Positions 1-64,000 of a DNA stretch of 64,000 nucleotides are shown piece by piece. The notes beneath the pieces are model-generated. The model was not told the DNA's origin. It made no database searches and saw only the letters and a program-made list of their open reading frames with translations. This stretch comes from Candidatus Latescibacterota bacterium (GTDB lineage: Bacteria; Latescibacterota; UBA2968). How positions within the stretch are numbered: position 1 is the stretch's first letter; each line of letters starts with the position of its first letter. The stretch covers positions 800,001-864,000 of the forward strand of contig OZ241986.1 of the NCBI GenBank assembly GCA_965204375.1, given 5' to 3'. Both the position numbers and the translations under genes were made by a program.

Positions 1-1742
1 TCTGTTTCAGTCACCATAGCAGGACCGAGATTGTCGCGGAAATAGACTCTAAAATCGGGGGAGGGTGGCATCTCACCAATGTTGTCATAGTTGAGCCACA
101 CACGAATGAAATTTTTGACAAAGCGTTGTGACTTTGTGTCTTTGAGCATACGATGGATCTGATTATTGAGTGTAGCAGGATCGCTGAGTTTCTTTTGTTG
201 AGCAAGTGATAGCAGTTCATCATCTGGCGCAGAAGACCACAAAAAATAGGATAGCCGGGCAGATAGAGAATAATCATCCAGAGCGCCTTCGCCTTCGTGC
301 AAAAATAGAAAGGCAGGCGAACTGAGAATGGCCTGGAAGCCCAGTTGTAATGCGTTCAACGGCTCCATGCCATTGCGGAGTTTTTCATGTGCAAGCGACT
401 CAAATGGTGCCAGTTCGCCCGGGCGCAAGGGCCTGCGAAAAGCGGCTGTGGCAAATGCACGCAAACGCTCCGATATGCGCTTTTGATCCAGATCCTCGGG
501 TTTTAGGTCGCCATACATCAACTGATGTCCGCGTGGAGGCCAGTCTTTTTCTTGAGGACCGCTAACCTGAATTTCCCAAACCCTTAGCTTCGGCCCGAGG
601 TAAACCTTGAGCAGCGCGTGATTTCTTTTATTTCCCGCTTTCTGATCCACAAAGGGTAGGATTTCGGGTTTTGGATCTTTTGCCTTAGTAAGTTTGCGAA
701 CCAGGGCTTTGGTTGCCAGCGTTCCATTGCGAAAACGAACCTCTGGCTCAAATCCTTTTTCCAGATAAACATCCCATTCAAACCACTGAGGCTCTTCACG
801 GGTCAGTTCAACAGTTGCAAGCGTGTATTCGCGAGAAATATTGCCCGTGCTCTGCACACTGCCTTTGCGGTCTACAGCCGCCAGTTCCAGCACAAGCGGG
901 TCGCCTTTGGGAAAATCGTTGAGTTCTCTGTCATAATGGTGATTGCGATCAATTGCTGCCGCCTGCACCCTTATGGTGTAGGTACCACTGACAGGGGCGC
1001 CACCATTCGCCAGCGGATAAAAGCCAATATGACCACCGCGATAGTGCCGTCCAGTGAGATCATCGTATCCCGTATCGGACACATACCGAAAGCGGTCCTC
1101 TCTAAAAACCTTGGGCAAGGACAAGGAATTGGCCTGTTTGTTTGTAAAATAGAAAGGTGATTTTTGCACGTAATTTTTGGCTTCGGGTCTGGCTTCAAAA
1201 TGCGTGGCACGCGTGACTGCTTCTTCGGCAACACGCAAATAGTGATCGAGCAACAGACCCGATGTGACAAGCCCGGCGGCATTGTTATCAAAGCCCTTGA
1301 CCTTCACTTCGGGCGGAAAATCCTCCGTTGGATCCCAGGCTTCCATATTCAGACCGAGTAAATCACCGAGTGTCTGGCGATATTCCCAGGCATTGAGCCG
1401 CCTCAAAGGTGTGTGATGTCTTTTGCCCGACAATCGCATACGCGCTTCAGCAATTGATGCTGTAATTACCTGAACCGTGGCGAGTACCTCATCTTTACCC
1501 GGCTGCATCTGACGCTTTGGTGGCATCGCCTGCAGGTTGAGTTGATCGACAATATCCTGCCAGAGTTCTAATTCTTTGAAGTTGGCAATTGTCTCAGAAA
1601 ACTGATCAAAGCGTCGATCGGCTTTTTGCACGCTTGAACCATGGCACTTTACGCAATATTGTGTGAGAAATGCCCTGGGCAGTTCTGCCCAGACAGAATG
1701 CGCGCATAGCGTGAAGATAATAATCAGCAAGATCCGTTTCAT
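1..1742 (-). CDS. DUF1592/DUF1588-type Planctomycete cytochrome c (PSCyt/PSD) domain protein, 3' end outside the window
   Basis: Absent from the ORF track because the stop lies outside the window. Manual translation of both ends: ATG at 1742 (ATGA overlap with the DUF1552 stop) gives MKRILLIIIFTLCAHSVWAELPRAFLTQYCVKCHG (signal peptide + CxxCH). The same frame near base 1 gives ILSSPAFLF...LSARLSYFLWSSAPDDELL, the DUF1592 signature. Confidence 0.9.
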   Translation of the reverse strand, partial: MKRILLIIIFTLCAHSVWAELPRAFLTQYCVKCHGSSVQKADRRFDQFSETIANFKELELWQDIVDQLNLQAMPPKRQMQPGKDEVLATVQVITASIAEARMRLSGKRHHTPLRRLNAWEYRQTLGDLLGLNMEAWDPTEDFPPEVKVKGFDNNAAGLVTSGLLLDHYLRVAEEAVTRATHFEARPEAKNYVQKSPFYFTNKQANSLSLPKVFREDRFRYVSDTGYDDLTGRHYRGGHIGFYPLANGGAPVSGTYTIRVQAAAIDRNHHYDRELNDFPKGDPLVLELAAVDRKGSVQSTGNISREYTLATVELTREEPQWFEWDVYLEKGFEPEVRFRNGTLATKALVRKLTKAKDPKPEILPFVDQKAGNKRNHALLKVYLGPKLRVWEIQVSGPQEKDWPPRGHQLMYGDLKPEDLDQKRISERLRAFATAAFRRPLRPGELAPFESLAHEKLRNGMEPLNALQLGFQAILSSPAFLFLHEGEGALDDYSLSARLSYFLWSSAPDDELLSLAQQKKLSDPATLNNQIHRMLKDTKSQRFVKNFIRVWLNYDNIGEMPPSPDFRVYFRDNLGPAMVTET

Positions 1743-2992
1743 GAAATCTCCATCGCAGAAAAGGTCCCTGTACTTTTGCCAAAGCTATCTCGCTCTACAC
1801 CAAACCACTGCAAGACGGAAAGCCAGAGATTTGACAACGGAATCCGCTTGTGTGTCTCAGCAGGACACATGAGATGCCCTTGATGTTTCAAACCGCCCCC
1901 CGCGAGAATTACTGGCAAATTCCTATTGGAATGCCTTGAGCCATCGCCCATGCCACTTCCCAGAACGACCAATGTGTCGTCAAACACCTTGGCTTCTTTG
2001 AGACGATCCAGAAACCGAGCAAACTGGGTCAATAAATATTTTTCCACAATCTGCAGGTCTTTCAATCGTCCCTCCTCCTGGCCGTGATGCGAAAGGCCGT
2101 GATATCCACCAAGGTTGAGTTCGGACGTCTTAAAGCCCATGGGGATTTCAAAGGTCACAACCCGTGTCGAGTCTGTCTGTAATGCCAGTGTTAGCAGATC
2201 GTAAAAAAGCGGCATTTCCTCAATTTGCATCCGTTCGAGGTCTTCCACAGGTTCAATTGGAGATTCTGGCTTGGGTTTGTCGAGCCATTCACGTGACATT
2301 TGCAGGCGACGCTCAACATCGCGCACCGAAGTCAGGTATTGATCGAGCTTACCGCGATCCGCCGCATTCAACTGCCCGTCGAGTGTCTTTGCCGACGCGA
2401 GTAAGGCGTCAAGCACACTGCCCCGATTTGATAACGTGCGACGCTCTGCGCTTCGCATAGCCTCATCATTTTGTACAAACAAAGCCTGAAAAATGCGGGC
2501 GGGATTGTTAACCGGTGCCACATTGACGCCTGACCGCGTCCATACCATGTCTGTGCCTCCGCCCAGCCCTGCAGTAATCGAGGGAAAGCGCGTTGTACTG
2601 CCCACATGCTCAGCCGCCACCTGGTCCAGCGTCATATTCTTTTCGGGGAAACCTGCGGCTTCTTCCTTGCGTATGCTGCTCAGAAATACATGTACGCCGG
2701 AGTGCCCTCCGCCCGTACCGTGATCGAGATTTGAAAAGATAGTAAAATCATCCCGATGTGAATCGATATATTTCAAGCTCAGGCTCGTCTCATAGTCCTT
2801 TCCAGACTGCCCGGGGAAAAATCCGCCTGGCCAAAATCCCAGATGATTGCCCACGCAGACCAGACGCCTCGGATTTGCCGCACCGTACACCATGCTGCTT
2901 TCTAAGAAGGGCAGAGATAGTGCCACGCCTGCGCCCTGTAAGAAATGCCGACGATTAACCCTCGCTTGTAAAAGTTCAGAAATGACGTTCAT
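1739..2992 (-). CDS. DUF1552 (HXXSHH) family protein with Tat-like signal
   Basis: N-terminal RRHFLQGAGVALSLPFLES; YHGLSHH motif; DQYLTSVRDVERRL; adjacent to the DUF1592 gene. Confidence 0.92.
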   Translation of the reverse strand: MNVISELLQARVNRRHFLQGAGVALSLPFLESSMVYGAANPRRLVCVGNHLGFWPGGFFPGQSGKDYETSLSLKYIDSHRDDFTIFSNLDHGTGGGHSGVHVFLSSIRKEEAAGFPEKNMTLDQVAAEHVGSTTRFPSITAGLGGGTDMVWTRSGVNVAPVNNPARIFQALFVQNDEAMRSAERRTLSNRGSVLDALLASAKTLDGQLNAADRGKLDQYLTSVRDVERRLQMSREWLDKPKPESPIEPVEDLERMQIEEMPLFYDLLTLALQTDSTRVVTFEIPMGFKTSELNLGGYHGLSHHGQEEGRLKDLQIVEKYLLTQFARFLDRLKEAKVFDDTLVVLGSGMGDGSRHSNRNLPVILAGGGLKHQGHLMCPAETHKRIPLSNLWLSVLQWFGVERDSFGKSTGTFSAMEIS

Positions 2993-3042
2993 GCCTTATC
3001 CTTTTCTATATAAGTTGGAATCTCGATGATAAAACCCGTTCT

Positions 3043-3072
3043 AATATAGCAGACACCAAAGTCTTTTGTCAA
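3043..3072 (-). promoter_or_regulatory. sigma70-type promoter for DUF1552/DUF1592
   Basis: Minus strand TTGACA-18 nt-TATATT, about 50 nt upstream of the ATG. Confidence 0.65.
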
Positions 3073-3074
3073 GG

Positions 3075-3689
3075 TCAGCCTCTTTGAAGAAGACCCAGAT
3101 GATTCAGCTTCTGCCGAAGACCGTCGGCTCCAGCATAAGTGTGTCCGGCTATACCCAATCGCATTGCCGCTGCCACATGCCCGGCGTTGTCGTCTATGAA
3201 CAGAGCCTGACCCGGAACTGCGCCTACGGTATTTAGGGTTGCGAAGTAGATGCTGGGATCGGGTTTTGCGAATCCCACTTCTGAGGAGTTGATGATGTAG
3301 TCGAAATTTTCGGCGATGCCGAGTCGCCGAAGATCTGAGGATAGTCTCGATGTCGCATTGCTGATGAGGACTAACCTCGCCCTTTTTCGACAAGTCTGCA
3401 AGATCTCCAGGACCTCCAAATTGACCTCTCCTGGCGATGCGGACCAGAGTTCAACCGCACGCTCCGCGTTGGCTTCTGGAAAGTCTTGGCTGAGCTGGTC
3501 CGCAATTCTCCTACGCCACTCATCGTCAGAGATTTTTCCAGTGATCACCAGGGGGAGTAAGTCATCTGAGAATGCAGCCCTGGGGATGGCTTCCTCGGGA
3601 AGCCCGGTTGCTCGCTCCGCCTTCCGATGTATTTCAGGGGACCAGATCCGAATTACCCCATCAAGGTCTGTCAAGATTGCGTTTGTCAT
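3075..3689 (-). CDS. HAD-IA family hydrolase
   Basis: DLDGVI motif I, SNAT, KPDP, FIDD. Confidence 0.9.
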   Translation of the reverse strand: MTNAILTDLDGVIRIWSPEIHRKAERATGLPEEAIPRAAFSDDLLPLVITGKISDDEWRRRIADQLSQDFPEANAERAVELWSASPGEVNLEVLEILQTCRKRARLVLISNATSRLSSDLRRLGIAENFDYIINSSEVGFAKPDPSIYFATLNTVGAVPGQALFIDDNAGHVAAAMRLGIAGHTYAGADGLRQKLNHLGLLQRG

Positions 3690-3747
3690 TTGAATTTTAC
3701 GTTTCTTTGAGTGTTTTTCTGCGTTTTTTTACACACTATGCGTGCTG

Positions 3748-4554
3748 TCACTTATCCTCATTTTTGGTAGCAACGAAGATCATCTCTTTTTCGTGTTCAG
3801 AATTCAGGCCCTCGTCTGTCCAATCGCCTTTGACATCGACATCTTGAAAGCCTGCCAATTCCAGCATCCAAATCAGTTCATTTCGATGGTACCAGTGCGT
3901 CTGCCCGGTGTGAATCTCCTCCTTTATGAGACGATCGCCTTCGTATAGTTCATATCGCCGTTCTCGGACAGCATATTGCTCCACCGTATCTTCAAAAATC
4001 TTGTGGTGGTAAACCAGCAGACGCTTTCCGTTCTCAAGCTCCTTGTTGGCGATCTGTTTCCACTCGCCAGGCCACGCGTGAATCTCTTTGGGCCCCCAAT
4101 AATAAAAACTATGGGCTGGGGCAACATTAAAGGCGAGAATCCCACCAGGCTCCAAATGAGCGTGGCATCGGCGGAGCGTTTCCAATGCAGACCGCCGCCC
4201 CATTACACACTGGAAACCACCGCACGGGATATAGATGGCATTAAATCGATCTGGGAGATCCAACTGCTGCATCTGCTGCTCGTAGAGCACGGGGTCCAAC
4301 CCCATCGTGTTCGCATGCTGGCGACACACAGATAGCATATCGCCCGAAATGTCCACCCCCTGTACATCAAATCCTTCTTGCAAAAAGTCCAGTAGTAACC
4401 TCCCCGCTCCGCATCCCAGTTCCAGGGCCTTACTTCCAGCTTTCTCAAGGATGCCTTTGTAGAATGACTTGTCTATGCGGGGGTCTGACGTCGATATCGT
4501 AGCCCAATGAAGTGCGGAGAGTCCAGTATATAGATCTCGTTCATCGAATTTCAT
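3748..4554 (-). CDS. class I SAM-dependent methyltransferase
   Basis: LELGCGAGR, GVDIS. Start moved to ATG 4554, which follows a GGAGA SD. Confidence 0.88.
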   Translation of the reverse strand: MKFDERDLYTGLSALHWATISTSDPRIDKSFYKGILEKAGSKALELGCGAGRLLLDFLQEGFDVQGVDISGDMLSVCRQHANTMGLDPVLYEQQMQQLDLPDRFNAIYIPCGGFQCVMGRRSALETLRRCHAHLEPGGILAFNVAPAHSFYYWGPKEIHAWPGEWKQIANKELENGKRLLVYHHKIFEDTVEQYAVRERRYELYEGDRLIKEEIHTGQTHWYHRNELIWMLELAGFQDVDVKGDWTDEGLNSEHEKEMIFVATKNEDK

Positions 4555-4666
4555 GAAAATATTCTCCAAAATGTTTAAAGGTTTACCAATGATTTAGCCT
4601 ATAAAACACTTTAAGGGATGCATTTTGGAGGAGGCAAGAGGTGTCAGCTTTTGCCGAACTTCCATT

Positions 4667-5365
4667 TCACAAAAGATTCCCTTGCGCGCGGGAGTTGTGA
4701 CCTATCACCGTGATCGGCTCGGTCATTCCTATACAGACATTGCCACTCACGAGGTTCCAGTCACTGTGGCCACTTTCGACGATGCCTCGCGTCTGGCACG
4801 GTGTGTCCCCTCCAACCGTCGGAGATTTGTCAACATCATCGGCGCAACGGTTACCCTGGACAAGAAACCTGTTGGCATTGTGCAGGCGCAGGGCGGGATA
4901 AGCTCCTGGCTTCTTCCAGGAATTGCTACGGAGGATGTTCCCGACGGTCTGGGCTCCCTCTTTCACCCTCAGTCCTCTGTTCAGTGGCTCGCTCAAGCGA
5001 ACGAGGTTGCCCTTCACCGATCTCACCAGCGCGTGGGTGCCATCCCACCATTGGCGAGGTCGGTCGTTCAGCCCGACGCCATCGTCTGCTATGAAGGGCA
5101 CTTGCCCACGCAAGTAGATGCTGCGGGATCCCTTGCGTGCATCTCGAATCAGGAACAGCGCCCTGGGTGCAGCGATCGTCAGTTCAGTAGCTGATCCATC
5201 GCCAATGAGGGTCACGCCACTTCGGAGGATAATCGACTGACGTAGCCGCCATTTGCCTACCGGAATTCGTACGCTCCCACCTTGCTCGCCAAGGGCGTCA
5301 ATCGCCTCCTGAATCCCCGAAGTAGCCGAATCCCGATCGAGAGATGCCGTGATTATTTCGCTCAT
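4667..5365 (-). CDS. pectin-lyase-like right-handed beta-helix protein, short and probably internally deleted
   Basis: TSGIQEAIDAL...GGSVRIPVGKW N-terminal cap; only a few beta-helix turns (VGNILRSN, VQGNRC, VSGNVC). Confidence 0.65.
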   Translation of the reverse strand: MSEIITASLDRDSATSGIQEAIDALGEQGGSVRIPVGKWRLRQSIILRSGVTLIGDGSATELTIAAPRALFLIRDARKGSRSIYLRGQVPFIADDGVGLNDRPRQWWDGTHALVRSVKGNLVRLSEPLNRGLRVKEGAQTVGNILRSNSWKKPGAYPALRLHNANRFLVQGNRCADDVDKSPTVGGDTPCQTRGIVESGHSDWNLVSGNVCIGMTEPITVIGHNSRAQGNLL

Positions 5366-5390
5366 AGTAAGATCGAAAGGACTGACTTGC

Positions 5391-6653
5391 CTATTCTGTC
5401 ACAACCGCTTCGGGTGAGACACGAACTGATGACAATATCAAGTAGGTAAAGGCCATCATCATTACGGTAGCTGAAATCAATAGTGTTGCCTCCCAGCCAA
5501 AAGTTTCACCAAGGTAGCCACCTGCCAATGCTGCAATCGGAATTATTCCGAATACGACAAGACGCCTGGTGGCATTGATTCTACCTAACAGTCTATCTGG
5601 AGTCACTGCTTGCCTCAGGCTAATCTGGCTTATGCTGAAGAGGGTCAAGGCCAGGCTAAAGACTGCCTGGATAGCAATGACGGCTGGGAGCTTCATCCAA
5701 CCGAAGGAGCCTGCGAAAGGAAGCACGCCCATCGCAATGCCCTCAAGTAGCAACGCAATAATCATCAACCAGCCTGCACCCATCCGCTTTGCAAGTGGAA
5801 CAGCGGATAGGGCCCCGATAATCGAGGCACCTCCTGCAACAGATCCGATGATTCCCAGCCAGATCGGAGTAATGCCCAGGGTGCGAACAAGAAAAAGTGT
5901 CCAAACTGTATGTTGTACAGCACCTGCTGCACTTGCGAGAGCGGTCCCGACAGTCATGGCTCTCAGAATAGGGTGACTAAATAGAGTCGATATTCCCTCC
6001 TTAATGGCAGCTATCACCCTTTGGTCCATCCTGGTCCTGATATTATCAGATTCATCAAATTGGATCCTCAATAGGAATAGACCAGATAAGAAGTACGAAA
6101 TTGAGTCCACAAGTATTGCCAACGGCGCACCGAGAATATCGACAAGGTATCCAGCTGCTCCGGGGCCTGCTACATTCGTTGTTGAAGTGCTTAGCTGAAG
6201 TCGAGCATTCCCCTCGACAAGATCTTCCCGTTTCACGATGGAAGGCAAAAACGATGTTGAGGCAAGGACGTACATCATCGCGAGTGTACCACCTGTAAAA
6301 GCCACAATATATAGCAACTCTATGGATAGCCAGCCAACCAAAGCTGCTGCGGGGACCAGACCTATGACCAATCCTTGTCCAAACGCACTCGCGACCAGTA
6401 TGGGCTTTCGTTTGGCCCGATCAATCCAGACGCCAGCCAAGAGTGCGAAGAGCAGCACTGGAAGATGCGTTGCCGCGTTGAGGAATCCCATTTCCTTCGC
6501 GCCAACCTGAAGCGTTATCACCGCAACAAGGGGGAGAGCGAGATTGGTGACAGATGAGCCGAGATCTGAAATCGTGACGCCGCCCCAGAGCTTTGCAAAG
6601 TCAGAATTGGAGCGTGCCAGCCGAAAGAGGCCGCCCTCAGATGCTCTAAGCAT
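5391..6653 (-). CDS. MFS transporter (DHA3/MFS_3-like)
   Basis: About 12 hydrophobic segments; AGVWIDRAKRK motif A; RQAVTPDRLLGRINA. Confidence 0.92.
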   Translation of the reverse strand: MLRASEGGLFRLARSNSDFAKLWGGVTISDLGSSVTNLALPLVAVITLQVGAKEMGFLNAATHLPVLLFALLAGVWIDRAKRKPILVASAFGQGLVIGLVPAAALVGWLSIELLYIVAFTGGTLAMMYVLASTSFLPSIVKREDLVEGNARLQLSTSTTNVAGPGAAGYLVDILGAPLAILVDSISYFLSGLFLLRIQFDESDNIRTRMDQRVIAAIKEGISTLFSHPILRAMTVGTALASAAGAVQHTVWTLFLVRTLGITPIWLGIIGSVAGGASIIGALSAVPLAKRMGAGWLMIIALLLEGIAMGVLPFAGSFGWMKLPAVIAIQAVFSLALTLFSISQISLRQAVTPDRLLGRINATRRLVVFGIIPIAALAGGYLGETFGWEATLLISATVMMMAFTYLILSSVRVSPEAVVTE

Positions 6654-6809
6654 TCAAGATCTCCTCGGGGAATCTCAGTAGTTCAGGAGTGACAGCAAGC
6701 CGCTCGCGAAATTCCCACATGTCAAGCTTCTGTACTGAAGCAGATTGCACTCATAGCGTTTTCTTTTTTCATGAATCCATATTGTCGCGACAGGTTGATC
6801 TCTTCAATT

Positions 6810-7928
6810 CTATGTCGTATCGACCCACCAGTGAATGAGGTTGGTCAGGCTCAGTTCATACGCGTGCGATGACTGTATCAGCAGGCGGTTCTTCCTGTTG
6901 GGATTGTGTGAACCAACCACGATGCTGTTCGAATATGCGCCTGTCCCCGCCTCGCGCATCCTTAAAATGGTGCCATCATCCCAGTTAAGACCATCTTTTG
7001 AAGAGTACAGAACAAAGTGACCTTTGTCCTTCTTCTCGCCCTGCAAATGTCCACTGCGTCCGGACATGAAATAACTGCCGTTTAGCACGGCCATCTGAGG
7101 ATTTCGGATCTTCTTTTTAAAGTGTGCGATCTTTGGTTCGGACCAGGTGTGACCGTCGTCGTCGCTTATCACATAGTCCATCGTGTCCTCAGCGTTCCTG
7201 TTGTATATATAGACAATGATGCTTCCCGAAGCGAGCTTCCCCATAGTTCCATACGATTTCCCGGTGGTGTCGAAGGGAAGTTCGCTACGCTTCACGAAGG
7301 TCCGGCCGCCGTCGCGGCTCACATACAACTCGTACACATGCTCGGGCTTATTGCCCAGGAAGTTGATCTCATTGTTATTCTTGAAGTGAAGCGCGAGTAT
7401 CTCTCCGTTGTAATACCGCGCATCGTAGAGCCTGCCCCGGTTGTCGCACAGTTTATACGGGTCACTCCAGGTGTGTCCGCCATCTTCACTGATGATATAG
7501 GTCGGAATCTGAAAACGCCTCCAAATGGCATCGTTCGTGATGTTACACACGAGGAAGAAGACAACGATATTACCGTTGGCTGTCAGAACTGCTTTCTCGC
7601 CGAAGGCAGAAAATTTCTCGGTGTTGGGCCCTCCTTCTTGCCCTTCGTCGAACAGGCTTTTTGTATAGTCAAGCACGATTGGCTCGCTCCAGGTTTCGCC
7701 GTAGTCTTCAGAACGCTTGTATTCCATCCATCCCACGGCCGAGTGGCCTTTGTTGTCCTCGTTGCAGTTGGGATAAAAGGCGAGAATTTTCCCGTCCTCA
7801 TACTCCACCAGTGCGTGCCCGAGATTTCCACCTCTTTTTGCCGGGGAGTGATCGACAAAGAGAATGCCATCGTTCGGTGGGTTTTTTGGGGTGATCTCAT
7901 AATCTGCTTTGTTTGGGTTCGCGTCCAT
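6810..7928 (-). CDS. sialidase-like BNR/Asp-box beta-propeller protein
   Basis: Asp-boxes SEDYGETW, SEDGGHTW, SRDGGRTF, SDDDGHTW, SKDGLNW. Confidence 0.85.
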   Translation of the reverse strand: MDANPNKADYEITPKNPPNDGILFVDHSPAKRGGNLGHALVEYEDGKILAFYPNCNEDNKGHSAVGWMEYKRSEDYGETWSEPIVLDYTKSLFDEGQEGGPNTEKFSAFGEKAVLTANGNIVVFFLVCNITNDAIWRRFQIPTYIISEDGGHTWSDPYKLCDNRGRLYDARYYNGEILALHFKNNNEINFLGNKPEHVYELYVSRDGGRTFVKRSELPFDTTGKSYGTMGKLASGSIIVYIYNRNAEDTMDYVISDDDGHTWSEPKIAHFKKKIRNPQMAVLNGSYFMSGRSGHLQGEKKDKGHFVLYSSKDGLNWDDGTILRMREAGTGAYSNSIVVGSHNPNRKNRLLIQSSHAYELSLTNLIHWWVDTT

Positions 7929-7948
7929 AAGTGCTTCCTTGGATGAAT

Positions 7949-9397
7949 TTAAATGCCTTTGTAGATATTGGAGGAGTACATTTCAAAGCCTTCGGGGCCG
8001 GGGTAGCCGTCGAAGAGGTTGCATTCGGGCACATTGCCGGGCGCGCCATTTTTGAGCCAGTCTATGAAGATGGGGTCGGCATTGCGGTGTTCGAGTTCGG
8101 CGATGCCTGAGGCGTGAAGGTGTTGAACGCGACCGGGATTTTCAGAAGCGATATTGTCCAGAGAACCGTAGAGGGTAAGGATGCTGTCTTCAGGGTTGGG
8201 GTGCCATTCGAGATAGCCTTCCTGGTCGAAGACGGTAAAGTAGCCGCGTTGAAGATGTCGCATAGCTTTGCCGCGCGCCACGCCTGCGAGGGCGATTTCG
8301 CGGTTGCCCATGCTGTTTTCACGCGCCGCGTTGAGGATGTCATAACTTTCGATATTGTCGGGAACAGGCGCGCCTGATAGGTTGGCGATGGTGGCGAAGA
8401 AATCTTGTGGTTGAAAGATGGCAGAACTGCGACCTGTGTCACCTTCGGGCGTTTTGATGAAAAGTGGGATGTGGATTTCTTGTTCGCGGACGGGTGCGCC
8501 TTTGCCGAATCTGCCGCGTTCACCGACGTTGGTGCCGTGGTCGCCTGCGACGAGTATGGCGGTGTTTTTGGAGAGACCCGTGGCTTCAAGGGCTTCGAGG
8601 AAGCGGCCAAAGCAGTGGTCCATCCAGGTGACTTTGGCTGCATAACTGGCTTTGATGCGTGCTTTGGCTTCGTCGGGCAGGTTGGGATTGCTGCGGGCTT
8701 GCGTTCCTCCTTTAAATATGCGAGGATCGAGGCGACCATCATAACCAGGCGTTTTGTCGTATTTGACCATGAATTCGGGGGGTACGTCCCAGGGTTCGTG
8801 GGGGTCGAAACAGTCGATCCAGAGAAAGAAATTTTCCCGATTTTTATTGTCTCGGAGAAACTCGGCAGCGGTGTTGAAGAGTCTGGCACAGTTCCAGTTG
8901 TCTAAGTTGTCGCGGCCTCTGTTGGTGCGGGCATATTGAATGGTTGGTGTTGGGAGTTCGTCTTCGAGGATGTCAAAGAGCGGGTCTTTTGCCCAGTTGC
9001 TGGGCCATTTGGCTTCGTCATTCATCCAGGCGCGGTCAACTTCGGCACCGCGAATGAAGGTCCAGGTGTGAAAGGGATAATCGAAGGCGTGGCCCCCGTT
9101 GACGAGGTGGGGGGTGTCGTGCAGGAGTTGCGTCGCGTAGCCTGCTTCGCCGAGGACATACGGCAGTGCATTGGTGTTGAAGGGCAGTGGTTTCCATGCG
9201 TGAAAGGGGCTGCCGTATTTGCCGGTCATGACGTCGGTGCGATAGGGGATGGTGGGAAAGCTCGCTGCGAAGGCACGGTCGAAACACCAGGATTGTGAGG
9301 CCAGGCGGTCGAGGTTGGGTGTTTCGATCCAATCATTGCCGTTGGCGCCGATATAGTCGTAGCGCATGGTGTCGATGATTAAGAGAATGATGTTCAT
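7949..9397 (-). CDS. sulfatase-like alkaline-phosphatase-superfamily hydrolase with Thr at the nucleophile position
   Basis: NIILLIIDTMR, PNLDRLA, TIPYR in place of C/SxPxR, FDPHEPW, GDHG. Confidence 0.88.
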   Translation of the reverse strand: MNIILLIIDTMRYDYIGANGNDWIETPNLDRLASQSWCFDRAFAASFPTIPYRTDVMTGKYGSPFHAWKPLPFNTNALPYVLGEAGYATQLLHDTPHLVNGGHAFDYPFHTWTFIRGAEVDRAWMNDEAKWPSNWAKDPLFDILEDELPTPTIQYARTNRGRDNLDNWNCARLFNTAAEFLRDNKNRENFFLWIDCFDPHEPWDVPPEFMVKYDKTPGYDGRLDPRIFKGGTQARSNPNLPDEAKARIKASYAAKVTWMDHCFGRFLEALEATGLSKNTAILVAGDHGTNVGERGRFGKGAPVREQEIHIPLFIKTPEGDTGRSSAIFQPQDFFATIANLSGAPVPDNIESYDILNAARENSMGNREIALAGVARGKAMRHLQRGYFTVFDQEGYLEWHPNPEDSILTLYGSLDNIASENPGRVQHLHASGIAELEHRNADPIFIDWLKNGAPGNVPECNLFDGYPGPEGFEMYSSNIYKGI

Positions 9398-9987
9398 TTT
9401 ATACCTCTCTCCTTTTTATTTAAATCGGCAAGAAAGAACGTTTTCCTCTTTTTGAACCGAAAATTTTCATCGGGTACGATGAACTCCAGTTTGTCACATA
9501 AAAAAGAGCCAGACGGAGCTGAATTTTGGAGCCGTGCACAAAGCGCAAGGCTCTCGTCTATGGATATGAACTCAGCAATGGTCATGTGCGGAGCTATGTT
9601 GCGCCTGTGATACGCTTCGCCGGAAAATGCCGATGTCCTGTGGAGGATTTGCTTTAAATTATCGATAGGCTCTCGTGGCCTTATCGGATACGAGACGCCA
9701 GGGTGCCTGATTGAGGCATGCGGCTTGTCGTAATAAAGCGTGAATGGCTGGATATCAGTAATGACGTTGTTGATTTCATCGATAAGATCAGGCGTCATTT
9801 CCCTGCTCAAGGGATCTGACAAAGAGATGTGCGTCGAACAGGAGTCAGCAGAGCAGGGATCGTACTTTGCTCGCAAGAGATCGATCTCCTGAGATACTTC
9901 TGGAGGGGGCATGATAAGGATGAGGCCAAAACGATAGTCGCGTTGCCAATCTTCCCACTTTGATGTGTCTTTTACGTATGGAATCAT
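9394..9987 (-). CDS. 2H phosphoesterase / 2'-5' RNA ligase family protein
   Basis: Two HxS/T motifs: THISL and PHMTI. Confidence 0.82.
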   Translation of the reverse strand: MIPYVKDTSKWEDWQRDYRFGLILIMPPPEVSQEIDLLRAKYDPCSADSCSTHISLSDPLSREMTPDLIDEINNVITDIQPFTLYYDKPHASIRHPGVSYPIRPREPIDNLKQILHRTSAFSGEAYHRRNIAPHMTIAEFISIDESLALCARLQNSAPSGSFLCDKLEFIVPDENFRFKKRKTFFLADLNKKERGIK

Positions 9988-10221
9988 GAGGAACTCTCAC
10001 AGGGTGATAGCATCGACGTGTTAGCCGTTCGTGACGCTTCTTCTATTTGCGCCGCTGATCAACAATATACTCACGTACTAACCAATGCGGAATAGAATGA
10101 GTTGTCAATGCCTCATGAATCTCTCTGATCAGCCCAAGCTGGACGGAATTCGGATCTTCCATGCATCCGCGAATTACAATTTTAGGCATGGCATCAAACT
10201 CATAGGAAATACAAATGAGTG

Positions 10222-10406
10222 TATAAGATTGAAAATAAATACCTTACAAGAAACATTGCTTGATGCTAAATTGAAAACCAGCTATATTCTCTTACGTTTC
10301 ATTAGAAATAAACTACTGGTGTTTTGTTTCATGCATTGGCTTAAGATCCCTTAGCTATTTTAAACCGCCCAAACCGAGGAGAAATCATGTTGCGAGTCAG
10401 CGACCC
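10222..10406 (+). repeat. promoter-leader module type 1, copy A
   Basis: 185 bp, about 91% identical to 17650-17833 by manual alignment; includes promoter, SD and the first 20 coding nt (MLRVSDP). Confidence 0.97.
10260..10288 (+). promoter_or_regulatory. sigma70-type promoter
   Basis: TTGATG-17 nt-TATATT, identical in the second copy at 17688-17716. Confidence 0.75.
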
Positions 10407-12000
10407 CGACCTGATCGCCCACTGGCCGTTCCGGGAAAACCTGAAAGACCATTCTGAAAGCGGCCTGTCCATCCAAAATCACGGTGTTGAAATCGGGGAA
10501 TCAGGCGGACAAAGAAGCGCCCAATTCAACGGGGCGGAAACCTTTCTGGAAGTTCCCTGCGATCTGTCTATAGGGACAGGCGATTTTTCATGCGCCGGAT
10601 GGATCTACACGGAAGAAACCGAAGTGGTCGGCGATATTCTCAGCCAATTCGATCCGAAAACCCGCCATGGATGGCAGATATCGGTCCTCACCAATACCGG
10701 AATGACTTCCACCGCTCAATCGAATTACCGCAACCTCCACTTCGGCATCGACAACGGGCATCTCGGGGCATGGACGGATTGCGGGCGTCCCGGTCAGGCG
10801 GTCAAAATATCTGCACTTTCGACAATAGGTGGACACCTGTATGCCGGCACCTTCGAGAATGGCAAAGAAGAGGTCGGTCACCTGTGGCGCTACGAGGGGG
10901 AAGAACGCTGGACCGACCTGGGCAATCCAGTCGGATGCAACTCCGTCAACGCCGTTGTCGAATTTCAAGGTGCGCTCTATTGCGCCCTCGGTCGGTATAA
11001 TTCCAGCGGCTCCGCCATGGGCGATCCCCTGAACACCACACCCGGCGGCCAGGTCTATCGGGTCGATGCCAACGGCCAATGGACCTTCTGCGGGCATCCA
11101 GGCATCGAAGACGCCACGCCCGAAGAAACACCCACCACGGGACATAACACGGGCAAAGCCGATAACGCCACCGCCCTCACGGTCTATCAGGGTCGGCTCT
11201 ACGCTACCAGCCTCTATCGCGAGGGCGCCTTTGTCTATGATGGCGGCACCACCTGGACGCCCATAGGTCCAGACGTGCGGCTGATGAGTTTCACCGTCTA
11301 TCGGGGCCGGCTCTACACCCTCGTCAACGGCGGCCCGGTTCTTCGCTACGAAGGCAACGCCGAATGGACCGACTGCGGTTGTCCCGAAACTTCCACCCAG
11401 ACCTACTCGGCGGTCACTTTCAAGGGCCAGCTCTATGTCGGCACCTGGCCTCAGGGAGAAGTCTATCGATATGACGGCAACACGACCTGGACCTGTCTGG
11501 GTAGGGCAGGGTACGAACGTGAAATCATGGCCATGGGACTTTACAACGGCAAAGTCTATATCGGCTCGCTCCCAATGGCCAATGTCTGGCGGATGGACGG
11601 CAATCGGTTCACATTCTTAGAGTCTCTGGACCGCACGTCCGCGCCCCTGCGGCGGGTCTGGTCCATGGCCGTTTATCAGGGCCGCCTCTATGCCGGCACC
11701 TTGCCGTCTGGACATGTCTATTCGGTCGAAGCCGGAAAAGTTGCCACTTGGGACCACACATTTCCCGAAGGATGGCGACACGTAGCCGCCGTCAAGCAAG
11801 GCGGCATTCTGACCCTGTACGTCGATGGAACCCCCGTCGCTACAACAGACAGCTTCAATCCAAAACGCTACGATCTCAACCCCAACTGTCCTCTCTTAAT
11901 CGGCTTTGGTGCCCACGACTATTTCAAAGGCGCCCTGCGAGACATCCGTATCTATCGTCGGGGTCTCACACAACTGGAAATCCAGAACCTCGCCAGATGA
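10387..12000 (+). CDS. LamG/concanavalin-like domain protein with inserted beta-propeller
   Basis: LIAHWPF...AQFNG...FSCAGWI at the N-terminus; WRHVAAV...LYVDG...FKGALRDIRIYRRGLT at the C-terminus; repeated LYAGT/VYRYDG..W blades between. Confidence 0.85.
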   Translation: MLRVSDPDLIAHWPFRENLKDHSESGLSIQNHGVEIGESGGQRSAQFNGAETFLEVPCDLSIGTGDFSCAGWIYTEETEVVGDILSQFDPKTRHGWQISVLTNTGMTSTAQSNYRNLHFGIDNGHLGAWTDCGRPGQAVKISALSTIGGHLYAGTFENGKEEVGHLWRYEGEERWTDLGNPVGCNSVNAVVEFQGALYCALGRYNSSGSAMGDPLNTTPGGQVYRVDANGQWTFCGHPGIEDATPEETPTTGHNTGKADNATALTVYQGRLYATSLYREGAFVYDGGTTWTPIGPDVRLMSFTVYRGRLYTLVNGGPVLRYEGNAEWTDCGCPETSTQTYSAVTFKGQLYVGTWPQGEVYRYDGNTTWTCLGRAGYEREIMAMGLYNGKVYIGSLPMANVWRMDGNRFTFLESLDRTSAPLRRVWSMAVYQGRLYAGTLPSGHVYSVEAGKVATWDHTFPEGWRHVAAVKQGGILTLYVDGTPVATTDSFNPKRYDLNPNCPLLIGFGAHDYFKGALRDIRIYRRGLTQLEIQNLAR

Positions 12001-12012
12001 CCGCCGAGGGAA

Positions 12013-12423
12013 TCAGCGAAGGCAGGCGATTTGGCTTTGCTGAGTCGGCAGCATCATGAAGGAGCTGGCAGGTATGAGAACCGCTGTAAATTGGCGGTCA
12101 TAGACAAAATTGGCAAGATTCTGTTGTGAGATTCGAGTATCTATATCTGAAATTCCCGAATCTATTGCCTTGTGTCTGAGCACTTCCAACATGGGAAGCG
12201 AAACATCAAATCCAAAGATATCAAGCCCATCCAGCAGCAGAGGCAGCATTTTACAACCCGTTCCACAGGCAGCCTCCAATATCGCACCACGCGTGTTCTG
12301 CAATTGATTTCGGTAAAAATGTAACTCCCGTTCATTTAGTTCAGACCGACCGCCAGTCTCGTTCCATTGGTCATAGATTAACGCCCACCAATGGGTATCA
12401 TAGTTTTTTCCAGTCTCTTGCAT
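12013..12423 (-). pseudogene. 3'-truncated class I SAM methyltransferase
   Basis: LEAACGTG motif; stops at 136 aa (QIACLR*), whereas relatives at 3748 and 16830 continue to about 260 aa. Confidence 0.8.
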
Positions 12424-12487
12424 GATTACCCCTATGCAAAGATAGGTTTGGTTTTTCTGCGAACCCGCATAGAAAGGCCATTTTGAA

Positions 12488-13012
12488 TTACGTTTGAAGC
12501 CTTTGAAAGGCTTTAAGAGTTGACGGATCAGTGACTATTTTCCTTGCGGCTTCAATCGTCAACCATTTGGCGGCATAGAATTCCTGCAGGTCAATATTGA
12601 AATTACTTCCATCTGTAAGAAGCAAATACCAGATGTCATAATGAGAGTGACAGGGTTCCACAGGATTTTCTATTGGTGTAATGGTAAGCAAAAACGGTTG
12701 TGGTTCGGATTTGAAAAAGTTCCATATTCCCAATTCTTCACCTATCTCACGGTTCAAAGCTGCCCAAAGCGTCTCATCTTTATCTATATGACCACCGGGA
12801 GAAAGCCAAAGGCCAGACTTTTTATGGTGGATAATAAATACCTTTTTACTCTGGGAATCATAGGGCAGAAAATAGACACAAAAATGGGTCTCCGGATTTT
12901 CATCTCGCGTTGGTTTTCCTTCTTTAACTCTTTGTTTATAGCGATCATAGGTTTCCCCCTTGTCACATATATCGCGATCGATAACTTTTGCAATTGATTC
13001 TTGTGTTTTCAT
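12488..13012 (-). CDS. NUDIX hydrolase
   Basis: PGGHIDKDETLWAALNREIGEELG Nudix box; AT-richer than neighbours. Confidence 0.9.
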   Translation of the reverse strand: MKTQESIAKVIDRDICDKGETYDRYKQRVKEGKPTRDENPETHFCVYFLPYDSQSKKVFIIHHKKSGLWLSPGGHIDKDETLWAALNREIGEELGIWNFFKSEPQPFLLTITPIENPVEPCHSHYDIWYLLLTDGSNFNIDLQEFYAAKWLTIEAARKIVTDPSTLKAFQRLQT

Positions 13013-13065
13013 ATTCGCTTCTTCACCTTACCGGCTGGCGGGGGAGGGACTCTGATTCTCAGACT

Positions 13066-15048
13066 TTAACGTTGCTCCGACGACTTTATTCGCTTCACGA
13101 CGGGAGCTCTCTTCCTTGGAGGATAATCTGGGTGTAACCCGGCCATTCGCGGCGTCTGGGGACGGATCGGTCCCCAGTTGATCGCATAGGGGTGATTCTT
13201 ACAGAGTTGCTCGATCTTTTCCCAGGCGGCGAGTACGTTCGCCTGTTCGCTTTTGTCTCCGTTCCAATACCGGGTCATGCCTGCGCGAATGTCGATCATG
13301 TGGCGGGTGTGATCCAGGCCTATGCGGACGAAATCGATCCGCGCCCCGAATCGCTCCGGTTCGTCCGCAACCTTGCGTGACGCCTGGTCGAGGAGCGCGT
13401 AAGCGCGGTCGAAGAACGCCTTGTCATAGACATCCGGGTATGCTCGTTCACTTGCCCACCAAAAGATGTTGCGCGTCTCCTCCATCAGATTCCAATAGGT
13501 CTCGAGTTCCGTGGCTGCTGGGCCGAATGCACGTTGATAGTAATTCTGTAGAATCGCTTGCCCATCCTGCGACGGATTCCACAAGAGATGCGCCATGAGA
13601 TAGTATTGTGGTCCGTGCGTTGCCCAGTGTTCCCATACCATATCGACAAAGATGCCCATCGCTTTTTCGCCGATCAGTTTGAAGTCCTCGGTTGTTTGTA
13701 TGAAAGACACATCCGGCTGTCCCTGAGGCCAGCCCGCAGGGTCACCGACATTGGGTCGCCACATCATGTGCTTCGCGACCTTCGACCACGCGATGTATTG
13801 CTCTTTGTGTGTGGAACCCCTGGTCGAACCACGGTCGATCAGGCCGTCCCGATTGAGGAAATTCGCCACGCTTGCCACAATGACATTCTCTGCCGGAATT
13901 TCGCGAATCGGAGCAGGCCGGGAATGCCCGTAGGCCAGCATCATGACATAGTAGTCTCGATCCGGATAGCGCTGCTTGAGTAGCCGCGCACATGTGTTGG
14001 CAAACCGGACGTGCCGGTCGGATAGTGCGGGCAGTTTCTGCGTGGTCCCTTTCCAGTGAAACGAACGGAGCTCGCCATCCGGATGGTCCCAGGCGCGACA
14101 GGGCTCACAAACACAATGTCCGCTAGCCCAGCCGTCGTTAGGCGATGCATTGAAGACGCGTTGATTTGGGTTCTGTTTTAGTGCTTCCTCGACATCCGCG
14201 AGCCATTGCTGCGGCACCTCCGGATTCGATTGGCAGAGCTTGGCGTTTTTGGGTTGTGGAAATCCGCTCCGCGTTCCGTCAGGCTGAAGGGCGAAGTATT
14301 CGGGGTTTGTTTCGTGAAATCGGTCCCACCAGTCGCGGAATCCATGCCCCCCTTCCATTTCGAGGGAACCCAACTGCAGCCGTTGACGACGTGTCCACGT
14401 CTGGGATCGACCGTATGATCCCCCGGGCGCCAGTCTGGAGTAACTGAACAGTCCGGCCCGGAAACGAAGACTGGGATGGTAGCGATACCTGAAGGTCGCG
14501 AAGCGGATGGATTCCTGCGGGACGATATCCTCGCCGAGATCACCAGGCCAGAGCCAACGCACGCCGAGTCGATCGTGCAGAAACGTATAGATCGCATTTA
14601 CAGTCCCATACTCTTGCTGGATTCCCTCGATCCGGTTCCTTTTGAACTGTACAATCATCTGGGTGGGATCCCAACGGTCTCGCCCCGCGATTACGAGGTG
14701 CTTTTCGCTCGCCGCGATGACGATTTCCTCGGGGTGTTGGAAGTCGAAGTCGATATCTGGAAACAGCGCATCAAGCGCCGGTTGGTAACCCACCCAGATG
14801 GCCCGATCTGGGAGTTGGCGGGGTGGACCGTCGATCCATTCGGGTCGCGTGCCACAGGTTTTCTCGATGTAATCGGCAAGATCAATCGCGGCTTCGCGCG
14901 TGAATGGTGGTGCATCTGGAAAGAGGATCAGCGGTGCCGGTTTGATCCCGGCTTTTTTATCGACGAGGGTAAACTCGGCGGTATCGGCTGCTGAAATCGA
15001 GGTTAGCACGATGGAAACGGTGCGGAGCAGCTTGATTTTTTTTAACAT
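13066..15048 (-). CDS. DUF4838 domain protein (putative secreted glycoside hydrolase-like)
   Basis: Signal-like N-terminus; GTVNAIYTFLHDRLGVRWLWPG; PEYFAL..DG.R; LCQSNPEV; SPNDG...CVCEPC. Confidence 0.85.
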   Translation of the reverse strand: MLKKIKLLRTVSIVLTSISAADTAEFTLVDKKAGIKPAPLILFPDAPPFTREAAIDLADYIEKTCGTRPEWIDGPPRQLPDRAIWVGYQPALDALFPDIDFDFQHPEEIVIAASEKHLVIAGRDRWDPTQMIVQFKRNRIEGIQQEYGTVNAIYTFLHDRLGVRWLWPGDLGEDIVPQESIRFATFRYRYHPSLRFRAGLFSYSRLAPGGSYGRSQTWTRRQRLQLGSLEMEGGHGFRDWWDRFHETNPEYFALQPDGTRSGFPQPKNAKLCQSNPEVPQQWLADVEEALKQNPNQRVFNASPNDGWASGHCVCEPCRAWDHPDGELRSFHWKGTTQKLPALSDRHVRFANTCARLLKQRYPDRDYYVMMLAYGHSRPAPIREIPAENVIVASVANFLNRDGLIDRGSTRGSTHKEQYIAWSKVAKHMMWRPNVGDPAGWPQGQPDVSFIQTTEDFKLIGEKAMGIFVDMVWEHWATHGPQYYLMAHLLWNPSQDGQAILQNYYQRAFGPAATELETYWNLMEETRNIFWWASERAYPDVYDKAFFDRAYALLDQASRKVADEPERFGARIDFVRIGLDHTRHMIDIRAGMTRYWNGDKSEQANVLAAWEKIEQLCKNHPYAINWGPIRPQTPRMAGLHPDYPPRKRAPVVKRIKSSEQR

Positions 15049-15068
15049 GTTTCATTCCTTGATAGGGG

Positions 15069-15084
15069 TGACAGATACCTGTCA
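15069..15084. promoter_or_regulatory. candidate operator palindrome upstream of the DUF4838 gene
   Basis: TGACAG-ATAC-CTGTCA, about 20 nt upstream of the start codon. Confidence 0.4.
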
Positions 15085-15210
15085 AGCTATTGTAATAAAC
15101 TTCCTCAGTTTCCTTAGACCCATTTGTCCCGACGCAAGAGGAATACATACCGTTCAGGCAACATGCGGTTGGCAAATTCGCCTCTGCTCGGTCCGGGTGG
15201 TACTCGCTCT

Positions 15211-15759
15211 TCAGTCCGTATTTTGCCTGGACTCAAATTCTGCGCGCAAAATCCCGAATAAGAGCCTGTCCCAACGTCGGTTGGACCAGTATATTGCCTC
15301 GCGCTCGCACCCTTCCTGAGTAAACCCGAGCTTTTCAAGGACTCGGATGGCACCCGTATTATTGGAGGCTGTCACAGCCGAAATCCTGTACAGGTCCAAA
15401 TGCTCAAATCCGAATCGAAGGATTACCAGTGCGGCATCTGTGCAGTACCCTTTACCTCTGTCCCTCCTGCGGGCAATACCAGCACCGAGGCTGGCGGTGC
15501 GATTTCTCAAGTCGATTTCCGACAACTGAATATCGCCGAGGAGATTTCCATCTGGACTGAAGATGCCCAGATAAATTTGACTCTTGCCTTGTTGCTCCTG
15601 GATTTCCTCGAACCATTTGTCCGAACCCTCGATTGAATGACCAGGTCTGACTGGTTCAGTCGGAATTGGCTCCTCGAGTTCATAATGTTCCCAAAGGGTG
15701 CGGCAATGCTCGCGTTCCATAGTTCTTAAAACCACTTTTTCACCACGTAATTCGATCAT
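15211..15759 (-). CDS. GNAT acetyltransferase, RimJ/RimL family
   Basis: Start reassigned to MIELRGEKVVLR; RGKGYCTDA; N.GAIRVLEKLGFTQEG. Confidence 0.9.
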   Translation of the reverse strand: MIELRGEKVVLRTMEREHCRTLWEHYELEEPIPTEPVRPGHSIEGSDKWFEEIQEQQGKSQIYLGIFSPDGNLLGDIQLSEIDLRNRTASLGAGIARRRDRGKGYCTDAALVILRFGFEHLDLYRISAVTASNNTGAIRVLEKLGFTQEGCEREAIYWSNRRWDRLLFGILRAEFESRQNTD

Positions 15760-16003
15760 GAGAGGGACTTTCGATAATGAAATATGATTCAGCCTCACAG
15801 GTCCTTTGAAAAAGCGCCCAACTGGCATGGATTAACCCTACGCGAAATTCCTTATCTTCCCAGCCAAGGGTATCGAAGAGGACTTCCTTAATGCCATCTT
15901 TGCTAAGAAAGGGGAGACGAAGTTGCTTAGCCAGTTTTCTTCCTAATGTTGTTTTGCCAGTACACGGAGCACCGTTAATAATAATAAGCAAAGATTTTGT
16001 CAT
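15740..16003 (-). pseudogene. 5' fragment of an AAA_33-like P-loop kinase
   Basis: IIINGAPCTGKTTLGRKLA...SKDGIKE; similarity breaks after FIIES, where the GNAT gene begins. Confidence 0.8.
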
Positions 16004-16135
16004 TAGTGTTCACTCAACTTGAGAGAAATTGCCTGATGATATTGGAATGATTTTTATTGGCATTTAGAAATCCTCGTCCAGGTCTTGCTTATCAGCAGGC
16101 GGTGTCAGTTTATCGAATTTCGCATTTCTCTTTTT

Positions 16136-16681
16136 CTATGAGATAGTCTGTGCAATTCGAATAGAGCCTTCCAAAAGAATCTCTCTGTGTTCGTCTTTTC
16201 TCTCGGTTCTCCAGTATTCTCGTGCCCTCTCAAACATTGATCCGAGGGTTTCAGACTCTTCAAAATAGCTTATGAGATCCATATTCGCAGCAAACACACG
16301 AGAGCACTCAACAATCTCAACTTCGTAGAGTTCAGCATCTGCTCTTTTCGAATTGAACCGTCTGGCAACACGCTCGTCTGTCCAGAGGAAGAGGCAGTCA
16401 AATCGACTTGATCTATATGGAAACTCTCTGAGGCGAACCGTCTCCCAGGCGACTTCCAACAGGACACTTCCCGTTGCGGCCGCATCTGGAACCGTCACGG
16501 TGAGGGGATTGGTTTGCACTTCGATTAGGGTTTGGCGTATCAGATGGTCTTGAAAGTTCCCCGGCTTCACAAGGGTCCCAGGGGAAAGCCCGGACTTTGC
16601 TGACCAAAACAGTAGAGATCCCCGACCAATATCAAGATCCCTTGTGTGGGATGCCTCCCTATAGTGGTTTGGATTTGCCAC
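16136..16681 (-). CDS. DUF2441-like protein
   Basis: E.AWETVRLREFPYRSSRFDCLFL...AREYW....EILLEG resembles the recalled DUF2441 pattern. Confidence 0.65.
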   Translation of the reverse strand: MANPNHYREASHTRDLDIGRGSLLFWSAKSGLSPGTLVKPGNFQDHLIRQTLIEVQTNPLTVTVPDAAATGSVLLEVAWETVRLREFPYRSSRFDCLFLWTDERVARRFNSKRADAELYEVEIVECSRVFAANMDLISYFEESETLGSMFERAREYWRTERKDEHREILLEGSIRIAQTIS

Positions 16682-16794
16682 AGTTCTGCCTCGCTTTAGG
16701 TGGAAAAGACGGTTTACGTGTAACTACGGGATTAACGAACCGTTACGGTAACACATACCAGATCTATGTATCTCCGACCTTTTTGTGATCAGTT

Positions 16795-16823
16795 AAAAAG
16801 AGAGGGACATCATCTCTTTTTTT
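16795..16823. terminator. possible bidirectional intrinsic terminator
   Basis: AAAAAGAGA...TCTCTTTTTTT hairpin just after the stop of 16830-17615. Confidence 0.5.
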
Positions 16824-16829
16824 CTTTGT

Positions 16830-17615
16830 TCACTTCTTTCGAGCGAGCCAAATCTGTTCACCTCCATAAAGATAAGGACTCCGATGAAAGTTTCCATACA
16901 ATTCCTGAATCTGATATCCACACAATTCTAGAAGATGCTGCATTTCGTTCTTATAGATGTGTCGTGTCTTACCGACATTATGAATCCTTGAAATTGTCTC
17001 GCCAGATTTGCTGATTTCTTCATAAGTATAATGCCATTCTGAAATTTGGGTCTCAAGGTCACATTTCCGACTTCCCCAAAGAATAACACGATTTCCCGTC
17101 TCTGGATGATTTAACTCTTGTAGTTTTTTTACTGCTGTACCTCCACCAGATGCGGAGACAAGCTCATCCAAACTGGGATCACCATTATGTATTATCAGAA
17201 GTCCATTATCTAAAAGATGTTCATTGATGCACAAAAGGGCCTTTCTTTGGTCTTCTGGTGTTAAGATGTGATGGAAAGCTCTGTAGGGAATCAAGATGGC
17301 GTTGAATCGGTTATTTAGCGAAAAATCACGCATGTCGCCTGCAACGAGGTTTATACGCTCCTGAACTTCATTCCTCAGCTTTGAGACATTTTCTTTCGCT
17401 AACTCAAGCATCTCAGAAGATGGCTCAAGTCCAAAAACATCTAAACCGGATTCAGCTATTGGGATCAGCACTCGCCCTGTTCCACATCCGAGTTCCAAAA
17501 CGGGGCTTCCCGCATTCTGGACTTCTCGAATATAAAATTCTATATCATCTTTTGTTTTCAATGCGTCTTCTCGAGCATCATAGAGTTTAGCTCTGATACC
17601 TTGGTAACCTTCCAT
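16830..17615 (-). CDS. class I SAM-dependent methyltransferase
   Basis: VLELGCGTGR, GDMRDF; same family as 3748 and 12013. Confidence 0.9.
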   Translation of the reverse strand: MEGYQGIRAKLYDAREDALKTKDDIEFYIREVQNAGSPVLELGCGTGRVLIPIAESGLDVFGLEPSSEMLELAKENVSKLRNEVQERINLVAGDMRDFSLNNRFNAILIPYRAFHHILTPEDQRKALLCINEHLLDNGLLIIHNGDPSLDELVSASGGGTAVKKLQELNHPETGNRVILWGSRKCDLETQISEWHYTYEEISKSGETISRIHNVGKTRHIYKNEMQHLLELCGYQIQELYGNFHRSPYLYGGEQIWLARKK

Positions 17616-17649
17616 AAATCCTCCACAAAATCACACATCAAGCAAGTTA

Positions 17650-17833
17650 TATAAGATTGAAAATAAATACCTTACAAGAAACATCGCTTGATGCTAAATT
17701 GAAAACCAGCTATATTCCCTTATATCTCATTAGAGATAGACTACTATCGTTTTGTTTCATGATTGGCTTAAGAGTCCTCAGCTATTTTTAACCGCTCAAA
17801 CCGAGGAGAAATCATGTTGCGAGTCAGCGACCC
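17650..17833 (+). repeat. promoter-leader module type 1, copy B
   Basis: About 91% identical to 10222-10406; identity ends abruptly after ATGTTGCGAGTCAGCGACCC. Confidence 0.97.
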
Positions 17834-18287
17834 TATGGTTCAGAAGTACATCGACTCCGAGTTCGGGCAGCGATGTCTCTACGAGGGCACGCATTGTACG
17901 GAGTGTGTGAGAGAAGAAGACAGGGAGATATGGGGGGTCGGTGATGAACCTTCTTCCTCTGCTTATCCGGGCTTAGCGGCTCGAAAGTTCATCAGAGCGC
18001 ACGAGATCTACGAGAAACTTGGCCTTGCAAGCCCGGCCGAGATCACTGGCGCAGGCATTCTGAAGGAGTTATCTGCTCACACTTCAGCCGAGACCCGGGA
18101 TGCTCTCTGGTACGAAGCTCACGGAAGCGAAGGTGGTATCCCCGTCTGCATCAGGCCGTGTATGTGGCAGGCTGGGCAATATGTACTTGACATCGCGATC
18201 CTTGAATTCCTGCTCCAACGGAAGGAATTGGGAATCGCCCCCGAAATGCTGTCTCGTTTCCAGGCCAGGATTGCGAAGCACAGGTAA
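17814..18287 (+). CDS. hypothetical protein, apparently chimeric (MLRVSDP leader + unrelated sequence)
   Basis: Strong SD (GAGGAG) and promoter; first 7 aa identical to the LamG protein, remainder unrelated. Confidence 0.6.
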   Translation: MLRVSDPMVQKYIDSEFGQRCLYEGTHCTECVREEDREIWGVGDEPSSSAYPGLAARKFIRAHEIYEKLGLASPAEITGAGILKELSAHTSAETRDALWYEAHGSEGGIPVCIRPCMWQAGQYVLDIAILEFLLQRKELGIAPEMLSRFQARIAKHR

Positions 18288-18358
18288 TGTTGCTTTCTCT
18301 CGCGGATTTGTTCATATAAGCAAGCCGTTGTTATCTTTTTAAAACAGGAGGTTACCGG

Positions 18359-19339
18359 ATGTCCAAACCGCTTTATCAACTGGATTGGCAGCGTCAGGAG
18401 CAGCCGATCCTGTCGGGGATGACCACAAACCAGGACTGGTGCCGGGTGACGGTGTACAGCCCGGCGGTTCTCCGTATGGGCGATACGTATAAAATGTGGT
18501 ACCTGGGCAACCGAACGGCCACGCGTACGAGCGATATGGATCTGGGGTATGCCGAGTCCCAGGATGGACTGACCTGGACGCCACATCCGGACAATCCGAT
18601 CCTCAGCGGCGCGTTGCCGTGGGGCCGTGCGTGGCAGACGCCGCATGTGATCTTCGACAGCGATGAAAATCTTTACAAGATGTGGTTCGTGATGGCCGAC
18701 AGCCGTCCGGGTGAGGGGGGCAGGGCGATCGTTCTGGGGCAGAAGCTGGGGTATGCGACCAGCTCCGACGGTCTGACATGGGAGGTTTATCCCGAGCCGA
18801 TCTATCCGAGCGGGCGGGGGCCGTGCGTGTTGAAGGAGGGGCCGACCGCCTACCGGATGTGGATGTGTTCATCCCCCAGTCCGGACGGAGAATTTGGAGA
18901 TCTGGTCGGGAATATCTACCACTTTGAATCGGCTGACGGCATCGCCTGGACGCGGGACCCCGAACCGATGATCCGGGCCACTGAAACGCGCCAGAGCGTG
19001 GTCTATCCGAGCGTTTTGAGGGCCGAGCGAGGATATACGATGTGGTACGGGTGCCATGTAGAGGGAGGAATCTTCGAGCTTTTCTGTTCGACGTCGGAGG
19101 ATGGGCTGCATTGGACGCACCACCTGAAGGCGTCTTCGTTTCCCGCAACACGCGATCCGAACGATTTTGACGGACGGTACACGTCCACGCCATGCGTGCT
19201 GGACGACGGTGACCGCTATCTGCTGTACTACTCCGCCCGAGACTGGGGAAACCTCTACCGGGCCGGGGACGGGACGATCAAGACCGACGGCGCGGGCATT
19301 TACCGCCACATCGGGGTGGCCGTATGTCCGAAGGAATAA
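18359..19339 (+). CDS. five-bladed beta-propeller glycosidase-like protein (GH32/43/130 fold)
   Basis: Repeated Y(K/R)MWY...GYA.S.DGL.W blades; AGGAGG SD. Confidence 0.85.
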   Translation: MSKPLYQLDWQRQEQPILSGMTTNQDWCRVTVYSPAVLRMGDTYKMWYLGNRTATRTSDMDLGYAESQDGLTWTPHPDNPILSGALPWGRAWQTPHVIFDSDENLYKMWFVMADSRPGEGGRAIVLGQKLGYATSSDGLTWEVYPEPIYPSGRGPCVLKEGPTAYRMWMCSSPSPDGEFGDLVGNIYHFESADGIAWTRDPEPMIRATETRQSVVYPSVLRAERGYTMWYGCHVEGGIFELFCSTSEDGLHWTHHLKASSFPATRDPNDFDGRYTSTPCVLDDGDRYLLYYSARDWGNLYRAGDGTIKTDGAGIYRHIGVAVCPKE

Positions 19340-19377
19340 ACCGCGACAGCCGGAATTGCCATCGCCATCGTTGCGTT

Positions 19378-20580
19378 TCAGGCTTTTGATGTTTGTTGGG
19401 CTTCACACGCTTGTTTCCAGACATGGTGTTTTGCCATCATCCTTTCAACTTTTTCAGGGGCGGTGGCGCGCAGGTCGCGTTGTTCGTCAGGATCGGTGCT
19501 CAGATCGAACAGGCCGTCTGGTTTGCCGTTTGTGGCGTGGAGTTTTAGATTGCCCTCGCGGACTGCGTCCTCTGTTCTGTACGTCCAGTGCAGCGTGCGG
19601 TCCAGGGGCTGCTCTTTGCCTTCGAAGAGAGGCCAAGCGTTTTGGGCATCGATGACGCGATCGTCGGGCACAGGTGCACCGGCGAGAGCGGCGAATGTCG
19701 CGTAGAGGTCATAGTGTACCCAGGGGGTATTGATTTTCGTATTTGGAGCGATTTTTCCGGGCCAGACCGCGTTGCAGATGACCTTGAGCGAACGCTCCCA
19801 AAGGGTTCGGCCATAACCATTGGTCCGGCTGCCTCCCTGATCGCTCAGGAATACGATGAGCGTATTTTCCGCAATACCGGCATGGTGTACCGCATCCAGC
19901 ACGCGTCCCACGCACAGGTCCAGGTATTCGACCATATACTGGTAGTTTACCAGTGGATCATCGCTGTGATAGTATCCGGGTGGGGCCTGGTAGGGACCGT
20001 GTGGGGCATAAAAGGCGAGATTCAGGTAGAAGGGGTCTGGCTCTTGGGATTGGCGATTGATAAATTTGATTGCTTTATCCGTAAACAAGGTGTCGAAGTA
20101 ACCCTCATCCGCTATGGGTTCCAGACCGCGAAAAAAGTGGCTTTTCATGTCGCGGTTGTAAAGGTGGGTGTAGTAGTCGGCATGGCCGGCGTTGCTGCCG
20201 TAAAATTCATGAAAGCCATGGTGTAAGGGGTTGAATGTCGCAGCATATCCCAGATTCCATTTTCCAAACAGCCCTGTTGTGTATCCGGCATTGCGCAAAA
20301 GTCTGGCTATAGAGACTTCCTGAAGCGAGAGTCCGGATTCCGGATCATCTGGGCGTGTCTGTGAGTTGATGCCAACCCGATACGGATGTCTGCCCGTGTT
20401 CCAGGCGCAACGCGCTGGTGAACACAGCGGGGTTGCGATCAGGCAATTGTCGAAGACGACCCCCTCGCTCGCCATTGTGTTCAATCTGGGCGTTTCGAAT
20501 ATCCCTTCGCCATAATAATCGACTGCTTCGCGACCGAGGTTGTCGGCTACTATGAAGATGATATTGGGATGATTTTTCAT
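19378..20580 (-). CDS. Cys-type sulfatase (arylsulfatase A-like)
   Basis: PNIIFIVADNLG, CSPAR, GKWNLG. Confidence 0.93.
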   Translation of the reverse strand: MKNHPNIIFIVADNLGREAVDYYGEGIFETPRLNTMASEGVVFDNCLIATPLCSPARCAWNTGRHPYRVGINSQTRPDDPESGLSLQEVSIARLLRNAGYTTGLFGKWNLGYAATFNPLHHGFHEFYGSNAGHADYYTHLYNRDMKSHFFRGLEPIADEGYFDTLFTDKAIKFINRQSQEPDPFYLNLAFYAPHGPYQAPPGYYHSDDPLVNYQYMVEYLDLCVGRVLDAVHHAGIAENTLIVFLSDQGGSRTNGYGRTLWERSLKVICNAVWPGKIAPNTKINTPWVHYDLYATFAALAGAPVPDDRVIDAQNAWPLFEGKEQPLDRTLHWTYRTEDAVREGNLKLHATNGKPDGLFDLSTDPDEQRDLRATAPEKVERMMAKHHVWKQACEAQQTSKA

Positions 20581-20643
20581 TGGTGTTTCCTTAATAGATT
20601 GAAAAGTATAAACTTATGGTTGGATAAGAATCCAGGGGCAATA

Positions 20644-22065
20644 TCAGTTCTGAGAATCGGGATGGCTCGCATGGGCCAGTTCGCGTAGTACATCGACCGC
20701 GAAGAGGACGTCCTCTCTCCGACAGTCGAACTGACCGACCTGGAAGCGAATGACGAACTGTCCATCATGGATCGTCTGCGTCAGGTAGATTCGGCCGTCA
20801 TCGTTGACCGCGCGGAGCAGGCGTTCGGTGGTGTCGTTGGCGTTCTCACCGTCGGGAGCGTACTGGAACGTGAAGAGCGAAAGGTGGCAGTCCGTTGTCA
20901 GGCGAAAGCCGTCCAGCGATGCGATTGCAGTGGCGGCCTCCTCAGCCCAGGCAATATGGTTCCGGATGCGCTGTCGGAGGTCTTCGAGACCGTGGGCACG
21001 GAGCAGGAACCAGAGCTTGAGGGCGCGGAATCGGCGCCCCAGGGGGATCGTCCATTCGCTGTAATTGGTGATTTCGGTTTGGCCGAGGGTCTGGAGGTAA
21101 TCCGGACGGATACCGAGGGTGCGAACCTGTGGTTCCGGGTCCGCGAGAAACTGGATCGAACAGTCGAATTGTGCGCCGAGCCACTTGTGGGGATTGAAGA
21201 CGATGCTGTCGGCTCCCTCGACCCCCGCCCACAACTCGCGTAGCTCGGGACAGATCATCGCGGAACCGGCCCACGCGGCGTCGATGTGGACGTAGAGATC
21301 GTGCTCGCGTGCCACTTCGATGGTCTGGTGTACATGGTCGGATGCGCCAATCGACGTGCCTCCAACACAGAGGACGACACCGGCCGGGAGAAAACCCGCG
21401 GCATGATCTGCGTTGATTGCCCGGCGGAGCGCTTCCGGGTCGAGCGCCCAGGAATCATCGGTCGGGACTTTGACCAGATTTTGTTGGCCGATACCGGCGA
21501 TGTGAATCGCCTTGTCAACCGACGAGTGGGTCTCCGGCGATGCGTAGATCCGGATTTGTTTCTCTCCCGCTATTCCAGAATCGATTCCTCGCCAGCCAAG
21601 TGCGCGCTCGCGCATCGTTAGTACAGCGCAGATATTTGCCGATGTTGCCGTATCCTGGATAACCCCCTGGAATCCTTCTGGTAGCCCGAGTGCCTGGCGC
21701 ATCCAATCGACCATCCGGGTCTCGATTTCCGTAGCTGCGGGTGAGGTCTGCCAGAGCATGCACTGGGCTGCCATGACCGCCGTCAAATTCTCGGCGATCA
21801 TCGAAACCGGCGCAGCGTTGGCGCTGAAGTACGCAAAAAAGTGCCGGTGTTGCCAATGCGTCATGCCGTCGGGCACGATGCGCTCGAAGTCGGCGAAGAT
21901 CGTCTCCATGCTTACCGGCCCTTCCGGTGGCGATAGAGGCAGCATCGCTGCGATCTTGCCCGGTGCGGTCTGCGCCCGAACAGGCCGCTCTTCGAGCGTG
22001 GCCAGGTATTCGGCGCCCCACCGTGCGGCTCGTTCAGCCCATTGAAAGTAGTCTTCTCGTTTCAA
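20644..22065 (-). CDS. PLP-dependent aromatic-L-amino-acid decarboxylase (group II)
   Basis: THWQH..FFAYF, SPAATEIE, HIDAAWAG, FNPHKWL, LGRRFRALKLWF. Confidence 0.93.
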   Translation of the reverse strand: MKREDYFQWAERAARWGAEYLATLEERPVRAQTAPGKIAAMLPLSPPEGPVSMETIFADFERIVPDGMTHWQHRHFFAYFSANAAPVSMIAENLTAVMAAQCMLWQTSPAATEIETRMVDWMRQALGLPEGFQGVIQDTATSANICAVLTMRERALGWRGIDSGIAGEKQIRIYASPETHSSVDKAIHIAGIGQQNLVKVPTDDSWALDPEALRRAINADHAAGFLPAGVVLCVGGTSIGASDHVHQTIEVAREHDLYVHIDAAWAGSAMICPELRELWAGVEGADSIVFNPHKWLGAQFDCSIQFLADPEPQVRTLGIRPDYLQTLGQTEITNYSEWTIPLGRRFRALKLWFLLRAHGLEDLRQRIRNHIAWAEEAATAIASLDGFRLTTDCHLSLFTFQYAPDGENANDTTERLLRAVNDDGRIYLTQTIHDGQFVIRFQVGQFDCRREDVLFAVDVLRELAHASHPDSQN

Positions 22066-22099
22066 TGCATTGTGTCCAGGTTTTTAGAGATTTAGTTCT

Positions 22100-23080
22100 T
22101 CAAAGGTAGTCGCTGACGTCCATTTCCGGATACGCATTCTTGATCAGTTCAACCGAGGTGGGCGTGTACATTGCGTCACCGGGTTTCGGCCAGCCGAAGA
22201 GACTGCGAACCCTCGATGTCGTTTTTCCCAAAAAGGGTTTCAAGCGTCGAATCGCCTCACCTTCCCTTTTGCCGGTTGATGTCCATGGCATGGTGTCTCT
22301 GCGTCCTATTGAGAAGAAAATGACCGCACGCTGTTTGTCCTTGTCTGCAAAAGGTTGTGCTGCGTGTGGCGTGTGTCCACTGTAGAAGAGAACGCTGCCA
22401 GCTTTTCCAGTGATTGAGACGGGTTCCTGTGCGTGAAGAATTTTGCGGATATCGGCAAAGCGGTAAGCGTGAGGCACCTTGCGGATGTCGCCAAAGCCCA
22501 GGCCGTCGTCCTCAATCACACGCAAGATATCGCCCATTTTGTCGTGTACTCCTGGGACCAACCGAACAGGCGCGCAATCTTCGTCAATATCGTCCAGAAA
22601 GACCCAGGCTTGAATATGGCCATACCGCTGCCAATCTGGGTGGGGGGGAATAAAGGGTTTGGCCCAATCCAGGTGAAATTCGATTTCTGGCTTCGTTGGG
22701 GCCTTTCTATCTATTCTGCCGTTTCGGACATAGACGTAACCGTGATGGTAGTGTATATCAGGCGTATCCAGAAGCTGTTCCAGAGCATCCAGAAAAGGAT
22801 CGTGTTCCAGGACCCGGTCAATGACCTCTACCCCTGTTGGAATGTCACAGAACTCCGCTCTGGGGCCGGCCATCCCGAGACCTGCTCCGGGCAGGCGTAG
22901 CTTATTTTCAAGGTCAGGATTGGCTTTCAATTCGGCAATGAACTCGGAAAAAGACTTTCCACCATAAGCATTTTGTTCCGCAGCCTCAAGTACCGCTGAC
23001 AATTGGCTGGTCGAGAACAGGTCCGGGACCGTGACGTAACCCTCTTGTAAGTAAAATTCATACTGCTCTTGTGTCAGCAT
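22100..23080 (-). CDS. PhyH-family Fe(II)/2OG dioxygenase
   Basis: MLTQEQYEFYLQEGY, FHLD (HxD), LVPGVH, GSVLFYSGHTPHAA. Confidence 0.88.
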   Translation of the reverse strand: MLTQEQYEFYLQEGYVTVPDLFSTSQLSAVLEAAEQNAYGGKSFSEFIAELKANPDLENKLRLPGAGLGMAGPRAEFCDIPTGVEVIDRVLEHDPFLDALEQLLDTPDIHYHHGYVYVRNGRIDRKAPTKPEIEFHLDWAKPFIPPHPDWQRYGHIQAWVFLDDIDEDCAPVRLVPGVHDKMGDILRVIEDDGLGFGDIRKVPHAYRFADIRKILHAQEPVSITGKAGSVLFYSGHTPHAAQPFADKDKQRAVIFFSIGRRDTMPWTSTGKREGEAIRRLKPFLGKTTSRVRSLFGWPKPGDAMYTPTSVELIKNAYPEMDVSDYL

Positions 23081-23104
23081 TTTCGATCTCCTTTAATAAA
23101 TCGC

Positions 23105-24712
23105 CTAAATTTCATCGTCATCCAGAGCGCGCTGTCCTTCAAACGGTCCCCATTGAATACGCCCTCTGGTTCTTCTATCGCTCTTGTAAATCTCCGGGTC
23201 ATAATTCGGGTTTTCCTTGGGGAATCGCGCTCCGACCAGTTCGAGATAGCGCATCATTTCGTCGTAGAGTTTCCGATGTATTTCCGGATTTTGCTTTGCA
23301 ATATTGGTAACCTCGCCAATGTCGCCAGAAAGGTCGAACAACATCGGAATATCCGGTCGTTCGTAAAAATGGATCACCTTGGACGAACCAGAAATAATGA
23401 CCGAATGCGGCACAGAGTTCCGATAATGAGGATAATGGAAATAGAGATAGCGATTCAGAAAGGCTTCGTCAGGCTCTTCTCCAGCCATGTAATCCGCGAG
23501 GCTGACACCGTCGATATTCTGCAATTTTTCCGAGTCGCCACCAGCCCAATCAACGAAGGTGGGTAAGAAATCATAGTTGATCACATTGCCGGTAAAAGCT
23601 GAGTTAGGTTTGATCCCGGGCCCCTTGACAATCATAGGCACCCGGATGCCTCCATCCCACAACCACCACTTTGTTGCGTGTAACGGTTGCTTGTAGTCGG
23701 GTATGATTTCGACTTCTTCGTGTCGGTAGCCGTTGTCACCCACTACGATGACATAGGTGTTATCCGCAATTCCCAGTTCTTCTAATTTGTCGAGCACCGC
23801 GCCGATCCGACCATCCAGATCCTCACCCATGCCCAACCAAATTGCGGGATCATCTCCCCGATTGACTGTGTCGGGATGTTTATTGTTTTTCTTATACCAC
23901 TCCTGCACCAGTGGGTGATTCACATATTTTTCACGCGTTTTATCCAGGCATTCATAACCCGCATGCATGGCGTAATGAGAGATCTGAAGGTAAAAGGGAT
24001 TGCTTTTTTCTACCTGTTCTTCCATGAAGCCAATTGCCTTTTCGGTAATGCTGAACATCAACTTGGGATCGGCCATATCTTTGGGTAGTCGTCTGGGCGT
24101 CCGCTCGCCTCTCTCCAGGCCGTACTTCAGGGTATTGCCGGGATTATTATCGGTAGCACCATCGTGTAATATGTAGCCTGCCTTTGCAGGATCGCCCCTC
24201 ATGTGCCATTTGCCAATGTGGGCGCTGACATAACCCAGTGGCTTGAGCGCTCTGGGAATGGTAACTGCGTCTTCGTCGAGTTCTCGGTCGGACACGTTCG
24301 GGACCAGTGGGAAACTCTGATATTCCCTTTTCGTGTCGTAGTAAGGCTCTCTTGCCCCCAGATATACCGTGAAACCACTGTGTGGAGCAGACTGCCCCGT
24401 CTGTACGCACACACGAGCAGGTGCACATTGGGGTGCTCCATAGGCATTGCGAAATTTCATGCCCTCATTTGCCAGCTTTTGGATGTTCGGCATTTGCAAG
24501 ACCGGCATCAGGGAGTTCTCCATGGTGTCATCCATGGCAACCGGTGATCCGTTCCAGGCCCAGTCGTCTATATAAAACATGACAATGTTGGGCCTGGATT
24601 GTGCGTTAGACCCCGCTTGTGTGTTGGATTTGGCCTGTGCAGCCTGACTGCGAACGGCGAAGGTCCCAATCACAATCGCAACCCATAGGATGAGTTTGAT
24701 AAAAAGGATCAT
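23105..24712 (-). CDS. secreted Cys-type sulfatase
   Basis: Signal peptide; [20 protein letters not shown]. Confidence 0.93.
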
Positions 24713-24731
24713 ATATTCCTCCTGTTGGACA

Positions 24732-27545
24732 TCAGTTGTTGCTTCTCCAGATAATTTTTCTTTTTTTCCCTTCGACCTCGCAAAATACGGCCAGTCTTCT
24801 GGATACAGTGATTCCGAGTTTATAAGTACCGGGGTCGGACACCTTTCTGGATTTCCAAAGTTCCACTTCCGGATGGTCGGGCGTACCGCGATAGGTCACC
24901 AACTGTCCCTTTTCGAAAGCGGCATAATGAAGACCGCCGTCGGGGTCCTTCGACCGGGATCGCCAAATCGCGTCTCCACTCCTGCCAGGAGCACCTCGAC
25001 GTAGCACCAGCTTTCCATTATCATGCATCTTCAAATAGCATTCCAGGCGGGGGAATACGCGGACATCTCCGATCATCAACCGCTCGCCTTCGTTCAGTAT
25101 TACTTGATGAATCTCATCCCGCCAGCCTGTCGCACTATTTTTCGACACATCACCCACGGCAATCTGAATTTCACTCCGATTGAATATACCGGTTTTGTCT
25201 TCTGCCACAGCTTCCAAATGATATATCCCAGGCTTCAGTGCTTTCAGAAGTTCATCGCTTGAATCGCTCCAAACCTGCGGTTGGGTTGCAGTGAGAATCA
25301 GGCCGTTAAGATAAAGCTTCACTTCCCGAATGCCATCTCCATCGGTCGCATCTACTTCTACCTGGAGATCAGTTTCCGCCGGAAAACGCGCACCATCCTT
25401 CAGGTTTGTAAAACGCACTTTTGGAAAGTCCCCTTCCCGCTGTACGGTGATGACCTCTTTTTCCACTTCCGCCAGAGTGCGGTTCCAGTCCATAAAGTGG
25501 GTCCGGGCCATCAATTGCGTTTTGTATTGGGGTGTAAGAATCGAGGCATACGTCTTCCACTCATCCACTGCGTCCTTAAAATGGGCCACGGCTTCATCAT
25601 TAAACTGTTTCCGCTGGCGATCCTCGCGAAATATCGCCAGTTTGGCTGCACCGCGCATTTTGTCGGCATAATAACGGCCGAGATAGGCCATGCTTTCAAT
25701 ATCGTTCAGCGTTTCCTGCAACTCCACATTATCGCCCATCTGTGCCCGCAATGCTGGAAGCGCTTTTAGTGCAGTCGCCGCATATTCATCCAGGTGATTC
25801 GCCACCTGCAACGGTGTGATGCCCTTCAGTTTTTTTCCGGCAAGAAAAGCCTTTGCCCACTCTGTTACGGAGTGAATACCCGATCCACGCATCGGGTCCC
25901 GATCAAAATGGTAATCATCCACGGTCAGAAAACCCTGGCGCTGCATACACCCTTCCGGCGCGAAGTTTCCATCGGTGCCAGACCAGACGGATCTGTTGAG
26001 TTGCGGAATAATCTCGGAAGTTGACTCCCATGCATCGTAAAGGAGCCTGGCATCTACATCGGGAAAACGATGCTTCAGGACCGCTTCCCAATAGTCTCGA
26101 TTGAGTGACGGATTATAAGATAGCTGTCCCCATAGCCGAAATCGATACCAGTGCTTATCAATCTCCAACCGCCTGGACATCTCTGGATTCCTGGCGATAA
26201 ACTCGCGGCCCCACACATAGCCGTCAGAGCCCATATAAAAGCCGGGCGAATGGTCGTGTGGCATTTCTTTAATAAACTCGCGCACATAATCTGGGCTGCC
26301 CCAACGATGCATGAAAATATCGTCATTGCGCAAGTTGAGCCAGACTTTGAAATTATCCAGCCAGCCATCATTTACAATGCGTCTTTCCCATTCCTGCGGC
26401 CTTCTCATCGAATAGATGTGAGCGACCGCATACTTGACACTGGTTTCCAATATGCCCGTATAATTTTTAAAGGCATCTGTAACGTAGTGATGGTCTGTTA
26501 CGTGTCTGCGAAAAATAAAACGAATTTTGCGATCGGGCTGTTGTTCTTGCACGTCCATAATGCCTCGACCGTAGGTGTTGAAGATAAAGTTTTCTATCGA
26601 ATGCACGCCTTTAATTTCATTATCCGCGTTTTCGCCAGCCGTGACGCCAATCCCCGCAATCTGCGGGTAGGTCAGCAATGCCTGGCGCACACTCTTTCGC
26701 ATATAATCGACAGTGACGGGGTTGGTCTGGTCCTGCGTAATACCGTGTTTTCCGGTTGCGCCAAAAGTGAAGACGTTCCAGTGAAACAGATAAATTTCAA
26801 TCCCGCGATCCTCCGCGTATTGGAACACCCGTTGCCAATGCGCGATTTTCTCTTCGATAGTGATCTTTTTGACCAGCTTCAGGGTGCCCGGTTTGTCAAA
26901 ATCCACATCCTGCCACTTGTTTTTATTGTTCGGATAAATATCGACGCCGATGCGATAGATATCGTCCAGCGCGACTTCGGGATACTCTTCCAGCTTAATA
27001 ATGGAAGGAAAGGGATGGGTCGTCCACAGGCTCAGCACATTGTAGCGATAGCGCGCAAGGTCATCGAGATAGGCTTTCCAGAATTCAAAGTCCCAGACTG
27101 TTTCGATATTGTTCTGTGCCGAATCTCCCGTGTCGTCGTAGGATGGGGTGCGCGCATCCAGGGGGATATTAAATTTAATCCCACGCTTTTTCACAAAGGG
27201 TGCGCGTTCCTGATTCTCAATCGGAAGACCGAGGCGCAAAAGGTCGGCTACTTCGAGACCGCCATACATTGCGCCCGTTGCATCTGTACCAGTAATCCGT
27301 ATCCGGGATCCAACAGTCCGAATTTGAAATGCTTCGGGTAATGTCTCATCCGGCTTAATGGTCAACGAAACCTGAAGGTCCTCCCGTCCCACCTCTTTTA
27401 ATACATCGTTTAGTTCCTGCGCCGCAAATACCAACTGCGGGATCTTTGTATCATATTCGACCGAAGCCGCGAGGCGACCCGGCAGAAGAATGCTCAAAAC
27501 GAATAACAAATAGAGAAATGAACGAGGTCTCTTTTTCATTGTCAC
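24732..27545 (-). CDS. large secreted putative glycoside hydrolase with Ig-like and C-terminal B-lectin-like domains
   Basis: Signal peptide; [13 protein letters not shown]; [12 protein letters not shown]; [16 protein letters not shown] (Ig-like); [11 protein letters not shown]...IWRS (bulb-lectin-like). Confidence 0.7.
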
Positions 27546-27551
27546 AATCCT

Positions 27552-28838
27552 CTAATCTTCGAAATAGCCATCATTCAATTCATCAATATTATTCCGCAAT
27601 TTTTGGAACGCTTCGAGAATGAGGTCCATGTTTTCGCGCGGTCCGAGAAGAATGCGGTGCGTGAGATCAAGGGCTTCGGTTTCGTGAATGCGCTCGGCTT
27701 CGGGACAATAGACTCTGGTATAGTCGATGGGATCAGCCTGGTACAACGGGCAGCGGATTGGACAGCCTGTTTCGCCCCATTTGCCGCTGGCAAACATGCT
27801 AAATTGATAGAGGGGCTTTGTCGGGCCAATACCACAGGGCACGCCTTCGGCCTGGAGCGCTTTGCGGAATCGTTCGCGGTGGATGCCTTCAAATTCTTCG
27901 GAGATGAATTTGAAGTGCCAGCGATAGGGGTTCCAGCGGGTGACGCGCTCGTCAATGTCGAGGCCAGTGAGTCCGGGAATAGATTCCATTCCTTTGTGGA
28001 GATACTTGAGATTTTTCCACCGGATTTCTGCCTGTTCTTCGAGGCGGGTGAGTGCGATCAGGCCGATGGCCGCTTCAAATTCGCCCAGTCTTAGAGTTGT
28101 GGCAGGCCAGGTGAAGTTCAGGCTTTCTTCGCCTCTGTCTCGGCCTGCGTGATGATACCGAAAGGCTTTTTCGTACAGGCTTTCGTCTTTGGTCATCACC
28201 ACGCCGCCTTCGCCTATGGCGAGTACTTTGCCGGGCATGCAGGAGAAACCAGCGATGTCGGCGTGAGAACCCACGCCTTTGCCTCTCCATTGCCCGCCGT
28301 GCGCATGAGAACAGTCGCTGACCAGGCCGATATTGTGTTTGTGGCAGATGTCACTTAAAGCATCTGTATCGCAGGGCATGCCCCCCATATCTACGGCAAC
28401 CACTGCCCGGGTGCGCGGCGTGATGAGGGCTTCTACGCTTTTGGGGTCGATGGTGTAGTTGCGCGGGTCGATGTCGGCAAAGATGGGAATGCCATTGCAA
28501 ATCATGACGCAGGAAGCAGACGCAATATAAGTTGATGCAGGGACAATGACTTCACAGCCAGCTTCGACGCCGAGGGATCGCAAGCAGGTTTCGAGTGCTG
28601 TGGTGCCTGTGGAGACAGCAAGGGCGTATTTGCTGTCGTGAAATTCTGCAAAAGCCTGTTCGAATGCGTAGAGTTTGCTGTCGCCATGGTTGTAATAGTC
28701 AAAGCCACTGCGCCCCCATTTGTGACTGCGAAGGACGCCGACAACAGCTTTTTCTTCGCGTTCATCGTGAACCGGCCAGGGTTGGCGCAGGTCTTTGGTA
28801 ACCGTTTTTGAACCACCGTTGATTGCGAGTTCAGGCAT
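27552..28838 (-). CDS. DegT/DnrJ/EryC1/StrS aminotransferase
   Basis: Start reassigned to MPELAINGG; STGTTAL, DCSHAHG, FSCMPGKVLAIGEGG. Confidence 0.93.
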   Translation of the reverse strand: MPELAINGGSKTVTKDLRQPWPVHDEREEKAVVGVLRSHKWGRSGFDYYNHGDSKLYAFEQAFAEFHDSKYALAVSTGTTALETCLRSLGVEAGCEVIVPASTYIASASCVMICNGIPIFADIDPRNYTIDPKSVEALITPRTRAVVAVDMGGMPCDTDALSDICHKHNIGLVSDCSHAHGGQWRGKGVGSHADIAGFSCMPGKVLAIGEGGVVMTKDESLYEKAFRYHHAGRDRGEESLNFTWPATTLRLGEFEAAIGLIALTRLEEQAEIRWKNLKYLHKGMESIPGLTGLDIDERVTRWNPYRWHFKFISEEFEGIHRERFRKALQAEGVPCGIGPTKPLYQFSMFASGKWGETGCPIRCPLYQADPIDYTRVYCPEAERIHETEALDLTHRILLGPRENMDLILEAFQKLRNNIDELNDGYFED

Positions 28839-30075
28839 TGAAGTGCTCCTGATGGGATGAATTATCGTGCAGTTTTGTGAGTAAGGTTTGTGTTTCGTCA
28901 ATCCAGCGTTCACCTGTGCCGGGAACAACGCAAGCGCGGTTGTATTCGAGTGGGTCACTTGGATAGGGGGTAACGCCGTAGCCACCGAAATTATACGCGC
29001 GGCGATTTGGTACATAGCCACATGAACCCTGGGAATAGCCCATGACAATCGTGCGTGCAAAGGGGGATGACGATTGGGTGGATAGGGATAGCTCGATGAA
29101 GGGTTCACCCTGCCAGAAGACGAGTGCCAGGTCGTCGCTTATGCGGATGGCGGGGATTTCGATTCGGATGTTTTTTTCGTTTGTGTATCGGTTGGGAAGC
29201 GTATCTTGCCAGCGCTCTACTTTAAGTGAAAGATTTTTTTCTGGCGTTGCTTGTGTCCAGGCAACGATGGCTTCTCTGGCGAGCGCTTTGCCCATTTCTT
29301 CGACCGTATCATAATTGTCTCTGGGTTCCTGAATCGGAAGTATGTTGCCACATGCCCCTTGTAGAAATATTGAGAAGGGTACAGATGTGCCTGCTTCAAA
29401 GTGGCGACGGGTTGCGCCGGGATATTCGGCGGTGAAGAGACGATTGGCGGTCATCATGATGACGGGATGAGCGGCAAAGTGGATTGCGGTCGCGATGGGT
29501 TGGCCATTGGGTGTGTCGAATCGCAGGACAGTGACTGCGGGGTCAACAGGGCCGTTGGGCAGTTTTTCGGGATTGAGGTTAAACGATTTAAAGCTTCCGT
29601 CGGGCAATATCTGGCGTCTGTTGTAGGCGAGGTCGGTGTTGACAGAGCCCGTTGAGAGTGTGGCGGGTTTAAAATTGGTTATAGACTCGACAGCAGCATC
29701 GACAACCTGCTTTCTTATGTGAACAATCGCATCATCTTCGGGGCTTCCGCCAAAGTAATAGATGCATTCTGGGCCACTGTGATTGTGGGTGCTACACAGG
29801 ATCAGGTTTTCGAGCGGAAGATCGGATTGTGCGGCAAAAGCATCGCGCATGGCATCGACGTCGATCCACTGAAAGCTCAGGAGATCTGCCGAGCAAATGA
29901 CGATAGTGGTCGTATCGTCAGATAGTGCCAGCGCTTTGACGTATAATGGGTCATGGATACCTTCTGCAATGCGAGGTTGCATGGGCGAGCGGTTTACGGG
30001 AAAAGCACCCATAGCCGATCCTGTAGATGGCGTGATGTCTCGTTGTGCAGTACCAATTTTTATTATATCTGCCAA
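28831..30075 (-). CDS. neutral/alkaline ceramidase N-terminal-domain-like hydrolase
   Basis: DITP, GIHDPLYVKAL, STHNHSGP, YNRR, FAAHP, FLQGACG, GEPF. Confidence 0.85.
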   Translation of the reverse strand: MADIIKIGTAQRDITPSTGSAMGAFPVNRSPMQPRIAEGIHDPLYVKALALSDDTTTIVICSADLLSFQWIDVDAMRDAFAAQSDLPLENLILCSTHNHSGPECIYYFGGSPEDDAIVHIRKQVVDAAVESITNFKPATLSTGSVNTDLAYNRRQILPDGSFKSFNLNPEKLPNGPVDPAVTVLRFDTPNGQPIATAIHFAAHPVIMMTANRLFTAEYPGATRRHFEAGTSVPFSIFLQGACGNILPIQEPRDNYDTVEEMGKALAREAIVAWTQATPEKNLSLKVERWQDTLPNRYTNEKNIRIEIPAIRISDDLALVFWQGEPFIELSLSTQSSSPFARTIVMGYSQGSCGYVPNRRAYNFGGYGVTPYPSDPLEYNRACVVPGTGERWIDETQTLLTKLHDNSSHQEHFNA

Positions 30076-30156
30076 AGCTCAGATCTCCTATTTTGAATGT
30101 TCAAGAAATCCACACTGTTTTGTATTCGAACCATCTTCCTTCTGTTGAAACGCTAC

Positions 30157-31566
30157 TTAAAGCGTCATCGCATTCCACGGTTGTGTCGGATAATCCACCC
30201 ACTGTTTTGATCCGCGCTCAAACGCCCACCGATACTCAGCGATTGCGCCTGCTTGTAGTTCTGCAATTCGCGGTGAATGTGCCGGGTCATTTGCCAAATT
30301 CACAAACTCATACGGGTCTTCAGCAATGTGATAAAGCTCTGGTCCATAAGGTCCATGAATATATTTCCACTCCTGCGTGCGAATGCTCAGGCTCAAATCT
30401 CGCGGATACTGTAACTCCGTAATCGCCACCTTCCGTTCACGTTCACGACCTTCAACCAGCGCCTTCAAACTCATGCCGGGTAAATGCACGGGAATATCCA
30501 TTCCCGCAAAATCGAATGCTGTAGGTAGTACGTCCAATAGATTCACAAGTGAATCGCTCACAAAACCCGTTTGAAATCTCTTTGGCGGTTTCACAATGAA
30601 TGGGATGCGAATGGCCTGTTCGTAGAGATTGTATTTCGAAAATGCGGTCACGCCTCGCGATCCCAACAGTTCACCGTGGTCAGAAAGAAAAATGATCAGC
30701 GTGTCATCGTACAATCCATTGCGATCCAGGGCGTTTATCACTTGCTGATGGCATCGGTCGCAGGCCGTGACAAAAGCCATGTAATTTGCAATCGCATCTC
30801 GTAGTTCTTCTCGCTCTAATCCGACAAAATTGGGATAGGCATTCCGATCGGGTAAATTATCCGGCGGTTCAGGTGGTAATACAACGTCAGCAGGGTCGTA
30901 TAAATCTGCCAAATTAGCTGGTGTTACATGAGGTGCATGAGGCCCTGACAAACTGCAAATCATGAAAAACGGATTGTCCTTGTTTTCTTCCACAAAGGCA
31001 GCAGCCCGTTCTCCAACCCACCAGTCGCGCGTTTGCTCTAACCTCAAGCTGGTCGTAAATCCCTTAAATGCCGCCGCACAATTGTCTCCGCCCTGACCAA
31101 TCCCACGCGTTTCCCGCTCGCCCATCCCCATCTCTACCCAATCCCGATGTTCCGCCACAAAATGGCTGTCCATACGCTCGCCCGTCTCGTGAAACGGTCC
31201 TGCCCGATGATCAAATCCGTAATAGTTGTCGCGTTTAATAGCCGCCTGATACGGTATTGTATGCATCTTGCCAAAGGCACCCGTTACAAAACCCGCCTGC
31301 CCAAACGCCTTTCCCATTGTCCACTCGGGGATTTGTGCAGGATCCAGTAAATGCCGATTGGAATAAATCCCTGACTGAAATGCATATCGCCCGTGCAACA
31401 TCGAATGGCGACTCGGCAAACACGGGGATACGGCACACGTTGCCTGCGTAAACCGAATGCCCTCCTGAGCCAAACGATCATACGCTGGCGTCTGCAACTC
31501 CGGATAACCCGCACATCCGAGAAAGGCATGCGCGTGTTGATCGTTCATTAAAACCACAACATTCAT
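30157..31566 (-). CDS. Cys-type sulfatase (choline-sulfatase-like)
   Basis: Start MNVVVLMNDQH after AGGAGG; CLPSR; GKMH; SDHGE. Confidence 0.92.
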   Translation of the reverse strand: MNVVVLMNDQHAHAFLGCAGYPELQTPAYDRLAQEGIRFTQATCAVSPCLPSRHSMLHGRYAFQSGIYSNRHLLDPAQIPEWTMGKAFGQAGFVTGAFGKMHTIPYQAAIKRDNYYGFDHRAGPFHETGERMDSHFVAEHRDWVEMGMGERETRGIGQGGDNCAAAFKGFTTSLRLEQTRDWWVGERAAAFVEENKDNPFFMICSLSGPHAPHVTPANLADLYDPADVVLPPEPPDNLPDRNAYPNFVGLEREELRDAIANYMAFVTACDRCHQQVINALDRNGLYDDTLIIFLSDHGELLGSRGVTAFSKYNLYEQAIRIPFIVKPPKRFQTGFVSDSLVNLLDVLPTAFDFAGMDIPVHLPGMSLKALVEGRERERKVAITELQYPRDLSLSIRTQEWKYIHGPYGPELYHIAEDPYEFVNLANDPAHSPRIAELQAGAIAEYRWAFERGSKQWVDYPTQPWNAMTL

Positions 31567-31591
31567 AACCATCCTCCTGAAAGTCGAGCGA

Positions 31592-33061
31592 TCAGTAAAT
31601 ATATCGTACCCGCCTGAACTCACCGAGCATCGGGTCCTTTACGCGTTCCATGTGATCTTGCATATATTGCATCAGCGATTCCTGCAACGCCTTGTGTGTC
31701 TCGAGACCGAAGAGGTTGTGCAGTTCGTGCGGATCGTTTTTGAGATCATAGAGTTCTCCGATATCCGATTGATTAAACACAAACTTGTGTGTCCTGGTGC
31801 GCACCATACGAGACTTGTGCTCCTGAATCTGACCGTTGAACTGACAATACACGCTGTCACGTCCCGTCGGTTCATCCTCTCCCATCAACAGCGAAAGAAT
31901 GCTCTGCGTGTCGGGTACAATATCGGGTTGCAGACCTGCGACTTCCAAAAAACTCGGAAACAGATCCTGTAGATAGACAAATTCGTCGTTCTCCCGGCCC
32001 GGCTGTCGGCATTCGGGATGCGCTGCGATCAGAGGCAGGCGAAAACTCTCCTCATCAAAAAAAGGCCCTTTTTCAAACAACTTGTGTGCTCCCATATTGT
32101 CTCCGTGATCGGTGGAAAATACAACAAGCGTGTTTTCCGCCAGGCCGAGCGTTTCCAACTCGGAAAGCATACGCCCCACCAGATCATCGATCATCGTCAT
32201 ATACCCCCAGTAGCGCGCCGTGATCTCCGCCCATTCGTCCCAGTTGTTGGGGTCAATCCCCCAATAACGAGACACCAGAGTCTGAACATAGGGACGATTC
32301 TCCAGTGTATCACAGAAACTCGGGTCCTCCGGAATTGACTTCGGGTCATACATCGAGTAATACGGTTCCGGCACGATACACGGACTGTGTGGGCCCCAGA
32401 AATTGGTCCAAATAAAAAAGGGATCTTCTTCCTGTGCATACGCCTGCATAAGCTCAGCCGTTTCCGAGGCAACCATGGCTTCGAAATTGTGCTCAATAGT
32501 TCCAGCATGGAGGCCGTGCAATTCCCGATTTCGCTGCCCTGGATTTCCCTGAGCATAGAACGCTTCTATAAGCTCTGGAGGTTCCAGATTCTTCTCGTCC
32601 AAATAGTCCAGGTAGTTCCTCGCAATCTGGGAATCCTGCCGCGCACCGCTCTTGATGCCTGGCATATTGATATTGGATGCGGGATAGCCATATCCTGGGA
32701 AGTCTCGTTTACAGCGAAATCCCCAATCACTCGGATTCTTTTGGTGATCCACGTGCCACTTTCCCGCATATCCCAGGTTGTATCCTGCTCGAGGTAGCTC
32801 TGTCGCGAAATTTGGAAGCGACTGATCCAACTGACCACCGTTGGTTTCAACCCCGGTAATGTGACCGTACCGACCTGTAAATAGCGCGGCTCGGCCAGGC
32901 GCACATGGGATGATAAGCGGAAAAGCATTGTTGAAACGCACGCCCCGGCTTGCCAGGTTGTCAATATGTGGTGTTCTGCACTGGGGGGCACCATAACAAC
33001 CCAGCAGATCCCAGCGCTGTTGATCTGTAAGAATGAGTAGAATATTCAGTTTCTCTTGCAT
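31592..33061 (-). CDS. Cys-type sulfatase
   Basis: Start MQEKLNILLILTDQQR; CAPGR; GKWH; TDHGD. Confidence 0.92.
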   Translation of the reverse strand: MQEKLNILLILTDQQRWDLLGCYGAPQCRTPHIDNLASRGVRFNNAFPLIIPCAPGRAALFTGRYGHITGVETNGGQLDQSLPNFATELPRAGYNLGYAGKWHVDHQKNPSDWGFRCKRDFPGYGYPASNINMPGIKSGARQDSQIARNYLDYLDEKNLEPPELIEAFYAQGNPGQRNRELHGLHAGTIEHNFEAMVASETAELMQAYAQEEDPFFIWTNFWGPHSPCIVPEPYYSMYDPKSIPEDPSFCDTLENRPYVQTLVSRYWGIDPNNWDEWAEITARYWGYMTMIDDLVGRMLSELETLGLAENTLVVFSTDHGDNMGAHKLFEKGPFFDEESFRLPLIAAHPECRQPGRENDEFVYLQDLFPSFLEVAGLQPDIVPDTQSILSLLMGEDEPTGRDSVYCQFNGQIQEHKSRMVRTRTHKFVFNQSDIGELYDLKNDPHELHNLFGLETHKALQESLMQYMQDHMERVKDPMLGEFRRVRYIY

Positions 33062-33083
33062 ACTTGTGTCCTCACAATTTTCT

Positions 33084-33947
33084 CTAACTCGCCATCGCCA
33101 GTACCTGATCTTCATCAATCAGGAATTCTTTCGGTAAATCGAGAGGATGACCATTTTCACACACGGGCAAATAATCCAGATATTTGTTTCCAGGACGGAT
33201 CGCCCGCATCCAGGGCACATCGCGTTTGGCAATAAACGTCCCTGCCAGACCGATGCGTTGTTTGTCTGAACTATTTGGTCCGCTATAGTGCAATGCATTT
33301 TGGTGCCACACCAGAATGTCTCCGGGTTCCATCTCACAGGCCACCGCATCCTGTTCCGGATTATAGCCGTGATCGCGCGGATCCACTTCCGTGAGCTTAT
33401 TGCCCTGCCGCTGGTGTGCTATGCGTCCCAGCTTCTGTGAAAAAGGAATCAACTGTAAGCATCCATTCTCTTTTGTCGCCCGATCAATTGCAATCCAGAA
33501 ATCAAACATCATAGGCTCGTTGGGATCATAGGGGGCAGGTGGCATGTTCCAGGCGGCAGAATCCTGATGCCAGGGAGTAACAGAACCGTGCCTGGGTGGT
33601 TTTAGAAAGAAACCACCGGCGTTTACACAAAAGTCATCCCGTAAGACAGATCGCACCAGCCCGACGGTTCGCGGATTTGAAATCATCTTTTTCCAGAGTG
33701 TCTCATTGTGATACGCCGAACTATTCAAGCGATAAAATCGGTGCAATGGATTCCCGGCATTCGGCCGGTCCTCCTTCACATGCCCAACTCCTAATTGCTC
33801 GTATATGTCGGCGTGTTCGGCAATAAATCGAACGCGTTCTTTGATTATGGGGATATCGTCCTGGTCCAACAATCCCTGAAAGATGAAATATCCCTTGTCC
33901 AGCAATTCCCGTTTCCAATTCTTATCGCGTATCTCGTCTCTTTCCAC
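33084..33947 (-). CDS. PhyH-family Fe(II)/2OG dioxygenase
   Basis: TPWHQD, WIAIDRAT.ENGCL, LHYSGPNSSD..R. Confidence 0.92.
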   Translation of the reverse strand: MERDEIRDKNWKRELLDKGYFIFQGLLDQDDIPIIKERVRFIAEHADIYEQLGVGHVKEDRPNAGNPLHRFYRLNSSAYHNETLWKKMISNPRTVGLVRSVLRDDFCVNAGGFFLKPPRHGSVTPWHQDSAAWNMPPAPYDPNEPMMFDFWIAIDRATKENGCLQLIPFSQKLGRIAHQRQGNKLTEVDPRDHGYNPEQDAVACEMEPGDILVWHQNALHYSGPNSSDKQRIGLAGTFIAKRDVPWMRAIRPGNKYLDYLPVCENGHPLDLPKEFLIDEDQVLAMAS

Positions 33948-33963
33948 AATAGATGTCCTTTGT

Positions 33964-34043
33964 TAATGGCCTAATCCGCCCGCCCATCCTGGTTTTCATC
34001 GGCTGCTCCTTCGTGTTAGAAGAGGGAAATACACCTGACAATA
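33964..34043 (-). repeat. promoter-leader module type 2, downstream (leader) half of the split copy
   Basis: 70/80 identical to 37719-37798; carries SD + ATG AAA ACC. Confidence 0.95.
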
Positions 34044-34069
34044 GGGACAGCATCACTGATGTAGCAAGT

Positions 34070-35107
34070 TCACTGCTTTTCTATGTTCTCCATAGCCTGA
34101 CGGCGGCGATGACGGGCAAGCTCGCGTAGATCGACAACCTCATCTGTCTCATCCACAATTTCACGTCCAATTATCTCTTCAAGCACGTCTTCCAGGGTCA
34201 CCACACCAGCCAATCCACCGTATTCATCGATCACGACAAACAGATGTTGTCTGCGCTCAAGAAACATGCGCAATACCCGATCCAATGTCAGCGTTTCCAC
34301 CACAAAGTGCGCGCCTCGCGAGAGACTTTGAATGGGAATATCTTCGCGACCCTCGGCAGCCGACGACAAAATATCCCGACGGTACACGATCCCAACAACA
34401 TCTTCGGCATCTTCATCTACTATGGGAATGCGACTATACGATGGAACACCAATTTGCAACACCTCATTTACTTTTTGCTGGGCTTGAAGCGAATAAATGA
34501 CCGTGCGCGGTGTCATTATTTCCTGAACTGTTTTCTCTTTTAACAATAGAATATTCTGAATGGCACTGCCTTCTTCTGCATTAATGGTTCCCGCATGTCG
34601 CCCCATATTTACCAATGCTATGAGTTCCTCTGAAGATACGACATGTTCAACTTTACCATGAGATATTAGCCGCGTCACAAATTGGCACAGCCAGATAATC
34701 GGTGCTTGTATCCAGATCAAGATCTGGATGGGATAGGCAATCAAGGACACAAGGTGTCGGGCATAAACCACACCAATTGTCTTTGGAATAATCTCAGAAA
34801 ATAAAAGTATCACCAGGGTAAATACCACTGAAAAATGCGGCAACCACGGCTCACCGAGAACTTCTGCCGCTGCCGCTCCAGCAAGGGCGGCTCCACCCGT
34901 ATGCGCAATTGTATTAAGAGATAGAATACCCGCAATAGGCACATCCACATTTTCTCTAAACTTTTTCAATAACCGGCCAGAAACACTGCCAGTTTTTGCC
35001 AGCGATTCGATATGACCAATAGGAACTGAATACAATGCCGCTTCAAAAAGTGAACACATAAAAGAAAAGAAAACGGCAAAACTCGCAAAAAAAATCAATT
35101 CAAACAT
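34070..35107 (-). CDS. CNNM/DUF21 + CBS-pair membrane protein (CorC/HlyC family)
   Basis: FSFMCSLFEAALYS, SEIIPKTIG, IMTPRT, YSRIPI, VIDEYGGLAGVVTLEDVLEEIIGREIVDETD. Confidence 0.95.
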   Translation of the reverse strand: MFELIFFASFAVFFSFMCSLFEAALYSVPIGHIESLAKTGSVSGRLLKKFRENVDVPIAGILSLNTIAHTGGAALAGAAAAEVLGEPWLPHFSVVFTLVILLFSEIIPKTIGVVYARHLVSLIAYPIQILIWIQAPIIWLCQFVTRLISHGKVEHVVSSEELIALVNMGRHAGTINAEEGSAIQNILLLKEKTVQEIMTPRTVIYSLQAQQKVNEVLQIGVPSYSRIPIVDEDAEDVVGIVYRRDILSSAAEGREDIPIQSLSRGAHFVVETLTLDRVLRMFLERRQHLFVVIDEYGGLAGVVTLEDVLEEIIGREIVDETDEVVDLRELARHRRRQAMENIEKQ

Positions 35108-35150
35108 TCTGTTACTCCTCTCTGTCTAATTCGATTTGGCTGCTCTCGTA

Positions 35151-35213
35151 ACAATATAGTTTCCGATACCGGTCATTTCCAGCGTATTTTCTTTATGCCC
35201 AAGAACATCTGAA
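35151..35213 (-). repeat. promoter-leader module type 2, upstream (promoter) half of the split copy
   Basis: 56/63 identical to 37793-37855; contains minus-strand -10 TATATT at 35153-35158. Confidence 0.95.
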
Positions 35214-35272
35214 GCATTACAATTCGCGAAGAACATTCCTTTTTGTTACCGGAGAGTACGTCTCCAGCGCGC

Positions 35273-37687
35273 CTATTCATACCGCAAAGCCACCACTGGA
35301 TTTTCTCGTCCGGCTCGAATGGCCTGATAACCGACCGTCACAATCGCGATCAGTAGGACCACTGCTCCGCTGAGTAAAAAGATCCACAGCGACAGATCTG
35401 TTCGATAGGCAAAATGCTCCAGCCAGGACGACATCGCAAAATAAGCCACCGGCCAGGCTATCGCATTGGCCAGCACCACCCACTGCAGAAATGCCTTCGA
35501 AAGCATCAAACTGATATCCCAAACCGAAGCGCCCAGCACCTTCCGAATACCGATCTCCTTCGTTCTCCGTTCCGCCATAAACGAGGATAGCCCCAAAAGC
35601 CCCAGACAAGCGACGAAAATAGCGAGAACAGAAGCCGTTCCCACAGTGCGGCCCAATCGTAACTCTTCTCCGTACATCCGCATCAACCATTCATCTAAAA
35701 AATAATATTGGAATGGGCGCGTGGGCACAAAACGCTTCCATGTCTGCTCAAAAAAATCAAGCGTAGCTCCAATATTTTCAGACCGGACTTTCAAGGAAAG
35801 ATATAAAAAACTCGATGGCTGGACACAGAGCACAATCGGCTCAATTGTTTCGTACAGAGAATCGTAGTGAAAATCTGCAACCACTCCGATCACCGTGCCC
35901 ATTCTTCTCGAAGGCATCATCTCCAGCTTTTTCCCGATCGGATCCATCCATCCCAGCTGCCGGACCGCCGTTTCATTCAATATAAACTCCGGCTGTGGAT
36001 TGCTTTCCAATCCGCTTAAAAAATTTCGCCCTGCTACAAGCGTGATCCCGCAGGTTGAAATAAAATCCGCATCCACCTCCTGAAACCGCATTTTCCAATC
36101 TTCCGATAAACCTTCCGCCCGCCCGCGCTGCCGCTGCCCTCCACCCATCGGACCTCGCCCTCCGGACGCGGTTGCCTGGAGCACCTGGGGATAGCTGAGA
36201 AAAGTTTCCTTCACCTGTTCGTATTGCAAAGTCAAACGCCGATCCGCCGGTTTTTGCAGCGTGCGGTCTGCCCGAAAAATCGGCAGCATCACAATACCCT
36301 CGCGTTCGAATCCCAGCACTTTGCCGCTCACAAAATCCAGCTGTCGGTAAACCACTATCGTCGCAATCATCAGCAAAATAGAAAGTGAAAATTGAAACAC
36401 CACCAGCCCCTGTCTGAACATCTGACCCTTCGTAGAAACCTGTGCCCTGTCCTTTAGTACCGAGACAGGTTGAAAGGCAGAAAGAAAAAAGGCCGGATAA
36501 AGGCCGGACAGCACACCCACCACCAGTGCTATCCCCAAAAGACTCAAAATCAGAGGGAGATCTAACATCTGCAGAAAAATTAGTTGCTTGCTGGACAGTG
36601 ACCTGAAAGCTGGCAAAAGGATCTCCGTCAATCCCACCGAAAGAACCAGCGATAGAATCGCCAGCATTACCGATTCGCCCAGAAACTGTCGGATCAACTG
36701 GTACCTGTCTGCACCCACTGCCTTGCGGATGCCCACCTCAAGAGACCGGTTTGTAGATCGGGCCGTTGCCAGATTCACAAAGTTGATACAGGCAATTGTT
36801 AAAATGAGAAGCCCCGTCAGAGAAACCAAGTATAGCGCTCCGATATTGTCTCCGCGCCAGGGTTCCAGGCGCGGAAAGTCTGTATTGGAATAAAGGTGGA
36901 TACGTCGCAAAGGTTGAAGGTGATATACATTCTGCTTACGCCAGTCCTCGCTTCTATAGCGCCTGACCCAATCCGATAGCTTCTGCTCCAATTCTTCGGG
37001 AGCGACGCCCTGGTTCAGTTCAATATAGGTTTCAAAGAACGCACGTTCCTTCCATTGATCTAAAACATGCTGAATCTGATGGGAAGCTGTTGAAATCAAA
37101 AAATCAAATCTTAAAGACGACTGTCTGGGCAGCCGGACCACCCCGGTAACTCGATAGTCGCCAGTCAGCGATTCCCGGTCTATCGAGATCACTTTGCCCA
37201 ACGGATTGTCGTCTCCAAAATACCTCCGGGCCATCTTTTCGGTCATCACAATAGAGAAGGGAGCTTTCAGAGCTTGATGCCGGTCTCCCCAGACCAGGGG
37301 GAATGGAATCGCGTTTAAAAAATCTTCATCAACAAAGTTGACACTTTCTTTGAACCACTCTCCCTTCCGCTGAATCCAGACGGCCCAGGACCAGGTGTGT
37401 GCAGCCTGCTTCACCTCGGGAAAGTCTCGCCGAAGTGCCCCTGCCAGCGGGCCTGCTGTGACGGGATGGTAAGAAACGGCCCCGTCGTCTGATCGAACCG
37501 CTCGGATTACGCGGTAGATCCGCTCGGTACGTTCGTGAAACCGATCGTAACCCATCTCATGCCGTGCAAATAGCACCGTCAATGTCGCACAGGTCAAACC
37601 GATGGCCAGTCCCAGAATCGTGATCAAAGCATGAAGCCTGTGATTCACTACATTCCGGAAAGCAATGGTAAGGTAGTTCTTAAACAT
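35273..37687 (-). CDS. MacB/FtsX-type ABC transporter permease (duplicated-domain type)
   Basis: MFKNYLTIAFRN, ACINFVNLATARS..R..EVGIRKAVGA, ERRTKEIGIRKVLGAS, NPVVALRYE. Confidence 0.95.
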   Translation of the reverse strand: MFKNYLTIAFRNVVNHRLHALITILGLAIGLTCATLTVLFARHEMGYDRFHERTERIYRVIRAVRSDDGAVSYHPVTAGPLAGALRRDFPEVKQAAHTWSWAVWIQRKGEWFKESVNFVDEDFLNAIPFPLVWGDRHQALKAPFSIVMTEKMARRYFGDDNPLGKVISIDRESLTGDYRVTGVVRLPRQSSLRFDFLISTASHQIQHVLDQWKERAFFETYIELNQGVAPEELEQKLSDWVRRYRSEDWRKQNVYHLQPLRRIHLYSNTDFPRLEPWRGDNIGALYLVSLTGLLILTIACINFVNLATARSTNRSLEVGIRKAVGADRYQLIRQFLGESVMLAILSLVLSVGLTEILLPAFRSLSSKQLIFLQMLDLPLILSLLGIALVVGVLSGLYPAFFLSAFQPVSVLKDRAQVSTKGQMFRQGLVVFQFSLSILLMIATIVVYRQLDFVSGKVLGFEREGIVMLPIFRADRTLQKPADRRLTLQYEQVKETFLSYPQVLQATASGGRGPMGGGQRQRGRAEGLSEDWKMRFQEVDADFISTCGITLVAGRNFLSGLESNPQPEFILNETAVRQLGWMDPIGKKLEMMPSRRMGTVIGVVADFHYDSLYETIEPIVLCVQPSSFLYLSLKVRSENIGATLDFFEQTWKRFVPTRPFQYYFLDEWLMRMYGEELRLGRTVGTASVLAIFVACLGLLGLSSFMAERRTKEIGIRKVLGASVWDISLMLSKAFLQWVVLANAIAWPVAYFAMSSWLEHFAYRTDLSLWIFLLSGAVVLLIAIVTVGYQAIRAGRENPVVALRYE

Positions 37688-37718
37688 GACTCGCTCATCA
37701 TTCTGTTATACGACCATC

Positions 37719-37855
37719 TAATGGCCTAATCAGCCCGTCCATCCCGGTTTTCATAGGCTGTTCCTCCGTGTTAGGGGAGGGAAATACACTTGCCAATATA
37801 GCTTCCGATACCGGTCATTTCCAGCGTATTTTTTCTATGCTCGAGAACATCAGAA
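37719..37855 (-). repeat. promoter-leader module type 2, intact copy
   Basis: Contiguous version of 33964-34043 + 35151-35213; -10 TATATT (37795-37800), SD GGAGGA, mini-ORF 37754-37698. Confidence 0.95.
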
Positions 37856-37897
37856 AGGAGGGGAGTCGGTCACATGTGCCAACCGACGCGAAGTTAA

Positions 37898-40156
<2,259 letters not shown>

Positions 40157-40199
40157 TCTCAGCGTGTGCTCGTAACGAAGGTCAGGAAACACCATGAGA

Positions 40200-40226
40200 A
40201 AGGGGGCGCGATTATCGCGCCCCCTT
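40200..40226. terminator. bidirectional intrinsic terminator between convergent genes
   Basis: Perfect inverted repeat AAGGGGGCGCGAT-T-ATCGCGCCCCCTT. Confidence 0.85.
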
Positions 40227-40254
40227 GTGATTAATGGTTAGTTCCCCCAGCACC

Positions 40255-41049
40255 TCAGACGTCGTCTTCCTGGTCTGCCAACCAGGAGGATTTGATGATC
40301 CGCCACTCCTCGTCGGTCATCGTGCGTCGCCAATACGGGGAGATTGAGGACTTTTTCTTGTCGATCCCGCGTTCGGACAACAGGTGCTTGCGCACAACTC
40401 GGACTTCGCCTGCTTCCCCGTGGACGAACACATCTACCGGTCCTGGAGCGAAGTCCAGGCCAGCAATCGCGTCGGGTAGCAGTGCCGCAGGATTCTCGGC
40501 ACTCCGCCGATGCAACCAGGTGATGCTGACATCGCCAGGCGTGGTGAGCGCTATTTCGTCATCGGGACCGTCAACCACCACCAATACCACCGCGCGAGCA
40601 CCCGGTGCGAGTGCCTCCAGTGATGCGCCAATAGCTGGTAATGCGCTCTCGTCGCCCGCCATGAGGTGCCACGCCGCATCGGGATCAGGAGCGTACGCGC
40701 CGCCCGGACCCTTGAATTGGAGGCAGTCTCCAGGCTGGGCTTGTTGCGCCCAGGGGCCAGCGTAGCCGTGGTCGCCATGGGTAACGAAGTCGATGGTGAG
40801 TTCCCGCTGGTCGTCGTCCCATCGGCGCACTGTGTACCGGCGGGGTCGGGGTTGGTATTCGGCGTCAATTGCTTCCAGGGCATCCGGATCGAACGGTGCT
40901 GTGTAGGGCGCTCCGAGAGGGATGAACTGAGCGTTGATGTACTGATCCGTATAGGGGGAGGGGGCGAACTCGTCCAGGTCGCCACCGCCCAACACGACAC
41001 GCATCATCGACGGGGTCAGGCGCTCGGTGCTTCGTACTTCTCCATACAT
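40255..41049 (-). CDS. siderophore-interacting protein (ViuB/YqjH-like FAD reductase)
   Basis: TPSMMRVVLGG, RRYTVRRWD, IDFVTHG, AGDESALPAI, HGEAG, SPYWR. Confidence 0.93.
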   Translation of the reverse strand: MYGEVRSTERLTPSMMRVVLGGGDLDEFAPSPYTDQYINAQFIPLGAPYTAPFDPDALEAIDAEYQPRPRRYTVRRWDDDQRELTIDFVTHGDHGYAGPWAQQAQPGDCLQFKGPGGAYAPDPDAAWHLMAGDESALPAIGASLEALAPGARAVVLVVVDGPDDEIALTTPGDVSITWLHRRSAENPAALLPDAIAGLDFAPGPVDVFVHGEAGEVRVVRKHLLSERGIDKKKSSISPYWRRTMTDEEWRIIKSSWLADQEDDV

Positions 41050-41114
41050 GGGGTTGCCTCTTTCTTTATTGTCTCGTGGTTTGGTAGTAGCCTTTTTGTT
41101 TGGTGGGCTATAAA

Positions 41115-41173
41115 AGTGTTTTGCATATAAAACACTCGCACAGCAAATAAATCAAATGTTGAATACATGTCAA
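41115..41173 (-). promoter_or_regulatory. promoter and palindromic operator for the siderophore-interacting gene
   Basis: Minus-strand TTGACA at 41173-41168 with an AT-rich -10 region; AGTGTTTT-N6-AAAACACT at 41115-41136. Confidence 0.55.
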
Positions 41174-41303
41174 TATTTTTTTTTAATAATTAGCTGTCAG
41201 GGGATGGATCATTCGATACCTCAGCCCTTTTTTTGCACTTTGCATTTTGTACATAACCGTCTATTTTGCAGTACGATCCATCAGGAAGACATTTCGGTGG
41301 ATA

Positions 41304-43145
41304 TCATGGAGCACCCGGTTCGTCGCCAGAGACCAGATTCACGAGATCACCCGGTCGAAGGGTCAGATCCGGGGAGATGTGGAGCGCATCTCCGATTGGG
41401 TCAGGGTCTGCCTCGGTGTAAGGGAAGCCGATGGGGGGTAGGTCGGGATGTTCCGCCCTGAACGGGACCGGTTGCCCAGAGAGATCCTGCGAGAGAGTCC
41501 ATTGGGAAAGGGACTCCGAGAAGGCAGCAAAACTCCCATCCGGTTCTTGAACATCTACGAGGACGATACAGTCGAGGGGATGATCGCCTGGTTGTAATGA
41601 TTCTCCTCCGTAGAGTCGAAGGTGCAACCTCAACTCGGTGTCCTCGCCATAGGCCAGACGTGCGTGGCCCTGCCGGGCTTCGCCTTTCTCAGTCAGAAGC
41701 AGAGGTACGATGCCATAGTAAAGATCGCCGTAGGAGACGGCGACGGACTGACTTGGCTGGAGTTGTATGTCACCGCCACCCCAGTCCACGTTGCCGATGC
41801 GCACTTCCCGGATGGCGTCTCGCAGGCCGAACAGCACGCGGGGTTCGCAGTAGAATGTCGGATCGTTTAGGAATCGCTCCTCCTCGCCTTCCGGTCTTTC
41901 GTAGAGGAGACGACCTATGACGCGAGCGCCTTCCTGGCGAGACGTGAATGTCGCGCACGGCATATGCAGGAATGATTCATCCGGGATGAGGGGGACACTG
42001 ACGCGATCCCCGGTCTTGTTGCGGACGAGCAGGATGTAGGACGGTGGGGAGTGGCCGCCCACGGTTTGCAGACACTGGGAGGCCAGGCTCCAGTTGGGGG
42101 TCAGGAAGTGCGTTCGTCGCGAGCCAAGTGAGACACCGCGATCGTGGATTTCGCTGACGCCTGTCTTTTCCCGAGCGAGGGTGCGGACGGCAGCGGGTGG
42201 CACATAATCGAATACAGTGTGTCTGATAAAGATCTCATTATTCAAAGTCCCCACATAGATGTTGCCCGCGTCGGGTGGACACGGGGTGCCGAATTTGATG
42301 TGGCCGTAGAACGCCGAGGACGTGCTCGTGCCGTGTAGTGCGTCGTTCTGATATGCCCGGGAAGGCGCCCCTGCCAGGAATCCGTTGGGTAGCATATTGA
42401 GCGCAAGCTGGTAGGTAATGAGATCCATCGTCCGTTTTAGCTGGTCGCGGAGCTGGCTGTCTCGCGCGTAGGTCCATGCCGCTTCCATGCCGTGGAGGGT
42501 GACCGGGGTGTATCCCGGGCTGTTGAATTCGTGGAATCCATCTGCCGAAGTGCCTCTGACCCAGACGTCGAAAGCTTCGGCTGCCTCGGCTTCGATTGAG
42601 GCATCGTCGAGGGCGTGCGAGAGGGCGACCAGGCCACCGATATTCAAGGTATAGATGTTGGTGTACTGCCATCTGGCGGTGTGGTTGCGGATGCCTTCTA
42701 CGACATTTGGAAACGCGGCCTCCATTGCGTTCTTTGTCTCGGGCGTCAGCTTGTCCTGGAAGTCGAGATAGGCGTAAACGAGCGGAATGGTGATAAAAGA
42801 GACCGCGTTTCGGTCCTTGACACGGTCCCAGTGCGTCATCCAGAAGAAATTGCCGAAGGTCTCGGAGTTCGGTTCGAGATCCTGGCCCTCGAGTACGCTG
42901 TGGATGATGCGATTGGCCTCACCGGCGTCATCCGTGCCGTATGTCCGGTCGTCCGATAAAAGAAGCAGAACGGCGTACCAAATCGAAGCCGTACGCATGT
43001 GTCCTGTGAAGCGGGGAAAGAACGGATCGAAGTTCCGAAGAAGGGCGACGTCCGGATCGTAGTTCCGGTCGTCGTTTTTGCGGAACCGGTCGCGCAGGAA
43101 CGCAATACGAGCGCGTTGCTCGCGAAGGATGGGGTCGATGTTCAT
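41304..43145 (-). CDS. hypothetical protein, possibly polysaccharide-lyase/heparinase-like fold
   Basis: Start reassigned to MNIDPIL after AAGGAG; YTNIYTL, GFHEFNSPGYTPV, APSRAY resemble alpha-toroid lyase-like proteins. Confidence 0.6.
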   Translation of the reverse strand: MNIDPILREQRARIAFLRDRFRKNDDRNYDPDVALLRNFDPFFPRFTGHMRTASIWYAVLLLLSDDRTYGTDDAGEANRIIHSVLEGQDLEPNSETFGNFFWMTHWDRVKDRNAVSFITIPLVYAYLDFQDKLTPETKNAMEAAFPNVVEGIRNHTARWQYTNIYTLNIGGLVALSHALDDASIEAEAAEAFDVWVRGTSADGFHEFNSPGYTPVTLHGMEAAWTYARDSQLRDQLKRTMDLITYQLALNMLPNGFLAGAPSRAYQNDALHGTSTSSAFYGHIKFGTPCPPDAGNIYVGTLNNEIFIRHTVFDYVPPAAVRTLAREKTGVSEIHDRGVSLGSRRTHFLTPNWSLASQCLQTVGGHSPPSYILLVRNKTGDRVSVPLIPDESFLHMPCATFTSRQEGARVIGRLLYERPEGEEERFLNDPTFYCEPRVLFGLRDAIREVRIGNVDWGGGDIQLQPSQSVAVSYGDLYYGIVPLLLTEKGEARQGHARLAYGEDTELRLHLRLYGGESLQPGDHPLDCIVLVDVQEPDGSFAAFSESLSQWTLSQDLSGQPVPFRAEHPDLPPIGFPYTEADPDPIGDALHISPDLTLRPGDLVNLVSGDEPGAP

Positions 43146-43173
43146 CGGAGACTCCTTATGAGAAATTGACACG

Positions 43174-44358
43174 ATGAGTGAACAACAACTTTTTCGGGAA
43201 CGAGTAGTCAAGGTCGTGCGACCAAAGCACCTCTTTGTTCTTCTGATTGCAATCCTGATCGTCAAAAGCCTTTCGATGACCAGCGGGAGTGATATTGACC
43301 AATTGGATGTGTCCAATACGGTGATCTCTTTTACTGTAGCGTGTCCCGGGGATTTTGACGGCAATCGGAACGTTAATATAGCTGATTTTCTGGCCTTTGT
43401 AGTGGTCTTTGGCGCCAGTTCTGCGGATGCGAATTACAATGCACAGATGGATTTTGACAGTAATGGGAGCGTTGAGATAGCCGATTTTCTGGCTTTTGCA
43501 GAGGTTTTTGGTACAGAGTGCGGTGGCGGTAGTAGTAATACAAATACAACGGGTTTATTTACCAAAACACTTTTCCATAATGGTATAACGAGAGAATATC
43601 TTATTTATGTGCCTGGCTCTTATGATGGAACTTCAAAAGTTCCACTGATGCTTAATTTTCACGGATATGGTGGGATTGCAAACCAATACTTAAAATATGC
43701 AGATATGCGGTCTTTGGCAGATATAGAAAATTTTATTCTGGTTTATCCTCAGGGGACCTTGCTCAATGGAGATCCGCACTGGAATTCTGGTTTAAAATCA
43801 GATGATAATAAAAGTGATGCGGATGACTTTGGCTTTGTGGAAGCATTAATTGATGAAATTTGTTCCAATTACAACATTGATCCAACAAGAGTATATTCCT
43901 GTGGTTACTCAAACGGCGCTTTTTTTTCTTATGCACTTGCTTGCTATTATAGTGACAAAATAGCGGCCATAGGTTCTGTTGCTGGAACAATGATGGAGGA
44001 AACATATAACAACTGTAGCCCATCACATCCTACGGCTATGATCAATATTCACGGTACCTCAGACTATGTTGTTCCTTATGGTGGAGGAAGTAAGGGATTA
44101 TTATCAATTGATGAGATGCTTGCTTATTGGATCGGGTTTAATAAAACCAGTACTACTCCGATAGTAAATCGTATGAATGATAGTGGCGTAACAATAGAAC
44201 ATTATTCTTATACGGATGGAGACAACAATACTTCTGTAGAGCATTACAAGGTTATTGACGGAGGGCATGTCTGGTTTGATATTAACTACGATGGCTCTAA
44301 TACCAGTCGTTTAATCTGGAATTTTGTATCGAGATATAATATTAATGGATTGAGATAA
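43174..44358 (+). CDS. dockerin-like EF-hand tag fused to an LpqC/PHB-depolymerase-type esterase; start uncertain
   Basis: CPGDFDGNRNVNIADFLAF...DFDSNGSVEIADFLAF; LNFHGYG, GYSNG (GxSxG), HGTSD, GGHVW. Confidence 0.85.
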   Translation: MSEQQLFRERVVKVVRPKHLFVLLIAILIVKSLSMTSGSDIDQLDVSNTVISFTVACPGDFDGNRNVNIADFLAFVVVFGASSADANYNAQMDFDSNGSVEIADFLAFAEVFGTECGGGSSNTNTTGLFTKTLFHNGITREYLIYVPGSYDGTSKVPLMLNFHGYGGIANQYLKYADMRSLADIENFILVYPQGTLLNGDPHWNSGLKSDDNKSDADDFGFVEALIDEICSNYNIDPTRVYSCGYSNGAFFSYALACYYSDKIAAIGSVAGTMMEETYNNCSPSHPTAMINIHGTSDYVVPYGGGSKGLLSIDEMLAYWIGFNKTSTTPIVNRMNDSGVTIEHYSYTDGDNNTSVEHYKVIDGGHVWFDINYDGSNTSRLIWNFVSRYNINGLR

Positions 44359-44406
44359 CCATACATTTCAGCCAGCAATCGCTGGCTCATAACCTGAGGA
44401 CACATT

Positions 44407-45240
44407 ATGCAAGTGGGAATTATGTCAGGTCACATCGCTCGGCCGACCCTGGAGGAATCACTCGACGCCATACTTGGGCACGACATCAGACATCTTCAAT
44501 TCAATTTGGGATCCCTGAATATGGAGGGTTCGCTATCTGATAAACTCGCAAAGGCACCCGTGGTTCGGGCGGAGATCGAAAAACGCGGCATGGTCATCGC
44601 TGCCCTGGCTGGCACGGTGAATATGGTTCATCCCGATGAAGAAAAACGGCAGGAAGCTATCGAGCATCTCAAATTGCTTATCCCGGCGTGTGACCAGATG
44701 GGTACCTCGGTGATTGCCACCTGTACCGGATCGCGCGATTCGGAGAGCATGTGGCGCTGGCACCCGGATAACGATACAGAAGAAGCCTGGCAGGTGTTAC
44801 ACAATACCCTGGAACAGGTACTGCCGGTTGCCGAAGCGGCTGGCGTGATCCTTGCGTTTGAGCCAGAGATAAACAACGTTGCCAGCACAGTGCATAAGAG
44901 TCGGCAACTGATCGACGAAATGGGTTCACCAAACCTGAAAGTCGTGATGGATGCCGCCAACATTTTTGGCAAAGATGATCTGCCTCGCATGAAAGAGGTA
45001 TTAGACGAGGCTTTCGAGCTTTTGGGCGACCACATTGCCATGGCCCATGGCAAAGACCTTGATCGCGGTGGTGATGCCGGACATCTCGCCGCTGGTACCG
45101 GCAAGCTCGATTACGCCCATTATGTATCGTTACTCTGTGGACTTCCCTTCGACGTGTCGGTCATTCTGCATGGCCTTTCCGAAGATCAGGTGGATGAAAG
45201 TGTTGCGATGCTCCGCCGTCACGCTGCAGCATACCAGTAA
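44407..45240 (+). CDS. sugar phosphate isomerase/epimerase (xylose-isomerase-like TIM barrel)
   Basis: LAFEPE, VVMDAAN, AHGKD, GTGKLDY. Confidence 0.9.
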   Translation: MQVGIMSGHIARPTLEESLDAILGHDIRHLQFNLGSLNMEGSLSDKLAKAPVVRAEIEKRGMVIAALAGTVNMVHPDEEKRQEAIEHLKLLIPACDQMGTSVIATCTGSRDSESMWRWHPDNDTEEAWQVLHNTLEQVLPVAEAAGVILAFEPEINNVASTVHKSRQLIDEMGSPNLKVVMDAANIFGKDDLPRMKEVLDEAFELLGDHIAMAHGKDLDRGGDAGHLAAGTGKLDYAHYVSLLCGLPFDVSVILHGLSEDQVDESVAMLRRHAAAYQ

Positions 45241-45252
45241 GGGATTAACGAT

Positions 45253-46455
45253 ATGAAAGCCAAAGTCGCTATCCTGGGTTGTGGAAGGGCGTCGCAAAAA
45301 TGGCATCTGCCGACAATGCACACCCTCGCCAAACAGGGCGAACTCGATTTTGTCGCGCTCTGTGACATGGATGAACCGTTAGCGAAACAGATCGGAGAAG
45401 CCTATGGTGTTCCATGGTACACCAGTGTCGAGCAGATGCTGGAAAAGCACCCGGACATCATGGCCGTAGATGTCATTACTGGCGATCCCTTCCATCACGT
45501 ACTTGGCAGGCTGATCGCAGAACACGGCAAACACGTCATGGTGGAAAAGCCGATGGCGCTGACCTTGCCCTGTTGTGACATCATCATTGATGCCTGCCGC
45601 CGTAATGGCGTGCATTTTGAGGTGGCAGAAAATTACTTTCGCATGCCGAAGCAGCGGATGATCATCAAGCTCATTACAGAGGGGATTCTGGGCGATATCG
45701 TTCGCGTGTATTTCGTTGAGCCTAAGCGGCAGGATCCATTTGAGCCGACGGTTACGCACAGCGGTTTGGGCCGACCCATCTCGGGGTTTGGTCGCACTTC
45801 TGGCATGTGCATGGATATGGGGGCACATCGGTTGTCGCAGTTGCGTTTGTACGCGCAAAGCGAGCCTCGGCAGATTACCGCAACGGTGAGAAAGTACCGG
45901 TCGGATTCCCGGAGTATCCATGAAGACTGGGCGCATGCAATGATCGATTTTGAAAGCGGTGCAGTGGGTATTTATGAGACGTCGCGTCTTGGTGAGGCAC
46001 AGAAATACTGCCAGATTATCGGTACTCTTGGCGGTGTTCTCGATACCGACTATTTCGGCCCGGAGATCCCCCTGCGTTTGCGTATCGGCGAGGAGATGCA
46101 GGATATCCCTGTCGAGACCGTACGTCGCAAAATTGATGGCGTGGATGTATTGCAGCGGATCGTCGTGCATACGGAACCTGAGATCGTCTATGAGAATCCG
46201 TTTCGCGACTACGCCATCGACGACTGGTGTGTCGGTCACGCTTCCGAGATCATGAGTCTCGCCAACGCGGCGCTCAAGGACGAGCCTCCCGAATACGGTC
46301 TCGGTGGTCGCAAAGATGTTGAAATGGCCATGGCGATTTACGAATCGTCGCTCAATGGCATGACACCCATTAAGTTGCCCCTTGAGGACGTGACCGCTTA
46401 CGAGCAGATGGTGCATGAGGATTATCTCGAAAAATTTGGTCGGCCCATTTTATGA
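45253..46455 (+). CDS. Gfo/Idh/MocA oxidoreductase
   Basis: ILGCGRAS, KHVMVEKPMA, DMGAH. Confidence 0.93.
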   Translation: MKAKVAILGCGRASQKWHLPTMHTLAKQGELDFVALCDMDEPLAKQIGEAYGVPWYTSVEQMLEKHPDIMAVDVITGDPFHHVLGRLIAEHGKHVMVEKPMALTLPCCDIIIDACRRNGVHFEVAENYFRMPKQRMIIKLITEGILGDIVRVYFVEPKRQDPFEPTVTHSGLGRPISGFGRTSGMCMDMGAHRLSQLRLYAQSEPRQITATVRKYRSDSRSIHEDWAHAMIDFESGAVGIYETSRLGEAQKYCQIIGTLGGVLDTDYFGPEIPLRLRIGEEMQDIPVETVRRKIDGVDVLQRIVVHTEPEIVYENPFRDYAIDDWCVGHASEIMSLANAALKDEPPEYGLGGRKDVEMAMAIYESSLNGMTPIKLPLEDVTAYEQMVHEDYLEKFGRPIL

Positions 46456-46491
46456 GACAACCTTTAGAAAAACCAGGAAAGGAAGACAAAC

Positions 46492-48222
46492 ATGCAGGAA
46501 GGCAACAGTCGTGAAATGGACACGCTTTGGGGTGAAGATGTCATTGCACTGCGCGCTGAAAATGCAGAACGGGGTCAACTCTTTAATGATGGCAATTACG
46601 CCATGTTTATCCACTGGGGTCCATATGCTCAACTTGCCAACAAAGTCGATGGCAAAACGTACTACGGCATTGGCGAATGGATCATGAACCCGCGCATGGC
46701 CAATATTCCGGTTGAGGAATATATGGAAATGGCGAAAACCTTTAACCCCGTCAATTTCGATGCAACAGAAATAGCACAACTGGCCAAAGACGCGGGCATG
46801 AAATACATCATTATCACCAGCAAGCACCACGATGGTTTTGCCATGTATCGCTCAGCCTGCAACGACTTTAACATTGGTGCCGTCACCCAATTTAATCGCG
46901 ACCCTATGAAAGAACTCGCCGGAGCTTGCAAAAAACTCGGTCTCGGATTTGGATTCTACTACTCTCACAATCAGGACTGGACTTTTCCAGGTGGTGCAAA
47001 CGGCCCAGACACAGATGCCGATGGCAACCCGGCCACCTTCGACGATTATTTTGTCAAAAAATGCCTGCCACAGGTCGAAGAAATCACCAGCGAGTACGGG
47101 CCTATCGAACTCATCTGGTTTGACACACCCGGGCAAATGCCCAAAAAGTACATTGAGCAACTCATCGAAGTCGTGCGAAAAAATCAACCCAATGCGCTCG
47201 TTTCAGGCCGCGCCGGGCACGGGCTGGGCGACTACAAGACGCTGGGTGATATGGATGTGCCAACCACCAACGTTGAAGGTATGTGGGAAAGCGTCGATAC
47301 CACCAACGACTCCTGGGCTTTTGCCTGGTATGATGAATACTGGAAAACACCCGGAGAAATTCTTCGCCGCCTGATCTCCTGTGTTGCCAGAGGTGGCACT
47401 TACATGCTCAACATAGGTCCCCGCGGTGACGGTTCAATACCCGAAAGAGCTGCCCGCACTTTACGTGCTGCTGGCAAATGGATCAAGCGCTATCCCCAGG
47501 TCGTCTATGGTACCGATGCATCACCCTGGCAACAGGCCCTGCCCTGGGGAGATGTGACGGTAAAAGACAACACGCTCTTTCTCAGCATTTTCAACTGGCC
47601 TGCCTCTGGCACACTTTATCTGCCAGGCCTCAAAACAGAAATCGAATCCGCATCCCTCCTCAATGGCGATCGATCTACACCTGTCACTTTTAACAGAAAA
47701 CACGGCTGGACCTGCTTTGAGCTATCGCCACAGGCACCCGAGAACCTGGTTTCAGTTCTTGAAGTCAAACTCAAAGGCACACCAAAAGCCGATTCGACCT
47801 GGGCTATTGATCCCGAAATAGAGACCGAAATTTTATCAGAGGCTGCGGCCGTTGAAAATGCCACATTGGAAAATCAACGCTGGATGGAAAAATTTGGAGA
47901 ATGGAAACACGTCAGCCGTGTCCATAAATGGAAGCCTGAAGGCAAAGCAACCTGGACGGTCAATGTTCTTGCACCTGGAGACTACATCGTAGATCTCACC
48001 TATTCTGGTGAAGGGCGTCTCGTCTGGGGGGTGACTATTGAAAATGGTGAACACATTCAAAATCAACAAAATTCGTCGCATAACTACCAGCGTTTTCCCA
48101 TCGGCTGGATTAACTTTCCCGGGCCGGGTACTTACAAAATCAGCGTTTCCTGTCTCGAAGGCGATTTGAGCAAAGCCAGTCTAAAATCGATTCACTTCAC
48201 TCCTGTTCACAATATTCTCTAA
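46492..48222 (+). CDS. alpha-L-fucosidase (GH29)
   Basis: MFIHWG, GEW, TSKHHDGF, LIWFDTP, LNIGPRGDG. Confidence 0.93.
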   Translation: MQEGNSREMDTLWGEDVIALRAENAERGQLFNDGNYAMFIHWGPYAQLANKVDGKTYYGIGEWIMNPRMANIPVEEYMEMAKTFNPVNFDATEIAQLAKDAGMKYIIITSKHHDGFAMYRSACNDFNIGAVTQFNRDPMKELAGACKKLGLGFGFYYSHNQDWTFPGGANGPDTDADGNPATFDDYFVKKCLPQVEEITSEYGPIELIWFDTPGQMPKKYIEQLIEVVRKNQPNALVSGRAGHGLGDYKTLGDMDVPTTNVEGMWESVDTTNDSWAFAWYDEYWKTPGEILRRLISCVARGGTYMLNIGPRGDGSIPERAARTLRAAGKWIKRYPQVVYGTDASPWQQALPWGDVTVKDNTLFLSIFNWPASGTLYLPGLKTEIESASLLNGDRSTPVTFNRKHGWTCFELSPQAPENLVSVLEVKLKGTPKADSTWAIDPEIETEILSEAAAVENATLENQRWMEKFGEWKHVSRVHKWKPEGKATWTVNVLAPGDYIVDLTYSGEGRLVWGVTIENGEHIQNQQNSSHNYQRFPIGWINFPGPGTYKISVSCLEGDLSKASLKSIHFTPVHNIL

Positions 48223-48242
48223 ATCCATTACAGGAGATACAG

Positions 48243-49706
48243 ATGACACAGAACTTCACAGAACAAAACAGCTCTTTAACGCTCGGCAGAGGTGTCAATA
48301 CCGATTTTACCACAACCGAAGTAAACAAAGTCTCCTATGATAAAGGCTTTTATATTGCGTTCAAAGAAGCCGGATTTGATTCCGTCCGTTTCTTTATTAA
48401 ACAGGGCTGGAATCCGGAATTCTATAAACCGGCAGTTGACGATGCGTTGGAACTCGGCTTAAAAGTCGTCCTTGTTCCTTTTTCAATGTATTGTTGGGGA
48501 AAAGAAAGCCTTGTACAGTGGTGGGGCGAAGTTGCGGAATATTATAGAGACTATCCTGCTGAGTTGATTTTTGAAGTATTTAACGAACCCAAAATGGCAG
48601 GACACCCCGACGGAGAAGAAGCTGAAACCATGGCATGGTATTCAGCGTGTATCCAGGAAATTCGCAGATCAAATCCAACGAGATTGATAGCCGTCGGAGG
48701 GCCGCATTTTAATGGCGTGCAGCTGCTCACGAAATATGTAACACCGGAGTATCTTTCATATACGCTCCAGGATGGAACCGGTTTTGCCGATGACCCCAAT
48801 ATTTGGGGCGTCTTTCATTGTTATCACCCCAAACCTTTTACCCACGGTGCAATAGACCAGGATATCAACAAAGATCATCCAGGCTGGAGAGAAACCATCC
48901 TTGCAGATTTAGAAGAAGCCGATGCGTGGTCAAAAAAACATAACAAAAAGGTCTATCTCAGTGAATGGGGCGCACGTCTTAATCATGAAATAAAGCATGT
49001 TGAAGAATACACGGGCTTTATGGTACCTGAGCTTGCCAAAAGAAATATTGAATGGTCGTACTACTGTGGTGTATTCAATAATGCCTGGCCTTACGGACTG
49101 TATAATTCAGAATGGGGATTTGCAGGTGTTGAAGGTGTGGTAAAAAATCTGACCGGAAAAGAACCGCCTGCAGAAGTCCCGCCTACCAATCAGATTGTCA
49201 ATTCAGACTTTCAGCTCGATCTGTCAGACTGGAATTCATCCGAATATGCCATCATGGGGACTGCTGACGGACAAGGTGTAGATGGAACACGGGCCATCAG
49301 AGTGCATGTGCCTTTTACCTTTGAGCCCGACGTGGGGCGCGGGGTGATACCGTCGCTCTATCAGCAATACGAACCGGACTGGAAGTTTCGCGTAAGGGGA
49401 AAGGTGCAGGCAAATAAGTACACCATTCAACTCCGGGAAAGCAGCATATACCGGATCTCGTTTTACGCGAGATGCGAAGTCGGTACCGCGCGGTTGCACA
49501 TTCAGCTCGGTCACGCCCCCGAAAATGACCCCGTCATCTGGACCTCTGAAGAAATAACTGTGGATAGCAAACTGAAAAAATACGAACTCGAGTACGAACA
49601 TGCCGTCCAATCGGTCAGAAACGTCCGCTTCTCTTTTACCTTTATCGACCGTCATTCAGAGATCATTCTCGACCAGATTGAACTGCGCGGCCGAAGACCT
49701 GAATAA
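48243..49706 (+). CDS. GH5 glycoside hydrolase with C-terminal CBM4/9-like domain
   Basis: LGRGVN, AGFDSVR, FEVFNEP, FHCY, LSEWG; NQIVNSDF...YRISFYAR. Confidence 0.85.
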   Translation: MTQNFTEQNSSLTLGRGVNTDFTTTEVNKVSYDKGFYIAFKEAGFDSVRFFIKQGWNPEFYKPAVDDALELGLKVVLVPFSMYCWGKESLVQWWGEVAEYYRDYPAELIFEVFNEPKMAGHPDGEEAETMAWYSACIQEIRRSNPTRLIAVGGPHFNGVQLLTKYVTPEYLSYTLQDGTGFADDPNIWGVFHCYHPKPFTHGAIDQDINKDHPGWRETILADLEEADAWSKKHNKKVYLSEWGARLNHEIKHVEEYTGFMVPELAKRNIEWSYYCGVFNNAWPYGLYNSEWGFAGVEGVVKNLTGKEPPAEVPPTNQIVNSDFQLDLSDWNSSEYAIMGTADGQGVDGTRAIRVHVPFTFEPDVGRGVIPSLYQQYEPDWKFRVRGKVQANKYTIQLRESSIYRISFYARCEVGTARLHIQLGHAPENDPVIWTSEEITVDSKLKKYELEYEHAVQSVRNVRFSFTFIDRHSEIILDQIELRGRRPE

Positions 49707-49724
49707 TCAAAGGAGACGGTCTTT

Positions 49725-51164
49725 ATGTCGGCTTTAGAAAAAACCAATATCGTTTTTATTCTCGCCGATGACCTGGCTGTTTGGGCGGCGGGTTGTTATG
49801 GCAATGCAGAAATTCGAACGCCAAACTTCGACCGCATGGCAGCAACAGGCGTGCGGTTTGAGAATTTCTTTGTGACGATTCCGGTGTGTTCGGCCAGCCG
49901 GGCTTCTTTTTTGACCGGACGGATTCCGTCTCAGCACGGCGTTCACGATTTTATTGGGGGGCAAGTCAATTTTGGGCCTACAGGACAGAGTTTTCTCGAC
50001 GACGAAGTTTGTTATACAAATATTTTGGCTGACAATGGGTGGACATGTGGCCTGTCGGGCAAATGGCATTTGGGCAATTCGTCTCTTCCGCAATGTGGAT
50101 TTTCCCACTGGTTCGCGCATCCGGGTGGGGCGGGTGATTATAATGATCAGAGCATGATCCGCGATGGTGTGACAGGGGTTGTGCCCGGTTATGTGACGCA
50201 TGTGATTACGGATGATGCGCTTGATTATATCGATGCTCATGCAGAAGATGAAAACCCATTCTATCTGAGTGTTCATTATACTGCGCCACACGCGCCGTGG
50301 ATCGGTCATCCTCAGGATATTGTGGATTCTTATGATGACTGTGCGTTTGAGACGTGCCCACAGGAATCCCTCCATCCGTGGGCAAAGGTGCCTGAGGATG
50401 ATGCAGATCTGCCAGCCCGGTCAATGAGAGGGCTGAGCAATAACCTGGGGCAGCGCGAAAGTTTGAAGGGATATTTTGCGGCGGTAACCGCGATGGATCT
50501 GGATGTGGGGCGGATTTTGGACAAGCTGGAAGAAAAGGGTTTGCGCGAAAATACGCTTGTGGTGTTTACCTCTGACAATGGGTATTCGTGCGGGCAACAT
50601 GGGTTTTGGGGTAAAGGCAATGGAACTGATCCGGTGAATATGTATGAGAATTCGATTAAGGTGCCTTTCCTGGCTACGCACCCGGGTGTGATTCCAGAAG
50701 GCACGGTGCAATCGGCGATGGCTTCGGCTTATGATGTTTTGCCTACGCTTTTGGACTATGTTGATCTTCCGCTTCCCAATACGAATTTGCCAGGACAATC
50801 GTTCCTTCCCGTGTTGAAAAATGAGTGTGCAAAAGGTCGTGACAGTGTTGTCATTTACGATGAGTATGGTTATTGCAGGATGATTCGGACCGCCAGGTGG
50901 AAATACATCCATCGTTATCCAGATGGGCCAAATGAGCTTTACGATGTTTTGAATGATCCCGATGATCGCAACAATTTAGTTGATGACCCGGCACAGGCTG
51001 ATCGCGTAAAAGATCTCAAAGAAGAGATGGAAACGTGGTTTAAGAAATACGTGATTCCAGATATCGATGGCCGCATATACAATGTGACGGGTTCTGGCCA
51101 GTTGCGGCCTGTGGGTAGAAAATGGGAAGATGGGAAAGAACCTTTTGCAGGGGCTGTCAGGTAG
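49725..51164 (+). CDS. Cys-type sulfatase
   Basis: NIVFILADDL, CSASR, GKWHLG, TSDNG. Confidence 0.93.
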   Translation: MSALEKTNIVFILADDLAVWAAGCYGNAEIRTPNFDRMAATGVRFENFFVTIPVCSASRASFLTGRIPSQHGVHDFIGGQVNFGPTGQSFLDDEVCYTNILADNGWTCGLSGKWHLGNSSLPQCGFSHWFAHPGGAGDYNDQSMIRDGVTGVVPGYVTHVITDDALDYIDAHAEDENPFYLSVHYTAPHAPWIGHPQDIVDSYDDCAFETCPQESLHPWAKVPEDDADLPARSMRGLSNNLGQRESLKGYFAAVTAMDLDVGRILDKLEEKGLRENTLVVFTSDNGYSCGQHGFWGKGNGTDPVNMYENSIKVPFLATHPGVIPEGTVQSAMASAYDVLPTLLDYVDLPLPNTNLPGQSFLPVLKNECAKGRDSVVIYDEYGYCRMIRTARWKYIHRYPDGPNELYDVLNDPDDRNNLVDDPAQADRVKDLKEEMETWFKKYVIPDIDGRIYNVTGSGQLRPVGRKWEDGKEPFAGAVR

Positions 51165-51195
51165 CGACCATCAATAATCAGGATACCAGTGAGAA

Positions 51196-52422
51196 ATGAG
51201 TGAGATTGAGTTCAGGCGAGCGATGGTAGGGGATGTGGCGGAGGTCCTTCGCGTAATGGCGCAGGCGTTTGGGAGAGCGCCGGGATCGGAGAAGTATGAG
51301 CGCGACAAGGAGAGAATTACGAGGGAGACTGACGCGCATTGGGTGCTTGTGAGAGCGGGGGAGATCGTCGGGGCGGCGCATGTTCGGCGGGAGGAGATTC
51401 AGGTGGGGCAGGCAGTTGTGGCCAAGGCGGATGTGGGGGAGGTGTGTATCGCGCCGAGTTGTCAGGGGGAGGGGCTTGGGACGGCGTTGATGAAGATGGT
51501 GGTGGGGCAGTTGAAGGCGGACGGGTATCCCCTGTCGAGGTTGGGTGGGTATCGGCGGTTCTACGAGCGGTTCGGGTGGGTGCCATTTCCGCGGGGCTAC
51601 ATCGACTTCGCGCTGCGGGGATTGACGTCGCGGGGTGGGTTTACCGATCCGGTGAGCTACCTGGACAGGCCGGGGGAGGATGCGCGGATCCGGGCGTACG
51701 ACGGACGTCGGGATGCGGCGGCGTGCGAGGCGCTTTACGCGGTGTTTAATGCGGGGCGGACAGGGGCTGAGCCAGCGCGGTCGTTCGGAGCGGGCGCAGG
51801 GAATCCGTGGCGGGTGGTATATGAGGAGAGCGAAGCGGTCCGGGCCTATGTTTTTGCGTCACAGAACGCGCCGCCTCATACGCGGTTTTCGTCGGCGGTG
51901 TCGATCTCCGACGGGGCGTGCGATCCGGATGATACGCAGCCGCTTGGGGCAACGCTGCGATACGTTCTGCGTCAGGCGGCGATCGCGGGGGCGGAATCGG
52001 TCAGGGCGCGGCTACCGCTGGATCCGTCGCTCTACGATCTGTATCGGGATTCGAGCTGTGGGTTCGTGCCGTCGCTCTGGCAGTCGTCGGAAGGCGGGAA
52101 CATGCTGCAGGTGCTGAGTCTGAGAGGGCTGATTGAGGCGATTGCGGCGGAACTGACGGAGCGGCTGCGGACGGCGAAACAGGCGACGGGCGAGGTCGGT
52201 CTTCGCGTGCGGGGGGAGACGGTTGGATTGGCGTGGGATGGAGAGCGGTTGACGGTGGGAGAAGGGAAAGGGGATTGGATGGCGCTCGGGCAGGATGGGG
52301 TGATGAAGATGGTGCTGGGGTTGGTGCCGGTGGAGCAGGTCGTGGAAGGAGAGAGGGAGGATGTGGCTATGCTGAGGGCGGCGTTTCCGGCGCAGGGGAC
52401 TGCGACGGGGATTTGGGGGTGA
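51196..52422 (+). CDS. Eis-like GNAT acetyltransferase
   Basis: VCIAPSCQGEGLGTALM, FYERFGW; two GNAT lobes plus SCP2-like tail. Confidence 0.85.
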   Translation: MSEIEFRRAMVGDVAEVLRVMAQAFGRAPGSEKYERDKERITRETDAHWVLVRAGEIVGAAHVRREEIQVGQAVVAKADVGEVCIAPSCQGEGLGTALMKMVVGQLKADGYPLSRLGGYRRFYERFGWVPFPRGYIDFALRGLTSRGGFTDPVSYLDRPGEDARIRAYDGRRDAAACEALYAVFNAGRTGAEPARSFGAGAGNPWRVVYEESEAVRAYVFASQNAPPHTRFSSAVSISDGACDPDDTQPLGATLRYVLRQAAIAGAESVRARLPLDPSLYDLYRDSSCGFVPSLWQSSEGGNMLQVLSLRGLIEAIAAELTERLRTAKQATGEVGLRVRGETVGLAWDGERLTVGEGKGDWMALGQDGVMKMVLGLVPVEQVVEGEREDVAMLRAAFPAQGTATGIWG

Positions 52423-52477
52423 ATCAGATACAGGGAAATCGCCCCAGATACACAACATCACCAAACGAGAGATCAGT

Positions 52478-53350
52478 ATGTCATCAAACATCCACTTTGC
52501 TATGGGCGGCGCCATTTTCAGAGCCTTCACGACTGAATCCGCGGCACTGATTGCCAAGCACGGTCTGCCGGGCGTCGAACCTTACCGCAGTGGCCTGATC
52601 GCCTGGCTCGACGACCCGCAAGCGCTGAAGGCCCTCCTCGACGAACACGGTATTCGGCTCATTACCGCGTCAAACGGCGGGCCCGGTCAGTCGATGGAAT
52701 TCATCAATCGGTCAAAACGTCGTGAAACAATCGCCGACCACGTCGCTTTCTGCCGCGATTTCCTGAAGATCTTCGGCTGCACGCACTTCAAGATCAACAT
52801 GGGTAGCCGCCCGCAGAACGGAACAACTGTGGATGACATCAAAGCGATCTCGGAGACTGTGTCAGAACTCGGCAAGCGAACGCTTGAGATGGGGGTGACG
52901 ATTGCGCCACACCCACATATCTGGGGGCCAATTGAGCGGCCTGAGGAAGTTCGCGCCCTTCTCGATCAGACCGACCCAGATGTCGTATCCTGGATTCCCG
53001 ATACCGCACAGCTCAACCTCGGAGGAGGCGATCCCGTTCAACTCATTGACGATTATTACGACCGGCTGGCCGCCGTCCACTGGAAGGACTCGAAGGCGTC
53101 GTATCGCGGTTATACTGGCCCGACACCGACGAAGGAGATGCACGCGGAGGAAATTCTGTACAAAAATCTGGGATCCGGCGGTGTTGACCACCCTGCGATT
53201 TGGGCCATGCTGAATGAACGAGGCTACGACGGATGGATTACGCTCGATCTCGATCCCCCGCGTCCAAACGAAGGCGAAGGTTCAGTTGACGACAAAATGG
53301 GGATCAACTGCAGGTATCTAACCGAGACATTGAAAGTTTCCCACCTTTAG
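52478..53350 (+). CDS. sugar phosphate isomerase/epimerase, IolE-like TIM barrel
   Basis: PHPHIWGPIE, PDTAQL..GG, VHWKD, LGSGGVD, GYDGWITL. Confidence 0.85.
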   Translation: MSSNIHFAMGGAIFRAFTTESAALIAKHGLPGVEPYRSGLIAWLDDPQALKALLDEHGIRLITASNGGPGQSMEFINRSKRRETIADHVAFCRDFLKIFGCTHFKINMGSRPQNGTTVDDIKAISETVSELGKRTLEMGVTIAPHPHIWGPIERPEEVRALLDQTDPDVVSWIPDTAQLNLGGGDPVQLIDDYYDRLAAVHWKDSKASYRGYTGPTPTKEMHAEEILYKNLGSGGVDHPAIWAMLNERGYDGWITLDLDPPRPNEGEGSVDDKMGINCRYLTETLKVSHL

Positions 53351-53652
53351 TGCGCCAACTCCGATAGGGTTGAAGAACATGGTCTGACTTTATCGAGGGA
53401 GAAAACAGGTTTACCGTATTTAACTTGTTTTGTTATACCTTTTTGTCTTTGTGTTAGATACCTTATGGTCCTGCTGTTGCAAACCAATGGTCGCCCCCAA
53501 GCATTGCAGACGCTGATCGGCGCCGAGCGGGATTGCGGCACCGGCTTCCTGCTGCTTGCCAACGCATTTGCTGTCCTGTATCCGCGAGGTAGTCAAAGAA
53601 AAACGACTTCTATTGCCATGCTCTATTGGCGATGCCACAATAGGAGATCATC

Positions 53653-54897
53653 ATGCTCAAGAAACTGACTGTCCGAAACTTCAAGTCTCTCAACGACGTC
53701 ACGGTAGAGTTACCACGTCTATCGGTTCTGTTTGGCCCCAACGCCGTGGGTAAGAGCAATCTGCTTGATGCCATCCAGACTCTTTCAAGGATGGGTAACA
53801 CACCCTCATTATCCGAAGCACTTGGGGGATCGTTCCCAGTACGTGGCTACCCCTTTGAAGCGTTCTCTTTCGCTCCAGAAGGGTTGCCTGCACTGATCCA
53901 GAAAGGATTTGCACGGTTTACGTTAGAGGCCGATCTGACTACTGGTAGAGAGAATTATCGGTATCGTATTGAGCCGCAAATTGATCTCAAATCGGGCCAA
54001 CTTAGCGTTACTGACGAATATCTAACTCAACTTGATGTTTACGGAAGACCGAAGGGAACCGCAGCTATTGAGCGCCTGGGAGCACATCTCCATATCCGCG
54101 CCCAAGACAAAACAGATTATATACGGCAGGAGTTGGTTGGCTTGAATCACTCTATTTTGTCCGACCGAAGTCTGGGATCCAAGGCATACCCCTATCTGGC
54201 GCAAGTTCGCAATGAGTTGCTGAACTGGCGCACCTACTATTTCGAGCCACGGATGAAAATGCGGGATGAGCAATCTCCTGCCGACGTGTTCGACATAGGC
54301 ATTCACGGGGAGTACATTGCATCATTTCTGTACAAGCTTCGAGCAGAATACCCCAAGTATTTTGATGCTGTCTTACGAACATTACGCTCAATCGTACCAA
54401 GTATTGAGACGCTGAACGTCGAATTGGACGAACGACGCGGTACGCTGAATCTATCAATTCGACAGGGGGGCATAGAGTATTCTTCGCGGGTCGTATCTGA
54501 AGGAACATTGAGAGTCCTCGCACTTTGCGCCATGGCTGTTAATCCCTGGAGCGGCTCTCTCGTAGCATTGGAGGAACCAGAAAATGGTGTTCATCCGCGC
54601 CAGATCGATCTGATTGCTCAACTTCTGTTCTCTATAACTGAACAGTATCCGTGTCAGGTTGTAGTCACGACACACTCACCGCTATTTGTTGATGCAATCC
54701 TGAAGGTAAAGCGAGAAGCAGAATCAAGCGATATTGGCCTCTTCAATGTTCGTATTACCGCACAAGGAACAGTAGTCGAGCCTTTTGATGTTACAGATCC
54801 GCTGTTTCAGGATGCCGAAATCGCGAAGGCACTTGCGAACCAGACAGAAGACGGCATGTTCGAAAGTCTGATATTGCGGGGGCTTATTGATGAGTAA
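53653..54897 (+). CDS. AAA_21/AAA_15-type ABC ATPase (defence-associated)
   Basis: VRNFKSL, GPNAVGKSN (Walker A), SEGTLR, LEEPENGVHP (Walker B), TTHSP. Confidence 0.92.
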   Translation: MLKKLTVRNFKSLNDVTVELPRLSVLFGPNAVGKSNLLDAIQTLSRMGNTPSLSEALGGSFPVRGYPFEAFSFAPEGLPALIQKGFARFTLEADLTTGRENYRYRIEPQIDLKSGQLSVTDEYLTQLDVYGRPKGTAAIERLGAHLHIRAQDKTDYIRQELVGLNHSILSDRSLGSKAYPYLAQVRNELLNWRTYYFEPRMKMRDEQSPADVFDIGIHGEYIASFLYKLRAEYPKYFDAVLRTLRSIVPSIETLNVELDERRGTLNLSIRQGGIEYSSRVVSEGTLRVLALCAMAVNPWSGSLVALEEPENGVHPRQIDLIAQLLFSITEQYPCQVVVTTHSPLFVDAILKVKREAESSDIGLFNVRITAQGTVVEPFDVTDPLFQDAEIAKALANQTEDGMFESLILRGLIDE

Positions 54898-54990
54898 TCA
54901 AGTTATAGTCGATCTCTACTAAATGCGTTCCTGCGCGATTTACGAGCCATGTTACGGCAAGTAACACACAGTGGAGACGAAATTGGATAA
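54890..54990 (+). pseudogene. internally deleted partner gene of the AAA ATPase
   Basis: ATG overlapping the ATPase 3' end gives MSNQVIVDLY*. A different frame immediately gives SLLNAFLRDLRAMLRQVTHSGDEIG*, which looks like a C-terminus. Confidence 0.65.
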
Positions 54991-55115
54991 TTCCCTAACC
55001 TCATTCTTCCGCAACTCAATCACTCTGACGAACAGCAACCAGGATTTAAAGACGTATTTGGGACAAGCCTGAAGGTGGGGGAGAGTGTGAATCTGATGAC
55101 ATTCTCAATGCCTGC

Positions 55116-55144
55116 TTGACGACTCGCCATTAGCTGAGTATAAT
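55116..55144 (+). promoter_or_regulatory. sigma70 promoter of the mod-res operon
   Basis: TTGACG-17 nt-TATAAT. Confidence 0.8.
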
Positions 55145-55255
55145 TGATTACTCTCCCATTTCAGACCATTGGATTTCAATGTACTCCCCCCGAGATTCGA
55201 TGTCTGATACCTGTACCATTTCTAACTTTTTTCACTCCAACCAGAAATTTCCATC

Positions 55256-58200
55256 ATGAATGATTCAATCTTATCCCGTTCGATATCAAATGGCGTGCAA
55301 TCAGCTCCGGGATCCGAAGGAAAGCTCAACCGGCTGAAGACCTTGCTGCGCGAGATGTTTCAACTTGATCGCGGCGATCTGGATTTTGGTCTGTACCGGA
55401 TCATGAACCTGAAGACCGCTGAGGTCGCGGCATTTCTCGACAATGACTTGTTGCCGCAGGTGCAGGAGCAACTCAATCTCACGGGCAATGAGGAGCGCGT
55501 CAGACTGGAAAAGGAACTACAGGATGCCCGTGAGCAAGCCCGAATGGGGGGCTATGACCCCGACACCCAGCCCTCGCCCAAGATTATCGATCTGAACCAA
55601 AGGCTTGCCGAGATGCAAAAAGACGCGGACGCTGAAGCCGATGTGTACAACCATCTCGCCAATTTTTTCGCACGCTATTACGCCGAGGGCGATTTTATCT
55701 CACAACGTCGCTACTCAAGCGGCGGCCGCTCAGCCTATCTGATCCCTTACGATGGTGAAGAAGTCAAGTTGCACTGGGCCAACGCGGACCAGTACTATGT
55801 CAAAACGACAGAGAACTACGCCTCCTATGTATTCTCTGTCGGCACAGGTGAAGCAGAGAGGCGCGTGCGCTTTGAGATCGCGGCAGCCGATAACGAGAGA
55901 GACAACATCAAGGCAGCCGACAGCAAACAGCGTCGTTTCGTCCTCGCGGGCGACGATAATGCCATTGCGATTGAGGATGGCGTGCTCATTGTGCGCTTTG
56001 ATCACCGGCCGCTGACCGATAGCGAAAAGCAGACGTGGACGGGCAATGGTGTTAGACAACAGGGCCGGATTAACGAGACGGTAGTCAATCGGATTCTCAA
56101 GGCGGTAGCCCCTGATTGGCAGGCTCTGCTGGCTGTACTGGCACCAACAGACACGAATGAAGAGCGCACGTTGCTTGAGAAACACGTCGAGCGATACACG
56201 GCAAAGAATAGTTTTGACTACTTCATTCACAAGGACCTGGGCGGCTTTTTGCGCCGCGAATTGGACCTGTATCTGAACACGGAAGTGCTGAACTTAGACG
56301 ATCTGGAACAAGGCGATGTCCCCCGGCTGGATCGGGCATTGGCGCGCGTACGTGCGACCCGTCACATCGGCGGAAAAATCATCGACTTTCTGGCACAATT
56401 AGAGAATTTTCAGAAGCAACTCTGGTTAAAGAAAAAGTTTGTTCTTGAAACCCAATGGTGCGTCACTCTGGATCGCGTCCCGGAGGATTTGTATCCCGAA
56501 ATCATCGCCAACGCGGACCAGTGCAAGGAATGGGTTGAGTTGTTCGCTGTTGACGAAATCCCGGGCGACCTGATAAATGGAGGTGCGACCTGGAACAATC
56601 CGCCGAGTGTAGATTTCCTCAAGACCAATCCCTATCTCGTGCTGGATACCCGGCACTTCGACCGCGATTTCACCGACAGACTGCTGGCGGTACTCTCTAA
56701 CGGTGGATCACTGGACGAGCAGCTAGACGGGCTGTTGGTACATGGCGAGAATTTTCAGGCGTTGAATCTGCTACAAGCGCGGTATCAGGGGCAGGTGGAT
56801 TGCGTCTATGTCGATCCTCCGTACAATACCGGTGACTCCGAAATTCTCTACAAAAATGGCTATAAGGATGCCAGTTGGTTGATGCTGATAGAGAATCGTC
56901 TTATAGCTGGAAAAAAATTCCTCTCAAAAAACGGGATACAATGCACGACGATTGATGACATAGAATTTCATAGATTGAGAGAATTGGTTGCTCAAGTGTT
57001 TGGTGAAGAAAATATAGCAGGTGTTGCTGTAATAAAAAACAATCCTTCAGGTCGATCCACTGTGAAGGGGTTTTCAATAGCACACGAATATGCAATTTTT
57101 AGTTTTGCATACGATGATGTTAGATTGGGGACAATACCAAGGTCTGAGGAACAACTATCCCAGTACCAGGAAGAAGATGAGAAAGGGAAATTTCAGTGGC
57201 GTAGTTTTCTCAGATCGGGCGGCGCAAATGATTTTCGTTCCGCACGTCCTCGTCTTCATTATCCGCTTATAATCGCTGGTAATAAAGTGCGATTACCTGA
57301 GATTGAATGGAATAGTGAAAATAACAGATGGAGACTGGTTGAAAATTCTCTCGAGAATGATGAGGTTGTCTGGCCTATCTCGAATGGCACAGAATATACT
57401 TGGCGATTGGGGATTGATTCGATTAAAGAACGTCTGCAGGATTTACGAGTACGTCAGATGCGAAATGGAAAAAACACAATAGAAATTAAATTCAGGCTTA
57501 ACGGGGAGGGTGTCTTACCAAAAACGGTATGGGATGAAAGGGAAATGAATGCAACTGCATACGGGACGACCGTATTACGAAATGTTATGGGCGAATCCCA
57601 AGTGTTTTCATTCCCGAAGTCTGTTTATGCAGTTGCAAAGAGCATACGAGTTTGTTGCAATCAGAATAGTGGTACAATCCTCGACTACTTCGCCGGTTCA
57701 GGTACAACCGGCCATGCGGTCATCAACCTCAACCGCGAGGATGATGGGCAGCGTAAGTTCATTCTGGTCGATATGGCCGACTATTTTGATACTGTCATGC
57801 TGCCGCGCATGAAGAAGATCATCTATTCTCCGGACTGGAAGGATGGCAAGCCGGTTTCGCGCGATGGCGTTACACAGTTATTCAAGTACGTCCGACTGGA
57901 ATCCTACGAAGATACAATGGACAGCCTTGAAGTGACACCACCCTCAGATGCACAGCAGGATTTGCTGGCCGAGAATCCCGCATTGGCCGAGGATTATCGA
58001 CTGCGTTATGCGCTCGGTGTGGAGACGGCCGGTAGCGCGTGTCTGCTGGGCAAGGCATTCGCCGACCCCTTCTCTTACACGCTCTCCGTCGTGCGCGATG
58101 GTGTGCGCCGAGAAGTTCAGGTTGATCTGCCAGAGACCTTCAACTATTTGATCGGTTTACGCGTGACATCCTGCCAGCGGATTGACGGGGTGCTCGCGAT

Positions 58201-58447
58201 CACAGGTACGGATCCCGAGGGACGAAACTGCTTGATCCTCTGGCGAAATCTCGACGAGACGGACCACGCCGCACTGGACACCTATTTTGATCGCAATCGT
58301 GAGCAGTTCGGGTCACTGGACATCATCTACGCTAACGGCGATCACACTCTGAACGCCATGCAACAGCCCGGTGAAAATTGGACCGCAAAGATCATTGAGC
58401 CGATTTTTCGTGAATTGATGTTTGGAGAGACCAGCGATGAGCGATAG
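55256..58447 (+). CDS. mod: type III restriction-modification methyltransferase
   Basis: DLDFGLYRIMN, YDGEEVKLHWANADQYYVKT, YVDPPYNTG (motif IV), FPKS, LDYFAGSGTTGHAV (motif I), DLPETFNYLIG. Confidence 0.95.
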   Translation: MNDSILSRSISNGVQSAPGSEGKLNRLKTLLREMFQLDRGDLDFGLYRIMNLKTAEVAAFLDNDLLPQVQEQLNLTGNEERVRLEKELQDAREQARMGGYDPDTQPSPKIIDLNQRLAEMQKDADAEADVYNHLANFFARYYAEGDFISQRRYSSGGRSAYLIPYDGEEVKLHWANADQYYVKTTENYASYVFSVGTGEAERRVRFEIAAADNERDNIKAADSKQRRFVLAGDDNAIAIEDGVLIVRFDHRPLTDSEKQTWTGNGVRQQGRINETVVNRILKAVAPDWQALLAVLAPTDTNEERTLLEKHVERYTAKNSFDYFIHKDLGGFLRRELDLYLNTEVLNLDDLEQGDVPRLDRALARVRATRHIGGKIIDFLAQLENFQKQLWLKKKFVLETQWCVTLDRVPEDLYPEIIANADQCKEWVELFAVDEIPGDLINGGATWNNPPSVDFLKTNPYLVLDTRHFDRDFTDRLLAVLSNGGSLDEQLDGLLVHGENFQALNLLQARYQGQVDCVYVDPPYNTGDSEILYKNGYKDASWLMLIENRLIAGKKFLSKNGIQCTTIDDIEFHRLRELVAQVFGEENIAGVAVIKNNPSGRSTVKGFSIAHEYAIFSFAYDDVRLGTIPRSEEQLSQYQEEDEKGKFQWRSFLRSGGANDFRSARPRLHYPLIIAGNKVRLPEIEWNSENNRWRLVENSLENDEVVWPISNGTEYTWRLGIDSIKERLQDLRVRQMRNGKNTIEIKFRLNGEGVLPKTVWDEREMNATAYGTTVLRNVMGESQVFSFPKSVYAVAKSIRVCCNQNSGTILDYFAGSGTTGHAVINLNREDDGQRKFILVDMADYFDTVMLPRMKKIIYSPDWKDGKPVSRDGVTQLFKYVRLESYEDTMDSLEVTPPSDAQQDLLAENPALAEDYRLRYALGVETAGSACLLGKAFADPFSYTLSVVRDGVRREVQVDLPETFNYLIGLRVTSCQRIDGVLAITGTDPEGRNCLILWRNLDETDHAALDTYFDRNREQFGSLDIIYANGDHTLNAMQQPGENWTAKIIEPIFRELMFGETSDER

Positions 58448-61400
58448 ACGATCTATGACACGCCTACAAAGTCGCCTCGCCCTGCATCGCTTTATCTGCC
58501 GAGAATTTGGCTACGACGACATGGACAGGATGCTCGAACGGTTGCACTTTGCTCAAGGCGAACTCGTCTCAGAAGGTGAGAGCGACTATGCCCAGACACT
58601 AAACCCGCTTCCCACTCGTACCCGTGTTACTGCTGACCAATTTGCCGAATACGACGCCAACATCACGACGCACAGCCGCCGGTTGCGTATGACAGAAGAA
58701 CACGGCCGTACCTGGAAACCCCACCAATACCTCGCCCTATTATTCACCGAACATTATTTGCACCGCTATTTCGACGACCCCGAGGCCCTGTGCGCCGACC
58801 TGAACCATGAGAAAGCCAGCCATCTTCCAACAGCGAGAATGCCGGACTATACGGTAGAAGATCTGCACACCCTCGCTTTCCAGAGCGCGACGGGTTCTGG
58901 AAAAACGCTCCTCATGCACGCCCATATTCTGCAATACCAGCACTATCTGGAACGTGCGGGTAAGCAGCTAAACAATATCGTGCTGGTGACACCGAATGAG
59001 CAGATGTCTGTGCAGCACGAGCGCGAGATGCAGGAAAGCGGTCTGCGGGCGCGGCTGTTCTCCAGCGAAGCCAGTTCTGATTTGTTCCAGACCGTTGAGA
59101 TCATTGACCTGAATAAACTCGCCGAAAAAAAGGGTGTAAAGCGCGTGGCCGTGACGGATTTCGGTGACGATAATCTGGTATTGGTTGACGAAGGACACCT
59201 GGGCGCATCGGGCAATGTTTGGCGCGAACGCCGCAGGGAATTAGCAAGTGGTGGCTTTGCATTTGAATACTCCGCGACCTTCAATCAGGTAGCGGGCAGA
59301 GACAACGACCTTCTAAACGCCTATGGCAAATGCCTGTTATTCGACTACACGTACCGCCGATTCCACACAGATGGCTACGGCAAGGACTACGCCATCTTGA
59401 ACCTGCCTGGCGGGGTGCAGGACGAGAACAGCGACATGTACCTGCTGGGTTGCCTGCTGACCTTCTACCAGCAATACCGCATCTGGCGTGACAAGGGCGC
59501 GTCGTGGAAAGCATTTAATCCGGCAAAACCACTGCAAGTATTCCTCGGCAAGACGGTAACGGGATCGAGCAAAGCAGATCGGGAGACCCGCTCCGACGTC
59601 ATCCGCATCTTAAAGTTTCTCGGCTGGGTGCTGGCCCATGGCGAAGATGTGCGGCACATGATCCAACGCCTATTAGCCGGAAAATCAGGATTACTCGACA
59701 GCACTGGCAACGATTACTTTTCTGGCCGCTTTTCTCATCTGCCGAGTGGAGAAGACCTCTACGCCGATCTCTGTAAAACCCTGTTTCACGGAGCGGGACG
59801 GCTACACGTCGTTTATCTGACCGCAGGCGAGGGTGAGTTACACCTTCGCACCGCTGACAATGATCCTTTTGGCGTGGTCAATGTCGGGGACTCGGCGAAG
59901 CTCTACAACTTGCTTACAGAAGAATCTAACCCCGATTTCGACGTTGATCGGGAGATGGGCTTTGCCGTACGGCTATTCGCCGATGTAGATCGTCAAGACT
60001 CAACTGTGAACATCGTCATCGGCGCGCGTCGCTTCATCGCGGGCTGGAACTCATGGCGCGTGAGTACAATGGGGCTGATGCACGTCGGCGTGGGCGAAGG
60101 ACCTGAAATCATCCAGATGTTCGGGCGCGGCGTACGTCTGAAGGGCTATAACATGAGCCTGAAGCGGCACCGCGAAATCGGAGGGGAACTGCCAGCAGAC
60201 AGCGACGAACTGACGGAATTGGAGAAGCTATACATCTTTGGGCTGCGTGCCAACTACATGCAGACCTTCCGGGATCTGCTACAAAAAGAAGGAATGCGCG
60301 CCGGACAAGAGACCTTTAGCTTGCCCACCACATGGAATTTTGCCAAGAAGACAGACCTGAAGCTGATCCGGCTCAAGGATGATCGAAAATACAACCTCTC
60401 CGCTGAGCGTCCCATCTTACCGGGACCAGGAGATGAAGATAGCCCCATTGTAACACTGGATCTGTACTCGAAGCTTCAATCCGTTGCATCCGATGGCGCT
60501 GTGCTCAGTGAGGAAACAGAACAAAATTCGGTCAAACTCACGTCACACACCACCTTCTTCAACACAACCCGCATTTACGAGCGGTTGTTATCGCGCAAAC
60601 AGCAAAAAGGTTGGCACAATCTGGTTATTGAGCGGCAGACAGTGGAACAGCTATTGCAAAGCAAGGACTGGTACGAACTCTACATGCCGCCAGATCGGTT
60701 GAACCCTACCGGATTCGGGCAGATGCACGGACTGGAGAACATCGCCCTTGATCTAATTACCGAATACGCCGATAACTTCTGGCGCAAGAAGCGCAGACGC
60801 TGGGAGCACGGCGAGCTTGAGATCGTCGGGCTGGATGAGGATGATCCAAACAATGCTTTAACCTACGCGCTATCCGTGGATGTGACCGAAGAGCAATTGG
60901 TCAAGGACGCGGGTGAACTGGCGTACAACATACGCGAAGGCCAGTACGACGAGTTGGAAGACTGGTATAGGAACTTGAACATCGGCATCATCAGATCACA
61001 GGCTCATGCGTATCAGCCACTGCTACATGCCAAGAAAGACCGCATCGTTACGGTTCAACCTGTCCCTTTGGATGAAAACGAGAGGCGCGTTGTCGAGCGG
61101 CTGGAAAAACTGGCCCGGACAGGCGATTCATGCCTGCAAGGCAAAGAGTTGTTTCTAATTCGCAATCTAACGCGCGGTCGGGGCGTGTCCTTTTTTGACG
61201 ACTTCGGTTATTATCCGGACTTCATCGTCTGGTTGAAGGACGACGAGAAACAGCACATTCTGTTTCTCGATCCAAAGGGCTTAAGCAGGTTCGGCCAAAG
61301 AGAACGCAAAAAGGTGCAACTGCATCACGAGATTGCAGAAATTGAAGAGCAGGTGCGTGAGAACGACCCGGACCTGTATCTGCGTGCCTATATTCTGTCC

Positions 61401-61538
61401 GTCACGCGAGCCCCACAGATTGGTGATGAAGGGCGTTCTGCGAGTGAATGGAAAACGGATGGTGTTTACTTCCTGAACGAGCCGGATTGTCTGCAACAGG
61501 TCATCACACACGCGCTCGGTGGCGATGCTGCGCCATAA
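58437..61538 (+). CDS. res: type III restriction endonuclease (SF2 helicase + PD-(D/E)XK nuclease)
   Basis: ATGSGKT, VDEGH, EYSATF, QMFGRGVRL, YYPDFIVW...FLDPKG; overlaps the mod stop. Confidence 0.95.
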   Translation: MSDRRSMTRLQSRLALHRFICREFGYDDMDRMLERLHFAQGELVSEGESDYAQTLNPLPTRTRVTADQFAEYDANITTHSRRLRMTEEHGRTWKPHQYLALLFTEHYLHRYFDDPEALCADLNHEKASHLPTARMPDYTVEDLHTLAFQSATGSGKTLLMHAHILQYQHYLERAGKQLNNIVLVTPNEQMSVQHEREMQESGLRARLFSSEASSDLFQTVEIIDLNKLAEKKGVKRVAVTDFGDDNLVLVDEGHLGASGNVWRERRRELASGGFAFEYSATFNQVAGRDNDLLNAYGKCLLFDYTYRRFHTDGYGKDYAILNLPGGVQDENSDMYLLGCLLTFYQQYRIWRDKGASWKAFNPAKPLQVFLGKTVTGSSKADRETRSDVIRILKFLGWVLAHGEDVRHMIQRLLAGKSGLLDSTGNDYFSGRFSHLPSGEDLYADLCKTLFHGAGRLHVVYLTAGEGELHLRTADNDPFGVVNVGDSAKLYNLLTEESNPDFDVDREMGFAVRLFADVDRQDSTVNIVIGARRFIAGWNSWRVSTMGLMHVGVGEGPEIIQMFGRGVRLKGYNMSLKRHREIGGELPADSDELTELEKLYIFGLRANYMQTFRDLLQKEGMRAGQETFSLPTTWNFAKKTDLKLIRLKDDRKYNLSAERPILPGPGDEDSPIVTLDLYSKLQSVASDGAVLSEETEQNSVKLTSHTTFFNTTRIYERLLSRKQQKGWHNLVIERQTVEQLLQSKDWYELYMPPDRLNPTGFGQMHGLENIALDLITEYADNFWRKKRRRWEHGELEIVGLDEDDPNNALTYALSVDVTEEQLVKDAGELAYNIREGQYDELEDWYRNLNIGIIRSQAHAYQPLLHAKKDRIVTVQPVPLDENERRVVERLEKLARTGDSCLQGKELFLIRNLTRGRGVSFFDDFGYYPDFIVWLKDDEKQHILFLDPKGLSRFGQRERKKVQLHHEIAEIEEQVRENDPDLYLRAYILSVTRAPQIGDEGRSASEWKTDGVYFLNEPDCLQQVITHALGGDAAP

Positions 61539-61567
61539 TTTATTTGATTTTCACACCAAACAACCCC

Positions 61568-61590
61568 AACCGGCTTTGCCGGTTTTTTTT
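61568..61590 (+). terminator. intrinsic terminator after res
   Basis: AACCGGC-TTT-GCCGGTT followed by a T-tract. Confidence 0.85.
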
Positions 61591-61593
61591 ATA

Positions 61594-61740
61594 ATTGACC
61601 AAATCCACGAGACCGGCCTCGAACCGACTGAACCGTCTCCGCTTTTGCCTCCGATCAATCAGGATGAAATAGAACTTCTCTGCTGGATGGGTATTGAGCC
61701 TGAAAGTGAGTCTCTAGCAAATAAGGAAGCGAAAATATGA
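61594..61740 (+). pseudogene. 3' remnant of a gene, resembling the C-terminus of PLD/SNF2-helicase defence proteins
   Basis: IDQIHETGLEP...LPPINQDEIELLCWMGI; no start; stop overlaps the next ATG (ATGA). Confidence 0.45.
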
Positions 61741-62273
61741 AATATTTACCCTGTCGAATCTGGAGTATAGCGGCTTCTGGAAAATCTCTTTCTGATGGAG
61801 ATGTGGAAAGGATAAATTCGCCACGAGCGGGCGGCTGGTACCTCATTACTCTGGAAGCCATCACACGATTGCCGTAACTCGACGAACGCGGCAAAGCACG
61901 TTTAACCTCGTGGTTGGTTGATCAGCGGCGATTGGGCGTCAAATGTCCGGAAATATTCCAAAAAACGATCACGGATGCGGAACAGCAAAAGGACTTGTCC
62001 GTCCACGAGCGGGCAGATAGGCTTCTCCAGTACATTGAAGCTCAAACTGTAGAGATTGGCACACAATGTATTTTCACGCCCGAAGAAATGCTCAAAACAG
62101 CGATAGGAGCATGGTCGGAATCCCTCAGCCAGGAAGAGGTGCTATATCTATTAAAATATTTGGATAAACAGGGTTGGATAGCACTACGTGAATATCCTCC
62201 AAGCAAATACAACATAGAGGTTGGATACACCCTAACGGTCGAGGGATACGCTCGCCTTGTCACAGAGCAATAA
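61737..62273 (+). pseudogene. disrupted putative defence gene with one in-frame stop, probably lacking its C-terminal effector domain
   Basis: MKYLPCRIW...NSPRAGGWY...RLP[TAA 61875-61877]LDERGKARLTSWLVDQRRLG continues in frame into ORF 61914-62273. Confidence 0.8.
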
Positions 62274-62317
62274 TTGGTTTGTTATCAAACCCTGAATGGC
62301 GTACATTTAACCACAAC

Positions 62318-62351
62318 AAAAAAGGCCGTGTCCCAATGAAAGACACGGCCT
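62318..62351 (-). terminator. intrinsic terminator-like hairpin, U-tract on the minus strand
   Basis: A6 tract; stem AGGCCGTGTC-N9-GACACGGCCT. Confidence 0.7.
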
Positions 62352-62563
62352 CCAAGACTATCAATACCTACCTGTTAAGCTTAAATTTACTTCAATTCAA
62401 AATTTCTGGCAATTCAAAACGCTCTGGATATTTTGAATTGTCGTGTTAATACCGGGGCTCGCTGTCATCCTTCTCCCGAACCCGCGCGAGTCCCCAGAGG
62501 GCAGTAGGCAGTTTACCAAAGGTCTCTATGTCCTGCCGCCCTCATAGCATAAAGGAGGCTTAG

Positions 62564-62791
62564 ATGACGCATTATGAGAATTGGACACGGCTTACGGAAA
62601 TCGGATATGTGGATAGATATAGTCCAAGACCCAGGGGTATTAGATTTCCCGATGGGCGGTCTGAGTCGTTCCATAGGAGATGGATAAACGTGCTGAGAGC
62701 TGTCACAAAATGGCTTATAATGACTGGAAAGTTGACAGAGGAAAACGCTCGGATACGGCATCGAGATCTGCGAGATTTTTGGGTTTTGTGA
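62564..62791 (+). CDS. short ORF, probably a gene fragment (restriction-system-associated domain-like)
   Basis: AAGGAGG SD; PRGIRFPDG...WINVLRAVTKWLI..GKL; stop overlaps the downstream GTG. Confidence 0.5.
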   Translation: MTHYENWTRLTEIGYVDRYSPRPRGIRFPDGRSESFHRRWINVLRAVTKWLIMTGKLTEENARIRHRDLRDFWVL

Positions 62792-63729
62792 CTAACAATA
62801 CGTTATTGCTGTTTCAACGGTTATACGATTATAATCTGCGAAAGTTCGGCAAGTTCCTAATGGAACTCAACGAGGACCTCGATTCGTTTTCAGATCTTTT
62901 GGGATTGCACATAAACCAGCAAATAAGAATCGGGAATAGCGTACCGGATGGCTTTATCGTCCAGCATCCGTTAAAAATTGTTGTCGAAACGAAAATGCAT
63001 GAAGGGTTCAGCAAGTCGCAGCTTCGTAGGCACTTGGATACAAAATCAAACCACGAACACACCGACTTGGTCCTAATGTTGTTAAGCCCGCAGGGAGAAC
63101 CAGACGAGAAACTGGTTGCAAGCCTGCGGGATGATAAGACAAAAATTGTTATTACTTCATTTCGAGATATAATTGGTGCTGCCAGAAGGTGTTTATCAGA
63201 GCACGATGAAGATATGAACGCCCTTGTAGATGATTATGAGGCATTTTGTAGCGAGTCTGATTTGCTGCCGCGGGACGATTATACTTTATTCATCCCCCCT
63301 TGTGGTGAATCGTATGAGGTGAACGCACGACTAAAACTCTATTGGTGTCCAGACTACCGGAATATACGAAAGTCAAAATACTTAGGAATTTACACTAATA
63401 AAGCAGTGCGGCATATTGGCCGTATAAGGGAAGTGGTTAGTTGCCACTTGAATGAGGACGGAAATCTGAATGTTATTGAGGGGAAGCCAGACAGCGATGA
63501 GCAAGAGCGAATTAAGATGGCTATGCAAGAAGGAGGGGTTAGCCAAGGTCATAAATTCTTTTTGTGTTCTGAAATGGAGGAGACATTTTTTCAGAAGCAG
63601 ACGAAAGGCGGCATGCAAAGGCATCGCTACTTCGACTTGGGGGCAGACGTATTTAGGGAAGATGAAAATATGCCGAATAGTCTTGCAGAACTCGCGGAGG
63701 AACTCAGGAAAATTCCTTGGCCATCCTAA
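62788..63729 (+). CDS. PD-(D/E)XK nuclease-like protein, N-terminus probably truncated
   Basis: VTNNTLLLF, SVPDGFI....KIVVETK, SQLRRH; frame open from 62680 but protein-like sequence starts near GTG 62788. Confidence 0.75.
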   Translation: MTNNTLLLFQRLYDYNLRKFGKFLMELNEDLDSFSDLLGLHINQQIRIGNSVPDGFIVQHPLKIVVETKMHEGFSKSQLRRHLDTKSNHEHTDLVLMLLSPQGEPDEKLVASLRDDKTKIVITSFRDIIGAARRCLSEHDEDMNALVDDYEAFCSESDLLPRDDYTLFIPPCGESYEVNARLKLYWCPDYRNIRKSKYLGIYTNKAVRHIGRIREVVSCHLNEDGNLNVIEGKPDSDEQERIKMAMQEGGVSQGHKFFLCSEMEETFFQKQTKGGMQRHRYFDLGADVFREDENMPNSLAELAEELRKIPWPS

Positions 63730-63895
63730 TATAAGAATTTCAGATTATCTGCGACCGCAGATTCTTACATGACGTCCAAGATGGCTTGTGTGTTTTTGTC
63801 TGCGACTATCAGCAGTGTGCAGGCAGCACTTTGATGGACGACAGCGACCCTGACCCAATTTTGCAATAGTAATGAAAATAAAAAAGGACAGCACG

Positions 63896-64000
63896 ATGAT
63901 GGACCAAACAATTCTGGACAACATCATCCGTCGAATTGTGGAAGTGGCTGATCCGGAGAAGATCATTCTGTTCGGGTCTGCTGCGAGAGGCGACATGAAC
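63896..64000 (+). CDS. minimal nucleotidyltransferase (MNT, HEPN/MNT antitoxin type), partial
   Basis: MMDQTILDNIIRRIVEVADPEKIILFGSAARGDMN; AAGGA SD; runs off the window. Confidence 0.9.
   Translation, partial: MMDQTILDNIIRRIVEVADPEKIILFGSAARGDMN

Follow-up and report, generated by a model that had tools for sequence, protein, structure and literature searches.

Repeated gene leaders in a hypervariable accessory-gene locus of a Candidatus Latescibacterota bacterium are probably scars of segmental duplication and microhomology deletion

Changes of gene order in animal mitochondrial genomes are described by the tandem duplication-random loss (TDRL) model, in which genes change order but not orientation, passing through intermediates that contain duplicated non-coding pieces and pseudogene remnants. 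In homology-facilitated illegitimate recombination, homologous recombination at one side is combined with an illegitimate microhomology joint at the other. In E. coli, promoters have been captured through deletions or tandem duplications, and 5 of 8 events involved 3-12-bp microhomology (Li & Bock 2019, NAR, PMC6614815). Putative mobile promoters have been defined as sequences that lie in the -150 to -50 region of genes with unrelated coding parts and share 80% identity or more over 50 nt or more; such families mostly have two members, about 92% identical, and are not explained by any known mechanism (Nijveen, Matus-Garcia & van Passel 2012, PMC3575422).

We analysed a stretch of 64,000 nucleotides (the window) of a 6.34-Mb genome (G000). 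It was compared with 9 complete congeners, which makes ten species; a wider genus set comprised 21 genomes. Gene coordinates (Table 1) are those of our own ORF calls, on which the breakpoint and border counts depend.

A row of single-gene units

At about 9.4-20.6 kb, the window contains a hypervariable, tight row of about 20 units, each with one gene (GNATs, methyltransferases, NUDIX, LigT, LamG and others). As far as the sequences tell, the locus as a whole is densely packed with single genes, most of them in the same orientation, that are predicted to encode small-molecule-modifying enzymes and transporters. The order and content of the units differed in every species, while their orientation was always kept, and gene-sized blocks that were 88-96% identical between congeners were permuted beside a 13-kb control block, which was colinear and 92-95% identical in relatives, with indels as the only differences. 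Positions differed along the whole array and not at one end; in an integron, new cassettes enter at the head, where the attI site and a common promoter (Pc) lie. The LigT unit (9406-10003) was placed differently in 8 relatives and occurred twice in G016; the beta-propeller gene sat elsewhere in G010, G006 and G020, and the sulfatase next to the control block in G015, G004 and G006. The LamG gene was the final unit ahead of the conserved block in 9 of 9 relatives.

The NUDIX unit was bordered by its own ATG, which in 8 genomes adjoined no fewer than 5 different upstream contexts. The GNAT unit, found in 4 contexts, was bounded by its stop codon and by a point 7-9 nt upstream of its ATG, while the 3' tail of the DUF4838 gene measured 20 nt or at least 35 nt, depending on the context. 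Gene stubs, pointed out in a preliminary description of this DNA, were indeed present; they derive from a methyltransferase, a kinase and a nucleotidyltransferase. The last retains 48 of 185 residues, matching residues 1-44 and 175-185 of a G016 gene (Pfam Aminoglyc_resit), and the full-length G016 counterpart of the kinase stub carries Pfam AAA_33. By eye, the short recurrent element looks like a leader followed by roughly 16 initial codons of a downstream gene that has been lost. Co-oriented single-gene accessory units that vary in order and content between close relatives recall integron and CALIN arrays (Cury et al. 2016, PMC4889954), and the cargo types resemble those of their cassettes.

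Table 1. Features of the locus (positions in the window; G numbers denote genomes)
Feature	Position	Strand	Remarks
LigT-like 2'-5' RNA ligase family gene, first array unit	9394..9987	-	Pfam 2_5_RNA_ligase2
ANT(2'')-like nucleotidyltransferase remnant, 48 aa	10046..10189	-	in-frame internal deletion
A-left copy 1	10222..10363		intergenic piece with sigma-70-like consensus match
A-right copy 1	10359..10406	+	LamG's own 5' leader, SD, ATG, 7 codons
LamG-domain gene	10387..12000	+	537 aa, Pfam Laminin_G_3
Methyltransferase 5' stub, 136/266 aa	12013..12423	-	91% identity to residues 1-136 of G010 gene
NUDIX unit	12469..13013	-	ORF 12488-13012 plus 19-nt 3' tail; Pfam NUDIX
DUF4838 gene	13066..15048	-	Pfam; movable unit
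Short recurrent element	15115..15209	-	multi-copy in relatives' arrays, single copy in G000
GNAT acetyltransferase unit	15211..15763	-	Pfam Acetyltransf_3
AAA_33 kinase-like 5' stub, 64/196 aa	15809..16003	-	62/64 residues identical to G016 gene
DUF2441 gene	16136..16681	-	Pfam; movable unit
Methyltransferase 'family 29'	16830..17615	-	Pfam; intact left neighbour of A copy 2
Module A copy 2	17650..17833		A-left and A-right with 7 LamG codons
Gene 30	17814..18287	+	157 aa, no Pfam family, in-frame fusion behind LamG leader
Beta-propeller glycoside-hydrolase-like gene, movable	18359..19339	+	weak GH32/GH130 matches
Sulfatase, movable	19378..20580	-	Pfam; right edge of variable zone
Conserved colinear block, internal control	20644..33947	-	decarboxylase, sulfatases, PhyH, others
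BL copy 1	33964..34043	-	SD, ATG, 12-codon stub upstream of PhyH
CNNM/CBS gene	34070..35107	-	Pfam
BR copy 1	35152..35213		short dispersed repeat
MacB/FtsX-type permease	35273..37687	-	Pfam; private to G000 at this locus
BL and BR contiguous (copy 2)	37719..37855		between MacB and katG
Catalase-peroxidase (katG-like), right anchor	37919..40156	+	Pfam peroxidase

Modules A and B

Two repeated modules had been reported in the preliminary description, and both were confirmed. Module A occurs as 10222-10333/10335-10406 and 17650-17761/17762-17833, with 91-93% identity and one 1-nt indel. As had been stated, its identity ends abruptly, after 7 codons (MLRVSDP, + strand), and is followed by the LamG gene or by gene 30. 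A whole-genome search of G000 returned the second copy with E = 1e-69 and no third copy. The two parts of the module meet at a microhomology repeat, TTTAA. The A-right leader preceded LamG in 9 of 10 genomes, and the LamG-leader/gene-30 joint is common to 4 species (G000, G006, G015 and G004); in G015 and G004 the fusion reads MLRVSDPDP, then MVQKY.

A-left has more varied surroundings. On its right stands the LamG 5' end, a LamG stub with gene 30, or a DUF104-like small gene, and on its left, across genomes, about 8 different genes; its start lies at position 1, 11, 49 or 76 according to context. A shortened trace of the 'methyltransferase-29 remnant' context that G010, G007, G015, G004 and G009 have is still present at copy 1, while the adjacency of methyltransferase-29 and A is also found in G016, G006 and G008. 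The A-left of copy 2 (142 nt aligned) was 98% identical to the G002 copy, with which it formed a supported clade, and 90% identical to copy 1. Two-copy arrangements occur in four other complete genomes.

The pieces 10222-10363 and 17650-17788 are 90% identical and lie upstream of LamG and of gene 30, as in putative mobile promoters (PMC3575422). Unlike these, A is not spread over the genome: its 18 copies (in 12 of the 21 genus genomes) all lie within one syntenic locus, which goes against the gene-capture system that had been proposed; its repeat also extends into the coding region, a case filtered out in that survey. Module B does not strictly qualify, since the shared part of BL lies nearer the start codon and covers less than 50 nt of the -150 to -50 span. 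The 'promoter' and '-10 box' of the preliminary description come down to a consensus match: TTGATG-17-TATATT is present in both copies of A, and the region contains 8 such sites compared with 8.5 +/- 2.9 in shuffled sequences. No RNA run was found to contain this DNA.

The left half of module B (BL, 33964-34043 and 37719-37798) is 88% identical between copies, and the right half (BR, 35152-35213 and 37794-37855) 90%; at the break the halves overlap by 5 nt, CAATA. The identity of BL (minus strand) comprises the SD, the ATG and 12 codons, beyond which one copy leads into PhyH and the other into MacB. In the whole-genome search, the halves gave E = 9e-22 and 1e-17. BR is a short dispersed repeat, with further copies elsewhere in G000, among them two partial ones about 180-190 kb away, and in relatives, where it also adjoins katG. 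BL copy 1 spans a 13-nt repeat that marks the site where gene 17 is either found or missing.

One copy of B was thought to have been interrupted by a new gene. The segment between the CAATA copies holds the CNNM/CBS gene, which stands at this place in 6 of 9 relatives and is therefore not new. The join of BL-right and BR is also found in G010, G008 and G018; G018 has no CNNM and the order BL-BR-katG, and G010 carries BR on both flanks of CNNM. The 'interrupted' B is the common arrangement, and MacB with the contiguous B copy the sole one private to G000. MacB was absent at this locus from all 9 relatives, and its closest paralogs share 41-50% amino acid identity with it. Since it has no source in G000 or at the relatives' locus, at least one event was an acquisition, not a loss.

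Joints, breakpoints and repeats

Direct-repeat overlaps of 3-30 nt were found at 34 of 42 distinct indel joints, compared with 6% in a random control. The overlap was at least 10 nt in 10 joints, 6-9 nt in 8, 3-5 nt in 16 and 0-2 nt in 8, while random deletions of the same sizes gave 0-2 nt in 94%, 3-5 nt in 5.9% and 6-9 nt in 0.1%; this contrast is somewhat overstated, because the joint overlaps are BLAST ends, which tolerate mismatches, and the control counts exact matches. The microhomology suspected earlier is thus abundant, as exemplified by TTTAA, CAATA and the 13 nt at the gene-17 site, and overlaps of at least 3 nt are what joints of microhomology-mediated promoter capture look like. 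Neither the joints nor the breakpoint clusters are independent events.

The breakpoints were not anchored at promoters or starts, as the preliminary description had it, since among 52 clusters 17 lay at starts and 18 at stops. They nonetheless favoured gene ends: 33 of 52 were at most 30 nt from a start or stop codon, where 13% were expected, and no more than 6 lay deep in coding sequences, though these make up 89% of the zone. Remnants of both 5' and 3' gene ends occur in the array. Three contexts have, ahead of A-left, 20 nt left over from the 3' end of methyltransferase-29, while the intact 26-29-A order still exists in G016 and G008, and the internal deletions of gene 53 differ between G000, G010 and G018. 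Together with the CNNM/BR variants, these remnants and deletions indicate that several adjacencies arose by deletion. Most new adjacencies trace to deletion of intervening DNA, contrary to the idea that new genes enter and displace older cargo.

The 30 kb of G000 contained 5 families of direct repeats and the loci of the nine relatives 20, some of them 98-100% identical over 300 nt; no inverted family was found in either. With 25 direct and 0 inverted families, the same strand throughout, permuted order, and duplicated pieces and remnants left behind, the array resembles the products of TDRL. It differs from the mitochondrial case, a small organelle genome with essential genes, in that its genes are accessory, so that many are lost altogether and the gene content varies as well.

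Our preferred reading, which we hold to be probable, is that old segmental duplications in the same orientation, accompanied by microhomology deletions, left the repeats as scars in a hypervariable accessory-gene locus. A stretch of a few kb would be duplicated in direct orientation; deletions between short direct repeats (3-30 nt) would then take out redundant or dispensable genes, whole or in part, and selection would retain the intact genes that are still expressed. A putative promoter, leader and first codons retained in front of another gene would amount to promoter capture, sometimes with an in-frame fusion. While the mosaic, the overlaps at joints, the purely direct repeats, the age of the duplications and the origin of several adjacencies by deletion are shown by the sequences, we infer the succession of these steps, the part played by selection and the action of A-left, BL and BR as promoters. 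The duplications are older than the species splits, because the A/gene-30 fusion is common to 4 species and A copy 2 is closer to the G002 copy than to copy 1. Against duplication and loss stand the borders, which are sharper than random deletions give, the NUDIX ATG border with its many contexts and the acquisition of MacB. Selection for intact expressed genes would make surviving joints accumulate at gene borders, and the NUDIX border might be explained by selection and repeated trimming.

Duplication and loss would resemble the E. coli events in that deletion or direct duplication places a new coding region under a resident promoter or leader; the breaks carry short direct repeats, and neither a mobile element nor a recombinase is required (PMC6614815). 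That was a laboratory screen under selection, whereas the events here are natural, old and stacked many-fold, and the promoters putative.

Other explanations

Alternatively, units or blocks may have been imported from related populations by transformation or other transfer, one side being joined by homologous recombination in a shared unit (for example A or BR) and the opposite side by illegitimate joining at microhomology. This corresponds to the 'microhomology' variant of the idea in the preliminary description, with the repeated leader as homology anchor, and we regard it as unlikely. It would fit the closeness of A copy 2 to the G002 copy, and the gene-by-gene composition shifts noted earlier (GC per gene from 0.40 to 0.61 among neighbours). 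It would also fit MacB, which is private to G000 here, without a close paralog, and flanked by two BR copies 90% alike, and the contigs of two other metagenome runs (X22 and X1), which join array units in further combinations. However, a donor arrangement was identified for none of the G000 joints, several adjacencies are accounted for by in-place deletions with remnants, and the divergence of the blocks between species is about that of the conserved block, which fits vertical descent.

A dedicated cassette-shuffling mechanism, moving whole ORFs from start to stop like an integron, with a recombinase elsewhere or a non-canonical site, seems improbable to us. The enrichment of borders at ORF ends would agree with it, as would the recurrence of identical borders in different combinations (in relatives and other metagenomes), the constant orientation, and an integron-typical cargo (GNAT, APH, ANT-like, CPT-like, NUDIX, methyltransferases). 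Yet no integron integrase was found in the 21 genomes above the TIGR02249 cut-off of 265 bits, the best G000 match (88.6 bits) lying 3.4 Mb from the window. There was no integrase, recombinase or transposase in the 46 window ORFs, so that no IntI gene adjoins the array, and no recombinase or transposase in 28 cassette families from relatives. In proxy tests for attC, core pairs (RYYYAAC...GTTRRRY) numbered 0 in 9390-20670 compared with a mean of 0.54 in shuffles, and linkers showed no excess of hairpins (median z -0.13, n = 67); the at least two attC sites of an integron or CALIN were thus missing by these proxies. The absence of a visible attC or integrase, remarked on before, was borne out. 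The linkers had no core in common, any 7-8-mer occurring in at most 12 of 91 linker types. The lack of a transposase in the window and of inverted repeats also sets the locus apart from insertion sequences, MITEs and transposons. Besides lacking an integrase, attC-like sites (by proxy) and palindromic structure, the array differs from integrons and CALIN in linkers often of only 8-30 nt, variable borders (the DUF4838 tail, the A-left start), common remnants of both gene ends, internal deletions and microhomology joints (PMC4889954). What stands of the proposed gene-capture system is the cassette-like shuffling of units and the same leaders before different genes; a shared site, a recombinase and special promoter anchors do not. 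On our best reading, the repeats would not be parts of a dedicated gene-capture machine, and promoter capture would be a by-product of duplication and loss.

That the repeats stem from strain variants collapsed or joined into chimeras during assembly is hardly credible: although the genome comes from a mixed sample, with a contamination estimate of 5.5%, and short-read contigs break at the A repeats, the misassembly that had been named as a possible refutation was largely dispelled by run X19 (which may be the source sample of the assembly and so is not independent support), where a contig of 7,303 nt covers 10377-17679 with 0 differences; no alternative joints were seen in X19 or X21, A is two-copy in four other complete genomes too, and each copy of A lies on its own contig at even depth (28.8 and 27.6, compared with 25.4 beside them).

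Gene-sized blocks in the array

Nucleotides 4001-44000 of the window were compared with the syntenic regions of nine complete congeneric genomes (of 20 congeners, these nine in full), using gene coordinates from our own ORF calls. The central part of the compared region was colinear with the relatives at 92-95% identity, with indels as the sole difference. The variable zone to its left, hereafter the array, could be divided into some 20 blocks of gene size, for each of which the identity to blocks of the relatives was 88-96%; their order differed in every species and they were often missing, while their orientation was always kept. Among the products of the window (46 ORFs scanned) were sulfatases, glycoside hydrolases and PLP enzymes, together with numerous small modifying enzymes. 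The arrays of the relatives contained additional cargo of similar type: further GNATs and methyltransferases, an MFS transporter, a MacB permease, APH, ANT(2'')-like and chloramphenicol-phosphotransferase-like enzymes, an AAA_33 kinase-like gene, PhyH-family dioxygenases and an alpha/beta hydrolase.

The ends of the blocks coincided largely with the ends of genes. Among 52 breakpoint clusters in 9390-20670, which are not independent events, 33 were no more than 30 nt away from a start or stop codon, against an expectation of 13.3% (binomial p ~7e-17), and only 6 were deep inside coding sequence, though 89% of the zone is coding. A preliminary description of this DNA had proposed that fragments are inserted at promoters. 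This was not borne out, since the clusters were shared almost equally between starts (17) and stops (18), indicating that the moving units are genes. The NUDIX unit, for instance, was found in at least five different upstream contexts, which abutted it directly at the ATG.

Positions of the features discussed (window coordinates unless indicated)
Feature	Sequence	Position
Array	window	9.4-20.6 kb
Colinear segment	window	20.6-33.9 kb
Module A, copy A1	window	10222-10406
A-left (copy 1)	window	10222-10363
A-left piece matched outside the genus	window	10222-10290
A-right (copy 1)	window	10359-10406
Span of the single X19 contig	window	10377-17679
Short element	window	16721-16781
Module A, copy A2	window	17650-17833
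Equivalent of the decaying block of G006 and G020	window	23.6-33.8 kb
Module B, split copy, left half (BL)	window	33964-34043
Segment at the CNNM stop	window	34044-34078
CNNM/CBS gene (CNNM)	window	34070-35107
Module B, split copy, right half (BR)	window	35152-35213
Module B, contiguous copy	window	37719-37855
katG	window	37919-40156
Probable defence cluster	window	53653-61538
Second variable zone (L050, L051)	contig C1 of the source genome	1005001-1045000
Partial BR copies	contig C1	near 1.016 and 1.031 Mb
Repeat-rich bin	contig C1	2.30-2.35 Mb
Duplicated LigT-unit stretch	G016 (L030)	1526-1825; 6118-6417

No dedicated machinery was found. None of the 21 genomes of the genus contained an integron integrase scoring above cut-off, and a core-pair scan gave no attC-like core pairs, in agreement with the preliminary description, which had noted that neither was visible. 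That description had also suggested looking for a recombinase and for a core shared by the junctions. No recombinase, integrase or transposase domain was present in the 46 window ORFs, nor any recombinase among 28 cassette families of the relatives' arrays, and no 7-8-mer occurred in more than 12 of 91 distinct linker types, the recurring ones being T-runs or pieces of the left part of module A (A-left). The linkers did not fold more than expected (median z -0.13, n = 67), and the borders of one unit differed between contexts, which counts against a site-specific system. By the definitions of Cury et al. 2016 (PMC4889954), the locus is neither an integron nor a CALIN. An origin of the ORF-precise units as retro-copies of leaderless mRNA was rejected, because their 3' tails are not terminators and their borders vary.

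Composition and history of the repeat modules

Both repeat families of the preliminary description were recovered. The two copies of module A were 91-93% identical, with one 1-nt indel, and the contiguous copy of module B matched the split copy at 88% (BL) and 90% (BR), the halves overlapping by CAATA. The abrupt end of the identity in module A was confirmed: the SD, the ATG and seven codons (MLRVSDP) are followed by unrelated genes, one copy leads into a LamG gene of 537 aa, the other into a gene of 157 aa that has no Pfam family (gene 30). BL comprises, on the minus strand, an SD, an ATG and 12 codons, followed by a PhyH gene in one copy and a MacB/FtsX permease gene in the other. In the one-contig source genome (6,340,849 bases), module A was present in exactly two copies, while module B was found at its places in the window and as two partial BR copies elsewhere.

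Both A copies contain a match to a sigma-70-like consensus (TTGATG-17-TATATT), from which module A may be called a putative promoter; the region contained 8 such sites, as compared with 8.5 +/- 2.9 in shuffled sequences. A search by eye for a sigma-54-type -24/-12 motif gave no fit in A or BR. The window was negative in searches against Rfam (at gathering thresholds) and for tRNAs, which means that neither module is a known RNA or an att site linked to a tRNA. Self-comparison of the whole genome yielded 368 short direct pairs within 30 kb, only 2 of them in the window at that stringency; such pairs are thus not special to this locus. A single 50-kb bin contained 186 of the 368 and probably represents either a repetitive gene or a large array of repeats.

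Module A is a composite of A-left and A-right. A-right is the leader of the LamG gene itself, being found upstream of LamG in 9 of 10 genomes. Of the 21 genomes of the genus, 12 contained A-left, with a total of 18 copies, all within this locus. On the right, 8 copies had the LamG leader (in two cases continuing into gene 30), 7 a DUF104-like small gene and 3 other sequences, the joint being at TTTAA in every case, and on the left were about eight different genes. The fusion with gene 30 reads, in relatives G015 and G004, MLRVSDPDP followed in frame by gene 30's own MVQKY, and the same joint with a 6-nt collapse is found in the source genome and in G006; the fusion is therefore not an event of the source genome. 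Similarly, A2 was 98% identical to the copy of relative G002, with which it formed a supported clade, versus 90% to A1, indicating that the two copies of the source genome are not recent duplicates.

An intact methyltransferase gene (number 29) precedes A2, as it does in G016, G006 and G008, whereas five relatives (G010, G007, G015, G004 and G009) have at this place a 20-nt remnant of its 3' end, of which a trimmed trace remains left of A1. Together with the simple order found in G016 (methyltransferase 26 - 29 - A - LamG), this indicates that the neighbours of A changed largely by deletion of intervening sequence, and not, as had been proposed, because new fragments displaced older cargo.

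The small gene to the right of A-left (seven copies in G007, G015, G004, G006, G008 and G020) starts with MKQTMDAVYENGVFKPL and is only a fragment in some copies; we assume that it resembles a DUF104-type antitoxin. In a neighbouring family of this order, 8 of the 16 genomes had a match of 74-79% to about 70 nt of A-left (query positions 73-140); the intergenic piece must therefore, in part, be much older than the genus.

BL spans a 13-nt repeat, GTTTTCATCGGCT, start codon included, at which 6 of the 9 relatives carry a gene of 383-401 aa (one of them as a 128-aa fragment) that is absent from the source genome. BR, a short dispersed repeat, also occurs at other places of the source genome and in relatives. 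In G010, the right part of BL adjoins BR beside the CNNM stop, and another BR separates CNNM from katG, so that direct BR copies flank CNNM on both sides; the same join at the CNNM stop was found in G008. G018 is devoid of CNNM and shows the order BL-right-BR-katG, like the source genome's copy at 37.7 kb. CNNM occupies this place in 6 of the 9 relatives, and it is therefore not a new gene that interrupted a promoter, as the preliminary description had it. What is private to the source genome here is the MacB gene and the second BL-BR. The best paralogs of this MacB gene in the source genome reach only 41-50% amino-acid identity, and none of the nine relatives compared has a counterpart of it here; its arrival looks like an acquisition.

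The possibility that CAATA is a target-site duplication was rejected, as the insert encodes a CNNM/CBS protein and not a transposase, has no inverted ends and is old at its place, and as the gene is flanked in G010 by BR copies instead. At the CNNM stop, the source genome, G016 and G015 share one 35-nt sequence between CAATA and TTCTATG, which is replaced in G010 (region L029), and by BLAST match also in G008, by an unrelated BR-type sequence of equal length.

Joints, duplications and a probable origin of the mosaic

Most indel joints displayed short overlaps. At 42 distinct but not independent joints in ten regions, the overlap was at least 10 nt in 10, 6-9 nt in 8, 3-5 nt in 16 and 0-2 nt in 8, while random deletions of equal sizes gave 0-2 nt in 94%, 3-5 nt in 5.9% and 6-9 nt in 0.1% of cases, the former figures being derived from mismatch-tolerant BLAST ends and the control from exact matches. 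All repeat families were direct, 5 in the 30 kb of the source genome and 20 in the nine relatives' loci (spacings of 1.2-9.4 kb), with none inverted in either. Some of those in the relatives were 98-100% identical over 300 nt, which indicates that duplication is ongoing. Gene stubs, already mentioned in the preliminary description, were found for both gene ends: 5' stubs of a methyltransferase (136 of 266 aa) and of an AAA_33 kinase-like gene (64 of 196 aa), and 3' fragments, identified by eye, of LigT, GNAT and DUF2441 genes in G020, G009 and G008. The ANT(2'')-like gene has an in-frame internal deletion in the source genome and different deletions in G010 and G018.

The locus most likely works through duplication, short-repeat deletion and selection. 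Direct segmental duplications of a few kb would arise within the array, deletions between short direct repeats would strip redundant or dispensable genes, whole or in part, and selection for intact, expressed genes would leave joints at ORF ends and retain promoter/leader pieces, which would now stand ahead of other genes. While the mosaic, the overlaps, the exclusively direct repeats, the age of the duplications and the derivation of several arrangements by deletion are observed, we infer in which order the events took place, how selection acted and that the retained pieces are promoters. Both routes to promoter capture are described in laboratory work on E. coli, with 3-12-bp microhomology in 5 of 8 events (PMC6614815). 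More than 4,000 families of near-identical upstream sequences preceding unrelated genes, mostly pairs of ~92% identity, have been catalogued (PMC3575422). On this reading, the locus is a clear natural case of accessory genes being re-ordered, lost and re-wired to resident promoters without mobile-element machinery, its intermediates (recent 100%-identical duplicates, gene stubs and joints at 8-30-nt repeats) being kept in ten related genomes; it also illustrates how a capture system can be mimicked by patterns of the type 'same leader, different gene'.

The array may also owe something to exchange between lineages, as suggested by the affinity of A2 with G002, by the MacB gene and by the GC mosaic. 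Another reading is that the genus practises an integron-like, integrase-less shuffling of whole ORFs in a co-oriented detoxification-type array, recombination being aimed at translation start and stop regions by an enzyme yet to be found or by a replication- or transcription-coupled process. It would account for borders that coincide with ORF ends far above chance and recur in new combinations; considering also the searches for recombinases and shared cores described above, we regard it as improbable. If the sharp ORF-level borders did need more than selection, this would suggest a new cassette mechanism outside the groups known to bear integrons.

In G016, a 300-nt stretch of the LigT unit was present twice with 100% identity, 4.6 kb apart, so that direct duplication has occurred very recently within this array; the partner of the second copy had its start codon changed to CTG. 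In G006 and G020 (regions L036/L037 and L040/L041), the sulfatase/aminotransferase/PhyH block, conserved elsewhere, was decaying through four deletions of 0.26-3.3 kb, each between 9-17-nt direct repeats. Three of the four were common to both species, and five genes were truncated.

Metagenome contigs and other variable regions

Contigs of runs X1, X19, X21 and X22 were compared with the window. One metagenome run (X19) contained 99% of the sampled words, and it is perhaps the source sample itself. Over 10377-17679, the window was matched with zero differences by a single 7,303-nt contig of this run, and each A copy had its own contig (depth 28.8 and 27.6, versus 25.4 alongside). No alternative joints were seen in X19 or X21, the data being contigs, in which rare variants and circles are undetectable. 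Contigs of two other runs (X22 and X1) showed the same unit borders joined in other combinations, among them 9398 to 15115, 9997 to 12469 via a GNAT stub, 15152 to 18290, and 19344 back to 13058.

A second variable zone of the source genome has BR and the short element of the window in common with it (two copies of each) and shows large duplications as well as duplicated NUDIX genes; a 16-codon NUDIX stub is fused there ahead of another ORF. One BR lies ~290 nt from a MacB-like C-terminal fragment, to be compared with the BR beside MacB in the window. Two transposase copies in this zone are presumably IS1380-like, judging from their N-terminal sequence. Finally, the probable defence cluster of the window encodes an AAA_21 (AbiEii-like) ATPase, a 1063-aa N6/N4 DNA methylase-domain protein and a 1038-aa ResIII (type III restriction) helicase-domain protein.
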